A DNA stretch of 64,000 nucleotides, taken from Dicyema japonicum (taxonomy: Eukaryota; Animalia; Dicyemida). Under the pieces are notes generated by a model, which saw nothing but the letters and a program-made list of their open reading frames with translations, was not told the DNA's origin and made no database searches. Made by a program: the position numbers and the translations under genes. Below are positions 1-64,000 of this stretch, piece after piece. Where the stretch lies: contig RDEW01000014.1 of NCBI GenBank assembly GCA_011109175.1, positions 744,001 to 808,000 of the forward strand. Reading direction: 5' to 3'. Each line of letters opens with the position of its first letter. Within the stretch, counting starts at the first letter, position 1.

Positions 1-779
1 AGAAAAGTCAACCAGGAAAGTACAAGGTGGCCAATTGGATTACTAAAAAGTTAAATTTCTCTCCTTGGGGATTTATGGGAATAGTGGCTGGGTTTTTGAG
101 AGACACCAGCCACCAATTTGGTAATTTCAAACAGTTGATTTAGTTTAAAAGCAACTTTGAGATTTGATGTACAAATGTTTATACTGAACATTTATTTAAA
201 CAAAGAAGATGAATTCCACGCCTTATTTCCTATAATCACGGCCTATTTCATCCGGGATGTACACCCGTTTTTCCAACTCTCGTCATTCGCTGAGAATCAG
301 TGTTTGTGGAGGTTGTCTAATACTCACTAATGTTCTAATTAGCTTATCGCTAGTCTTCTCCAGCCTGTACGGTTTGTTCAACTGCCAACCAAGGCCAGGT
401 AACTTGGTGGTTAGGATCTTAGAATATAACAATGATTTTTGGTTCGATTCCCCTATTGGCTATTTGCTAGAACATTTCCTTAACTTTTTTATGTTCTCTA
501 TCTATTATAGTTTTATTAGAGTGGCGTTATATGATCCTCTTCTCTCAAGTGCCAGAAGGGTACAAAAAGGATCATTTACTCTCCACTGGAAAACTTCCCA
601 CAACTTCAAGGACTCGATGCTCTACTACTTTTCCGTTGGTTCTGGATGACAAGACAAAACAAAGTTTTATTTACCGACAGACCCAAGACTAATTAAAGTT
701 AGAACCAGAAGATCCGAAAGAAGAGCCTAAAACTAATTAAGAATGTTTGTATCTTCTAAGTGTGGTTAGTTCGATAAGA

Positions 780-1610
780 CACCTTGTGTCTTTTTTTTGT
801 TAGAAAACCCCAAATCACATCACACGTCTCCACATGTGGCTTTATACTTCTTCAATGTATGCAAAATATATAAAGGAAGGTCTTCGGATTCAGATGAAAT
901 CGAAATAATGCATCCCCGTCGCTTTCGCTCTTCGTATCTGACATGATCTTTGAAGGATCTTCTTGCATCAACGGACACTCCAAGATATTTCAATTTTCCG
1001 AGGGCTTAATTTTTCCTGTATCCACATAATTCTCGTTCTTTCTGTTTTAGCTATCCAACTGACAGTGTATTTCCCTCGATAGATTTAATCCATTGTCTTT
1101 GTACCAGGTTTCGAATCTTGAGATCTGAGCTTCTACCCTCTTCCATGACATTTGATTGGTTATGTTTGAGTCGAGAATATGTCGTCAGTATAAACAAGCA
1201 TCTGGGTATTGGAGTTCTCTGTTTTCGGCACTTCACTCATTACACAGTTAAGAGAAGTGGACTAAGAATAGAACCCTGTGAAACTCTCTTCTTAGCTCTA
1301 CCTTTTTAGAAATATGATCTTCGACACCTATGTAAGACTCTTCCTGAAAGAAAGTTTTCTATCCACAAAAGTGCCGCTTCCAAATGTTTGCCTTTGACAA
1401 CGTATCAAGAAGTCCAAGGCGCCAAACACTGTCGAATGCCTTAGATATATCCAGGCACACTGCATAAGGAACTCCATTTTATATGCAGAATTTTGAATCG
1501 ATTTCCGCAATCCGTGAGATAGTAAGTACCCTGTTCCCTTATTCTGACGGAATCCCCATTGGTTATCAGTTGGGAAATTGTTTTCTCCAACAACATTCGA
1601 CAAATGGTTA
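780..1610 (-). mobile_element. Degraded APE-type non-LTR retrotransposon, RT region
   Basis: Minus-strand motifs across broken frames: NQWGFRQNKGT, LDISKAFDSVW, VSQGSILSPLL, VYTDD, KYLGVSVD. Boundaries approximate. Confidence 0.8.
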
Positions 1611-1624
1611 CTTCAAATAAAACA

Positions 1625-2120
1625 CTAACAAATTATGCACCTCTCTTAACCCTAATGGAGATTTAATCCCCCAAAAAAACTTTGTCAAGTTACTGGGTAT
1701 CACGTACGACCGCCGCAGTAGACATGTTAACAACATTATATCCTCAATCCAATGGAAACTAAACTTTGTAAAGACACTTCTTGGACACTACAAAGGATGC
1801 TTCAACTCAACGTTAAGCTCACCCTATACGCAATACATACAACCGAGAATCAGCTATGGCTGTGCTGCATGGGAGACAAACCTGTCCAATACGAATCTGA
1901 GAAAGATTAATGGCTTTCAAGCAACATTCACTAAGACTCTACAAAGGTTCTCTTCATCGTCGCTAAGACTAACTCGTTTCGAGGAACTTGTGGGCAGAGC
2001 GATTGCCATATTGTCACCGCCAAAATTTCCAAAAGTGACTCGTGCATACAGGAAGTGAGTCGGTTCTCGTGACGAACATCAAGCAAAGATGAGACTGCTT
2101 AAGGAGGCCGGAATGTCCTT
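1625..2120 (+). mobile_element. Degraded LINE, RT thumb/C-terminal fragment
   Basis: VKLLGITYDRR and YTQYIQPRISYGCAAW motifs in disrupted frames. Confidence 0.65.
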
Positions 2121-2356
2121 AACTTCCGAAATATATTAAATTCTAATTATTTACCTTCGCCAGTTGTCGTTTATGATAACTATCGAGATCAACTATAAGT
2201 CGCTTGTTTTCGCGGGCATCTGAGTATGGCCAGGAGACTTTCTACTCAGGCTCGTTATTTTGTGATTCTAAAAATATATACGTCAATTAAATATGTTGCT
2301 TTATTCGCTTACAGGTCAATAAAAATATAAATATACGTCAGGCCAATATTTGCAAA

Positions 2357-4605
2357 ATGCTAGCAATATTTTTATTTCATCTTACATCACAAAGTATTGT
2401 AATCGAAGTACCGAATATAAGCAACACTAGATCAAATGAATACTGGTGTTACCAAACAAAAGCTCGAGATTATTACAGCACAGATAAACTTTTCATAAGT
2501 AAGAAATTTAACCTAAAAAAGGTGGATTTGCAGGAATGGGAGGAAACTCCCCGCCACATCATGCAATTTTATTTTTATGCCGAAATCCAGTCAAAAATGA
2601 TCGTTTATGGCAAATCTATTATTATTTAATTTTCAAGGAAAGGGTGCGAAGAAATCTATAAGTTTTGTGGGGATAACATCGAGTTATTATTTTCTTGGGG
2701 TCCAAAAAGTTCACCTTTACATTTCCCTGAGAATATGGGATTTAAGTTGGCTAGAAATGATACTTTTATTCTTCAAATGCATTTCGGGCAATTAGAACAA
2801 GGAAAGAGTACAATTTGACTTATTTTAAAAGAGATCCTGAAGTGGTTCAGTTTGAAACTATTTTTGAAAAAAATCAAGTTAAAATATTTAATATTTAAAG
2901 AAAAAACTTTAAAAGAATTGGACTTTCTATTCTGGCGAACCAAAATTTTACAATTTCGCCCGCCAAAAAAAGTAATTATAATAAATCACGTTACGATGTT
3001 GAAATACGTACATCGTGTCGATATACGGGAAAAGATATCTTGTACCCAGTTTTATTTAGAGTCCACACTCATAGTCATGGTATTTATAATATTCTCTCAA
3101 ATAGGTCTTTTCGTATCAAGCTTCGTTTTCTCGAATAAAGCCACAAACGGTACTCTGATAGGCTCAAGTAGTCCTCAGTGGAATCAGGTGGGCTTAAATA
3201 CACTTTCTTAGAGTTTTTATCCAGCAAATAGAAATGCGGCAATCTTTCCTGGAGATATAATTGTACCTTAAATTTCGTTAATGTTAAGCTATCCACGTGT
3301 CACTTTAACTCAGAGGACGAAGACAGAGCAATTTTTGCTGGGTGGAATCATAACGATGAAATGTGCAACTTTTATTTGATCCATTATTCGAAATATAACC
3401 GAAGGAGTTCATTCACGTGTCTCAAAAATTTATATGATGAATACTTCAGTGAAATTAGAGAGGTTATACCTACGGAATATGAATCAAAAATTGGATTTAT
3501 CAACGGTTTACCAATATTGGGGACACAAAATAAAATTGGTTGAATAATAATGAATTTTAAGCATTTAAAATTGAAAGCATTACTACAAGAAATGAAATAT
3601 ACGAAAAATCCGGAGTTAGGCTGGGGGAAATATCCTCAATAAGCGGTAGATGATGCAAACGGGATTTACATTTTTCACCGAGGACCCAAAAAGTGGAAAA
3701 ATAAGTTTTTCGAGTGATAAGTCTTAAGAAATTCGTTTCAAAGTTTAATTAAAGAAAATGCCATTTTGGTTCTGAAAAATAAAAAGGTCCTCCAATTCGG
3801 GGGAAACTTGTATTTGATTAATTATTTAAGGTTCACTATGCCGCATGGAATATTTGTTGACGACAATATTTGGACAGTCGACGCTGCTAGCAATAAAGTT
3901 TTGAAATGATAATTTAGATTTTAAAATTATCATTAAACGAGTCTTCGAAGTCGTCAAATATCCAACTAACAATTAAACCTTTCTTTAATGGAAATTTTTG
4001 TGTTCACCGACCGATACCGTGGTTTCGCGGAAATTTGTTTTCATTTCATCAGGGTACCCAGTGAGTAAATTTCAGGTATTGTGATAACTATTTGCTCAAA
4101 TATGATAAAAGTGGAGAATTCGTCAAAAAAGTCAATTTATCTGAGGTAAAAGCTTCGAGTATTCTGTGTTAATTATATTCAGTACCACATAGCCTCACTG
4201 TTAACGATGAACGTGAAATTTTGTGCGTCGCTTTACGGGGGTTCGGGTTCTATCGCTGCTTTGACTTTGACTTAAACGAAATTGAAGAAGGCGGAACATT
4301 TGAAAATGACTTGATGGCAATTTCCTTCGATAATTCCATAAATGGTATTCCTGGTGTTTTATTTTTGCCCTATTTTTAACAAATGCCAGTTTACCTGCCG
4401 ACAGATCTGACATTTTTGTCCACTTTTTTGATTCCAATAGAACGTTAAAGCTAGATCTCGGTGATGTCGTACGCTTTGACTTTATTTCTAGAATCTGCCG
4501 GCTATTCATGATATTGCTGTTAAAGATTCCACAATATATGCAGCTACATTGAATCAAAAAAATCCTGTGGCAATTTACAAATTTGAAATAAATCAGTTAA
4601 CTTAA
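2357..4605 (+). CDS. PAM: Bifunctional peptidylglycine alpha-amidating monooxygenase (PHM+PAL), about 640 aa, 14 micro-introns
   Basis: Introns: 2499-2521, 2610-2637 (GC-AG), 2808-2831, 2878-2900, 3080-3104, 3188-3211, 3263-3288, 3539-3561, 3705-3728, 3810-3830, 3898-3917, 4054-4075, 4159-4182, 4469-4491. The spliced product has a short hydrophobic N-terminus (likely signal peptide). PHM motifs: HHAILFLC, LQMHFG, RVHTHSHG, DEMCNFY. PAL motifs: IYIFHRG, MPHGI, SGYC, IPHSL, AIHDI. Three 1-nt indels must be assumed (about 3640, 3996, 4365). Confidence 0.92.
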
Positions 4606-4699
4606 ATATTTAAAAATTTTATTAACTTCCCAAAGAAATTAAAGTTACAGCTTCCTGTGGGTCTGCAATTTATTAGACGAAAGTAACAAATCAGACGTC

Positions 4700-4880
4700 A
4701 GTTGCACTGACAGAGAGCATTGCCGCGAAAGACGTTCACGGAGCTAATTCCGCTCCCGAGGATCTCGCAGCCTTTGACGAGATTGCGGTTCTAATTTTTC
4801 GGAGAACACCCAGCTTATTTCCCCCGAAATAAATCTTGTAAAACGACAACGAAACTTATTAAAGGCAGCCATTAACTAGT
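4700..4880 (-). mobile_element. CRE-like (REL endonuclease) retroelement 3' fragment
   Basis: DPRERN..RERLS..RGNAL resembles the C-terminus of the better-preserved CRE-like copies in this window. Confidence 0.6.
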
Positions 4881-5099
4881 TCCTTCGGTCGCAGAATCCT
4901 TTCAATGCCACACAACTCCATCCAGAACCAACAGAAAAAAAAAATTGTCCTTGCAGTTGTGAATCCCTTCCAGTACAATGAGGAGAACAAGCAATTCTTC
5001 TTCGTCCCATCCTGCCACTGGGCGCCATCTGAGATAGATCACATGACGCCACTATATTAGAAGAGGAGGTAAGGGGAAGATAGGAAGAGAAATCTTAAA

Positions 5100-5170
5100 C
5101 CTAGTAACCAGCAAAAAGATTCGAACCCAGGATCCATGTTCAGGTACGACTAAACGCTAGGGCACCTGGC
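5100..5170 (-). repeat. tRNA-like head (possible SINE or tRNA pseudogene)
   Basis: Minus strand GCCAGGTGCCCTAGCGTTTAG (A-box-like) followed by GGGTTCGAATC (B-box). No complete cloverleaf. Confidence 0.4.
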
Positions 5171-5352
5171 AAAGTTACAATAACCAGAGATATTAGTTAA
5201 TTATTCATTAACCCGAGATCACCGAGAAAGAAAGACAAAAGAAATGTCAACTAGGTAGGTGATCCCAGTTCCCGCAACCAAACGTGCCAAGAAATATTAG
5301 TTGTTGTTATTAAATAAAAAAAATATAAAATAAAATAGAATTTATATTAAAT

Positions 5353-5978
5353 TTATTCAGTCAGTTTTTGAATTTTAGACATTTTGACCAACAATAGGGC
5401 AACCGCATGTCTTAAAATACCAAACTGATCCACACTAAACTAAAAAATTACATGTCCACTGAAAACTTGACAATCCGCAGTGGATCCGTCGTTCCTTATA
5501 AACCGAACACAAATACAAGGCTCCAGCACTCTCGAAAGACAATTAGATGAAATTGTAACCGCAATGCGCCATTGGATTGAGCAAAACCCAATACCACGTG
5601 CTCTCTTTTCTACCAAAAATTCCTTAAATCCTCTGTAAATGAAGATAAAGTTTACCGCTCAGGAAATTTCGATATCACATTCAAAAAGTACCTGAGCTTA
5701 AAAAAATAAACTAACGTGGGAATTTCGCTATCTTCAATATTTTTGGTGAAATAAAGACGAAAAGCTTCAGTAAAATACGAAACTGCAAGGTTTATCTCTT
5801 TTTGGCTCATTCTAGTTTTGAGAACTTTCAGCCTTTCGTTTGCTTTGGAAGAATTTATAAGACACAAATAAGCGACTGACTTGTTTAAAACATTTTTACC
5901 CTCACATAATAGTTCTATATCATCGATAGAGTAACTTTGTATTTTTTCTACTACTTGAATAGATCCTAACGAGGTCAT
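5353..5978 (-). CDS. COMMD5: COMM domain-containing protein 5
   Basis: Introns 5692-5715 (in-frame, probable), 5633-5655 and 5440-5466. C-terminus WRIAVTISSNCLSRVLEPCICVRFIRNDG...FSVDQFGILRHAVALLLVKM matches the COMMD5 COMM domain pattern. Confidence 0.85.
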
Positions 5979-6099
5979 ATATATTCAAAATAATTATTTA
6001 AAAAATTAAATAACTTATAATTATTTTACTATTAAAAACAGAATTTCTTGTATTGGTGTCGAAAATTCTGGAAAGGCTGGTTCTTGCGAAAATCAAAAG

Positions 6100-7210
6100 T
6101 TTCTTCCCGGATTTGTCATTTTAACATGGTTTTAAAAAGAAGAGGTCTACTTCGACCCACTTATCTGCATTGACTAACTTTATACGATATGGTTTTTCGC
6201 ACATACTGGGAAACATGAAGACTGTACTTTGCTCCATAGACGTCCACAAGGCTTTCGACTCTGTGTAAAGGCGGATTCTTACTTGGAAAATTTACCAAAC
6301 AAAAATCCCTGGAAAGCTCAAACTCTGGCTAGCTAACTTCCTTAGTGGTCGGAGGGGACGTGTCTGCATTGGCCGTCAGGGTTCATTTCACGGCTTCTCT
6401 AACGGGGTTCCCCAAGAATCCCTTTGTCTCCATTTTTATTCAACATATTCATGGCGGACCTTCCCATTGCAGACTCCGAAAATGATATTATTCTAACTTA
6501 TGCCGACGACATCGTCATTGCGTCACGCGATCAGGACATCCAGATTTCCACTTCGAAATTGCAAGAAAATCTGGACCGGCTTGACAAATGGCTATCGAAG
6601 AATCGCCTAACTACTAGCAGTGAAAAGTCCGTCACAACCCTATTTACTTCAGACAAGAGACTGGGAAGACGGACGGTCGAACTAAAGGCAAACAATGAAG
6701 CTATTCCTTACAGAAAATCTTAAAGGATCCTTGGGGTGACTTTTGACATGCGTATGTCATTTTCTCCCCATGTTGAAAACGTAATTACGATATGCGAAAA
6801 GAAAACTAATGTTCTGAAATGGCTCACAGGCTTATGGAAGATCGGAAAGCATTCTGTTTTGAGTAATGTATATAAACAATTTATTGAACCATGCATCTCT
6901 TATGCATGCGGTATATGGGGTCTACTCATCTCTTGGACAAATGTCTTGAAGATCGAAGCTAGCCGGGAAAGAGCCTCCAGAGTCACGGAACGCTGGATTT
7001 CTGGAGAACTCCAGCCACCAATACCCCTTGAAGCCTTGATGAGAATGTACCACGGATCGCGCCGTCGTGATTGCGAAGGTCCAGTCACTCGACCGATACG
7101 TGCTTGTACAGGGACGAGAGAGGAGCATCGGGCCAAGATGAGGTCCCTGCTAGAGCGTGCTGGGATCACGTGATTAGTTAGTTTGTGTGACCGTGGTCTC
7201 TGGTGTTGTT
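6100..7210 (+). mobile_element. Ingi/Vingi-like LINE, 5'-truncated and degraded
   Basis: IDVHKAFDSV, NGVPQESLLSPFLFNIF, YADD, ILGVTFD, YKQFIEPCISYACGIW. ORF ends AGIT* followed by TTAGTTAG. Confidence 0.85.
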
Positions 7211-7247
7211 ACTATTTTTGTGGGTATTATCATAGACTGTTTTTCAT

Positions 7248-10200
7248 GTGTGTCAAAAAAACGTGGTTGTTGTGACGGTTGGAAAAATGGTTCAAAAAGT
7301 TAATTCAAAAGGATCGAAAAGTTCGACATTAAAAGTTTGCACTTCTCAACGATTTACAGGATCTACTACTGTCAAAATTTTTGAAGAGGAGATCAAGACA
7401 GTTTGCACGTCTACAGAAACTGAAAACAAGTCAGAATTCAGAAAGGAGGAGAAAAGGAACCTTTGTGAACATGTGAATGCTACTTCACTTTTTGGTCTTG
7501 GAAACCATTGGTTCAGTGAAATCCGAGTGAGACCGTCCGAAATTGTGTTGAAGAACCTACCTTTATGGGTTGATGATAACGACCTTCATGAATTTGTCAA
7601 GGAATTAGCTCACTCTACTACGAGCATATGCCGTTTCTACAAGGGAGATAGGAGACTCCGTTTTGCAAAAGTTCCACTTGTATCAAGGGCGGAGGCTACA
7701 TCGCTTGTCCGTCTTTGTTTCAACATTGCCCACGTGTCAATTATTTGTCAATGGTACAGAAGTGCCCCACCGAGGTGATTCAACTGCCAAGGCTATGGAC
7801 ACATATCCTTCTTCTGTAAAGAGAAGACAAGATGTCTCTCTTGCGCAAAGGAACATGACCTGACATGATCTGAATGCTTGTGAAGAGACTCCTGGGAACA
7901 CAATGAATTGCATGAATTGTGGCTCGTCATCACATTGTGCCAGATGTGGTGGATGCCCAGCAGCCAAGAAATCTGATCAGAAAAGAACAGCTAAAAACGA
8001 TGGACATGCGATAATAGGAGATATTGGGAGAACGTGGACAGCAAAGACAGTTACGTCAAAATCGGCACCTAAAATTCGTCGAAAACCGACGATGTTCCAC
8101 CCAATCTATCAGAGAAGATATACACTGAAATATCGGAGATTATGTCGCGGCTAAACTATTTGTGCTCGGTTGCACATGTAGATTTATTGGAGATAGTGAC
8201 CTTAAGGTGCTAGTGAATGCCCGATCCCTAGAGAAAATGCATAATGAACTAGCATTACTTGCGAGGGCCTCCTAGATCGACATCTTGGTGGTCAATGAGA
8301 CGAAATTAAAGAAAGCGAAGATTAATAAATGACTGGATATAATTCTGTGGACGTTTTATGGAAGGCTGGAGCAGTTGCTGGTACGGGAACGTCTATTTTC
8401 TACCGGGACTGCCTCCGAATTCGTAATCCAAAAGTCGTTTGTGATGTATTGTGTGAATTTTTAAACATGGACGTTAGTTGCGACGGAGTATGGATTAGTG
8501 TTGGAGGTCTATACTAAGAATCTTGAGACTTGTTCTACAGATCTCTGAATTCTACAACAAGAATCCCTATACTATCTAAATTGGCTATCTTAATTCGAAG
8601 AACACTAGTTATGGTTGTTGCAAGACAAATCAGGATGGAAGACGTTTAGGGTTATTGTCTGATTCATTTGTCGCCAGCTCTATCTATGTGAGAAAGCCAA
8701 AAACTCTATGGGATATCGGGAGCGACCATATTCCACAAGAATTGTTACTAGTATGAGGCCTGATGTTATAGAAGATGTTTTCTTGAGGTTCAACATATCT
8801 CATTTGGATTGGGCCCACTATAGGGTCTTCATATCCAATAATTTGCATGTTCTACCGAGAGAGTTTTCAACCATAGAGATATTAATACTGCAAGTCGAGA
8901 ACTAACGAATCTCATGCAGTCATATCTTCACCTATATGCACGAAGGGTTTTCTCAAAAAATAATCATTATTTTGTGTCGCCAATTATTATGAGGCTTTTT
9001 CGTGGGAGGAATCGCCTAAGGGCAAAGTTAAAGGCGTTGTGTCGACAAAATAGACAGGGAATTCATATCTGCCAGGATCAAGATGATAAAGAGGCAATCA
9101 GCAGTATATGGAAGGAGGAACTGACCGTATATGGAAGACTGAGGCTGCGAAAATTGATATGAAGAATCCCTCTTTTTGAAAATGCTATCAGAAGATAGTG
9201 TGTCCGAAGTCGAGAGCAGGAAAAAATTATATTGAATAAACCAGATGGGGGAGTATGCATAACGGAAGAAACACCTTTGATATTCAGAGATCATATCCAA
9301 AAAATTCAGGGTGTATCCGTAGAGTTTGATCCCTGATGACAAAAAGAAGGTGTCTGCCGATATATTTAAACACTCCGACAAGGAACTGCCTATTGCTGAT
9401 AGCACTGTCAGCGTCATGGAAGTGATGACGGCTATCAGGGAATGCAAGGTCAATGCTTCAGGATATGATCACCCAGGGATGCCAAAGAAAGATCCAGCAA
9501 GCTACAGACCAATTGGCTTAATATGTTCTTTCGCGAAAGTGATTGAACCCTCTTAGAGAAGACTAGGAGAGCTGCAATTAAGCTCTCCTTACACAAGAAA
9601 CTGAAAGACTGTCTGATCGAGGACGAAAACAAGCTGTTAGAACCGATTAGCAGGATTGTGGAGGATCGGATCAATGGTTTCAAGAGTAGATCAAAGATCC
9701 AGGACACGCATATAAAGCTGGGAGAAACGTCCTGAAAAAAAATTAAAAAAACGAGGAAGGGTCCAGGTGTGGAGTCCAAGCCTTATGGTAGGACTCAGAT
9801 GTAATACCCTCCAGACAACTCCCTAACTCTTTTGTTAATAAATCGTTATTGTTGTTGTTGTGTCACCTGCTAGTGGAGAAAACTGCCTACATTTGTAGAG
9901 AACAGACCAAACTTACGTAACCGTTAGTCTGCGTAACATATTGACAAAATTTCTTTTTGGATGGACCAAAATCTCCTCATCCCTCGTAACGTAAAGTCAT
10001 CAAAAACCTTTTCACTACAGACCGCTGTCAATTCAACTTGCAACCAACGTTATATCTAAACAGCGGTTAACTTCCTGTGATTAAATACTCTAAAATACTT
10101 GGTGTGATATTTGATATTTCCTTAGTTTCAGAACATGTCCCGTATGTATGCGAAAAATCTCAGAAGATCATCTTACTCCGTGCAGTGGCGGGTACTTCAT
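7248..10200 (+). mobile_element. Degenerate two-ORF LINE: gag-like ORF1 (RRM-like plus CCHC knuckles), then APE and RT
   Basis: ORF1 7248-8150 has IVLKNLP and (C)FNCQGYGH..C, CLSCAKEH, CMNCGSSSH knuckles with in-frame stops. ORF2 remnants: VNARSL, IDILVVNETKL, DPASYRPIGL, LKYLGVIFD. Confidence 0.8.
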
Positions 10201-11699
10201 TTGGCCAGAGCAAAGAGAGCTTGACCATTATTTAAAGACAATGACTCTATTGATCGGGAAAGTGACGCTAATGGTCGGGAAAAAAACAAATGATTCTTAC
10301 TTGGAAAATTTACCAAACAAAAAACAAATGATTCTTATTTATTCTAAAAATAGTTACCGGATGTCTAAAAACCACATCAACTGACCACCTTCATTGGTAA
10401 TCAAAAATTCTCCAATTAGGAACCATTTCGCGATTCTCAATCTAAAATTTTTGACAAATGTAAAACCCCGGGACATCCAGCTCACTGTCTCCGGGTCTCC
10501 ACAAACGAAAGGAGAATTATTTTTACCTTCGGTGATCAAATTCGGATTTACGAACCATCCCAGAGACTGAGTCCTTACAGTCACGTCAGTAATCAATCCA
10601 TGACTGGAAATCTAGTAAAGCCGTCAGAATCCTTGGTATTAACAAACTTCTGGGACGTATTTCACCCATTATTGGCGGAACCGAAACTTGCCTACCACAA
10701 GAAGTTCGTGTCCACTTGGCGTGATTACATTCGTATCTTTACAGAATTGGACAATCATCATCTCCACTATGCCCATGATGCTTTCTTGACAACCAAAAGA
10801 CGAGTCATATTTTCTCTAGTCCGGTCCACCTCTGAGTTCTGCACAGATCCAATTACACCTGTCGGATCTCTGGGGGCGTCCGTATTAGCTGTGACGTTTT
10901 TTAGCCACCAGTTTCTTTCACTTAAAGGGACCGGGGTTAAATAAATAAATAAAAATCATTCAAACTCAATGTACACTATTTCTTTTGTAGGCACAAGCGC
11001 AGAGAATTCAGGGAAACTTAGAGGTCCTTCGGTGAGTAAATGACGAAGGTGGCAAGGGCAATAGAGGGAACCGGGACCATCTAATTAGTTCAGGTGACTA
11101 ATATTTTTTAGCCCTTCCGCCGAGAAGTAATGATTTCATTACTTAAACCTCAGATTGGGCAGAACTTACTTTATTTATGAAGCAGAGTTATGCTAATTAA
11201 TCCAAAACATTGGAAATGTTCTCAATTTATGCTTAAGTGTGCCCTGAGACAATCCGGTTCTGCAGTAATGGATCACTGATGATCACTCGTCGATTATTAA
11301 AAACCTGTAAATTGTTGGGCGTTGTTACATTGCTCCACAGCCACAGATGATCATTTAATGGACAAGTTCCCTATTGTAAACCTCTCGAGGGTTTTGAACA
11401 ATAACCGTGTTGCAAACGACAGGTGATGAGCACGGCGGATAATTTTTCTAAACAAGTTTTGGTTTTCTAGCTTGTGATTTTCAATAGTTGATAAGTTTTA
11501 TGATTTGTACAGCATTACGAAGAGACCAGCGACTTCCCCATTTGAAGATGTCGACGATTCAGGCATCTGTATTCCATCAGGGACATAGCGGGTTTGATGG
11601 TTAGTTTCGATATTATAAGGTTTCCCGACCATTAACGTAACTTTCCCGACCAATAGCGTAACTATAATTTTTAAGGGTAAAAAAAATTTTTTTAAGAGT

Positions 11700-12050
11700 A
11701 AAAAAACTTTTTTTTAATTTTCTCATTTTCAACACCTTCCTCTGGAAACATATTTTTCCACATGCTAAATAAATTATCAATTGGATTGAGAAATGGCGAG
11801 TAAGGTGTAATGGAATATGGAGATTGTCTGTAAATGATGAATACAGGTATTATCAAAGATATCGGGTCTTCAATTCCCTCTTCATGACAAAGATTTTTTA
11901 AGGATTCCGGAAAAATTAGTCATTGATGCAATTTTGGCCCCTACGGGAATATATGTAGAAAATCCTGAAATAGCTCATCCTCGTTTTGGTCTTTAGGATA
12001 ATGAAAATCCGACCTCACAATAAGTTTTAAGCTTTTTTTTATCCAAAAAT
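11700..12050 (-). mobile_element. Tc1/IS630-type DDE transposase remnant
   Basis: TPYSPFLNPIDNLFSMWK at about 11760-11815 matches the PYSPxLNPIE motif. The rest is degraded. Confidence 0.55.
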
Positions 12051-12933
12051 ATATTTACCCTTATCCCATGTTAATGTTAAATTAAAATTATTCCAAAGAC
12101 CAAGGTTAACCAAACTAACTAACTCCTTGATCCTGACTCGTTCCAGAACTTGTTTCCAGGTAACGAAGTTGTCCCTGGAGAAAGAATAAGTGGATCCTCT
12201 TGATGCCGGCAAGGCATTGGACGTCTCCTCAGTAAGGTGGATCCAATGACGCCATCGGAGGGGCCGCGCGGCCATGTAAAATAATTAGAAAGTTACATTA
12301 ATGGTCAGGAAACCCTATATATCAACATATGGATAAAACTAGGGTTGTCTGAAACCCTCAGGTACTTGGTGGTCGCGACTAAAATCATGAAACCTAATCA
12401 TTCTTAGAAAATTAAGATGGTTGAAATTGATTAAACCAAGTTCTTCCAGCGAAAATGGGAGACATTATGTCATAGGGGAATAGAACGTTTTGTTTGAGAT
12501 CCTGATAGGCATTTTTCGCTTTATAAGTATAAATGAAAGGCTGAGGCTTTATGCGAAATCATTATATAGTTTGTGTTGCCGAGAACCCACATCACTACGA
12601 ATGGTTTGCGAGCTTATTGTGCCCTTGATTCCCAGTTGATTGTATTTATACCAACGAGTTCGTTAACCATTCCGCTAATTTCTATATTTTTCTTTATTCT
12701 GTTCTTTCCCCCGTTTTAATAAAGTAGCATCATGTTTCAGGTCACACCCAGTGCCAGGTGTTATAAAAAAGATCACTTACTATCATTTCATTCAATAGAC
12801 TGAACATTTTCTTCCCTTTCCAGTGGTTCTAAAAGGAATAGTGTGATACGTTCAAGTCATAGTTACTAGTAAACATTATAGAACCCCATATCACCAACAT
12901 ATCAGCTCACAAACACATGCAATCAAAAATCAT

Positions 12934-14038
12934 TTAATCAGGTCTATCAAGAAAAATTTTTCCGAGATTCCCCTTGTTCAGATAGCCAAGCACTTTAATA
13001 GCCGCTAAATAGTGGTTCGGTTTCTCTTCTCCTAAAAATGCTTATAGAACAGTCACCATTCATATCTCTTCTGAATAAGTCCCTCAAACAAAGCCACGTG
13101 TTCAAGGAACTGGTGAACATCATCAACAGGCAAGTCGAGTCCAAAGTAATCAACATATCTAAAATTTCTTGTCTTGTTAAAAACAAAAAGCAAATAATCG
13201 GCAATTGTAATCTCACTGATCGACGCCTGCTTTATGTTATCTCGAATAAATTTAATGGTAACTGCAAATGGCGAGTTTAAGGCCATTTATAGCGTTTCCA
13301 ATGACTGGGGCTATGAGACCCGGGGTATCGTAAATATATATTGGGGGATTTTCAGATATTTTGATTTTATTCGACACAGCTAAAGTGACCCCAGGAAGAC
13401 TTCCAACCGATACTGCCTTCTCTACAGATAACTAGAAAGGAATACTTTTATTGATATTAGCGGCTCTAAAGGAGTTTATTAAAGTAGACTTCCCGGTATT
13501 CGGAATCCCCAGTACCATAACGTTGATTTCTTCCCGCTAAAGTAAACTTTTTAATTACCTCGGAACGAAGAAATCTGTCACTCTTCTCCACACAATCCAC
13601 AATGAGGGCAAGCAGCTGAAACCTTAATTACTGCTTTAAACCTGGTTGCAAAGCTTGGGATCATGAGAATTCTTGAAATTTGTGAAAAATAATCTTTTGA
13701 CTCCCTCACTTTGCAGTTTCTCTTCAGTGTACTTCAGAAATGATCGATCAGCCAAATCAACTTTATTTAGAATCAAAATGCTCGGTCGGACGCTCATAAA
13801 ACTGGCAAAAGTTGAATTTCTTCCTGTGAAAGGAATCTATGAATATTCTTAATATCAGTACACGTGCATCGTGAACTTCAATAAGACAGTCTGCTTGCCT
13901 GATTTTTGCGTTGATCTGTCTTAATCCTGTTTAATGTGTGTCGTCAATGTTAATACCTTTGTGCATGTGACCAGGAAACCATTTTGAATATTCGAAGTTT
14001 TTAACAGTAAACTTTTTGCGAAATCTCACAATGACCAT
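12934..14038 (-). CDS. MTG1: Mitochondrial ribosome-associated GTPase 1 (RbgA/YlqF family), 7 micro-introns
   Basis: Introns: 13927-13956, 13837-13861, 13616-13641, 13537-13558, 13422-13445, 13241-13262, 13032-13056. Spliced motifs: WFPGHMHKG, IEVHDARIP, LNKVDL, GIPNTGKST, PGVT, DTPG, LKLAIC, ADYLL. One frameshift near 13065. Confidence 0.93.
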
Positions 14039-14679
14039 CTTTTAATTTAAAATTAAATTAAATTAAAATTAATTCCAAAATTTAAATATCAATTTTGGCT
14101 TTATTTTAAAATTTATTCAATATTAAACAATTTAATTATAATTTTCAGTTTCTGTGAGAAACCTTGCAATCCCCTGGCCAATCCTTGGCCCAGATCATTT
14201 AATCTTGAAAAATAAAACCTTCGTCGACTTTAAATATAAATGAAGTAACCTTAGATTTTGAGTTTAGCTCTGAGATGAGCTCTGTTTGCTTAGCTTTTAA
14301 TTTAATTTTGTTCTTTTCAAAAGTGCTTATTTTTAAATTTTACGTGGAACCTTTTAAGTCAGTTTCCGCAGACGCGAAAACAAATTCTGGTGGCTTTCCT
14401 ACTGAAGCAATTGATGAAAGTATACTACCCGAAGTAGGATCACAGGCTCCAAAATTCATGAGCCTCGTGGGATTGGTCAGGACCTGGAAAAACGGTCTGT
14501 GGCTAACTACCTTTTCCCTCTCAAGAATGTAATCTTTAGTGTTGACCACTCCGACAAATGCAACTGGAGGACTGAAGTCGTTAAATGTTCAAAAGGCCAG
14601 GTTTAGAAAGATTCTTCGAGGAGGATGGCAATTAATCGCTAATCCTTAAATTCCCGCTTCTCCACTAATAAAGACGTAT

Positions 14680-15250
14680 CCAATGTCAAGAAACCACTTG
14701 ATTCAGAGTAGGGACGAATGTACAAGGTGGGAAACCTCAAAGCTCCGTGGACGATTTTTTATTTATGGAAAATGTGTTGAAGCTTTGAATGTCCAAATCA
14801 AGGAGGTACGCTCTATGCCACGGGATGCAATGATTTCTACTCGAAAGGTCCTGTTCAAATTGGTAAACCAGATGTCCTTAATGGACTGAATGGTGCGATA
14901 ACCAATTATATTGCCTTGCAGGCGAAGGAGAAAGCTTTAATAAACCATAAACTGTGATTATGGAAACAGTCTATTCGTTATTTGGATTGATACAAAAAAA
15001 GGTTAAGATTCCGTATACCATGTCTTTCTCTCATTTGTTCTGGTTTTCCAGAGTGGATTAGAAGGTTTGGTAAGAGCCTAATAAGCCATTAAACAGTTAT
15101 TCTAACTTTCAACAGGGAAGGATTGGAATGATCAAATTGAACAGTGGAATAATGCAAGGAGATTCGTTGTCTCCACAACTCTGTGTTAGTCATAGATCCT
15201 TTAAGCAGAAGAGACCGTTAACTAAGGGTTGTGAAGAGATTAATTCCAGG
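14680..15250 (+). mobile_element. Degraded non-LTR RT fragment
   Basis: IKLNSGIMQGDSLSPQL at about 15130-15180. Flanking frames are broken. Confidence 0.45.
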
Positions 15251-15499
15251 GAGATTCCAAAATTCCAATTCCGCTAGTTAACTTTCCAGACCAATTCCTT
15301 TTTTTCGTTAACTTCCATGTATTAAGGTGAAATTACAGCAACTTCCTTCTTGTTGACATTCCAGACTTGACACGCCTTTTGGAGCGTGTGAGCCACGCTA
15401 CCAGCTCAGTTTAAGTATATTGATGTTGAAATTCGGCGTATTTTATCGAAGTATAAAATAATCGTGCTAACTTGAGAGAGATCTTATTTCAATTTCTCA

Positions 15500-16150
15500 C
15501 AAAAGTGAGTGTGTTGTATCAATTCCTGGCTGATTTGGAAAGTCCAACACTTGTTTAGGAAAAATGGAATCCTGAGAGTCCTTAAAGCTAAGAAAACACC
15601 TATGACCACAATCGCAGGATTCCTTGCTTTCAAGTACAAGATAGACAAAGTAAGTTTTATCACTATCAGGGAGTATCAATAGAAATCCCTGATGGCTAGT
15701 ATCAGGGGAAGGTTGCTCCACTATATTTTATATTTGTTGTGAGGATTAAAATATTGATGTTGCTGAATCCGCTGAGTGGTTGGTCAATGGAAACAATAGT
15801 CCGAGGTCAAAGGCTTTGTATTGTCCTCTTCAAGACAGGAACCAGTTTTTGCAGATAAAGAATATTATTTCCAGCTTTTTTGATTTACAACAACATTTTT
15901 AGTAGATTGCTTAACTAGAAATCTAATCGCAAAGCCTGTTCCGGTTATTTTTCTCGAGTATTTCTCTGGAAATTTGACCAGTTTTGTTAAATGGGTTGTT
16001 GCCGGGTATCCTACGCGGAATCTAAAAGATGGAAGTGCTACGAAATGACAGATCTTCAACATGACCAATTTTTCCAACACCCGTGACAACGGACAGATAA
16101 TCGATACCGGCTGGTAGAGGACACAAAATGCCCAGCTTATCTACTTCTTC
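15500..16150 (-). mobile_element. Degraded LINE RT fragment
   Basis: YRxI..LSRVLEKLV motif with a downstream GFR-like and QG-like remnant. Confidence 0.6.
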
Positions 16151-16262
16151 TTTAGAGAAAGTGTTATAGCAACCAAAAAACCTTAAAATCCTTTAATAAA
16201 CAATAATCTTTTTAATCAATTAGTACGATTATTATATTAGTAGTCCTTTAAGCCCCTCCAGT

Positions 16263-17675
16263 TCATGATATTGCACTGAAAATGACATTATGTCGACAAA
16301 TAGAAGGTCCCTGTTCCATGTAATCTTTCTTAGTGTGGACAACATTCATAAATTCGGGCTAATTTATATCTAAAAACTTACCATGGAGGCCATCATGCTA
16401 CTCCCAAAGTAAACGGCGTACAATTGTCTGGAATGTGAGGTTACTTTTGCTTCCATTGGGTTTGTCTACAGTGATAAACTCACTTTTACTCCATTTGTGT
16501 TTAGCTGGACGAGATTGTTCACATCTTTTTCGACTCTTTTTCCAAGATTTGGAAATACTGTGGAACCTCCACTCATCACAATATTCTGAAATGAGTCTTT
16601 GGGAGAATACCTTGAGAAGTTCTCTACGACAGTCTAGCGAGCAATTCATGACGGAATCGTAAATGAGATCAGAAACTGATCGGGTGAATTCAGGATTGTA
16701 CAATTCTGGCTTAAAAAACAACTCAGGTCCCATGAAACGTTCATACGACATATCAAAAGACACCTCTTTCTTCTTTTTTTGGTCAAAGAAGCTGTATTTC
16801 TTAATGATTTTATTCGGATCTGATTCTAATTTGGCAAACTCTGATCTGATGTCTTTGCACACATAGGAGTTTTGTTCCTACGGTAATGAGCATTACTGAC
16901 CTTTATATTCACTGCAATATCGAACATTTTGTCCTTGGAAAGATCTGGCTCTCGTTCTCTGACTAATTGTTGAATAAAGCTGTTGATTTCAGTGCCTGCG
17001 ATAGGCATGTATCTCATGCTGCTCCCAATCACGTAGCATTGAACCTTAGAATAGAAATAGTTTGATCTCACCACAGGAATTATGTGAGTCAATCCATGTC
17101 CTGAATCGATGACAATTCCTGTAGTCGGTCTGTTTGATTGAGGATTTTGCCACCCAGGAAGCCATTAAGGCCATCACTGCTTGTATTCCGATGTATATTC
17201 CGTTAGCCGAGAAAGTCTCAAACATCAGTTCCGCCAAAAATTCTCGATTTTCTGGTGTATTTAAAGGAGGTTCAGTCTTGGAGATTGATTTCAGAAAAAA
17301 TACCAGAAAAAAATTATGCTCAGTAGGATCTACACAGAGATGCCTGTAAATTATGCTGCTCATTAATTTTTCATAAATCGTATAGTCATTTATGATCCCT
17401 CCCTTCATCGGACACTATTAAAGACGTCAAATTTTGGATTACAATTGGATCGAGGCAGTTTTGTTCAACCAACTCATCTCCTATCCAATAGTCCAGATCT
17501 CTAAGCACTTTTTCGGCTTTAGTTCCTTTTTTGTAATAGGAAGGACCTAGTCCAACAGATGACGGTATGATGAACTCTGGAGTCTCTGAACCAGCGAAAC
17601 CAAATTTAGTACGACTAGTAGTTAATATAGAGAATACCCGGTTCCAACATCAATTACACAAGTTCTTCCACTCAT
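16263..17675 (-). CDS. ACTR3: Actin-related protein 3, 8 micro-introns
   Basis: Introns: 17615-17637, 17415-17442, 17277-17303, 17045-17071, 16878-16900, 16586-16610, 16466-16483 (or to 16489), 16359-16381. Spliced motifs: [66 protein letters not shown]. One extra base in TTTT 17145-17148. Confidence 0.96.
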
Positions 17676-18484
17676 TTTAATAAGATTATTGTAATCCTAA
17701 ACAATTTATTTATAAAAATGGAGTAAATTAATAAATAATAAAACTCGATTTAATTTGATTATAAAAATATTTTAATGATAAATACTGGTAAAATCTATTT
17801 TCAAAGTAGCTTGGTGCTTGCCCCTTATTGACTACTAAGCTATTTGGTATTTACCTGGTAATGGAGAGAGGTTGAGTCTGGTAGCTACAAAAGTAGCCAG
17901 TTTTTCCTACAAGCAGGTGACTTGGTTGAACCCATGGGTTGTTGGATACATCTGACTGATCTCTGATAGTGTTCCCTTTTGGTTGATACTTTCCTGTTAG
18001 GTACCGATATCATAGGGATAAATAAATCATTAAAAGAGTCAAAAGTAACAATTACAAAAAATATTGGAAAATCAACATAAGTATTTATTAAAAAAATAGC
18101 CGAGTAGTTAATTGATGAAATGGTCGAAGTGACGATAAAAAATTTTTTTTCCTTTTCTTGTGGGAGTCGAACCTGGAGCATACTGTATCAGACGCTTTCT
18201 CGTTTCGAAATTTTGTCTATCAATGTGTTTTGAGTCAATCATCTTGTCAATACACGTGAGAAAAGTAACGAAATGTCACATCCATCTAGAAGAGATTGAG
18301 ATATTCGTGTAATAGAGGTACATCACCACCTCAACCATCCAGCCAGTTGGCTATCTAATCCCTGATTGGGCACAAATTAATAATAATAATTCACCCTTTC
18401 TGTCACGACTAGTAATATTTCCATTACTCAGCTTAGGCAGAACTCACACTTCATTAAAAATTAAAGGACTCATTTCTACACAAA

Positions 18485-18580
18485 CAGGTGATCCCCGTGA
18501 GCGCTGTTAGTTCTTTAAGCAAATCTCGCTCTCCATCCTGAGAGGAAATAGCCACGCAGTCAGGGCGGCCGCTGTATGAC
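18485..18580 (+). mobile_element. CRE-like 3' fragment
   Basis: GDPRERC..FKQISLSILRGNSHAVRAA*, close to the copy at 25300-25610. Confidence 0.7.
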
Positions 18581-18711
18581 CTTTATGTTTACTTTATATT
18601 AATTAAATTAAAATTTAAAATTAAATTTATTTTCACTTTGTATTAATAAAAATAATTGATTAAAGAACTTGTTTTTTAAAACCTCAAAACATTTACAGAA
18701 AGATTCGTGCC

Positions 18712-18850
18712 GTCCTGACAGATCCAGTCACTCAACCGATACGTGCTTGTGTGGGGTCGTGGAGGAGCATCGGGCCAAGATGAGGTCCCAGCTAGAGCGT
18801 GCTGGGATCATGTGATTAGTTAGTTTGTGTAACCGTGGTCTCTGGTGTTA
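18712..18850 (+). repeat. Short 3' copy of the LINE end at about 7079-7210
   Basis: High nucleotide identity visible by eye, e.g. GGAGCATCGGGCCAAGATGAGGTCCC..CTAGAGCGTGCTGGGATCA..TGATTAGTTAGTTTGTGT.ACCGTGGTCTCTGGTGTT. Confidence 0.85.
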
Positions 18851-18899
18851 TCATTATTCAGTTTTCGTTTAAGTGACATTAATGAGAATATTGTTTTGA

Positions 18900-20950
18900 A
18901 AAATAGTAAATTATAAGATTCTTTCAAAGCATCGGGTGGTTGGATTTTTCTAAGAAACAGGATTTATTTTTCTTAATTTTTAGTGAAGAATCCATTTCAT
19001 TAACAAATCCTCGTTGCCAGTTTTTCTTCTCAATATGATCACTATTTGGAAACTTAGACTTTTTGATATCTTCACTGTAATGAAACTGTTTTGTACTTTA
19101 AATATGTACCAGCAATGTCATTTGTCATGGAATTAAGAATAAAAGAGAGAATTACCTTGCTATATTTGTTGGGAGACAATGGAATATTTATTAATCAGAA
19201 ATACATGTCCCTGTGATTCATTAAGGATTTTAATTCCGAAAATAATGGAGTGTTGTATGCCTCTTATAAGCATTCATGGATTACTGCCAATCTTCAATTT
19301 GTGGTTTCATAAAGTTAGATTTAATAAAGAAGGATATCGGTTTTTGTTGGAAAACGCTAGTTATCGTAAATGTTAGCTGTTTTATCTCCCGAGGAGCCCC
19401 ATGGGGATATTTCAACTTATTGATGAGGGGATAATAATTCATTTAAATCAATTTATTCCAATGAAATGTCACTGACTTTAAAATAAAAAAAAACTTGAAA
19501 AACTTATCTATACTACTTAAAGTGCCCCGATAAGACGCTCCCAGAGATCTATGACTTCTTCATTGACAAATAGATCCTGAACTACTTTTCCAGCTAGAGG
19601 TGCAAGTTCTACTCTGATGGCCCTCGAGAGCAGCAGTTTTAAAGCGAGACTATTATTGGAAACGTTCTCTGGAAGTGAGGGAGGGTTTTCCGGATGTGTT
19701 TGGGGTTAGCGGAATCGAGTAATAAGAAAGTTGGATGGTTAAGGTCAAGTGATTGGGAGATATTGTAAACTTTGATTACCCAACGGTAGGATCTTCGGCT
19801 CCCAATGTAAGCGTTCCAGGTGATTTTTTAAATGGATCGTTATAGCTCTTAGTGATAATTTTGAACATGCTATAGCTTTTGTAGAAGGGAGAGTGATATA
19901 CATGGGCTTCAGATTGGGGAGGCATAATTGAACGTTGTCTTGATGAATTGTTAGCACAGGAGCATTAAAAATTCTATTTGTTGGTCGTTTGGGTTACCAG
20001 CTACTGCTCAAGAACATTTGATTTTCGTTTTGCTTATATTACGTTCTTGTTAAAACAAAGAGACGGGTCAAAGATGCTTCTGAGAATTTTCGTATGTTTG
20101 TTCATTGGAAGAAATTCGTTATTTACGGATGAAGTTGAATTCCCTTCGATTTGAGATAAATAGGGTTATTGAAGATTTCGATCATGCGATAAGAATTACG
20201 TTGTGATTCACTTTGGGGTGTCAATTGGATGTGTTGGTGCCTTACACAGTCAGACAAAAGAACTAGCAACTTTCTTTATCGAATCTCCCCAAAGAAATCC
20301 AGATGACTGCCGTCGAGCGGGCATAATAATTTTATTGAAATGAAGGTTGCAAAAAGAACAAATGAAATTTTTCACATCATCCAGTTTATATTCGTATGTC
20401 GGTAAAGAGGGATGGTGTCCACAGCGTATGCAAGTCAGGCTAACCCGGATGCCCCTTCAGAAAGAAAGATTCTGATCGGCCTATTGGAGGAGAGAGATCA
20501 CAAGAAAAGAGTAAACTTGTAAATAATAGTGAGCACGCCGTCCCGTGTTTGAATTAGGTCGATCACGGCGGACAATTTAGTTGCCTTTTAACTCGAGAAG
20601 GGTGGATTTTTGAAGAGATTTGTTTCTTGTAAGAGGGAGATGTCAATTTGTGGGTTACATAAATGGCAATAAGTTCAGTGGATATGTATGTAAAGCCGTT
20701 TATGTTGAATGATATTCAGGAATACAGGCCGTGCTTCTATTCTAGGTCCACAGTGTGGATTAGGAAAGCCAATCTGATCTTTGAGAGCGAAACCTTTGCG
20801 CCAGCAGAATAGCAGCCATCGTCCAGTCTAACTTCCCTGATGTTGAAGGACCAGTTGATAGAGGAATATTTGTGATTTTTGAGTTGCTAGAGTAAAACTA
20901 CCATCCAGTTGTTGCCACGTGAATGTAAACCGCATTGACAGTTTTATTGA
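18900..20950 (-). mobile_element. Degenerate APE-RT LINE
   Basis: APE start NIIQHNINGF..IDISLLQETNL and RRDRP..GVLTII. RT remnants downstream. Confidence 0.7.
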
Positions 20951-20999
20951 TTTTAAATTACAAACAGTGCATTGAGGAAAGCGATCATTTTTTGTTTGT

Positions 21000-21140
21000 T
21001 GCGCTCGGGTTGAAACATCTGGTTCCCTTGCGCCAGTAACACTGGAATTCCTGAATCGATTCTACACAAACAAGAGTTCACTTGAGCGAATCTCGCTCGC
21101 CATCATGAAAGGGAATATACATACACTCAGGGAGACCGCT
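21000..21140 (+). mobile_element. CRE-like 3' fragment
   Basis: [15 protein letters not shown]...ERISLAIMKGN. Confidence 0.65.
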
Positions 21141-22034
21141 GTATTATTTATTTTATTTTGTTTTTGAAATTGAAATTTATTTCCAAAGTTTTAATAATAA
21201 AAATTAAAATTATGAAAACAAAGAAAAGTCTGCTTTGAGGAAAAGCACGACAACTATTAGTTATATTGCTAATTCTAGAACATTCTATTAATATTTATTT
21301 ACAATTTTAAGGTCAATTGGGAGACCACTTATTTTAATTAGCTTTACGCAAATACCTAGAGTGCATATTAAAAATTAACGTCATTAGTTAATTACCCGAG
21401 AGATAATGGTCGTTAACATTCTTTCTTCATAATTTCATCGTAGATCTGACCAACTAGTTTTCTCCATGTCTCCTCGTTTTTGGAGAAAAATCTAGATTTT
21501 TTAGAGTCATCAGTTAAAGGTAATTCTAGAGAGTGATGATCTCCATGGAAAAACAAACAATGGAGATTTTAGGAATTTTGGAAATGAGATCACTTAGTAG
21601 GTTTGGCTCAAGTGATTAATCAGCCGGAAGTTTGAGGTGGGGAATCTCCATTGTAATAAAAGTCCACTTCGTTTTATGATAAATAAAAGATTTCGTCTTC
21701 TTTCTTTTCGTGAGCATGAAAGAACTGACAGACTCGGAGACATTGGAAATCGTATGTTATGAACAAAAGGATTGTCTGATGTGCTAAGTAACCGCATTCA
21801 AATATGACTCATCCCTTGAAGGATCACCTGTCTAAAGCTACACGGATAGGATAGTTAATATGATTTGGTTGCTAATAATAAAGGACTAAGTTTTTCTAAC
21901 AATTTTATAATCTTACAGATGTTGATATCACTATAGTTAGCACGTATTATTTCGGATAATTTGATTGATTAAACAATTATGATTTTAATGATTACTCCGA
22001 AAATTTCAAAAATTAAGATTATGGGTGTTTATCG

Positions 22035-23645
22035 ATGGTGAAATATTCATTCGTTCAAATTGCTAATAAAATCAGACTTATCATATCCGTAATTTACCGC
22101 CTTAAGAAGAATAAAAGTTTTTTGATTGATTTTTTAGCTCTTACCACGAATGCTCACTATAAAATTGGTGGAAATATCGCTAGAAAATTCATCAGAACAT
22201 TTCACGGAGAACGTCTCGAATTTGATTCTACGGATTTTAAAAGAACAATAAGAGTTGATAATTTCATTTTACACTAAGCGAGATTTTCATCCTCATATTC
22301 TAAAAATTTTTGAAAAAGAAAGCCATTTGAGGACAAAGAAAGATATATGCGACGCTGCAATGGAGATTTTGGAGGTTGTCCCCATCGTATGCTCAATTCA
22401 AACGAGAAGTTCAGTGGGAATTTGCGAAAAACTGTTATTTTCTGCAGTACACACTTCACTCATTTTTAGAGTAGAACAACACAAAATTATTATCAAACAA
22501 GGACATCGCGCAGAATTCTTTTATCTTTTGGTGAGCGGATCCGGTTATTTTTATTTTTTTTAATTTCAGTAATCGTAGTAGAACAGGGGTCAAATATATT
22601 AAAACGAACGATTCTCCCGGGGGAAACATTCGGAGTAAATCAAAATTCACCAATTTTAGGAACTTGGCCTTATTCTTAACAGGGGGAGAATGAAAACTGT
22701 TTTAAACGGATCCGGGACGTCTACTCTCTTAATGATTGACAAAGAAGCTTTTATGAAAATTTTTTCAAATGAATCAAAGGATTTAAATCAAAAAATTAAT
22801 TTTTTACAAGATCACAGGCTTTTTCAGAACTGGCCGAAGGAAAAATTATATGAAAACGAGTCCAAGATAGGATACTGTTATTATAGGTTAATGGTGGTAC
22901 TAATATAAGGGAAGGTCACGTAGTGAGCTTTGATGTCTTCCAATCGGATTGGATTTATTTTATAATTGATGGGAAATGTGAGTTATATCAGCTTTGGAGG
23001 TATTCAGATTCTCAGAGTATTCTTTTTCTCATTCTGTATTAATGTTGTCAAATATGAATGAAACAAAGCATGTGCCTAATGCAATGTGGTTTCCTGAACT
23101 TGAGAATATAGACGACGTTACAAATTTCTTGGTGTCTGCTGGAGCAATTAGAAAATACAGCAAAGAGGAGTATAACAGTAAGAAAAACTCTAAAATTAGA
23201 TGCCTTAAATCAATTGACCAGAAATACTAGAAAAAGTAAAAATATAAGTGAACGGGTGTTTTCTCCTAACCAAACTTACATCAGTGACGATAAATTTGAT
23301 GCAGTCTTACATTTGAAAAGCCTGAATCCAATGGATACTATTGTAACTGTCTTTCCTGAATTGATAGGGAGTTGAATCTATAGTTGAGACAAACCTTCCT
23401 AAAAGTACAGTTTTATATTCTCTTGGGGCAAATGTTTTGTTTTTGAATAAAGAGTTCTACAGGCAAAATTTGTATAATATAGGGAAACTGCGTCTTCGGT
23501 CTATGGTTGCTCATAAAGACTGAATTTTTAGATCTACACTTTTCAAAAAGAAAAGGATATAGAAAACTTAGTAAAAGAAACTAAAAAATGGGATAATTAC
23601 AAGCGGATAATTAAAAAGAAAAATTTATTTCACAAAAATAATTAA
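22035..23645 (+). CDS. Cyclic nucleotide-binding domain protein (CNBD2-like), multiple micro-introns
   Basis: Introns 22117-22137, 22254-22278, 22447-22469, 22544-22569, 22635-22659, 22887-22909, plus 25- and 26-nt introns near 23345 and 23505. Spliced: IIKQGHRAEFFYLLVSG, GETFGELGLI, FQNWP, SDWIYFIIDGKC. Extra C near 22380. Splicing of 22990-23300 is unresolved. Confidence 0.8.
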
Positions 23646-23744
23646 TTTTCATAAGAAATGATGATATTAAATATTTAATAATTTTTTGTTATTTTTTTAA
23701 TTTATACATTTTATACAAAATAATTTTTTTTAACAATTAAACAA

Positions 23745-24900
23745 ATGTCAGTTGAGGAAGCCGGCTGCGTGGATTGCGAACGAGTTCCCTCGGAGTATGG
23801 CTATTCCAATCTTTTGTTTTAGCCATAACCATTCCCGTTGATCCCTTTTCTTTCTGGCAAGCATTTCTCCGAGTTCTTGCAAGAACTCAGCCGTCATTGG
23901 ACCAACGGCTCCCGATGATACGGTCACAACAGGAATAAATCGGTAGCGATCCCCGAGGCAAGAATATTTATTGATTTTTAGGTTCTCTGCAGTCGAAGCA
24001 GCTGCTCCGATTTGAAAATATTCGTGCTTGAGAACGTGTCTACACAAGTTGCGTCCCAGACCAAAGATCTTCCAGACGTGAAGGGGAAGAGGGTCATCCC
24101 GTCAGGTCTCTTTCCATCTCCTCGATCAAGACCCATTGGTTCAAGCTGTGCTGGGAAGCCTGTAGCCTTCAGAGCTCTGACGATCACATCGTTCAGAGCA
24201 GCATGACGTGGTCCCCTTACGGCGCTTTTTCTGCAGGACAGCGGGTGCAATCCCTTCGCATCGACTGTTTTCCCGCATCGGCATCGGTGCTCACGGAGAT
24301 CTCCTGTTAGTGCAAAAATCCGATTTCCTAGACGACTCAAGAATTCCAGCGTTGCAGGCGCAAGGGAACCAGACGTCTCAACAGCGAGTGGAACAAATAT
24401 AAAATTCTCTGTAGGACCACGTACTTTGCCCGTTTCAACCTCTCGGCCTTTTCATCGGCAGAACAGGCTCCAGAGGCACTTCGGAGTAGGTTGCAAGGGG
24501 CAAACATGTCGGTGCAGGAGACGTCCCACACAAGAGGTTTCCTGACTTCAAAAGGGAAGATGGTCATCCCATTTTGTCGTTTCTTGTCACGCATGCAAAG
24601 ACCGACTGATTCGAGCACGACAGATATCCGGCGGCGTCCAAAGTTTCGTCTAACGACTTCGTTCAAGGCCATGTGTTGGAGAAATCTGCTTGCACTTTTC
24701 TTGCAGGAGAGAGGGTGTAGGCCAAACAGTCGATCTGGTCTCCTCATCTGCACGGATGTGGCAAACTGACTTTTAATTCCAGTCGCAATGAGATCCCAAT
24801 ACAGACGATTCATCATCCAGAAAGGTTCCCAAAACTCCATTTGGAATGGCGTTGAGCCAGGCACCGCTCTTGGAGGACGCCCCCGACAACAAACATGCAC
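23745..24900 (-). mobile_element. Two adjacent CRE-like fragments (CCHC and REL endonuclease)
   Basis: [53 protein letters not shown] second diverged copy at about 24400-24900 has the same motifs. Confidence 0.85.
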
Positions 24901-25299
24901 GGCGATGTTGGTTAGATGACATTAACAGATCTTCAAAAGAATTCCGGTATACAGCATCGTCCAGACCCCTCTAAGAGAACATGGAAGGTAAGGAAAACTG
25001 ATGGGTACGGCTCCAGGCCTCACGAGCATGACCGGCGTCGGATGTTGTTTTTTATTTTAGTGAAAAGACCCCTTCCATTCCAATCAGGTCGCGAGAGCCT
25101 TACTGAGATAGTTAAGAAAGAACTATGGCCATGGTGCAACAAAATATTGTTGGAAGTATTTGATCAATTTATTAATTGCTCTCATGCACAATACAACTAA
25201 ATGACCAGCAAACGTGATAACTGATCGATTTTGTCAATTATGTCTTTTTTTCTTTTTTAAGAAATGTTAACAATTTATTACGGAAAAAGTGAGCAAATG

Positions 25300-25610
25300 A
25301 TCATATAGAGGCCGCCCTGACTGCGTGGCTATTCCTTCTGATGATGGCGATTCGCTCAAATAACCAGCAGCGTTCATATGGATCTTCTGATCGTGTAGAA
25401 ATCCACATCTCTAGACGACTCAAAAATTCCAGCGTTGCAGGCGCAAGAGAACCAGGCGTCTCAGCGGCGAGTGGAACAAACAAAAAATCATTGTGTAGGA
25501 CCGTGTACTTTGCCCGTTTCAACCTCTTTGCCTTCTTAGCGGCAGAACAAACTCCAGAGGCACTCTGGGGCAAACGTGTCGGTGCAGGTGACCTCCCAGG
25601 CAAGAGGTAA
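25300..25610 (-). mobile_element. CRE-like 3' fragment
   Basis: [42 protein letters not shown]. Confidence 0.85.
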
Positions 25611-26039
25611 TGTCTTATTTTTGTTACTCATGGAAAGTGTTACTTTTTTAAAACAAAATACACTAAGTAAAAAACAGTTATGATGACTAATCGTAGGGGG
25701 AGAACCAAAGAATGCTCTTCAATTCTTTTTGTTGGTATGAGTCCTTTATAGACGATACTGTCTGAAGTAAATGTTCACTGATGACGGCGCCACTCGTCAA
25801 GTCAAAGCATCTTAGATGTGTGGGACCTTCAGCCGGAATTTATAACAGCGAGATTGGAACCAGGGCCTATAAGGCCTTTTACCCGGCACTCGTTACACTC
25901 CATCACCAAATTATAAAATTATTATAATTTTAAATTTTTAGTCAATCTTCAATCAATTATTCAACATTTGGCTTAATGCATGCAAAAAAATCTAGTATTA
26001 ATATTTTGTATTTAATAAAGTTAAGTTGTTATGGCAGGT

Positions 26040-26115
26040 CTCCATTATGACCTGCAGGCATTGACCAAGCAATGAGAGTTTCCTCACATAATCGCGAGCC
26101 CAATCTTTGGCCTAA
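26040..26115 (-). mobile_element. Very short CRE-like 3' fragment
   Basis: LAIM*GNSHCLVNACRS*, similar to the terminus at 50545-50610 (IAIMRGNSYYVFNACMP*). Confidence 0.55.
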
Positions 26116-26174
26116 TGATTTTTTGAAACAGTTCATTGAATTTGAAAAAAACTAATTATTGACTAAATCGTTAA

Positions 26175-27126
26175 TTATAATTTTTTAATTATGTAAATTG
26201 TGCTGAGGTCAGTTATTAGCTAAAATTTATAATTTTTAATATTACCATGAGGATTATGACAGCAGAAATTGCAATTTGGATGAAAATATTGAACGGTTTT
26301 ATTTTTTCGCAAAATTTTGCAAAGCAGCCCTATACTAAATAAATTTAGATTACTTGGTTGCTGTTAGAATAATTTTGGTCATATTTGTTCGTTATGAGGC
26401 ATGCTGTAAGATTGGCATCAGTTAGATTAACCTTTAAATCAGTTTTACAGCAAGATTTGGGGTAAGGGATTGTCTGTCTGGTACCGTTCACTACTCCCGT
26501 CGAATCCCAATATTTATGATTTTTAAAATCGCTGCTGTTGCCTACTCCACAACATTGAAACTATTATTGAGTACTCAAGTCAACATAATTATCCAGATTA
26601 TCCACAATTTTCGTGTATGTCTGAGTTTTGTTGTAATTGTCAAAGATATTCTCTTTGAAATACTTTTTGATGGTAAATTCGATCTAAGATTCTTTAAAGT
26701 CATCACCTTGTTTTTCATTGTGAATAAGCAGATGATTCCTCCAAATAATGGCAACAAGCAAGGAAGTGATGATTATTGCGTACTTTAATAACGATAAATT
26801 AGTGCTTACAATTATCAGCTTGCATTTATTTTCCTTTAGAGCTCCGCAACAACCAAAAAGTCCGGTCAAAATTATGAATATTCCTAATCCAAGGACTCCG
26901 TAAAGGATGGAAGTTAATGACCCAAACACTTTTATAAGTCTGAATGTGTCCGAGATTTCTTTTGGGGCGTGTTTGGACAATAAGTGAATCAGTGGATCTC
27001 CAGCAATTAAAAAAATACAGATTCCTAAAAGTGTGAATCCGACTATCTGACGAAAATTGAAACAAAAATTACAAATGTTGGAATGTTGAATACTAAAAGA
27101 CAACATTTTTGCAATCTAATGCCCAT
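26175..27126 (-). CDS. Tetraspanin, 7 micro-introns (22-27 nt)
   Basis: Four hydrophobic helices, FGCCGALKEN, and large-loop FQCCG, PKSCC and GC. Introns include 27047-27072 and 26783-26809. One extra base near 26745. Confidence 0.92.
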
Positions 27127-27399
27127 TTCTGCTCATCCAATATCGCTCAATGTATTTATAAATTAATTGATAATCGCAAAAATTGATTGCTGGCCATATT
27201 TACCTTATTAACCAATTATTTCTGGTAACATGCCCACCTCTGATGTTTCTTGAGTTAAACTTGAAGGAACTTGAATTTTTAAATGTTCATTAAAGAAATC
27301 TAACATCCATTATACTCAAAGTTATCATTTCTTAATTGATGATCAATACATAATTAAATTATAACTGACAGATGTGACTGAACATATGGGGTCGTATGC

Positions 27400-27900
27400 A
27401 CATTTGTTGTTTCAATATTTATTAACCATCATATTTTCCCACATTTTACTAAGAAATCAGTCTCATGGATGAATTTGCCATAATTTACAATAGAATAACA
27501 AGAAGGGATCATTTACGATAAACTAGTTAGCGATGTGGATAATTGCTTTGAAGATTGAGGTGGTGTAGTACATTTATTGCACAAATGTCTACTTCGCTAG
27601 TTGATGGGTGAAAGCCCTTTGTTTTTTTCTTCTCATGAACATGGATGAGATGACGGACTCAGGAGGTATTGGAATCCCCAAGTTTTAGAAATGGATGATT
27701 CTTTTGCTCCCTATGTTCAATCCAATTGACCATGCTTGGTCAGTAGTTAAAGCTGATGTAAAAAAAGAAATTTGATGAAAATAAAGCAGACTAGTTGAAT
27801 AATGATCTCAGAGGTTTTTAAGAATATTGACTGTAGTTCTTAGAAAGACTCATTAGCTCTGCAGCGAATTTAATTACACCCTGTTTGTGTTGCTCCTGTA
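27400..27900 (+). mobile_element. Tc1/IS630-type transposase remnant
   Basis: PMFNPIDHAWSVVKADV at about 27710-27760. Confidence 0.5.
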
Positions 27901-29414
27901 TCCCCATATTCAAGGAATAGTAGCACTTGATAAGTTAGATATGGAATTTCAATAAATGGTTTTTGAAGACGCGTTTTCCAGTTAGTTTGCAGCTATTTTC
28001 ATTTAGTATGAAAAAAAAATCCTACATAAGGGTCCCGCACTCCTCATATCTTTCCACAACTTGAGCCTGATTTGTTACTAATATTTATGTTTCCGTGTTA
28101 AAAATTTGTTTGATTAAAACTTCTCTCGATTTTTCCAGATATAATATTGGATGTCTCCCGGATTTGTTTTTTAGAGTAATGCTTCACGTTTGCTTGGATT
28201 TTCGAAAAATATTGCCAGTCGTAGATTGTGGAATTTTCATAATAAACGAGATTTCACTTATGGATTTGTTGAAAGACGAGTATCCGGCAATTATTCCTAT
28301 AATGAATCAGAATTTAAAAGTTTACTCATTTCGAGTAACAACAACAAATCCAATATTTTTTGTCTCGTGAAATTCAAAATTACGAGTGAATTAGTAGTGT
28401 TAAAATTCGATAAATTAAAAAATAATATTTCCACTGGCACGTGGTTCAATTACTCAGATGACTTAAGGGAAACTGACATCGATATCGAGATGATCGAAGA
28501 AAGACATGCTATCTGAAGATGCTGTTTGCCCGAGAATCTGAACGAATGAATTTATGTAAAAAAACTCAGACTGGGAAAGTCCAAACTATTTACTACGCAG
28601 AACCTGAAAGTGTGCTCGGTCTGGTTCAAAAAGAAAAAAAATTAATTGAGAAATTATCAATTCATTTGTTTTTTGCCAAGTTCCCACAAATTCCCATCAT
28701 CAAAAAATCTGAACTTTTCCAAAAAAAAACTGAAAAAACACAAATATAGTTTTTTTTAACTGTGCTCTGGTCCTTGAAAGATATGTTGTATGGATTAGTC
28801 ACGTCACTATTGTGATGAATGGATTCAATTTGTTAACTATTTTCTAGGTTAAACAACATGAATGAAAAGATATATTATTAAATAGTTCATCATTCTTGGT
28901 AGCTTATACCAAATAAAATATTACATTTAAAAATGAAAAACAAAAAATCAAAACTAGGGGACCGCAGCCTTGACAGCACTACTATGTCCCATCTGAACTG
29001 CGAGGAAAATACACTAAGCGGGGCGAGAATAGATTTCAGAATATTTTAAGAAAAGTTTGGGGCAAATGCCAGAGGGCTCGCTTATATAATTTTAAATGCT
29101 AAATTACTCAATATATGCTCTAAACAAATTTTGCAACCATTAAGTAATAGTTTCAAAACACTGCTTAAAAAATCTTTATTTCGGTATATCAACAGAAGAC
29201 TAGAAATGATGTAAAATTCAGTGGAATAGGAAAAATTGCTCTTAATTAATAAGATGGGCAAAAAAGTGATTTTAATATGATTTTTTGACCAGCAATCATA
29301 AATTAACGAATTAAATTAAAAATATAATTATTTAACAAAATATATTAAATTTAAATTTTTTAATAAAAGTATTATTTGTAATTTGAATAATCTTTATTCT
29401 TGTTGAGTTTAAAA

Positions 29415-29759
29415 ATGATGGAAGAAAGACGTCGCTTAGAAAGTTATTATTTTATAAATTAATTTTAGTCGAATGCCAGCGATTGACTGAAAGCCTATCT
29501 CAGCATGTAACTAAGTGTAGTCTTCAAATAGATAAGGTGCATACACACTTATTTGTAGATTTTAAGTATGCAGGAATTTGTACAACGCAAAGAGATGGAC
29601 GAGGAGTTACAAAACAATGTTGCGGTCGCCAAAGAATACCGAGACAGACTCAAAGAAGTCACAGATCCTGCGGATTTTGCCAGGTCGAAATTATCTTCTA
29701 GTTTTCAAAAGTCAGTTTTGTCGTGCATAAAATCCTACGATACTGTATTCCATCGTTGA
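29415..29759 (+). CDS. BLOC1S1: BLOC-1 subunit 1 (GCN5L1-like)
   Basis: Introns 29443-29468 and 29537-29558, possibly 29684-29701. EERRRLEIECQRLTESLSQHV...EYRDRLKEVTDPADFAR resembles RRREA..CLTEALVDHL...FNQALKEIGDVENWAR. Confidence 0.78.
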
Positions 29760-29849
29760 ATTTTAGTTTTACGAGAAATACTCTAGTTACCGTTCAAAGA
29801 TGTTCCATTATTTTAATACACCTCCTCCTCCTGTACCTAAACCCCCGAT

Positions 29850-31650
29850 TGATAAGAACCACGAATGGATCCTGGTAATTTATCATCAATATTTGTTAGA
29901 ATGTCATTTCTCAACTCAAATCGTATCTGACAGCTCAGGAAGACGATATTGATACCAAAAAAGGTGCCAAAAATAGAGACGTGCGAACAGTGAAGATATT
30001 TTGAAATGATTGTAGACTATGAGGATCCAAATCAAGCAAACCAACTCCCATATTGCCAAATTGGAGTCAATCAAAGATGCCTACTTGCGAAAACAAGTCT
30101 CACCAGATGCTGTTTACTCGATAAACCAATTTTAGGTGAAAAATTCCAAGAATTCCATTGACGCCTTTATTGAAGAGCTTGTGACAGGCCGTGAAGTTCA
30201 GGACGACCCTGAAGTATATGTACAGCTGAAAGATGGTAAAATTGAGGTTTTTTATTTCAGTTGGAATTCCCCTTATATGCCAGCAATTGCCTGCGAGCCC
30301 TATAGTTCAGCAGGGACGTAAAGGGTTCCAATCTCGTGCTCCAGCTGTCCAATCATCTCCACAGTTCATCCCGTAATAAATACTTCATAGGCCTGCTACC
30401 CCAATGAGAACCACCATTGGGGCTTATTCATATGGAGATAGGCCATCTCCCATGCCGACGTCGTCCACTAAGGTATTTACGTGATTAAATGTAGGAGGGT
30501 CTATTTTTCCGCCAGAAATCATCCGAGGAGCAAAAAAGTTGCACTGAAATGTCATGATTGAGTAGATTATGAATATCCAGACATTCTACCCGAGAGTGAA
30601 GTCCCCAAAGAAGTCTACGAGACGTTGTCGGATGATGTCAAACAGCGTGTCAAATCCCTATTCCACAGTAATTATGATCAGCCTCTCTACCATATTAATG
30701 AAAGACTACCGTAACATCTGCTTGTTATCCCAGATTTGTCCCCTACTATGCCACTGTTGACCTTCCTGACTTCCACCCAATAGGACTCAACGAAGTGCAC
30801 ATGTCTTATGATTTTTACAACAAGTTGGACTCGGAACTCCTGTTCACTCTATTTTACTATATGCCCGTTTGTCTCGTAGTTCATTTTTAGGGGACGCTCG
30901 TTCAGTATATCGCAGTTAAGGTTCTTAAGGCGAGAGGATGGAGATACCAGCATAATGTAATCACGTGGTTTCGACTGGTTAATCAAGAAACGGTTTTATT
31001 TGGTTTTATTGCAAGAATGAGTATGTTTACTTCGATTACAATCAATGGACTGAAATGGGAAATTGCCAAAATATAGTGCGTCCGGATCTTTTTGAGGATT
31101 CGCTAGATTTCCATTTTAATTGATTCTTTCTTTGTATTTAATCTGCTTTGTTCATTATTTTTTGAATTTTTATTAAAACTGCTAACTCCATCTTCCGTTT
31201 TGTCCGATCACCAATCGGGTACAACACCTTCTTACTACAAAAAATTTACAGACAATACATACTACCAGTAATCGAATATGCATGTCCCTCCTGGAGCTCG
31301 ATGATTTCTGAATCGTCGTCTCAAAATTTAGAATCCGCACAACTTGCTGCCTTGAAAATAATAAATAAGAAAACTGTGGATAACGTATTGAAAGTTAAAG
31401 AACACCTAAGGTAAAGAGTGAAATCATTTCTACAGTGGGCAATAAAAACCGGCTGTCCGCTTTCACTCTCTATATCTGACTATCTAGAAAATTCGGGAAA
31501 TCTATGGAGAATGAGACCGTCCTCGTTTCTACCAATTCTGTTGGATCTTCGAGGACCCCGAACGAGAGCCAGAACCCGGAAAACCGGGATCACTTAGTTA
31601 GTAGTTAACTATTAAGTTTTTCTAATCCGGTGATCTTGGGGTAAAAAAAA
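29850..31650 (+). mobile_element. Degenerate Ingi/Vingi-like LINE
   Basis: KDYRNICLLS and YRQYILPVIEYACPSWS. Ends PGIT* TTAGTTAG with an A-rich tail near 31645. Confidence 0.65.
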
Positions 31651-34499
31651 AAACTCCATCTTCCGTAACGTAAAAGAAGGCCATCCCAAGATATTCTTAG
31701 CTTTTGCATAGATTTCTGGTGGTCCAAGGAAGAAAAGAGATTTGAAAATTTCTTTGATTCAGAAAAAGATTTATGTTCATACCGTAAGAGATGGACTCCT
31801 ACTCTGATGGTCTTTAGAACACTTCTGAAGTTCAGGTCTCAGGAGGTCTGCGTCCCTGAATTTCGTCGTTCTCAAAGGTCTATAAAGTGGGTGGACACTA
31901 ATTCGCGAATTCTTTCAATCCAGGTTTGTTTTTTGGTGACTGTGAGAATTTTTGGAGGTCAGTAAAAAATTTTCACGATGTTCCCGCGGTTAGTGGATTT
32001 TTCCTATATTGGGAAAATTTTGTGGTTAAGGTCAAGTGATTGTTTGAATTTATCTAAATTTCTGATTGTAAGGCAATACTGATTTTATCATCTGAACGTA
32101 AATTTTGACGCAGAAAAAAGTCGAAAACAACTTTTGTCCAACACTTTTTTAAATTTTTTTCAAATCGAAATTCATATTTTCTTAAAAAATAAACATTTAT
32201 GACGTAAAAACGGCAAATAAACAATTTGAGAATTATATAGCAATCGTCATGACGTAGTTGTTCACTTTTCAGGATTGTGAGCGATATTTCCTTTTTTGTT
32301 TCTGACATCTCTTTAGTCCATGAACGTGGGAAGAAATACATGTTAGGGTTAGGTTAGGTTAGCTTTCATATATCATGAAGCGAAGTAGAAATTTTCATCT
32401 CAACCTCCCTACCAAATAACTACTTGGATAATTTGGTTATTGAAAAAAAATCGATTTTTGTGTTATTTTCTATTTAACTTAATAACTGACAAAAGCACTG
32501 CCAGATTGTCTAACAATTTTGTCAAAGTCAAAAAAACAGATCTTCCAATATCATACAAGTCCATCCAAAACCAGCGGAAATAAAATATCCAGTCCTTTCG
32601 ATTATTTAACCCTTCCAACCGAGTGGAGTAAAGTAAATGATCTTTCCCCCCCCCCCACTCCGACAATGGGAAGTGGATCACATTATGCCACTCAAGTAGA
32701 ACAAGGGAAAAGAAAAAGAACAAAGGAGATCTTTGAATAAATAGCTTTTACTATATTTTTTATGGTTTACTTGGTAACTTTAAATTTCGCATCAAATTAG
32801 AAAAGATAATTTTTTTGAAAAATTAAAAATCATTTTTGTTACCATTTCCCTTTAATAGATCCACAGTATCAAAAATCTTGGATTTTACATATTACCGGGG
32901 TTTTCCGAAGATAATGAATTTTATGTGTGCCAAATTTTTCCAAAAATAAGCCCTTCCGAAAATAAACCCATGCCAAAAAAACAATTCCAAAAATAATCAG
33001 CAATTCCTTTTTTTCTTCGATAGGCCTATTATCTTGTTGGCCTACATGTGTTATTCGGCTACTTGTCAGGTGATGTCTTTACAGAAATTGAAAATCCATT
33101 TATCAGAACATTTAAAATCAGCAATGTTTAAATCTCCTTTCAATGAGCATACGATTTCTTTTAAACATCTGCAGCTTACGATTGTTTTGTGGATAAATCA
33201 TTCAGATTTTATCCAATCAAACAGTTTTGTTTAATTTCAGGAAAAAACGCTTTTCTTCCAAAAGTTCCTAATTTATGTGAAACGGTTTGCTTTGATGAAT
33301 TTGACAAATTTGTGTTATTTTTTGCCAGCTTCTTAGACACTTACGGTCCATACCTTTTGCAATGTTTCCACTGCACTCTGACAATTTTTTTAATGTGGAG
33401 AACTTGTCATTTTATTTAAAATCATTATTTTTAATAATGGAGATTAATCTTAGAAAATAATAATAATTATTATGTGTATTTTATAAAAGATTTACACCAA
33501 TTTTTATTGGCATACCATAATTTTTGACAATAAAATCAAAAAAGCAACCGACTAATCACGTTGTCCTGATGCCTAATAAAGTTACCATAAAAAATACTGA
33601 AGAGTGCAACATTATGAAATGCATCCTGGAGGGACAAAACATGAATGTATCAGCAGCTCGGAAGTATAGAAGACTGAAAATTTCCTTATGATGTAAATTT
33701 GCAGTCTTTGTATTATAAAGAATGAATAGGAAGATGAGAGTGGTTCATTCACAACGACTCAAAAATCAAAACCACTGAAAATAATAGTTAATTAGCACTT
33801 TTGTAAAATTGTTAACTTTGATATAATAGATTATTTTTATTTTTGATATTGTAAGCCCTACCGTAGGGCTAAATAAATAATTTTCGGAAATAATAAAAAA
33901 TAATTTTCGGTAATGTATTTTATAATCAACCAATTTTTTTAACAAAATCAAAAAACCAGGATTTAGCAACCAATAGATGATTCTAAATAAGTTCATAGCC
34001 GGTAAATTCATCCTGAGCGACCACGTGGTCGGGTTCTTGATAGAAGAGGTTGAAATTTTAATTTTTATTTATCGATAGGCCAACCAAATGTCATATAAGT
34101 CACATATCTCACTTTATTAATGATTTTTATTAATTTTAATATACATCATTAGGTCTTATAGGTCATATTTCGTTTTTTTAACAGCCTTCTTGTTGTCATG
34201 CCTAAATCAAAATTGTCAAACCAGAAAAAAATTTGAAAAATCATAAGCAATATCCATGGAATTTGAGAGGGATGTTAATGGTAATTTATATTGTCTAAAT
34301 TTATAGTCAATGTAAACTTTAATACAAATATAACGTGGAACAACAACGGCAAACAATGAAACACAAGTTTTCAGACTTGAGAAATTCGTCTAAAGTTCAA
34401 AAAATTATTTTCACATTCAGAGCTTGGAATAGAATTGGTCGAAATGATGACCAAAGTGGATATTCCGTTATACAAAATCCGAGACACTAACTTTATTGA

Positions 34500-35200
34500 T
34501 TTCCACTAGACTTCAGGACCAAGCTGATAATATACGCTGATGACATTTTAATCTCGGATTCGTCGTTGAGGACATAACTTTCAGAGCGGAGACTAGGAGC
34601 TTTTGTTAACAAAGTTCAGGATTGGTGTGATCGGAGAGCCCTGAGACTCTCAATGGAAAAGTCCAGTTATTTACGGATAAGCAGGCTGGGTAGGCATCAC
34701 GAAGAGCCTTACACTCTTCGCATACAGAGAGTTTCGTTTCTGAAATACCTTGGAATTGTAGTTGATGAGTAGAGGATCATATTTGAAGGACATCGAAGAG
34801 CGAAGAAAGAAGGCTGTGCAAGCACTGTTCTGCACTAGAAGTCTAAAGTTGGATGGTGATACCATGCTTTTTGTTTTTCGGAATGTGATTCTTCCAAGAC
34901 TTATCTACGGAAGCGAAAGATGGTTTTACAGCTCCTCGGGGAAGAGGATCCTCGCTCTTGAAAAACAAGGCGAGCGGCGATCAAACTATCACTTGGAAAA
35001 AAATTATTATTCTGACTAAGGAAGAAAACAATTGGTGTGTTGGTTGGATAAGATTTAATAAGGATGCCGGTTAGGAAGATATAGAAATTAGAATCTGTAG
35101 CTTCCAAATCCAGTAGAAGGGTTTTAGGCAAGGAAACAAGGTACCGGATGAACAGTCCAGGATCTGGCGGACTGAGAGTACCTATTCTGTAACTGATGTT
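34500..35200 (+). mobile_element. LINE RT fragment nested in the hAT fossil
   Basis: IIYADDIL, LKYLGIVVD, VFRNVILPRLIYGSERW. Confidence 0.75.
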
Positions 35201-35704
35201 AGATTGTTAATAATACGGTTGATTTTCGGCATTACTAAAAATTTGTTTTATTTATATTTTTTGCCGAAAATATTGATGTGCGCTCGGCGCATGAGTGCAG
35301 TCTTTGCATGTCACATATTAGTATAAGAAATGTATTTTTAATTTTGGATGAGACCCAAATTTCAACAAAGTATTTTTTTAAATATTATAGTTGTGACTGT
35401 TAAAAATTCTATGATTACATATTTGATTATGATTCAATTACGGTGTGGTACAATTATCATCTATAAAGATGGCTACGTTGAATAAAAATCTTGCCAGAAC
35501 TTATTTGAAGAGATTGGATTGCCTCCTGACAAGATGGGTAAGTTGATTGGATGCTGCAAATTATTATCCAAGAATGCAGTACAAATAACTGAAATTGTGA
35601 ACTTTTTTTTAGATAATGAGAAAAATTTTGGAAAACGCAAAAGCTTAATACAATTCAGTGTACAGCTATATTCAATAGCTCCTACGGAAAACCATCCAGT
35701 CTGG

Positions 35705-36950
35705 TACACGGCCAATACTACATCCCATCGTCTTCTGGAGTCCAACAAGGAGACCCACTGGGGCCTGCCTTGTTCAGCCTGGGAATTGCCCGTATCACAG
35801 GATATTGTTCCACTCCTCTGAGAGTATGGTATCTGGATGATTGCACCATGGGCGGCCATCCGAAGAATGTACTAGATTGCTTGAAAAGTCTGATAGTCCA
35901 AAATGCAACAGCTCGATGCTATCGATTCCCTCTTCTGTTCCTCTATTGAACGTATCACAAATGTGAAAGTTGACGACCAAAAGTGGGACCAAGCGACCCT
36001 ACCAGTTAGCCTGGGCGGACTGGGAATCCCTTCACCGAAAAATTTGGCTTGCCCCGCGATCTGTCCTTTTTGGGCTCCAGCCGACTATTGATCAGGATGA
36101 TTCTCCAACTCCAAACAGAATCATCTAAAATCACAGATATGTAGCATTTGAAAGGGATGATGCCTAAGCAAAAAGACCGTTACACGACCATCTGCGAGGA
36201 TAAATATGAGAGTCTTCTGAACCAATCAAACCAACACAGACGTGTCTGTCTAGTCACTGGAGTGGCGCTTGGATCAATGCACTCCCCGTTGGTAATGTCG
36301 GAAAACACCTTGACGACGATTCTGTCAGCATCAGCATCTCCACCAGATTTGGACTGGAGATTGCCGGACTCACAAATGGGTGTGGCGCCACCGTCGATTG
36401 TTATGGACACTATGCCCTCTCGTGTCGAAGAAGTGCAGGACGATTCCCAAGACACAAGGCGATCAACGGAATTGTCAAGCAAGCCCTAGAGTCTGCGGGA
36501 TATCCCGCCATACTTGAACCTGTTGGCTTGGACAGAGGAGACGGAAAACGTCCCGACGGGATCACAATTCGAAGAGAGGAAACCTTTGGTTTGGGACGCT
36601 ACTTGTGTCTACCCACTTTGCCCGTCTAACATTGTCGGGAGCGCGGTAGATACACTGTATGCCGCGGAAAAAACGATAAGAAATACGAAGCGCTACGCGA
36701 CCGATTCGCGTTCTAGTTGATTGTGGTCGAGACAACGGAATGAATAAGTGAAAAATCGCTTCTCTTCCTAAAGAAACTTGGACACCTAGCTACACTAAAA
36801 AGCCACGACGCTCGTGAGACCCGGTGGCTTCTCCAGTTGATCTCTGTTGCAATCGTGAAAGGCAACGCAACGTCGATAATGTCGGAGGGGTCCTCTTTAA
36901 ATGGATGAACGTGTTAATTATTTATGCATTTTAAATATAATGAATTTAAC
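35705..36950 (+). mobile_element. 5'-truncated CRE-like retroelement (RT, CCHC, REL)
   Basis: [54 protein letters not shown] across frameshifts. Confidence 0.9.
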
Positions 36951-38189
36951 CAAAAAATTGGCAGATATTTTTGTCTACCATCCAATTTTCTGGAAATGAG
37001 AAAATGCCAAGATAATTTTTTACCATTATAGATGCAATAAAATTTAAGCAGGATCCTGTGAAAAAGAAACAAGTAAAATGTCATTAAAGATATCAAAAAT
37101 GTGAAATTAAAAGAGTTTTGTCCAACATTTGCAAACTTATGGAAGTGTCCTGGAAAACTATTTTGGTAGAAAGAAGTTTTTCCATGTTAAATAAAATGCT
37201 CGAAAAGGATAGAAATTTTACTTAAAAGTTATATTTTTAAGGTTATATTTCAATCATTTTTAGGTCATATTTGTGGTTCTCCTAATTATCGTTAAAATGT
37301 GATTTTAAAGATTAATTCTACGATATGAGTCATGCGGGCAGATCCCCAAGTTAATTAAAAAGTTCAATTCTCCTAAAAGTTTTAAAAATAATTTTAAGTT
37401 CTAATCAACGATATGGACCACTTGGACTGGTTTATTGGTTAAAGAGATATAAAAATTATTGATTATCTAACTGATTAAAGTACAAAAGAATTCAAGGTCA
37501 TTGAAAACTAACCATCAAGCTTGTGTTAAAGGTAGAGATGAATATTTCCTCGGCACTCAAGAAAACTACTTGATGGAGCTAATGAAAATGGTGATTCAAG
37601 CCAAATGGTAAATTCTATGGATGAGTCATGGCGGATTCGAGGGATTTACCTTACAATTGAGACGACCTAGACTCATTAAGACCCCTAACAATAAAAGCGT
37701 GTGGAAGAGATCGACATTCAAAATGGTTTCTTTGCACATGGCTATATATTGTGGCTAGTCAAAGCGATTTAATAATAATAAAGGAGCAATTAAAAACTGA
37801 GTAGAGTACACATACTGAGAGTGCGATAAAGACAACGACATTACAGAGTGATGTCAGCCAATCAGCTAACAAAGTTGGATGCAAGAAGCTATTAAAAACA
37901 TAGTGTGGAGCACAAGAGTGTTCATATGCTTACAGAAACAGTAGAAGTGTTTTTTAACTAACAAACTAACTAAAAAGGAACTACGCCAACCAAAAATAAA
38001 AAAATCACTGACAGAAAATACTCAAAGCATGTTTTTAATTAAAAAAATATGAATTTTATGATTTAAAGCGAATTTCTCTCAAAAGATGCTTTATTTTTGT
38101 GAGTAAAGAGACTATCCGCTGCAGAAAAACCATGGAAGGCTAAAGAGGACTCCTATGACACGTTCAATGTGACTGGTATCGAAACAACT

Positions 38190-38340
38190 GGGATGATAAG
38201 CAAGATATCTTTCCCTTTTTTCAAGAATTTGAGACGTTTGGCTACACTCAGAAGCTATGACGTCCGTAAAATCCGGTAGCTCATCCAGTTGATTGCTATT
38301 GTTAGAGGTAATACCGCGTCAATTATATCTGCGTGGATAA
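38190..38340 (+). mobile_element. CRE-like 3' fragment
   Basis: GIETTG...LIAIVRGNTASI. Confidence 0.65.
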
Positions 38341-38599
38341 ATGATTAGCTAACACTCTCAACTTGAGGGTTTATAATTTAAATAAAAAAAAAAAAATATT
38401 TTTAATAAATAACATTTGATCACAGATCCACATATGTTTAAGGAAGATCAAATTATTCAAATTTATATTATGAAATGATAGCTGCTGGCCTCCTGCAAGT
38501 TAGTGAGGCTGGGGTTACTTAACTAACTAACTAAGAAGTGATAATATCGGAGATACACTCATCCGTTGAAGAATGTTGAAACAATTCACAGACTAGAAT

Positions 38600-39780
38600 C
38601 ACATCAAAATGAATTATAGACTTAAAAGGAATGATGAAAACTTCATTTTGAAAGGCGGAAAGCTCTATCTTGAAAATTCCAAACATAACCACAAGCTTAT
38701 AATCGTCTCAATCAACACAGAAGAAATGAGGAGATACATGTAGCTAATCATTGTGGACACATTGCTTTGGAAAAATTGTGCCATAAAAGATTCTGTTTTA
38801 TTAAAAGAAGCATTATTTGTCAATTGATAAGAGACTGCGATATATGCTTGTTGCAGTGCCATTGAAAAAATATGACGATCTGAGTCATTATGGTTTTTAA
38901 TGACGAGAAATGATGGATAAAACACATTCGAAAGGCTATGGTCTAGGAGAAATGTTCCCATGTATCAACTACTGAGTTGATTCCATGACGTCGACTTCAA
39001 TTGCTTCCTCCTTATTTGTTCGATTAAAGATTTCTCCTGGAGCTCTTTTAGTAAGTCATACCTTTGATTGAGGAATAGTGAGTTCTTTATACCTTTGATT
39101 GAGGAATTCTACAATTGTGGCCAAATATGTTTTCGTTGATTTTATGACCCGTAGGATCCCTGTTTCCTTAAATAATAATTCGGAGGAGAAAGTTGTATAT
39201 TCCATAACATCCGCTAGCTCTCAATTTCGGGAGGTGTTTAATAAATTCAAGGATGCTTTCCTTGCTAAAGTCTGCAAATGTGTCTTCCGCACCGGTCACT
39301 AGTTTGTTCATGAAAAATGTGTTCTCATTGCTCGCCTGTTTTTTTTAATATTCTCCAAAATAATAGACAATCGCTTTCTTTGAACAAAAATTGAGCATTC
39401 TTTTGCTCCTCGTTTAAGCCACGATAAAAATATCTTCGATTGAATTCAAAACACCAATTATGTTTTATGAATTCCTTTCATATATTCGAAGTCTTTTCTC
39501 CACATCTTTATATCATCCTGAATACAAGCACCGATTCTCCCTAATTCACCCTTCTTTGACTTTCGGTATCCATATTGGCAAAGCATATTTCTCGTTTAAT
39601 CACCACATCTTTGGTTTTCTCTAGGTTTAGTAAGCTCTGTTATTTGTTAAAGTTGCTTCTTCAGTTTTGTAAGATCCATGTGGTGGATCCAATCAGGCAC
39701 GTTGTGAGAGAACCCCATACGCACGCTGTCCAACATGAACAATATCCGTGATATTGCTTATATTCGTTGGTGGAAATAAC
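38600..39780 (-). mobile_element. Highly degraded APE-type LINE
   Basis: KHLPKLRASGCYGIYN (KAxGxDGI-like) and an LD..AFxxV remnant. Confidence 0.5.
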
Positions 39781-40020
39781 ATAGGTTTTCGACCATCGCG
39801 GGGGATTAACTTCGAATTTGAAAGTATAACTCATCTATAGTATCTCTGTAGTATGATATTTCTGATTTTGGACATATTTCCCAGTTTCCCGATACAGGTA
39901 ATTTAAGTGGCAATAAACATGTCACGTGGCTCGCCGACGACGTGGTGGCATTTGGAAAAAAAGAACCACACTTTCCCCTATTTTCACGGGTGGCCCAATA
40001 AGGAAGGCCTGCGTCGCTGC

Positions 40021-40047
40021 GGAGACGTTGAGGCAAACCCTGGACCA
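40021..40047 (+). other. 2A-like (StopGo) peptide core GDVEANPGP
   Basis: Exact DxExNPG/P consensus, preceded by LRRC and in frame with the APE domain. Confidence 0.9.
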
Positions 40048-41064
40048 GCCAGAATAGTCCAACTCAACATAAATGGAATCAAGAACAAGATACTCGAACT
40101 TCGGGCATTAGTGAAAGAAAATCACATTGATCTGTTGCTATTTCAAGAGTCTAAACTTTCTCCAAAGAATTCAACAACAGTATTTCCGGGATTCACAGTA
40201 ATTAGCCGTGACAGAATTGGCAAACTTGGTGGAGGTCTTCTCACAGTTATCCGCAACGGCATTTCGTTTGAGGACTTAACTAACATTGCTTACACTATGC
40301 TTAAAGGATATGGAAATCTCGAACTTTTGGTTACCAAAGTACGATTCCCAAGACTATCAATAATAATTGTCAACGCATATCTCCCACCGTTGAGTTCCTG
40401 CCGTCCAGTGCTCCCAGACTCACTTTTCTCGCATTACTGAAGGATGTGTTATCTGTGGTGACTTCAATGCGAAGCACCCACTGTGGCTGACAGGACAAAC
40501 CTACGACAAAAGAGGGAAGATGATAATTGAGGACCTACACAGCCTATGTATACTCAACGATCCTGCACCCCATACAAGAGCACCTACTCGACGTAACGAT
40601 GAACCTTCTTCTATCGACATCTCATTGTCATCACCGTCCTTGGCTTCTCTTATTGACTGCTCAGTGAAGTATGACACCAGGAGTGACCACAATCCAATAT
40701 TTTTGGAGGTCAAAACGAGGTCACGGATAAAAGGACAATGTCCAACGATAACTAATTACAGCCTTGCGAATTAAAGAGGATTCAAGGATTACGTCGATAA
40801 TTGAATTGGACTATTAAATTTCCCCACTCCTGGATCCTATTTACTAGTCAGGATGTTCGCAGAGCCATATCCAAAGCCAACAACAGAGACTAAAGGACCA
40901 GACAACATAACCACATGTGAACTGAAGCACCTAGGCCATCGAGCCCTGGAACTATTAGCCTATATCTTCAACCTATCCATTAACACAAATACAATCCCTG
41001 AAATATGGAAGAAGTCTCTAATCAGACCTATCCGAAAACCCAACAAACCAATAGATGAACCATC

Positions 41065-42251
41065 GGAGTGCGGAAAAAAAGTCAAGTTGTCTTTTTTTAG
41101 TTTATATCGCATTTTTTGTGATACTACTAAGCATCTTTTAATTTTTAAAAATTTTTTCAATACTTGACTTTTTTTCCGCTTGACTTTTTTCCATTTTTGA
41201 AAATTTTTCCCTTATAAATTTTCGAAAATAGCGCAAAACGGAAAAAAAGTCAAGTCGTTAAACGAAATTTACGGACTTGACTTTTTTTCCGCTTTGGTAT
41301 AATCGCTTTTGACTAAATCAATTTTAAGAATTTCAAATTTTTTTTATTATCAAATGAATAAAAATTAAATTAAAGCATCTGAATGGCCATGCTATTTCCC
41401 CTAACAATAGCCAACGAGATACGTTCTCGGAACCAACTAGTCTCTTGCGGATCCTTGGTCACAGCTTGAATCATGGAGCCGATCTTACGAACCAACTCAT
41501 CTACTTGGGGCCAAGGATTCCTAATATAATAAAATTGACTTAACTTTTTTCGCTTTGGTTTAATCTTTTTGACTTAATCAATATACGGATTTTAATTCCT
41601 TTGGAAAAAGAATTTCAACAAGAACAAATAAAAAACGATTGATAGACAAAAAAAAATTTTTAAATATATGTCTGGATCGCCAGGACGGAAAAAAACAGTA
41701 GGAGAAGCCCTAAAAGCAATTGCATGGAATATTAAATATTCTTTTGACTCACATTAAATAATCCTTGATTCAGGTTAAATAAAAATCATATGTTATAACA
41801 TTTTAAAAAAATTTTAAAAGTAGAAAAAATTATTTTAGAATTTATTTTCCACCACGTGTTAGTTTTAGTTGTGGCGGGACATTTTAATTCATTAACATTA
41901 GCCAAAATTAACTATTTAAATAATTTGTTATTCTAAACTCGCTTACTTTTAAATGAAACGATTACTGAAAAAATCTTAATTTATAAACGGAAAAAAGTCA
42001 AGTCCGTAATTTCGTTAACGGACTTGACTTTTTTTCCGTTTTGCGCTAAATTTCGAAAATTATAAGGGAAAAATTTTCAAAAATGGAAAAAAAAGTCAGT
42101 ATTGAAAAAAATTTTAAAATTAAAAGATGCTAGTAGTATCACAAAAATGCTATATAAACTAAAAAAAGACAACTTGACTTTTTTTCCGCTTACGGACTTG
42201 ACTTTTTTTCCGCTTGACCTTTTTTTCCACTTGACTTTTTTTCCTACAACC
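41065..42251 (+). mobile_element. Non-autonomous deletion derivative of the Phantom/MULE element
   Basis: 8-bp TSD GAACCATC (41057-41064 and 42252-42259). Long TIRs and internal parts match 44050-44168 and 45529-45920. About 1.36 kb of transposase is deleted. Confidence 0.95.
41337..41520 (-). mobile_element. CRE-like 3' fragment inserted in the MULE derivative
   Basis: GILGPQVDELVRKIG..DPQETSWFRERISLAIVRGNS with an A-rich tail. Absent from the 43754 copy. Confidence 0.8.
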
Positions 42252-43753
42252 GAACCATCTTCCTATCGCCCAATATCTATTCTAAGTCTGGTCTCAAGGA
42301 TCCTTGAAAGGCTTGTTTTGGAAAAATACAAGACTCAATCTCAATACCTCCGACCCAGCACGGATTCCGGGATAACCATACGACCACAACACACCTTACA
42401 ATTCTCACACAATTCATTGCGGAAGGATTTAACTCCCCAAACCCATCAGAGGACAGTACTTAAATATCCGTGGATCACAAAAAGCGTTCGACTCAGTCCC
42501 TAGGAAACTCCTAACAAAGAAAATATACGAAACCAACATCCATTCGAACCTGAAACTTTGGCTTGGAAAACTTCCTAAATGGAAGACGAGCACAAGTACC
42601 TGCAACAACATCAAATCAAGATCTCGCTATTTCCCCAAATGGAGTTCCTCAAGGCTCTCCACTATCACCCCAACTCTTCATCTCTACATAAACGACATGC
42701 ACAAACCTGTAATGAAAACTGTCTAATCCTCTCCTATGCCGACAATATCATTCTTGCCTTCCAAGGAACAGAAGCATTCAATCAGCGACTCAGTTCGTCG
42801 AAAAATGCTTGAAAAGCTGGAACTATGGCTTCCGAAGACGGGGAGGCTCGACACATCAGCAACAAAGTCCTTGTCACGTTGTTTACCACTTACAAAAGAC
42901 AGCTCTGTGTCGAACAAAAAATCATTAAGAACGTGGTTATTCCTATTAACAAAACACCGAAGGATTCTGGGAGTCACCTTTGATAAGGGATTCTCCTTTA
43001 TCCGAAATGTTGAAAACAAAGTAACTTTTGCTCTGAAGAAAATGAGAATTTTAAAAGTGCTCTCAAAAACACATAGAGACCAAACTGGTGGCCTTACCAC
43101 GATTTATGAACAATTTATCCGACCAATGATGACGTATGCAAATCCTTCATGGGCAACGCACACTTCACGATCCTCCTCATTGAAACTATCCGCAATCGAG
43201 GAGACTGCAATAAGGTTAATTGGACCAAAGACACAGAATCCACCCATTGAAAATTTCTTAATTCGAATTACAACGGAAACTCTTAAAGGAGGCTATCCTC
43301 TATTCCATACACTATCGAAATATCTACAATCATACAGAAATTTTGAACCGATGCCATGTCCAATGAGAAGAGCTGTTCAGGATTCTCGACCCCGCCGGAC
43401 TCGTCCTCTCCTTTGTCGATCTGGGATCACTTAGTTAGATGAGAACTTCTTTGGTAATAATAATAGGACACTTTGGTTTGGATTTCACCAAAACTCTTCA
43501 GGCTAGCTACTGACTTCAACGTACGAAATTTATTATTGGAGGCTTTCGATTTAAAAGCCATCCACCTCGAGGTAGTCTTCCAAATCTTGCTTGAGATAGT
43601 AGGAAAACTTCCTACATCCACTCAACTTTGTCCTCCTTATTCTCCTGGTCGATAATCGCCTGGAGAGATATGATATTTGCCCAGCTCTCCTGTTGAGAAA
43701 TTGTATTAGGGAGTCTTGCATCAATTTCTTGCACTCTGAACAGCCCTCGGACC

Positions 43754-46209
43754 GGTTGTAGGAAAAAAAGTCAAGTGGAAAAAAAAGTCAAGCGGAAAAA
43801 AAGTCAAGTCCGTAAGCGGAAAAAAAGTCAAGCGGAAAAAAGTCAAGTTGTCTTTTTTTAGTTTATATCGCATTTTTGTGATACTACTAGCATCTTTTAA
43901 TTTTTAAAAATTTTTTCAATACTTGACTTTTTTTCCGCTTGACTTTTTTTCTATTTTTGAAAATTTTTCCCTTATAAATTTTCGAAATTTAGCGCAAAAT
44001 GGAAAAAAAGTCAAGTCCGCTAACGAAATCACGGACTTGACTTTTTTTCCGCTTTGGTATAATCGCTTTGACTAAATCAATTTAAGAATTTCAAGGTAAT
44101 AATAAAATTGACTTAACTTTTTTCGCTTTGGTTTAATCTTTTTGACTTAATCAATATACGGATTTTAAGGTTATAATTAGGCGTATTTTAAATATTATGC
44201 TTTCCGCAAAAAATAAGAGACAAAATGGAGATAATATCAACTAACAAAGGAGGAAAGAAAATTTGTTTCAAAGGTTATATGTATACAAAGCACTCGACAA
44301 CAAAAAATTATATAATTTTTAATTGTGTAAAAAATCTTGACAATGATGCAGAGGAAGCTTAAGAACAGATCATAACTTTAAGTTTCCTAAAGAAGGAATC
44401 TCTCACAATCACGAATTTGACGAAACTCAAATAAAACTGATGAAGTTGTGCAACAAAGTAAAACTTATTGCAAAAAAGAGCCAAGAGAATTTTTTACAAA
44501 TCTATTCAAATGTTGTTTCTCAATGTGATACAGCATCCAGAATTATTCTCCCTTCTGCAGATTCTTTCAAGCGAACAATAAGGAATCAACGCTTGTCTCT
44601 ACCTATTCCAAAAAATATTTTCGATCTCGGAGATATTCCATCGTCTTTATCTTTAACTCTTGGTCCAGATTCAGAAAATTTTTTAATTTATGATAATCAT
44701 AGAAGAACCGATAGAATATTGATATTCAGCACCAAAACTAATATAACGTTATTGGCGAATTCAAAATCATGGTATATGGATGGAAATTTCTCCATGGCAC
44801 CATGTATCTTCAAGCAAATCTATTTTATCAGGATTCAGTTCAATGCCAGTGCAATTACAGTTATTTATGGAATATTACCTTCTAAATCACGAAAGATTTA
44901 CGAAGAATTTTTTGAGGCTATTCAAAATGCAATTCATAATTTGAATTTGGAATTTTGTCTTGAAACTATTATGGCAGACTTTGAAGATTCGGTATTTCGA
45001 GCTGTCCTTGCAGTATTTGGGAGACGAATACATATTAGAGGATGTTATTATCATCTAAGACAGTCAACCTGGAGAAAAATTCAAGAATTGCATCTAGTAA
45101 AACAATATAAAGAAAATATTAATTTTAACATTTTTTGCGCAATGATAGACGCTCTTGCGTTTTTACCCATTCAAGATATGGAAGAAGGAATAGAATTCCT
45201 AATGAATAATATGCCAGAAAATGTTCCAGATTCAAAATATATATTAGATTATTTTGATAGAACATATGTTCGCGGTTATTATCGTTGCTTAAATGATCGA
45301 GAAAACCCCTTAGCTGTTAGAATACAGCACATTGCTCCATTGTTTCCTCCAAATTTATGGAATGTGTATGAAGCTACACTCAATAATAAACAAAGAACAA
45401 ATAACTATTGTGAAGGGTGGAACAATAAATTATACAATTTGACGGGATATCGTCATCCATCGATATGGAATATTATATCGTCATTCCAAAAAGAAGAAAA
45501 AATGACGAAAACTATTATTGACCAGGATTCCTTTGGAAAAAGAATTTCAACAAGAACAAATAAAAAAACGATTGATAGACAAAAAAGGCTTTTAAATATA
45601 TGTCTGGATCGCCAGGACGGAAAAAAACAGTAGGAGAAGCCCTAAAAGCAATTGCATGGAATATTAAATATTCTTTTGATTCACATTAAATAATCCCTTG
45701 ATTCTCGTTAAATAAAAATCATATGTTTATAACATTTTAAAAAATTTTAAAAGTAGAAAAAATCTGTTTTATTTTTAGAATTTATTTCCACCACGTGTAG
45801 TTTTAGTTGTGGCGGGACATTTTAATTCATTAACATTAGCCAAAATTAACTATTTAAATAATTTGTTATAAACTCGCTTACTTTAAAATGAAACGATCAT
45901 GAATAAAAATCTTAATTTATAAACGGAAAAAAAGTCAAGTCCGTAATTTCGTTAACGGACTTGACTTTTTTTCCGTTTTGCGCTAAATTTCGAAAATTTA
46001 TAAGGGAAAAATTTTCAAAAATGGAAAAAAAGTCAAGCGGAAAAAAAGTCAAGTATTGAAAAAATTTTTAAAAATTAAAAGATGCTAGTAGTATCACAAA
46101 AATGCGATATAAACTAAAAAAAGACAACTTGACTTGACTTTTTTCCGCTTACGGACTTGACTTTTTTTCCGCTTGACTTTTTTTCCACTTGACTTTTTTT
46201 CCGCACTCC
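43754..46209 (+). mobile_element. Near-intact Phantom/Mutator DNA transposon with about 300-bp complex TIRs
   Basis: 8-bp TSD CTCGGACC (43746-43753 and 46210-46217). TIRs are built from GGAAAAAAAGTCAAG units, with a 19-bp perfect hairpin at 44001-44050. Confidence 0.97.
44225..45689 (+). CDS. MULE transposase with FLYWCH-like N-terminus
   Basis: KGGKKICFKGYMYT..C..CRG..HNH, WYMDGNF, IMADFE, GCYYHLRQ, RTNNYCEGWNN (DDE triad and CxxH present). Main ORF is 44440-45633; 1-nt shifts near 44345 and 45625 extend it. Confidence 0.92.
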
Positions 46210-46349
46210 CTCGGACCACGTCGCCTGCGTTCTCATTGGTTTGCCCACCGGTTCATTCACAGAAAGGTCCGTAGGTAATGTCCCACTCTGATTAGTAGAA
46301 ACAAACGTGTTCATCACCACAAGATATTAATTTTTTATGTTATATATAA

Positions 46350-46750
46350 AAGTGCTTCGTTTAAATTTTTTACAGTTTTAGTTGATTCTTCAGTCAAGAT
46401 TTCTTGTCAAAATTTGATTAAACTTTTTATGATCCTCTGAAACAAATAAAATATTATTTCATTACTTGTGATTGAGGATAATTTGGTCTTCCATAAATAT
46501 GCCTGATTTCCACAGGAGTAAACATGATAAAACCACATTAACCATGACATCTGACACCTCGTTAAAATGATCGACTGACAGGTGACATGTAGCTAGCGTG
46601 GGATAAAAATAATCTGTGTTAATAATAATAAATCTGTGATAATAAAAATTCATTCATTTAATTAAAATGTCACGTTAGTGTGGCTACTTGAATTGAAGAT
46701 TTTTTGTATGTTTCTTCTATTCCTCCTCTTCCATTTTGGCTCCAGGGAGC
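46350..46750 (-). mobile_element. Ginger/TDD-like rve integrase remnant with a 29-nt intron
   Basis: LSVDHF, IRHIYGRPNYPQSQ|..KFNQILTRNL. GT-AG segment at 46437-46465. Confidence 0.5.
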
Positions 46751-47297
46751 TTGAATGTTAGCGTGCGTCATGTGGTTCACCATGACGCCAGATATTAAAA
46801 AATTATATCCAAAAAGGACCATTACTCAACAACCATCAATAGGAGTTCCATAGGACGGCAATTCATCATGTCCGAGCAGTGAAGACTGCCAAGGGAGGTT
46901 GGAATCACCTGATTTTTTCATTCTGACTATGACAGTGGTTTTCTGGTACAATAAATTAATTAAATGAAGCATGAAAAACATTTTTTTTCGGATACACACA
47001 GAAAAGAATACCAACAGATGCTAGAATTGATCGGATTGGGAGAAAACTGCTTTTCAGTCTTCTTTGACATTCTACAAATATTTCTAAAAGAATAACGGTT
47101 CAGATACAGGAAATTGACGAAACTCTGGAGGAACATCGGACATTTCTTGAAAATGTCATTAGAAATACCGGATCACATAACTAGTAAATCTTTCTATCCC
47201 CCAAAACTGAAGTTAATACACATGCCTATCTTATCAATGGATTAATCATTGTGAAATCAGGTACACAGTACACAACAAATAATCAAAAATAACAAAA

Positions 47298-49177
47298 TCA
47301 TTCGGAAACTATATAACACATTAATGACTCCCAAATTAAAATAATGTCGCCATCTCAAGCAGCTTGAAGTTATGCAGAGTTATCAAATGTAACAAAAAAT
47401 TATGGCATAGCATATTATCGACCAGAGTTTTCTTGTACTTCTCCACAAAGTTCTGACAAGTAACCACCAGATGAGAATCTCCCAGGCACCTAACAATCAG
47501 ATTTATCATTAAGACCTATTATCAGACAGAAATAGATTCCATAACTTCATCATTTCCTTCTCCCCTTCGTTTACATCGCTAAAATCCTCCATTAACTAAA
47601 AATATAGCCTAAATGAATACATCAGTCATCATGTAGACCAACCAGGCATATTCCGTTGATTTATCAGGCAAAGTCAGCTCATCCATTACTCACGGCTGCA
47701 AGGTCATTTGAATATAAAACAGCCTGAAATATCAAACACGTGCAAACTGAGAAGGCAAAGCGTGGACAGAAAGACCGGTCCTCTATGACTTCTTCTACTT
47801 GTTAACATACAGCATTATAGTCTCTGGTTTCCAGTACGACGGTTCGTAAGGTAGAAATCCCTTGATCTCCAATTTGTGACTTCTCATAGGGTTACCCTCG
47901 TAGGATCCGTCGAAGAATCCGTTAATTCCAATCTGAATGATCAAATTCCCCTCGCCCTTTGAGCTAACAAGGATCGACGACCACACAGTTGAAGGTCAGA
48001 CGGTTGTGGCTGTGCTTCAAATGAATCATCAGCGTCTTCAGGCTATAACAGTCGACGTTGCAGAAGGGACAAATAAACCCCAACTTTGAGCAAAAATTCT
48101 TTTGGTGTTTTCGGTTGAAATTAAACTCGAAAATAATTTTTATATCCCGAAACAGCCGATTCCCAGAAAGCCCTTAAATTTATAGCATTTTAACTTTTAG
48201 ACGGACTTGTGATCTCTCCAGCGTGTTCTATGGATTTATCGACGGTAAAGCTGATCATTGGGTGATTTCCATCAGTAGGGCCATGGAGATAATTTACTCC
48301 GCCTAGAAAGATTCCGTCTGTTGGAATCAACGAGGCAAAGTAATCTCCCGCAAGAATCTGGTTTCTGAACGAATTGGCGAAAAATGGAAGTGTGCAATAA
48401 TAAAGCCCGCCAATTTGGTTTTCTTGAATAAAAATAAACTTAACCAATTTTAAGTTGAAAGACCACCGTAGATGGGCGTAAATAGTCAGGATAACACTCA
48501 AAGGACAAAATCGCTTCATTTGATGAACTTGTCACCAATTTCCCCTCTCTAAACATCATTTTCAGCATTTTTTCCGAAATTCTGGAATATTTGGACAAAT
48601 CCTAGTCTTGGAAAGCCAAAAAATACATGGTAATTCGACAGTTTCCCTCTGATGATGAAAATGGAAAGAGATAGGGCAGTATCGGAGACTTTGATAAAGA
48701 AAATGGAAACCATTGGGTAATCTTAAATTTGTGATTGCCAATTTGAAGAGAATTTTGATCTTACATTTGTTGACTCTTTCCAAGAGGGAGTCTACAAAAT
48801 GGGAATTCTTGGGGAATTTTCTTTTAGTTTTAAAGTTGGTTCGGAAATAGGAGAGATTTCGCTTCAAAAAGATGGGCTAAAAATTAAAAAGTAAAATTAA
48901 TGTTAATTCAGAAGTACTCACTGAATAGGAATGCCTCATTTTTAGGAAATCATAGATTTGGACAGCCTCTTGAATTAATACATTACAAACTTGAAATTCC
49001 ATCCAAAAATATTTTATAGCTTAGGTTTGTATCCTTTACTGACTTCTTGGTTTTCTTCTGTGAGTTGATTTCTACTTTGAATACAAGATTTGAAGTACCT
49101 GACTGTTTTTTATTTAGAATGCGTTTATTCTCATTAGAAGCATCATTATTTTGCTTTGAATTACTTTTTCTTCTCAT
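47298..49177 (-). CDS. SUZ12: Polycomb repressive complex 2 subunit SUZ12
   Basis: Spliced motifs: FLDGISKAVQIYDFLKMRHSYSPIFLKRNLSY, zinc finger CPFCNVDC..LMIHLKHSHNRLTF, FDGSYEGNP, VEFS box EDFSDVNEGEKEMMKLWNL..CHNFLLHL. Introns include 49075-49098, 48969-48990 and 48877-48921. The 3' end and some middle exons are uncertain, and frameshifts are present. Confidence 0.93.
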
Positions 49178-50153
49178 AATCAGACTTTCAGGACACAGAG
49201 GTCTTGAGCACTATAGATTTTAAATAATTAATTATAATATCAATATTTTTATTTTTAATTATTAAAAGATTTAAATTCCGATTATTAGTTAAAATTAAAA
49301 ATAAACATAAATTCGATCCCTCAGCTACCCTCTGATAAAACAAAGTCAACGGCAATACATGACCACATCTCCACTAAAAAAATCCAAAGACTGGTTTGGA
49401 ACGATCTACCGGATGCCCCTCCCACTAGTTGCATGACTCGGAGACTACCCTAGGCAGAGATTGAGGAGGACACTAGTGCAATTACTTTCTAGACTCTTCT
49501 GCCTATAAGACGAATCGGGCTTTTAGTTTCTCCACCGGACCAGTTATCATTGATTCTACAAGAATCTTTCTCCTGCTCAGGACTTCACTTTTTTGATCAC
49601 TTCAGCAATTTGTTACTGTATGATTTAACTTTCTCTATATTTTGTTTCTTTTTGTTTCTCTTGAAACAAAACTTAGAGATTGTTAATGATTTCAAGTGAT
49701 GGACTGGCTTTATCAATCCGGACAGTATCAACAGCCCGGACGCTATGACATACGACAATTACTAACTAACATAAATTCGAAAGTGATATTGTTGTTGAAT
49801 GTTTCTCAATCTCGGGAAATCACCATCCTCTGCGGTCACCATACAGCATTAAGGGCTATATAACAACATCAGACGATTGCTTTCATCTTGTTCCCCTTTT
49901 GCCTTTTAGTAGAACAATAGACAAGGTCCCTCTATTGAATTGATTCATTTTACTTAACATTTATAGTGTCCAATTTTTTAATTACTTTATTGTTTTTGGT
50001 GGTTTTCTTAATTAAAAAGAATGAGTAGATATAAAATGCTACATGATGGTCATTTTTTTATTTTTGATAAAAGATTATAGAATATAATTATTAATATTTA
50101 GTATTACTTTCACTATCAGTTCTCTATTTTTAAGTGTTTTTATCACTACCAAC

Positions 50154-50273
50154 TTGTACGATCATTCTTGGCCGTAACCACCTGTACTCTGCCGATCACA
50201 GAAGTTAAGCGGCTATGGGCTGTATTAGTACTTGGCGGGGTGACCTGCCTGGGAACTCACAGTGTTGTACGTT
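50154..50273 (+). rRNA. 5S rRNA (divergent)
   Basis: About 120 nt with GATC..GAAGTTAAGC, TTAGTACTTGG..GGTGACC.CCTGGGAA motifs. Terminal stem GTACGA/TTGTAC, followed by a T6 tract. Confidence 0.92.
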
Positions 50274-50277
50274 TTTT
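50272..50277 (+). terminator. Pol III oligo-T terminator of the 5S gene
   Basis: TTTTTT immediately after the 5S 3' stem. Confidence 0.75.
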
Positions 50278-50297
50278 AATTTGAGTTTACTGAATTA

Positions 50298-50414
50298 TAA
50301 AAAATGTATTTAAAATGCATAAATAATTAATTAACACAGCCATCCCTCCAAACAGGACCCCGCCGACATAATCGACGTTGCGTTGCTTTTCACGATTGCA
50401 ACAGAGATCAACTG
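50298..50414 (-). mobile_element. 117-bp 5'-truncated CRE-like insertion with 13-bp TSD
   Basis: GTTTACTGAATTA at 50285-50297 and 50415-50427. The insert is the reverse complement of the CRE 3' end at about 36833-36940. Confidence 0.85.
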
Positions 50415-50544
50415 GTTTACTGAATTAAAATATTAATTTGTAAATTTGTTTGTTCCGCCCTTAATACTCCCCACATTTCTAAAATGATACCACTTTATTG
50501 CCTTAAATTAACAAAAACCAATTAAAATCAATTTTTACGACGAG

Positions 50545-51150
50545 GGCTTCATTATGGCATGCAGGCATTGAACACGTAATAGGAGTTACCCCTCATAATC
50601 GCGATTCCATGTTCTGGAAGAGGTATCGCGTCATTATAGGCTCTCCCTTCCACAGTTTTTATTAACCTGATAAACTTTGACGTGATGGGGTCAAGCACAA
50701 CATACGTCTCAACGGAGATCGACTAGAAGACGAACCGATCTCCAATGTTGCGGTTTTCCTCTTTTAAAATCTTCCGTATTACTTGCTTTAGATACCGCGT
50801 AAAGCGGTGACATGAGCAGATTCACGTTTGAGAAAGTATTCGTTGAGTTTTATGCAAGACACCTCTATTGGCTTCATGAATGATCGTTTTTCCACGCGGC
50901 CTCTTGCCATCACTTCTGTCATGTCCGAAGGGTTCCAGATAGGATATAAACCCGGTGTCTTCGATAGCTTCCATGACAGTCAAGTTTAGCATGGAGGAAA
51001 TCTCACGGCACTCCTCCTGTATCAAAAAAGATTTAGACCTTTCATGTAAACTGTTCCATAGCATTGGCATTGGTGTTACAAGCAGAGATCGAGGCCTCGC
51101 CAAACAACAACTCCAACACGAATAGTATCGTCATCCAATTGAGTACCAAC
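50545..51150 (-). mobile_element. CRE-like 3' portion
   Basis: GTQLDDDTIRVG, HQCQC, YLEPFGHDRSDGKRP, IAIMRGNS. Confidence 0.8.
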
Positions 51151-51299
51151 TATGCAAACCAAGGAAGCATTAAGCAATGACCACAGATTGCCTCAATTTT
51201 TTTTAAAAAATTTACTACAAAGTTGAGTTTTTTAGAATGAGAATATATTCTATTATCACGAAGAAAACTGAAAAGAGTGTCAGATCCGCTAACTTCTAA

Positions 51300-52150
51300 G
51301 ATACGGATGTGAAGGGTACACTACGTTTCACAAGAACAACATACTCTCAATGACCTGATAACATTCCAGACATCCTATTAAAAAAATTTGGAGACGTGGG
51401 GGTTACCTTTATAAAGCCGACCTTCAACTATTCGATTAATCAAAATGTGATACAGTTAATTTGGAAACAGGTACACATTCGGCCAATACTGAAAACCTGG
51501 AAAACCAAAGATGACCCAGCGTCATTTAGAACTGTGTCTCGACTATGTTCTAAAATTCTGAATAGACTTGTGATCGGGAGAATAAAGGAGTTCGTACCAG
51601 ATAGGCCTATTTAGCACAGATTCAAGAACTTAAGATCTACGTTAGAAGTGGATTTTCAAATAAGCCGAGATTAAAAAAAGTGATCTGCTCGATTGATACA
51701 CAAGGCGTTAGACTCAGTTTCGAGAGAGATATCATCCAGGAAAATATTTCAGTCGGAGATCTCAGGGAAGCTCACGCTTTGGATCACCAACTTCCTAAGT
51801 GGATGAAGGGGACATTTATGCTTCGGAGGTATGAAATCCATCTCACGTCTCCTCCCCTACGGAGTCCATCAAGGATCTCCGTTTTCCCCTGCTCGAAAAA
51901 GAGGGCTTTCATAGTAACGGAGCGTTGCATTTGTGAATATCACCGAACTGGAACGACGCCTCTGGAGACCTTATAAGACTAGAATCCAGAATGCGGGAAT
52001 GCAGCCCCGTAAATTCAGTCAGCCGTCCTGTACGATCATGCGCGGACACGAGGGAGGAATACTTGGCACAGATGAGGTCACTTATGGAACTCATCTGGAG
52101 CATGTGATAATTAGTTTGGTTTTACCGTTATCCTGGGATGTTAAATGAAT
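51300..52150 (+). mobile_element. Degraded LINE RT fragment
   Basis: PILKTWK..DDPASFRTVS and ICSIDTQ..DSV remnants. Confidence 0.6.
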
Positions 52151-52820
52151 AAATAATAGAAGCAAAGACATTGCTAACAGCTCATACCTCAACTGCCAAA
52201 AGACAGTGGCCAAAGCCAAGTGCTGTAAACACAATCTCCGGTCACGAGGGTGTCTAAGTCGCCCCCAATTGTATTCACGATTTTGCTGACGACTCCTACC
52301 CATTCTACCAACCGCACCAGGAGGTTTCAAATGCGACTAGACAAAGTGATAGAAATCTAAAAAAACGAGAATTATCACATTAATATCACGAGATCAATGT
52401 TCTTGAAACGCCATTGTTATTTTGTTATATTTGATTTATTCATTTGAATTTTCAAATCTCTAAGCAGATATCTAACATTGATATGGTGCATACATATCTC
52501 CTCCGTTTCCTCTTATTGATGTTAGTTGAGAGGAAGTTCAATTTAATATATGAATGCATATGGTAGGAATTTGCATGCACAGATTCAAAATTTTGCTACA
52601 AGATGGTTATCGGTTCTTCATGTACTCCACAAAACGATAGAAGAGACTAAGGTGAAATAAATAGATATTTTTAAAGAAGGCATGTCTTCAATATTTTATT
52701 TTCGACCAGATCGTGAATTTTTAAAGATTATTTATTATAATATTTTAAATATTATTCATTTATTTATATATTTAGGATGGCTAATCATAAATATATGACG
52801 CGAAAAATAAGTCTTATGTG

Positions 52821-53561
52821 ATGGTTATGAATTCACCTAAAAGGCGAGAAAAGAGTCTTGGTTTATTAACCTGTAAGTTTGTCGAACTGCTGAATTCCTC
52901 AAAAAATGGTTTACTTGATTTACGAGAAGTAAGCATTTTATAAAGTACCACAGGCAGCCTCAAAACTATCAGTACGTCAGAAGCGTAGAATTTACGACAT
53001 AACAAACGTACTCGAGGGAGTCGGTCTTCTTGAAAAGAAATCTAAAAATTGCATTCGATGGATGTAAGACAAATTTAAACTTTAGACCAAATAAAAGTGA
53101 TTGTTCTGAGGAGGCTTGTCGGCTTCGAAAAGAGATCGAAATTCTTAAAAAATACGAGAAGGATGCAGAGAAGGAGGTCACCGCTGTAAAGCAATGTACC
53201 ACAAGTATGTGGAATGACACCGACTGTTATCACAACCTTACTTTTGTTAAAAACTCTGACGTCTCGTCTGTTTTTGAGAATCAGACGGTTTTTGCAGTTC
53301 ATGCTCCACCGGAAGCTCAGTTATCTTTTCCTAGAACATTTGTTTGCTTGTTATTTTATTCTTAAGGATCGGAAAGGAGGTCAACTACGTGTTTCCTGCG
53401 ATTCAGGGACTGTGTCGGTTGTTCTTATGGATGAATGTACCAAAGATAACTCTAAAAGCACTCCCATATCCTTCAACAAGGTTGATTTTTCTGTGAATGA
53501 CGACTACCTTTTTAAAATGATGGAAAATGAAAGTCTGGCTGATTGTTTTAAGGATTTCTAA
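52821..53561 (+). CDS. E2F: E2F4/5-like transcription factor, about 222 aa, 3 micro-introns
   Basis: Introns 52929-52953, 53064-53085, 53342-53366. [32 protein letters not shown], marked box [14 protein letters not shown]-terminal [16 protein letters not shown]. The start could lie at 52777 if one base is missing. Confidence 0.95.
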
Positions 53562-54179
53562 CGTTTATATTTTTGTTTTTAGTAAATTTAAAGATAATTC
53601 CTACTACTCGAGCTACCCAAGAAAGTGATCTCGCTTTTTCTCTCCCGGTTTTCTTACTGGGCTCTTTGAAGTTCAAACCTATTAGGGTAACCTATTTTCT
53701 TCTCTGGCTTGGTTAGTCTTCTAGAAAGGATTGTTTGGACCCCTACTTTTGTGAGGGATTTATGGGAGGCCGGTTAGTGAGGTTAGGGTAACTAGGTAAT
53801 TTCTTCTTTAACAAGTATCTCCTAGTATTGGACTATATATGATTGGAATTCTGAACGTTCGCGTAAACTGATTTTTAGTTCTAAAATTTAGCGCGTAGGA
53901 TGTCTTTAGAGTTGTGATCTGTTTGCACTGGAATGAGGAGGACTATGAGGTACATTTTTCGCCATGCGATGTGACGATCTCAAATTGGAGACCAGTTAAC
54001 CTATGCATAACCTTTTCACAGTTTATTTGTAATATTGCCATTATGTTGTATTAACTTTGTAATACTGGAAGGCTATTAACACGAATTTATTAGAAAGACG
54101 GCGTCAACGAAGACACTTTGGTTGAGTCAGAGGCCCAAATGGAGGTGATCAAATGAAACTCCTACACAATTCTTGCATC

Positions 54180-55620
54180 TTTCAACTAATTGAGTTATCT
54201 CTTAAATCGCGCTACCCTCTTACGTGGTAATTCAGTGTCCCAACTGTAAAACGATAGAGCCTCCACGAGTGCCTACAAATGAACTAGATCGGAGTTCCTC
54301 TGCATGAGTAATCGCATCTCTCAATATGTTTTCTGGTTCTTTGCAGAAACGCATGAAACTTCGCCATAGTTTCTTGTAGATTCCTCTGAGAAGAGTGGTG
54401 AGGCAGGGGTGTAATGATGTGCAAAGCAAACATGTATTTCTCTTGTCCGTTGTCGAGTTTGGTGGGACTGGCGTATTTGATTGTTGAGGGATAATCTGGT
54501 TGTTACTGACATTTAGGATATCGGTTAACTCACGTTGGCCGGAGAGGAAGTTGCTCAGCCACAATGTTTGGGTGAATACATGTCTTAAAAATCTTTTTTG
54601 TTAGCAGAGGTCTAAGAATCGAATACTTTTTGTATGCCCATAGCATACAAAGGGTGTTTGGGTATTTGTTTTTGGAGTATTGAATTCATCGTGATAAATT
54701 GCGAGACGGATCCAAGGTGTGTCGTAGCTGGACGACCCGGTCTGAAGCCGTGCTGGAGGAAAGCTATAGAAGATCCGAGGAAATTCATAGAACAAATTTT
54801 TCCAACAGTTTGAACATTATGCATGCTAAAGAGATTTGGCGGTACGAAACAGAGTCATCTTTTAGTTTTCTTGCTTTCAAAATAGGTGTGATAAGGGAAT
54901 TCTTCCAGATGTTTGGGGAACGTAGGTTTTTGATGGAATAGTTCTACAAGTTCGTTAATGCAACCTTAGCTCGCAGTCTAAGATGCTTAAGGTGGATCGA
55001 TGATATCCCATGGGGGTCACATGCACGAATTGTGCTTAGTGAAGCAATGGAATCACCACCTCAACCTGGATGAAAAAAAGTAATTGGGGATATGCGTTTT
55101 GGACTGCAGTACTCCAACCGTACGGAACGACTCATGGCCGATGATGTAGTGTCTTATTAGTTTATTCACGTGCTTGTGTGTCGACTGTGGTGGACTAAGA
55201 TGTCCACCTCTGTCATCTTCGTTGATAAGACTTTGATATTTCTTAGTATTTTCCAGAAGATAGTATATGAATTTTCTAACATTCCATGAAATACATTAAA
55301 GGAATACAGAACGACAAATCTGGTGAGATGAGGCTGTCCATTCTTCGGGTTGGGGTCTTGCTATGAACATCTGGATTGTTGAGAATAACCATATGATCTA
55401 GGGTCGACAATATATAGTCTCCTCGGATGTCAGTTGGTTGAGACTGTAAACAATGGAGATGTTTGGCGTTCAAATCGCAACAAATAATAAGGTATTTAAC
55501 CCTCATACGATCCCAGAGATGGAGAGGTCGAAATTTTGATTTTTGTATTAATTTTAAATGAGATTCTGAGAATCAATTCGAAGCTGTGGACTACGAGCGC
55601 GTGCCCCCAAGCTAGGAGAG
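54180..55620 (-). mobile_element. Degenerate APE-RT LINE
   Basis: CDLNAKH, LQHGFRPG, GIQKVFDS, WLSNFLSGQ. Confidence 0.7.
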
Positions 55621-55974
55621 GTAGAAATTTTATCTTTTATAAATAATGTTAAATGATATTTTAAAAATCAAATCGATTTTGGTGGTAGTCTCCGTGAAAT
55701 TATACTCATGTGGTTAAGAGACCTTGACATCAAATAGTACATTGATAGCAGTATTTATTTATTTAAAAATAAGCCTGGTATTCATTCGATTGGTTAAGAT
55801 CTGCCTTGACTTTCAGCTGAGACGGTCATGGAAGCAAACTACCCTCCTTAAGTCGCGTTTTTTCATTAAGGGTTTCAACTTTCGCTGAGGCTGACCCTGG
55901 GTGGCTGTAACCTTGGTGGGTTTCATCGTGAGATTGAAAAGAGGAAGTCATCTACACAGGATAATTAAAAAATA

Positions 55975-56620
55975 CAGTAAAGTCCCTTAAATTGGCCCAA
56001 AATTGTTCCTGAACTATTTTTTGCCAATTTGGGAATTTGGCCAATTTGGGAATTTAAAAAATTAAACCATTAAAGTAAAATATTATTTTTATCAAAATAA
56101 TCAGTTTATAAACCCTGGATGGAATCATTTTATAATAAAGCCTTTTATCGTCCATATTGTAAATTTTGCCTTTTTTGTAATGTTTGGAAATTTTTTTAAA
56201 AGTGATCTCAAATCCTTCTAGGTCAGGTTGTTTGTCAGTTATCATTTCCCCATTCGAAAACCATGTCTTGTTTGAATCTTGTAAGAAATCCTATAATTCT
56301 TGAAATCACTAATTAATAACTTTTCAGCAATATTTTGTGCTTTTTTGATATTAGTGTCTCATTTAAAAAAGCACCTAACATAAACAAATTAAAAATACCT
56401 TTAGATTCAATCAAATCCATCCATTCTAACATCATAGTATCAAGTTCAGGAAATTTTAACGATTTGCATGTCTTTGTTGAAGGAATATAATCTTTAGATG
56501 TTTTTAATATGGACTCTCGGGAATTAAGAATATTATTCACGGTTTTTTTGAATTCGAGTATTAAATAAATCAAAAAATCTGTGAGCGATTTTTTGGCACG
56601 ATTTAGTATTATTGTCTTTA
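55975..56620 (-). mobile_element. pogo/Tigger-like transposon remnant
   Basis: TA|CAGTAAAGTCCC terminus at 55973-55986. CENP-B-like KFPELDTMMLEW and IYNMDDKRLYYKM. 24-nt GT-AG segment at 56375-56398. Confidence 0.7.
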
Positions 56621-56739
56621 TATCTCAAAATTTCGAGTTTTTGTTAACAATTAAGCCTTTTATAATGGCAACGAGAAGCTTTCGACACATGATAAAATTT
56701 TTAGTTTGAAATTTTTATTTTTTAATAAAATGATTTTTT

Positions 56740-58110
56740 TGCAACGTGAAAAATTTATGAACAATAAAATGTGAGGAAAAGCGGCTGCTGACATCACGGA
56801 GTAAGCGTTTCCGCGGACAACTGCGATACCAATTCGTTGCCTCAGCCAGACCGCTTCCCGCACGTCTTTCTTGCGGTGAGCCAATTTCTCCCCGATTTCC
56901 TTTAGGGAAGAGGATGTAATACTTCCGGCCGCATCAGACGTCTTGATTGCTACCGGTACAAAACGGTAGCGGTCTCCAATTTTGCCATTTTTTTTAATTT
57001 TGATTTTCTCGGCCTGATCGGCTGCCGATCCAGCAGACTGCGTCGAGCTGAGTATCATCGAGTTCGAGAAAGAATCCACAACAGTGCAGTCCCATACGAG
57101 CGATTTTCCCTCAGTGAACAGATAGTTAACCCATCCGGTCTTTTCCCATTTCCGCGGTCCAATCCCACAGGCTCTAGTACTGCCGGGAAGCCTGCCGCTT
57201 CAAGAGCTCGCATGACAATGTTGTTCATAGCAGCATGGCGGGGTGCTCTGCTCGCACTCCTTTTGCACGAGAGCGGGTGCAGCCCTTTGGCATCGACGAT
57301 CCCTCCACAACGACATTGGTGTTTGACGCAAACATCAACTCCCAGGCGTTGTGCGATCCCAATCCGAATACAGTCATTGTCCAAATGGGTCCCCAGGAGG
57401 AACACGGGAGTGCATTCAGCCACGCTCTGCTCCCATGGTTGGCGGCAGACACGAGGCATGCAAGACGATGCTGGTTGGCCTCAGACTTTAGCACGTCGAA
57501 GATATTCTTGGAGTCGATATCATCCCAGTCACGTTGCCTTGAAGGATCGTTCGGAATATCCAAACCAGTTTCACACCATTCGCGACGAGCTTTGTCGAAG
57601 ACTCTTTCCCAGGAAAGTCCAGTTGGAAAACGTAGGATATCTTGGACCAAAAAGCTTCCAATTGAGAGCGATAACACATATGCTGGAAATGCGATCTCCA
57701 GCGCCGACCTGAGACCCGTTCCTCCGAGGCGTGTAGGAAGCTTGCATTGGTTCCAACTCGGCACATCAAAGTGATGTTTAGAGCAATTCAGCTGATTTTC
57801 TCAATGTCCTATCCAGTGACAGGAGGATGTCACGATGTTTGAAGCAGGGAGAACATCTGAGAGCATATAGGAGTTTGAACAAGCCGATGCTATTCTTCAA
57901 AAGGAAGAACGCTGTATGACCATCGAGTAAGGAGAGTTTCTCCGTGACTCTAGAGAGTTCATCCTCTTTTGTTAGTAGATGGCTCCGCAGTTCCTTTTCG
58001 TCAAGTGGGCACCCAAGAAAGTATGTCCACTCCCTGGGTACGACAGCAATTCCAGGTAGTACCGAGTTGAAAGACTCGACCACGCTGATAAAATCACTCT
58101 CCGAGTATGT
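56740..58110 (-). mobile_element. 5'-truncated CRE-like retroelement (best-preserved copy)
   Basis: FLGCPL, QCKLPTRLGGTGLRSA, AWLNALP, HQCRCG, EPVGLDRGNGKRPDG, QRIGIAVVRGNA over four frameshifted ORFs. Confidence 0.9.
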
Positions 58111-58299
58111 GATATTTATTGATAATTGACCTTTGAAGTGAAAATTTTCTGCGGTTAATAATTTTTTAACAATAAATGACATCTTTAAAATAGGCCAAAT
58201 GGGAAAACGAGGATCTTAGACGTCGTGAAAAGTCTTCGCAGTAGCTTAAAGGCTGTGAAAAAAATTAAACTTTGCTGCTAGTATTCGATATCGTTCTAA

Positions 58300-59000
58300 C
58301 CGCCCCATTTTTCGCATACTAGAAGATTCTACTATTTCAACGACTGACTAATGGAATCTGGTCTCTGCGAAGTCCGAGGAAACTACTTTCACTTTTATTT
58401 ATTGCAGAATCGTTGATGATTGGAGGGAAGATGTTTATAGGGTGTCCAGTTAAAAAACGAATGCGGTTTTCCACAGTTGGACGGAAAAAGACCTTAATTC
58501 CATAAGCCACAGGTATACTCGACCTCCAGCCTATAAAGCTGGTTGTAGAAGTTAACCAAGCATTCCTCTAAGACTTGGTAGCAGTAAGTGAATATTGCCT
58601 TTACGAGATATAGTATACGTATGACATCTGGCGTTTTTTTAATATTTTGGGAGAAAGATAGTATGGAATCGAAGATTAACAGAAAAATCCCGGGATTCCG
58701 ATTCATGAAGTTTTCAGTTTAATGGAATGACGAAAGTTTCCCTCAGCCTTCGACGAGTAGAAAAGATTGTATATGACGATTTTTCGAAATACACTGTGAG
58801 TCTGTTTGTAGCAGCTAGGTCTCGATGTTAGCATTGTATTTCGTACAGAAATAGATTGAAGAGACTTGGCGTAAGCAGTGATCCCTGAGAAAAGTCATTG
58901 AGATCTTCATCTTCTCAGCCTCTACATCCAACGAGCTGGTTGACAAACAAATAGCTTCATTGAAACTTCTTTTAACGTAGCTTCATGTTTTGGGGATATT
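58300..59000 (-). mobile_element. Degraded LINE RT fragment
   Basis: QGSLLTPSLFNLFL and LTVYFEKSSYTIFS. Confidence 0.5.
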
Positions 59001-59213
59001 CAGTGCCAAAATACAACAAAAATAATTTCCTTTTCCCCATCTAATCAACCCACAAATCTAGATGGTATTCTCTTCTACAGAAGCCTCTGAATTAACCAAA
59101 ATGCTAGTATATGCTTACATTTATCCAAAATGTTACATTAAAAAATTATTTATAATAATTATTTTTAAATTATTTTTGATAATTAAAAATTAAAAGTGTG
59201 CTAACCTGTGTTA

Positions 59214-60174
59214 ATGTCTGAATTGATATCTGACTTTCATACAAAACTGCTTTCCTTATGGAATTGTGGGGCACCAGTTAGAAGAGATCAACTGGAAGAA
59301 CTACTAGGTGACATGAAGGTATCAATTTATTACTTATATTTACTAGAAAGTCATTTTAAATTCTCAGCTTCTAAATCAGAATATTTCTTCTTACAACCAG
59401 TCTCAGATACAACTTAGTATTTCAATATCTTCCTACCAATTAGGGGACATTCTTGAGATCGCTGTTCAGTGGACTGCCATGAACTATGACATTCCCACTT
59501 TCTTTCGTTATGTCACTCAACTGAAGACCCATTACAACGAATTTAGGTTAAAATGCTGTTTCAACTTTTTAGACAGCTGCCACAATCTCCCAATTTCTAC
59601 CATATCCATGGACTTTACTTACTAGCACTCCTTACTTCACCTTCTGAAAAGATGCCGATTTTCCATATGGTAAGATTGTTCCCCCATTTTTCAGGAGCTG
59701 GAATTGCTACCGGATTCTGCAGTTGAGAAAAATGTTTATATTCGTCACGTTGTGCTGATTGAGCGCTTCCTAGCAACTGGAAGTTATAATAAAGTGCAAT
59801 CAGTCTTTTAATCCCCCAGATTATGCTCTGTCGTTCTGCCCTTCCCTCAAATGTCTACGGGCCTTTTTTGGACTTACTTATTGACAAGATCAGGTTTTCA
59901 CGTTTTCTATATTTAGGAATGAGATTATTTCCAGCATTAATGCGACCACAATTCCGCTCGATGATGCCCTGAGTATGCTATTTTTCAAGTCAGAAGAGGA
60001 GTTAGTTGGATTTAATGTAAGAATATAATAATTCATAAGGCTGGGATTACAGTAGAAAACGGATTTGCGTATTTTAGGCGTAAATCTGAGCAAAGTCCGG
60101 CCTTTAATTCAAATTGGCCAAATCTTTGTCTTTTATTAATTAAATACGCTAACACGATTGAAAAAATAATTTAA
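59214..60174 (+). CDS. PSMD8: 26S proteasome lid subunit Rpn12, 7 micro-introns, no frameshift
   Basis: Introns: 59319-59346, 59417-59443, 59547-59572, 59670-59694, 59794-59819, 59894-59916, 60017-60039. RDILEIAVQW..DIPTFFRYVTQLK, GLYLLALL, NVYIRH, GSYNK, KIRNEI, YANTIEKII*. Confidence 0.96.
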
Positions 60175-61249
60175 TTTTGACCTTGATTTTTCTTTTTCCA
60201 ATTTTCTTGTTTATTTTTATTTTATTTTTTTCGAAACAAAAGGATTTATTTAACTTGCAAAGTGTTATAAATAACTAAGCAGCTCTTAAGATTTGTAGGG
60301 AAATGCGCTAAATAAGATATCCTTCTTCTCAGTTGTCCCTTATTCTTTTTTCTAGCAACAATGCAAAGGTATATAGAAGGAAAGTTATTTGGGTTTAGAA
60401 TCCCAGAGGTTTCAGCTGCGACGGGTTTAGCGAACTCTCCTTTTAAGGTAGCGTATTTTTTCAGAAAGCTTTAGGCTCGCGGCGAGCTCGATCCTGAGTG
60501 AGTGGCTGTCATCGTTAGGTTGGAAAAGGAGAAGCCATCTACACACGTGTCAAGGCAAGGTATTTCCCACTTTCCTGTGGAAGTTTTCTTAGATTTTTAA
60601 GTCTAAACTTTATAAGCTTTAAACAATGTATTAGCTGTGGGTAACTTTCCGACTCTGCTACCTACTTGATCTAAGTATTTCCTTTCTGTCCTTTGCTTTC
60701 TTCAACTCCTAGAGGTATAATTGGATTCATCTAACTCAGGAGACTCCCATTACCTGGTCGCCGCCCAAAAGCATCCCTCTCTTCATTACTGCAATGGACG
60801 AATTCCCGTAATGTCGGATATTTGGAAATGACCTTGTGCTTGGAAACGACGTGTCCTACTCCACCAGCGGAACTGTATAAAAACCTATTTTAGTATGTCC
60901 GGGTTTATTAAAAACTATTAATAGTTGAAAAATTGGTAACTATCATATGGAAAATTTTGAACTATTTAAGCGTAAAATTTGATCTTTGATGTTAGTAATC
61001 ACTTTTATTCGTTTCAACATTTCTGTTTGACCAGGTGACGGTCTACACCGCACAAAAATCTGTATCGCTTCATAACGGATGTTCGGAGTCTATCTTGTCA
61101 GTCGAAAAGAGAGCAGCTTGGAGAAGACCTAAAGAGATACAAAATTTAGATTTGCTGTCTACAGGAAACGAAGGTGCCTTCGGGCGTTGACGAAACCTTT
61201 GGGAACTATCGTCTTATTTTGCTACCCTCGGAAAACCGATACTATGACC

Positions 61250-63490
61250 TTGGTTTTGGAATCAGTCAACTTTTGGCTGACTATCTACACAAAGTATTAT
61301 TATTAATAGCAATGTCCGCGGAACCAGAAAAGCTAACTAATTTGAGATTCCACTTTTGCCACGCATCTCTGGATAGCGCTGTGAGTCGTTTCCATCCTCC
61401 CCTGTATCTCGCAACCTTTCTCAGATCATCCAGATCCTCTGCTGTTTTCAGTTTTCTTCCTATCAAAGTGAGTTCTTTGTCGACCTCGATACGTTGTTTT
61501 GTTTAATACAGAAAAGTATGATTCCATGGCCTGATTGGCCGGTGTTCATTTCCGAAGCTCTTAGGATATGTCCAAAAGAACTGCCAATTCGCAGAAGTAA
61601 CTTTATTCCCAATCCTTTGTTGTTTGAGTAATTCTATATAGCTCGTTGTTGGTTATCCGGTTTGGCCAGTAGACTCCCAGAAGAAGTCGTAGTTGTTTTC
61701 TGTGGAAAGAGTAGAGGTTTTCCAGTTCTTTGGTGGTTAGGCCCAGGTCCCCGCGTTATACAGTAGAAATGGTTCGATATAGGAGTTGTACAACCGAATT
61801 CGAAGGCGAGTGCCTATGTACTTTCGTCGCATCCAGATCGCCCACAATTTTTTGAAAAAAGCAACCGCCAGAACTGTGAATAACGTCCTCCGAGTTACCG
61901 AAGAGAGATCCAACTTTCTTGCATGTTCTCCACTTTTCCTCGTTTCTCGTCGTGCAACGGGATATTTTGGTTGAGGTGTCGTGCTGCATGCCTCACGGAC
62001 TCCCGAACGTACAGTGGCATGATGACCTCGAGTGATCACAGACTACTAGTGGCACGTCTTATTCTAAAGCGACGCTTTGGAATCTCTGGAGCACTGGCAC
62101 CATGTAAGCGGAGAAGGACATTGGCTTTGGAGGCTCTATGTGCTTCCGACAATACCCGTAAAGTACGGCGAGAAAATATCGAAACTGTTGGAAATGTCGA
62201 CACGAATATGTCACCCGGGCTGCTATGAAAGAATATTTCTATCAGAGTCAGGCAGGCTGTTGGGATGGTACTGGGAAATCGCCCAATGAGGTTCAAAGGA
62301 ACTTTTGACAAAGAAATAGAAGAACTGTCAAAAAACAAAAGGAAACTCCGACTCTTAATCGAGTCGTCAGACTCGACAAGCCAAACTGACTCTCTTAAAA
62401 GAGAACGCAACAGAATCAAATACAAAATAATGAGAAGAGTGAGGGAACTAGCCCGGCATATACTGGATAACTTGGCAAAAGACGCCGAACGGTACAAACA
62501 TGGTGCAAAAATGTTTGCTGCGGTTAAACAATTATCCCGCAACACCAGACCGGAAAGAATCACAATTCTTGATGATACAGGAAAAGTAATAATCAACGGC
62601 CAGGAATCAGTAAATATAATTGCCGCTTTTTACAAAAAAAATTTCAATGAACACTTGGAACCGTTCGAAGGAATTCCAATTCCCAGCGACTTGAATCAAT
62701 GCATCACGCATTACGAAGTCATTTCAGCCTTGGGTAAGCTCAAGAATGGAAGAACCCCTGGACAGGACAACGTGAATGTAGAATTATTGAAATACGCGCC
62801 AGACAGGGTGGCTGAGTTAAATCTGCACAGTCCTGAACAGAACGTTCAAATGTCACAGTTCATTTGATTCGGGGAATGACACCTTGATCCCAATTCAGAA
62901 ACCTGGAAAGGAAAGGGGAAATTTAAACAGTCTACGCCCGATTACACTAATGAATACGATAAGGAAAATACTTTCTCTTGTTGTGCTGGATCGTATTTCA
63001 GGACCTGTAAATAAGTTCCTAAACCCGAGTCAAAGTGGATTCAGACCTGGAAGGTCGACAGCAGATGTAGTATGGAGCCATAGATGGCTGTGTGCAATGT
63101 GCCAGAAACACAAAGAAAAAATCTCAATCCTTGGAATTGACCTATCCCGTGCTTTCGACACTATCAACCGCAAAAAACTGATGCACGTACTGGAAAGTAT
63201 TCTAGACAAGGATGCATCACGTATGATCAAATTTTTACTCTCCAACACATCGCTATCGGTGCTCGTGGGAAATTACAACTCAACAAGAAAAAAAACCGAA
63301 ACCGGCGCACCACAGGGAGACTCGTTATCCCCGGTCCTATTCATAATATACCTGGAGGCAGCTCTAAGACCTCTCCGGGAAAAATACTGTTTCTCTAACG
63401 TGATAGAAGTAATCTATACCGATGATATTGATTTCGTCTGCCTGGAAAAGGATACGCTGGAAACTACACAAAGTATGAAGCATCAATGAC
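61250..63490. mobile_element. RTE-like LINE with inverted 5' part (61250-61985 minus; 61990-63490 plus)
   Basis: Plus part: SDHRLLVA, KNGRTPGQD, LRPITL, GFRPGRST, DLSRAFD, QGDSLSP, YTDD. Minus part continues the same protein: NEEKWRTCKKVGSL, RIRLYNSYIEPFLLYN. Confidence 0.85.
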
Positions 63491-64000
63491 CGTATCGCTG
63501 TAATCCAAATCCGGATATCCCCGTCCAGGAAGAATTCATTGATGACAATAATTAATGTATATGCCCCCCATACTGCAGAATATCAGCAAACATGGAGGAA
63601 CTGGACGAATTCTACATGAATCTATCCCTAACAGATATGAACCTCCGCAGATCTACTCTAACATTCATGCATAGTGATTGGACTGCAAATCTTTCCGGAG
63701 ACCCCCTTGTTGATTTCTGTAGCGCAATGGGCCTATATCTGTGTAATACGATACAAGACGACTTGGGTGGACTACCGATACGGTATTAATGGGCAGCCTA
63801 TAACAATTTTCAACCAGATTGTCTACATTCTTTGAAAAAATTTACTAAAGAGATTACTAATGGATTCGAGAAGTTACGAGGGGGACATTACTTGACATGA
63901 CCATAAACTGGTCGTCGCACGGATGAATATAAAAATATATTTTGGCATAATGAACGGAACCAGAAGGTTGCAGCCACGGGTCGCTGACTGGCTAAAGAGA
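63490..64000 (+). mobile_element. Second, diverged RTE-like APE fragment
   Basis: TIINVYAP..EELDEFY, LVDFC..LYLCNT, DHKLVVAR. Confidence 0.7.

Follow-up and report, generated by a model that had tools for sequence, protein, structure and literature searches.

The window, the whole 64,000-nucleotide stretch of DNA that was analyzed, is nuclear DNA of Dicyema japonicum, a dicyemid parasite of the octopus kidney, and the earlier note had correctly deduced a dicyemid from the letters. Its GC content ranges from 33 to 41% (~37% overall), and LINE and reverse-transcriptase fragments occupy much of it; the published D. japonicum genome spans 67.5 Mb in 377 scaffolds with a GC content of 36.7%, and repeats, many of them LINEs, make up 49% of it (Lu et al. 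2019). Nine host genes between positions 2357 and 60174 were identified through Pfam or NCBIfam matches, with exons searched singly, and a 5S rRNA gene, anticipated by the earlier note, lies at 50154 to 50273 on the plus strand (Rfam RF00001, 73.1 bits). Ten intron-bearing genes had been counted before, and the tenth is possibly an open reading frame (ORF) chain at 5356 to 5984 on the minus strand with 2-3 possible micro-introns, a candidate only, which has no family assigned, gave no match in a family search and was kept outside the curated intron set.

The gene for peptidylglycine alpha-amidating monooxygenase (PAM; 2357 to 4605, plus strand) has about 15-16 micro-introns, 15 of which are in the curated set. 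It carries Cu2_monooxygen (2630-2815) and Cu2_monoox_C (3232-3540) matches, while its PAL part was recognized by eye only; a Pfam search of ten exons from its N- and C-terminal parts gave a single match, Cu2_monooxygen. Intron 2 is ambiguous, being either GT-AG with 40 nt (2603-2642) or GC-AG with 28 nt (2610-2637), and two apparent frame breaks lie near 3642 and 4000. The gene for the MTG1/YlqF-type mitochondrial ribosome GTPase (12934 to 14038, minus strand; 8 introns of 22-30 nt) matches TIGR03596 colinearly on five exons (profile positions 2-11, 13-34, 33-94, 117-145 and 140-190). The ARP3 (actin-related protein 3) gene, at 16263 to 17675 on the minus strand, contains seven or more introns, each 23-28 nt long, with 7 in the curated set. 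Its Actin HMM matches are colinear across five exons, and the frame appears to break by +1 near 17128; the sole match in a word search with an ARP3 exon was a non-dicyemid outgroup animal with long GTAAGT introns.

A gene for a cyclic-nucleotide-binding-domain protein (22035 to 23645, plus strand) has a weak cNMP_binding match (E = 0.017) and 8 introns of 22-26 nt that were identical in all search variants, including one with a flat 15-60 nt length prior. The tetraspanin gene (about 26181 to 27106, minus strand) holds 3 firm introns of 24-26 nt and 1-2 uncertain ones, with positions 11-101 of the Tetraspanin HMM at 26687-27115 and positions 141-173 at 26348-26560; a word search with a tetraspanin exon found no matches. 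The gene for a CCR4-NOT subunit with the NOT2/NOT3/NOT5 C-terminal domain (about 29412 to 31120, plus strand) has 12 introns, each 22-27 nt long; its match to NOT2_3_5_C positions 27-57 runs to 30866 and the one to positions 58-87 begins at 30891, so that the gap is exactly the 24-nt intron at 30867-30890. SUZ12 (about 47351 to 49210, minus strand) has 11 introns, nine of them 22-26 nt long and the other two 32 and 45 nt, a Zn_SUZ12 match (E = 2e-12), and VEFS-box positions 57-82 and 82-130 on neighboring exons across the 26-nt intron at 47490-47515. The E2F transcription factor gene (about 52800 to 53560, plus strand, both ends approximate) has 3 firm introns of 22-25 nt; E2F_TDP positions 1-30 and 27-64 lie on the two exons flanking the 25-nt intron at 52909-52933, and an E2F_CC-MB domain lies at 53003-53362. 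The PSMD8/RPN12 proteasome lid subunit gene (59214 to 60174, plus strand) has a CSN8_PSD8_EIF3K match at 59674-59808 and 6 introns of 23-28 nt that did not change between search variants. The identities proposed earlier for PAM, tetraspanin, SUZ12 and MTG1 were thus all right, with both Cu2 monooxygenase domains, the Tetraspanin HMM, Zn_SUZ12 together with VEFS-box, and TIGR03596 as the respective matches.

The curated set comprises 73 GT-AG introns in these nine genes (PAM 15, NOT 12, SUZ12 11, MTG1 8, cNMP 8, ARP3 7, PSMD8 6, tetraspanin 3, E2F 3), with a median of 24 nt and a mode of 25 nt. The size class of 20-30 nt described in the earlier note holds for 70/73, the three outliers measuring 32, 36 and 45 nt, and its count of about 60 introns with up to 14 per gene was slightly low. 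At six junctions, the intron length predicted from the HMM coordinates of the neighboring exons agrees with the model (MTG1 30 and 25 nt, E2F 25, NOT2_3_5_C 24, ARP3 25, SUZ12 VEFS-box 26). Window gene models impose GT-AG ends, and the final ones also used a length prior taken from actin introns and interior composition, so part of the tightness and AT-richness of the window set is built in. About one in ten first-pass introns was clearly wrong and was corrected by hand. Lengths divisible by three occur in 14/70 introns, a possible shortage in a search that is biased against in-frame introns; homologue spacing supports two introns that are in frame and stop-free, one at 17045-17071 and one at 3810-3830, and for the former, of 27 nt, the support comes from the ARP3 of an outgroup animal. 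Several PAM and ARP3 exons contain frame breaks of 1-2 nt that no intron explains, and local models are uncertain there. Non-canonical introns (GT-TG, GA-AG and GT-GA) were considered as the cause of three such breaks and none fits, because the neighboring sequence is exon-like and homologue spacing matches only if it is read through. Long ORFs taken from both strands were unsuitable for training a codon model, because transposon and antisense ORFs polluted it.

A set free of model-imposed bias came from 11 actin-family loci elsewhere in the genome, where introns were measured as reading-frame diagonal shifts against a paralogue protein, with no splice-site assumption. It agrees with the window set: homology gave 30 intron lengths with a median of 25 nt, 29 of them between 22 and 28 nt and a single one of 78 nt. 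Each of the 30 admits a GT-AG placement, which coincides with the best-scoring position in 18 introns and comes within 8 BLOSUM62 score units of it in the remaining 12.

Beyond GT and AG, the splice sites carry little information, as the earlier note had said, with 0.20 bit at +3 and at most 0.12 bit at each of +4 to +6. Donors begin with GTA (34), GTT (26), GTG (6) or GTC (4), with A at 49% and T at 37% of +3 positions, and the six variants quoted before (GTAAG, GTTTT, GTGGG, GTACC, GTCAG and GTTGA) all occur in our list. T or A precedes the AG, position -3 being mostly T (51-73%), and the interior is AT-rich and poor in C and G. No polypyrimidine tract in the usual sense was found before the 3' AG, where T makes up just 51-60% of positions -3 to -6 and C 14-16%. 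The branch motifs CTAAY and TNAY were not enriched over shuffled introns, in line with the earlier remark that no branch motif is visible; that remark holds for a sequence motif, but a weak positional A patch does exist (46/98 at -8, p = 0.004), and its peak moves with length, from -7/-8 in introns of 20-23 nt to -8/-9 at 24-25 nt and -9 at 26-30 nt.

With sites so reduced, one may ask if a ruler is all that is used, so that every GT followed by an AG at a distance of about 22-28 nt is spliced, length being the sole extra information. The extremely narrow length distribution, the near-absence of information at +4 to +6 and the lack of enriched branch motifs all speak for this reading, and the earlier note had likewise suggested definition mainly by length. 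However, the 8.2 kb of internal exons contain 177 GT...AG pairs with a spacing of 20-30 nt, compared with 70 real introns, or 2.5 decoy pairs per real intron; because these decoys sit within exons, length plus GT/AG cannot suffice and further information must come into play. Real introns differ from decoys in interior G+C (24% vs 41%), in T at -3 (51% vs 14%) and in A at -7 to -9 (91% vs 63%), and a composition score trained on actin introns only separates the two with an AUC of 0.88. This contrast may partly reflect the use of composition in the models, although the homology-defined actin introns have a similar G+C content of 21-22%. Any depletion of intron-like decoys in exons is weak at best (z about -2), a value confounded by the models and matched by the 31-41 nt control spacing. 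We consider a ruler acting by itself unlikely; the tight length window suggested earlier is real but is only part of the definition.

We are confident that D. japonicum genes carry many ordinary U2-type GT-AG introns, which have contracted to a narrow class of 20-30 nt, with most at 22-26 nt, and are probably served by a conventional major spliceosome. The snRNA inventory, a check proposed in the earlier note for U1 and U2, recovered both as well as U5 and U6: U1 in 12 copies (best 69.0 bits, 5' end ACUUACCUG), U2 in at least 17 strong copies among 28 matches (best 155 bits, GUAGUA kept), U6 in 13 copies (110 bits, ACAGAGA kept) and U5 in 15 copies (83 bits). A gene fragment matches the SF1 helix-hairpin domain (80.5 bits). 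Judged by their sequences, the pairing regions of U1, U2 and U6 are unchanged. Such a spliceosome would recognize each intron as a whole unit, by intron definition, and its two ends would need a near-fixed spacing. The A patch, ~16-18 nt from the 5' end, may act as the branch point, and the contrast in base composition with exons would provide the specificity missing from the degenerate splice sites.

Micro-introns of Dicyema are already known and have been published several times since 2007, with lengths, reduced logos and the A patch described (Aruga 2007, Ogino 2010, Zverkov 2019, Lu 2019, Hadjez 2026). Their removal in D. japonicum is established in the literature by RNA-seq and by cDNA-genome comparison, the latter giving 26.2 +/- 1.9 nt (n = 16) (PMC2222250). 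A median of 27 bp has also been reported (PMC6543705), and a published mean of 38 bp includes long outliers. The earlier note had mentioned similar sizes in dicyemids, and our medians of 24-25 nt fall in the published length class. Organism and assembly are the same, as are the length class, the GT followed by a weak A, the AG and the high intron density; the distance from the A stretch to the AG grows with intron length both there and here. Hadjez et al. 2026 (PMC13644364) describe a 5' site reduced to GTa, a 3' site reduced to AG and an A stretch that shifts with length, and nothing essential differs here except that +3 is A or T, not A alone. What is added here is the T at -3, the count of exon decoys, the snRNA inventory for D. 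japonicum and the candidate U12-type introns.

Myxobolid myxozoans are the other animal lineage with introns below 30 nt, and the same study reports for them a median of 22-27 bp, GTa...AG sites as reduced as those seen here, an A stretch defined by its position, and a U2 snRNA of canonical type, in a cnidarian lineage with another genome and an independent origin of the trait. That the window could be myxobolid DNA is nevertheless very improbable, as the Henneguya assembly (74.9 Mb, 93 contigs) has 29% GC (PMC13644364) against 33-41% in the window, and the abundance of LINEs agrees with the repeat content published for Dicyema (Lu et al. 2019).

We also considered that the introns could be an artefact of chaining chance ORFs through abundant GT...AG pairs, which has some basis: a permissive search produces long chains on either strand, transposon remnants included, and shuffled sequence yields about 100 pseudo-introns. 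A pure length-maximizing search over-chains and picks wrong frames, and served solely as an unbiased test of length with controls, maximizing coding length under a flat 12-150 nt length prior. Introns of 22-26 nt accounted for 23/65 (35%) on the sense strand, but only 7/75 (9%) on the antisense strand and 48/488 (10%) in five pooled shuffles (Fisher p = 4e-7, sense vs shuffles). The peak at 22-26 nt is thus present with a flat prior, and the pseudo-introns of the antisense strand and the shuffles do not have it. In addition, exons flanking introns hold consecutive HMM positions, and at the best actin locus, once three introns that a flat-prior search detects are taken out, there remains a complete actin of 376 residues with no internal stop, while diagonal shifts at ten further actin loci give the same length class. 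The artefact was tested in this way and is rejected.

Ciliates resemble the present case in their narrow length class (Paramecium 20-33 nt, Stentor 15-16 nt), AT-rich interiors and canonical spliceosome, and differ in being unicellular with variant genetic codes. Paramecium introns keep a stronger GTA...TAG signal. The possible shortage of lengths divisible by three would be a further resemblance to ciliates. Introns of 20-30 nt are known in ciliates too, but an origin from a ciliate or other tiny-intron protist, Paramecium-like or Stentor-like, is scarcely credible, as the standard code with ordinary stops applies, once introns are removed, both to the best actin locus and to the genes of the window, and the gene content is of animal type (SUZ12 with Zn_SUZ12 and VEFS-box, PAM, E2F with CC-MB, tetraspanin).

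Introns as short as those of D. japonicum probe the minimum information that a spliceosome requires. They also defeat the usual programs for gene finding and read mapping, so that annotation by six frames or with default settings overlooks these genes, and the practical yield of this work is a checked intron catalogue for nine of them.

The genome also contains snRNAs of the minor spliceosome (U11, U12 and U6atac), and we found no publication on minor splicing in dicyemids. Candidate U12-type introns of ~50 nt were observed. We give about even chances to the proposal that two splicing regimes at opposite extremes coexist in this genome, U2-type introns retaining no more than GT/AG, an AT-rich composition and a ruler of 22-28 nt, and U12-type splicing being kept in a few introns with the full ATATCCTTT and TTCCTTAAC consensus and a minimum of ~48-52 nt, roughly twice the U2-type length. 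If true, this would reveal the natural lower size limits of both spliceosomes within one cell. The minor-spliceosome snRNAs and these candidates may merit separate attention.

It is confirmed that the micro-introns of the window genes are real and lie beyond chance. The nine gene regions were searched by dynamic programming that maximized coding length, with GT-AG ends and intron lengths weighted equally from 12 to 150 nt (a flat prior); the antisense strands and five shuffles served as controls. Introns of 22-26 nt made up 23 of 65 on the sense strand versus 7 of 75 antisense and 48 of 488 shuffled (Fisher test, p = 4e-7 for sense against shuffles and 3e-4 for sense against antisense). A codon model from the same regions, again with a flat length prior, placed 41 of 77 introns at 19-31 nt, with a mode of 22-26 nt. 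HMM positions on neighboring exons gave lengths that make no use of splice sites: NOT2_3_5_C positions 27-57 stop at 30866 and positions 58-87 start at 30891, leaving a gap of exactly 24 nt, and the corresponding lengths were 25 nt for E2F_TDP, 30 and 25 nt for MTG1, 25 nt for ARP3, and 26 nt for the SUZ12 VEFS-box. The HMM-derived and modelled lengths agreed at all six junctions.

The actin family outside the window provided an independent test of length. A six-frame genome search, matched exon by exon, led us to fetch 11 loci, the best of which (L019) has introns of 28, 25, and 25 nt in the flat-prior search and, once these are taken out, encodes a full-length actin of 376 residues, free of internal stops. 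With this protein as a ruler, shifts of the reading-frame diagonal at the 11 loci give intron lengths free of any splice-site assumption, and 29 of the 30 shifts in the validated set measured 22-28 nt, the other being 78 nt. A GT...AG placement lay no more than 8 BLOSUM62 score units from the best-scoring one in 30 of 30 cases and exactly at it in 18; shifts of 28 nt (locus L018) and 22 nt (L023), which had no GT-AG placement inside this margin, were left out of the set. Actin paralogues carry differing intron sets.

Taking the actin lengths as a prior, and mending evident errors by hand from family knowledge, we obtained a curated set of 73 modelled window introns, in models that presuppose GT-AG and are provisional at the 5′ ends of SUZ12, E2F, and NOT and in part of the tetraspanin. 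Seventy of these introns span 20-30 nt (median 24, mode 25), and the outliers measure 32, 36, and 45 nt. The earlier note's estimate of about 60 introns, with up to 14 per gene, was sound but slightly low, as PAM has 15 or 16 modelled introns. Its naming of PAM, tetraspanin, SUZ12, and MTG1 also held when exons were searched singly against protein families. PAM matched Cu2_monooxygen and Cu2_monoox_C, SUZ12 matched Zn_SUZ12 and VEFS-box, E2F matched E2F_TDP and CC-MB, and the CCR4-NOT subunit matched the NOT2/3/5 domain, all on single exons; MTG1/YlqF matched TIGR03596 on five colinear exons. Single-exon family matches likewise identify the tetraspanin and PSMD8, with a weaker one for the cNMP-binding-domain protein. 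Two features, the C-terminal region and the spacer that follows 'ASW', assigned the actin-family gene to ARP3, and comparison with an outgroup ARP3 confirmed this identity. A word search with an ARP3 exon (sources L038, L039, and L040, from Logan SRR11236233 and SRR11236195 and ENA ERZ27269834) returned as sole relative a non-dicyemid animal of 33% GC with kilobase-scale GTAAGT introns.

The observation of dicyemid micro-introns is correct and already known, as it agrees with five published studies. Aruga et al. 2007 (PMC2222250) compared cDNA with the genome and found 16 introns of 26.2 ± 1.9 nt; Ogino et al. 2010, as cited by Zverkov et al. 2019, covers 40 genes; Zverkov et al. 2019 (PMC6543705) gives a median of 27 bp, with about two thirds of predicted introns below 30 bp; Lu et al. 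2019 provides the D. japonicum genome with RNA-seq-guided gene models; and Hadjez et al. 2026 (PMC13644364) presents logos, an A stretch, and convergence in myxobolid myxozoans.

The near-absence of consensus beyond GT/AG was borne out in 70 window introns, where A (49%) and T (37%) prevail at position +3 (0.20 bit) and no position from +4 to +6 exceeds 0.12 bit. The preceding exon ends in G in 44% of cases, position -3 is T in 51%, A in 30%, C in 16%, and G in 3%, T occupies 54-60% at -4 to -6, and interior G+C is 24%. Homology-defined actin introns agree with these signals (+3 T 47%, A 34%; -3 T 73%; interior G+C 21-22%). The claim that no consistent branch motif exists stood only in part: none of CTAAY, YTRAY, and TNAY rose above shuffled introns in the 98 pooled introns, but a positional excess of A is present at -8 (46 of 98, p = 0.004). 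This peak lies at -7/-8 in introns of 20-23 nt, at -8/-9 in those of 24-25 nt, and at -9 in those of 26-30 nt, which places it at roughly +16 to +18 counted from the 5′ end. The window and actin introns reproduce the D. japonicum signals of Hadjez et al. 2026, namely a 5′ site reduced to GTa, a 3′ site reduced to AG, and two to three weakly conserved A that lie farther from AG in longer introns.

These introns follow a fixed-length ruler, and the narrow span supports the earlier suggestion of length-based intron definition, but length and GT/AG are not enough, because 177 GT...AG pairs 20-30 nt apart occur within 8.2 kb of internal exons versus 70 real introns. Real introns differ from these decoys in interior G+C (24% versus 41%), T at -3 (51% versus 14%), G at -3 (3% versus 28%), and A at -7 to -9 (91% versus 63%), a contrast that is partly built in, as the window models used interior composition; actin introns show the low G+C independently of those models. 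When only actin introns were used for training, a composition score separated real introns from decoys with an AUC of 0.88. We propose that a short, fixed span would be recognized by intron definition, and that the base-composition contrast and the A patch 7-9 nt before the 3′ end may contribute further specificity.

Genome-wide searches covered the D. japonicum assembly (67,542,437 bases, 377 contigs). Of the 28 matches to U2, at least 17 are strong and the top one reaches 155 bits, with the branch-pairing GUAGUA intact; U6 has 13 copies above the cut-off, with ACAGAGA and AGC intact; U5 has 15 matches; and the SF1 helix-hairpin domain scores 80.5 bits. All 12 U1 copies, of about 146 nt each (loci including L007-L012), fall at or below the Rfam gathering threshold (best 69.0 versus 69.5 bits) owing to a shorter 3′ terminal stem region, and the 5′ end ACUUACCUG, which pairs with the 5′ splice site, is unchanged. 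The intact pairing sequences indicate that the loss of splice-site consensus is not mirrored in the snRNAs.

The genome also holds single copies of U12 (85.4 bits), U11 (67.6 bits), and U6atac (37.0 bits, cut-off 33) at loci L017, L029, and L030, respectively; U4atac was not found in a profile search of the genome. A strict pattern of 5′ site plus branch site occurs 11 times versus 4 for the reversed control, and at least three matches of about 48-52 nt are flanked by coding sequence. These candidate U12-type introns (L033:1501-1552, L034 ~1495-1542 on the minus strand, and L037 ~1495-1546 on the minus strand) match the ATATCCTTT and TTCCTTAAC consensus in full within a total length of about 48-52 nt, and one candidate lies inside a PLC Y-box, directly before PI-PLC-Y position 50 (E = 5e-24). 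Our literature search found no publication on minor splicing in dicyemids.

Some sites in conserved exons were irregular. Frame breaks of 1-2 nt occur in ARP3 at ~17128 (-) and in PAM at ~3642 and ~4000 (+), one frame break falls in a T5 run, and a -1 shift lies near codon 333 at three actin loci (L022, L023, and L025). Assembly indels are the simplest and most likely reading, and for PAM a genuine decay of the gene in a nerve-less animal is possible. Introns with GT-AG, GC-AG, GT-TG, GT-GA, or GA-AG ends resolve none of the three ARP3 and PAM breaks. PAM intron 2 (+) can be drawn as an unusually long 40-nt GT-AG intron at 2603-2642 or as a 28-nt GC-AG intron of typical length at 2610-2637; the two versions yield unlike junction peptides, and homology favors neither. 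Two micro-introns, ARP3 17045-17071 (-, 27 nt) and PAM 3810-3830 (+, 21 nt), are in frame and stop-free, and the spacing of homologues indicates that both are spliced out. Retention would silently lengthen the proteins by 9 and 7 residues, respectively, and would therefore escape nonsense-mediated decay.

The window has a G+C of 37%; for Dicyema japonicum, Lu et al. 2019 list 67.5 Mb, 377 scaffolds, 36.7% GC, and 48.9% repeats in their Table 1. A tRNA scan of the whole window found no tRNA genes, and the sole Rfam match is a 5S rRNA at 50154-50273. Transposon debris fills much of the window, with LINE and reverse-transcriptase fragments between genes and a MULE transposase ORF at 44347-45630. 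A repeated element present in three copies (23751-25627, 35476-36900, and 56663-58215) has long open frames on both strands, one of which carries a conserved motif of the 'GKRPDG...LVWD' type, and had no Pfam match. The palindrome CACGTG occurs 18 times in the window versus 4.9 expected, a count reached in 0 of 100 shuffles, with examples at 3294, 3414, 13095, 13861, 30962, and 47737.

Follow-up and report, generated by a model that had tools for sequence, protein, structure and literature searches.

Inversion isomers that arise by recombination between inverted repeats are familiar from the flip-flop of plastid genomes, the yeast 2-micron plasmid and the genome isomers of herpesviruses. In these systems a unique segment enclosed by long inverted repeats is found in either orientation with respect to markers that lie beyond the repeats, and the same holds for the transposon family of Dicyema japonicum described here. 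However, they are whole replicons or employ a dedicated recombinase (FLP), whereas the Dicyema family consists of 1–2.5-kb cut-and-paste transposons that carry no recombinase besides their transposase and whose two forms are fixed at different loci. Inversion of a casposon through recombination between its terminal inverted repeats has also been considered (PMC4779613).

Tm1 elements of the nematode Meloidogyne bear two asymmetric 7-bp motifs, A1 and A2, outside their inverted repeats, followed by GGA (Gross & Williamson, 2011, PMC3169594). Tm1 and the Dicyema family further share a Phantom-like transposase that carries a FLYWCH finger, Foldback-like arms (in Tm1 with tandem repeats of 13–15 bp in variable number), duplications of 8–10 bp, and a predominance of elements with one end of each kind, most Tm1 elements being A1+A2 (PMC3169594). 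The single A2/A2 element of Tm1, explained as the product of a crossover between two elements, has no duplication, matching the three A/A elements of Dicyema considered below (PMC3169594). The two differ in their tip and repeat sequences, in the length of the duplication (mostly 9 bp in Tm1 versus 8 bp in the Dicyema family) and in age, Tm1 having been judged senescent whereas the Dicyema family is young, with full-length copies over 99% alike in part (PMC3169594). The GGTT common to tip B of Dicyema (GGTTGTA) and motif A1 of Tm1 (CGGTTAA) is a resemblance only. Tm1 elements were oriented by A1/A2, and the searched passages of that account make no mention of the direction of the core (PMC3169594). 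Galileo of Drosophila, which differs in having a P-type transposase, likewise possesses long, internally repetitive inverted arms of changing length and chimeric copies without matching duplications, and conversion and ectopic exchange, both between arms and between copies, have been invoked for it (PMC3573991).

Were the tips identical, a flip of the core would go unseen, because the product would resemble an insertion of that element in the opposite direction; in the Dicyema family, by contrast, the unlike tips make such a flip visible. We found no description in the literature of a core that flips relative to asymmetric tips. An initial sequence-only reading knew of no description of the arrangement for MULEs; of its components, the asymmetric 7-nt tips were already known in Tm1 (PMC3169594).

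Two neighbouring copies of one young family

The two copies in the window (the whole 64-kb stretch of DNA that was analysed) are members of a single young family, Mutator transposons of the Tm1-like Phantom/Foldback kind. From the outside in, an element comprises an 8-bp target-site duplication, a 7-nt tip, GGA and arrayed 16-bp repeats; these are followed by another ~200 bp of inverted repeat, which includes a hairpin, and by a core that contains a FLYWCH-MULE transposase gene. The arms are near-identical inverted repeats of ~290–300 bp with the 16-bp repeats as their building units; being composite, they hold from 1 to ~5 short units per arm, spaced 16–17 bp, in a number that varies between arms and between copies. 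The outer 7 nt are unlike at the two ends, A being GGAGTGC and B GGTTGTA, and neither is part of the inverted repeat. By direct reading, each tip is followed in both copies by GGAAAAAAAGTCAAG, a 15-mer that occurs 23 times in the window as compared with 0.02 expected. The family thus displays the Tm1-type ends, namely a different 7-bp motif at each terminus, beyond the inverted repeat, and then GGA. The idea that the tips are captured flank or a piece of an older duplication was rejected, since A and top-strand B are not direct repeats and each is constant at more than 50 loci.

Copy 2 (43754–46209, forward strand; 2456 bp) bears the transposase and has what we call the minor form (B at the upstream end, A at the downstream end); it lies between two units of the duplication CTCGGACC (43746–43753 and 46210–46217). 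An open frame at 44225–44362 (forward) encodes the N-terminal half of a FLYWCH zinc finger (PF04500, 29.4 bits versus a cutoff of 23.6) and ends in a stop; the remainder of the finger lies in another frame, so copy 2 is broken. A 397-aa open frame (44440–45633, forward) contains a MULE (DDE) transposase domain (PF10551, E = 8.7e-6), the match covering profile positions 2–98 of 99 and, at 26.5 bits, lying just below the cutoff of 27.6. The four nearest atlas clusters listed for this transposase, which stand for 30 matches, are animal MULE families (0.95–0.97). The Mutator/Phantom type that had been assigned from the letters alone is therefore upheld by the presence of both domains, the MULE match being slightly under its cutoff, and by the nearest clusters.

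The upstream arm of copy 2 (43754–44054, forward) is chimeric: its outer part carries tip B (43754–43760) and the downstream-type marker TTGTC (43848–43852), and its inner part the upstream-type CTA (43951–43953), the T of AAAATGG (44000) and the loop CTAACGAAATCA (44020–44031). The hairpin within this arm (44001–44050) has stems of 19–20 bp and a loop of 10–12 nt. It is also found at 45925–45974, 41240–41290 and about 41983–42037, and among genomic copies its loop occurs in both orientations, as counted only in arms with full context (some short elements, e.g., C224, in which the pattern reached the opposite arm, were excluded). The downstream arm (45921–46209, reverse strand) ends in tip A (46203–46209) and is of downstream-arm type at all internal markers; the inverted-repeat match of the arms extends over 215 nt at 98%.

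Copy 1 (41065–42251, forward; 1187 bp) is a non-autonomous deletion derivative of the major form, with tip A upstream of the core and tip B downstream, flanked on direct reading by the duplication GAACCATC (41057–41064 and 42252–42259). It aligns to copy-2 positions 79–341, 346–415 and 1774–2449, all in forward orientation, and its deletion junction, where positions 415 and 1774 are joined, falls within the 44 nt at 41574–41617 (forward). A segment of ~190 bp (41337–41525, forward), which many copies of either form possess but copy 2 lacks, provides a structural marker. The upstream arm (41065–41290, forward), whose tip A (41065–41071, forward) is a match to the end pattern, is short because its outer 16-bp repeats are missing; its internal markers (TTGTC, CCA, AAAACGG and a T-type loop) are all of the downstream-arm type, so that this is a converted arm with its tip spared. 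The downstream arm (41981–42251, reverse) is the inverted repeat and ends in tip B (42245–42251, the reverse complement of GGTTGTA). The empty site, consisting of the left flank, one duplication unit and the right flank, was found 92 times (38 exact) in paralogous LINE copies, and so the 7-nt tips belong to the insertion.

Direct reading bears out what the sequence-only reading had stated of this pair: the tips are swapped, which makes the two copies opposite isomers, the internal segments run in the same direction as direct repeats, and the 8-bp duplication of each copy is intact. Since each copy is flanked by its own duplication, an inversion spanning copy 1 and copy 2 is rejected, as had been argued.

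End pairs and core direction across the genome

The census was taken on the Dicyema japonicum genome (67.5 Mb, 377 scaffolds), in which a search for the 22-nt end patterns with ≤1 mismatch returned A 71 times and B 57 times, the reversed controls giving 0; for about 65 end regions it consists of coordinates and strands only. Inward-facing tip pairs comprise about 35 A/B, 3 A/A and 0 B/B. Tabulating end pairs against core orientation, as had been suggested, thus showed that like-ended copies are not common. No A/A element has a duplication and two of the three lie in rearranged or palindromic contexts; they were accordingly rejected as proof that ends assort freely, and, lacking duplications, they are uninformative on whether like ends can transpose. 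Perfect duplications of 8 bp (or 9 bp), in keeping with the Phantom-type length of about 8–10 bp, flank 15 of the 20 sequenced A/B elements; three others have near-perfect ones and two have none.

Both arrangements of the core are present at many loci. Tip A stands on the transposase-upstream side in 34 of the 43 oriented cores (the major form, as in copy 1) and on the downstream side in nine (the minor form, as in copy 2), a departure from an even split (p = 0.0002). Judged against markers beyond the repeats, the unique segment therefore occurs both ways round. Counted by tips whose side is determinable, A is upstream in 19 cases and downstream in 9, and B is downstream in 20 and upstream in 4. 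Intact duplications flank minor elements at four loci, i.e., copy 2, C24:964338, C46:1063255 and C235:571350. At C61, one flank adjoins a B tip and, in an inverted paralogue, adjoins an A tip at the same site, in a structure that is rearranged and gapped.

The two forms have a deletion junction in common. The 44-nt 415|1774 junction is identical in major elements (copy 1 and C24:472114) and minor ones (C46:1063255, C235:571350 and C146:369671) and also occurs in one A/A element, and both presence and absence of the 190-bp marker are seen in either form. Full-length major and minor copies are 99.2–99.6% alike over the downstream 1.2 kb, where one major/minor pair has zero substitution differences. 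The core is a mosaic, the upstream 550 bp of copy 2 being 87–93% identical to other copies and the downstream 1.2 kb over 99%; the closest relative of copy 2, C356:1308059, is 98% identical over the whole core and, by its coordinates, has the same form. Star-like trees, with at most one starred branch, were obtained from 400 and 1230 columns of the downstream core; they cannot count flip events and serve only to show the near-identity of the two forms. PacBio homopolymer indels were considered as a sign of long-read origin and rejected: substitutions in the cores exceed indels (39–94 versus 6–10 events), and few core indels lie in homopolymers.

Probable exchange between the arms and competing explanations

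In all four B-tipped upstream arms the outer markers are downstream-type (TTGTC, GCGG) and the inner marker is upstream-type (AAAATGG), with a C-type loop where it was read and, in copy 2, additionally CTA. These chimeric arms place an exchange point inside the repeat, and, from the order of its markers, the B-tipped arm of copy 2 appears to record a crossover within the arms. In C2:255241, the closest relative with the major form, the A tip is joined to the outer haplotype that is also found in the A arm of copy 2. The upstream arms of copy 1 and C90:860765 are downstream-type throughout and retain tip A, a conversion without change of tip. The reciprocal A arm, with upstream-type outer and downstream-type inner markers, is expected and was not seen among the arms read, and hence the model requires that the outer part of the parent's upstream arm was converted beforehand. 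An assembler could mis-orient the elements whose arms are most alike, and it is also these that were found flipped.

We consider it probable that recombination between the arms flips the core while the tips stay put, and that both forms are mobile and have spread. The near-identical inverted arms would recombine with one another; an exchange without crossover would render the arms alike, and one with crossover, or an equivalent template switch in repair synthesis, would invert everything inside the exchange point. Lying beyond the homology, the tips would remain unmoved, leaving one A and one B on each product. Copy 1 would then represent the more frequent arrangement, in which A precedes the transposase, and copy 2 the flipped one, and flipped elements would remain mobile such that both forms spread. 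Recombination between inverted repeats is an ordinary mechanism; the exchange was presumably homologous recombination or template switching, seems to have happened more than once, and was likely followed by transposition of the flipped elements. The sequence-only reading had proposed such an inversion of the core between the arms, and this part gains from the occurrence of both isomers at many loci and from the exchange point inside the arm. Its suggested need for heterologous ends does not: with the tips outside the homology, arm recombination can never move them, and the pairing of one A with one B is a passive outcome.

Could the flipped cores instead be an artefact, the segment between near-identical 300-bp arms having been misplaced at some loci by hybrid assembly, merging or gap closing? 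The orientations do rest on Platanus (Illumina) and Falcon (PacBio) contigs that were merged, with gaps closed by short reads (PMC6736024). N runs and single Ns exist in the scaffolds, odd palindromic junctions occur at C61 and C301, and it is the elements with a TTGTC-type outer part common to their arms that are flipped. We nevertheless hold this to be very unlikely. The loci checked contain no N runs, including all the minor-form loci sequenced here and the window, which has zero N in its 64 kb; the elements, of 1–4 kb, lie inside contigs of a genome that is 49% repeat, which points to long reads spanning them; one deletion junction is common to three flipped elements at three loci; and the closest relative of copy 2 has the same form. 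Moreover, the ratio of TTGTC to TCGTC in A arms is 8:1 when they are downstream versus 2:12 when upstream (Fisher p = 0.0007), a difference within 20–90 nt of the tip that random mis-orientation of a single population would not predict. Real flips could also trace to a single old event, after which two sub-lineages were amplified separately and gap-repair exchange among copies shuffled the junction and the 190-bp marker. Exchange between copies could indeed explain shared markers without repeated flips, given a core that is a mosaic of segments of very different divergence; all four B-tipped upstream arms are similar in their chimeric make-up, and the isomer label is weakly clustered on the tree (29–36 of 500 shuffles were as low). 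Such a history seems quite unlikely to us, as substitutions over 1.2 kb do not separate major from minor copies and copy 2 has CTA versus CCA in three other flipped elements, so that its exchange point may differ from theirs (between TTGTC and CTA versus between CCA and AAAATGG).

A different kind of explanation holds that the transposase needs one A and one B and that core inversion is a regular, perhaps transposition-coupled property. No A/A or B/B element has a duplication, although passive retention of the tips suffices to account for this rule, and A/A elements arise so rarely that little weight attaches to their absence from the transposed copies. The asymmetric 7-nt tip and GGA design is also kept in Tm1. 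GT directly adjoins the duplication on its outer side at 16 of 55 A ends versus 5 of 51 B ends and goes with tip A in both forms, hinting that the ends are not equivalent in target capture, yet this asymmetry is post hoc, at roughly p = 0.015 by estimate rather than computation. No observation, for its part, ties inversion to the transposase, and we regard the explanation as highly improbable. It appears unlikely as well that the tips are functionally different, with one directing strand transfer by a GT/GGT motif, that both kinds are needed, and that the core flips freely and repeatedly; this reading adds that flips occur on the time scale of transposition, perhaps in gap repair after excision.

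Unlike tips as markers of arm recombination

Under the preferred reading, in which arm recombination flips the core and leaves the ends in place, the unlike 7-nt tips serve as fixed outside markers: they reveal arm exchange both with and without crossover, and are never carried along. The rate of arm recombination in Mutator- and Foldback-type elements is normally invisible, because identical ends make a core inversion equivalent to a reverse insertion. Since elements with either core direction have spread, all cis needs would lie in the tips and arms. The Tm1 design of asymmetric tips, GGA and repeat arrays is hereby extended from nematodes to a dicyemid, which argues that the odd tips are conserved in a Phantom sub-lineage and are not an accident of one genome. 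If, in addition, the tips are functionally different and both kinds are needed while the core flips freely and repeatedly, the family would naturally report on recombination between inverted repeats within a eukaryotic transposon and would be a MULE with genuinely differentiated ends.

Tip order and core direction of the two forms

The two copies of the Phantom-type Mutator family in the window, copy 1 (41065-42251) and copy 2 (43754-46209), carry the 7-nt outer ends of the element in opposite order. Read along the window, copy 1 has GGAGTGC (tip A) at its left end and GGTTGTA (tip B), in reverse complement, at its right, and copy 2 has B first and A last; as the internal regions are mutual direct repeats, the sequence-only reading that the tips swap sides while the internal direction stays the same is borne out. 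Directly after the tip, in A and B alike, stands the 15-mer GGAAAAAAAGTCAAG; the two copies contain 23 occurrences of it, compared with an expectation of 0.02 for the window. Copy 1 is flanked on either side by the duplication GAACCATC, and copy 2 by CTCGGACC. The rebuilt empty site of copy 1 (left flank, one duplication unit and right flank) has 92 matches, 38 of them exact, in paralogous LINE copies, and because it recurs there, the insertion boundaries of copy 1 are exact and the tips are part of the element. Another B tip, at locus L048 (C112:604454), lies at the same nucleotide of a paralogue of the LINE interrupted by copy 1 (flanks GGAAAATGGTTC, compared with GGAAGATGGTTC at window 42252-42275), reflecting either reuse of the site or duplication of an already-interrupted LINE.

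The census of tips covered the Dicyema japonicum genome (67,542,437 bases in 377 pieces), published as a merged Platanus and Falcon assembly of 67.5 Mb and 377 scaffolds that then went through scaffolding, short-read gap closing and haplotype merging (PMC6736024); the genome paper makes no mention of Mutator-type elements (PMC6736024). Allowing up to one mismatch, the end patterns occur 71 times for A and 57 times for B, compared with 0 for reversed controls. Tabulated against core direction, as the sequence-only reading had proposed, the tip pairs, defined as inward-facing ends a few kilobases apart at most, comprise about 35 A/B, three A/A and no B/B, with both core directions present. Among 20 A/B elements with sequence, duplications are perfect in 15, near-perfect in three and absent in two; none of the three A/A elements has one, and two of these lie in rearranged contexts. 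The A/A element at L077 (C301:586128-587487) has 12-nt outer flanks that are mutually reverse-complementary at 11 of 12 positions, and its right arm repeats its own upstream arm in inverted orientation, with no duplication; it is a rearrangement of the fold-back type. At L066 (C61:14417-18690), a flank of about 290 bp exists in two copies, 94% alike and in opposite orientations (positions 212-538 and 3737-4063), one joined to a B tip and the inverted one to an A tip at an identical junction nucleotide. The A-tipped piece there is a 255-bp A/A element without duplication, with N runs close by, and the locus may represent two paralogues or haplotypes with unlike tips, a rearrangement or an assembly join.

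Core direction was read by comparison of copy 2 with the inner 1.5 kb next to each end, and also, for some loci solely, from the strands of genome-wide core matches combined with end coordinates. With upstream and downstream set by the reading direction of the transposase, tip A lies upstream at 19 and downstream at nine of the assignable ends, and tip B downstream at 20 and upstream at four. By element, this gives 34 of the major form (tip A upstream, as in copy 1) and nine of the minor, flipped form (tip A downstream, as in copy 2), with p = 0.0002 against an even split. Four minor elements are complete in sequence with duplications: copy 2, C24:964338, C46:1063255 and C235:571350. The occurrence of both arrangements is real and general within the assembly. 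A second neighbouring pair, L065 (C46:1060902-1062446 and 1063255-1067570), lies on the same scaffold as the window's, 275 kb off, and repeats its layout: a major-form deletion derivative (A...B), 0.8 kb, and a minor-form element (B...A), the cores codirectional. Its duplications are unlike those of the window, and some 3 kb of extra DNA sits in its second element.

Probable exchange between the arms

The arms are the long terminal inverted repeats, about 301 and 289 nt in length; behind the tip, each has an array of 16-bp units and then some 200 nt of further inverted repeat, over which the two arms are 98% matched and which includes a hairpin with a 20-bp stem (44001-44050, 45925-45974 and 41240-41290 in the window). 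In typical major elements six small markers separate the upstream arm (AAGGGG, TCGTC, CTA, AAAATGG, C-type hairpin loop) from the downstream arm (GTGG second unit, AAGCGG, TTGTC, CCA, AAAACGG, T-type loop). The B-tipped upstream arms of minor elements combine downstream-type outer with upstream-type inner markers in four of four cases, the switch in copy 2 falling between TTGTC (43848-43852) and CTA (43951-43953). Because these arms are chimeric, the outer arm keeps with the tip and the inner arm moves with the core, which matches the prediction of a crossover within the arm. The A-tipped downstream arms are downstream-type from end to end, so that a reciprocal crossover accounts for them only with a parent whose outer upstream arm was already converted. 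In the closest major-form relative, C2:255241, tip A sits on an outer haplotype identical to the outer part of copy 2's A arm, and in copy 1 and C90:860765 on an arm of downstream type over its full length; since such arms exist, conversion without crossover also occurs. It spares the tip, which sits at the edge of homology. Recombination between the long arms would flip the core while the unlike tips stay fixed, and this is the best explanation of both forms. The hairpin loop (10-12 nt) is itself found both ways round among copies, for example TTAACGAAATTA and its reverse complement TAATTTCGTTAA (loci L031, C2:257480; L034, C24:472114; L047, C90:674404); this loop inversion resembles the core flip in miniature, which suggests template switching or else exchange inside the stems.

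It is rather improbable that the flipped cores were created in assembly. Although hybrid assembly and gap closing were used and the most similar arms belong to flipped elements, neither the window nor any minor-form locus with sequence contains N, A arms attached downstream and upstream differ 20-90 nt from the tip (8:1 versus 2:12, p = 0.0007), and copy 2's nearest relative elsewhere is, by coordinates, of the minor form too. The core features shared by the two forms argue for more than one flip. One 44-nt deletion junction (copy-2 positions 415|1774) is found without any difference in the major elements copy 1 and C24:472114, the minor elements C46:1063255, C235:571350 and C146:369671 and a single A/A element; a segment of some 190 bp is both present and absent in either form; and full-length major and minor copies are 99.2-99.6% identical across the downstream 1.2 kb, one pair showing no substitution differences there. 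Alternatively, the junction and the segment could have been shuffled by exchange between copies without repeated flips. About 550 bp of copy 2's upstream core (44169-44713; copy-2 positions 416-960) is only 87-93% identical to all other copies compared, against 99.2-99.6% downstream; the family is clearly mosaic, implying exchange between diverged copies, and this weakens the argument for several flips. The core trees are star-like and cannot tell one flip from several. Flipped elements probably transposed further as well, since one deletion is shared by flipped copies at three loci whose duplications differ. The segment of some 190 bp (41337-41525) lies between upstream arm and core, with G+C above its surroundings; it is found in many copies of both forms, is absent from copy 2 and could be a captured fragment or nested insert.

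Coding content, unlike ends and relation to Tm1

Copy 2 encodes a FLYWCH zinc finger as far as its first half (PF04500, scoring above cutoff), and a MULE transposase domain (PF10551, E 8.7e-6) lies in a frame of 397 aa; the closest clusters in the protein atlas are MULE families of animals, of which some have FLYWCH. The gene is broken (44225-44440), the FLYWCH frame ending at 44362 and the remainder of the finger lying in another frame. No single frame spans the whole protein in any of the four full-length copies read, the three besides copy 2 having at least two frames each or lacking an in-frame FLYWCH part.

A need for unlike ends, which the sequence-only reading had raised as a possibility, is not required to account for the A-plus-B rule. 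A single post hoc lead hints at non-equivalent ends: GT directly borders the 8-bp duplication on its outer side at 16 of 55 exact A ends versus five of 51 exact B ends, where a base-composition estimate gives a chance expectation of about three. GT tracks tip A in both forms (six of nine minor A ends) and may mark a polar target preference. It is often GGT followed by a purine; the instance in the window is at 46218-46221, beside copy 2's A tip.

Asymmetric tips are not new, since Tm1 of Meloidogyne already has them. Tm1 combines a FLYWCH transposase of Phantom-like type with Foldback-like arms built from 13-15-bp repeats; two asymmetric 7-bp motifs (A1, A2) lie beyond its inverted repeat, GGA comes next, and its duplications are 8-10 bp long (PMC3169594). 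Its sole A2/A2 element, without duplication, is ascribed to crossover between two elements (PMC3169594). This design is the same as in the Dicyema family; on how the core points with respect to A1 and A2, the passages searched are silent. Arm dynamism and chimeric copies of a similar kind are seen in Galileo (PMC3573991), and inversion through recombination between inverted repeats has already been considered for casposons (PMC4779613). No description of core-flip isomers of a Mutator-type element was found in a limited search of open-access papers. Judged by its design, the element joins the Tm1-like Phantom group as a new member, to which the visible flip isomerism adds a new variation through an ordinary mechanism.
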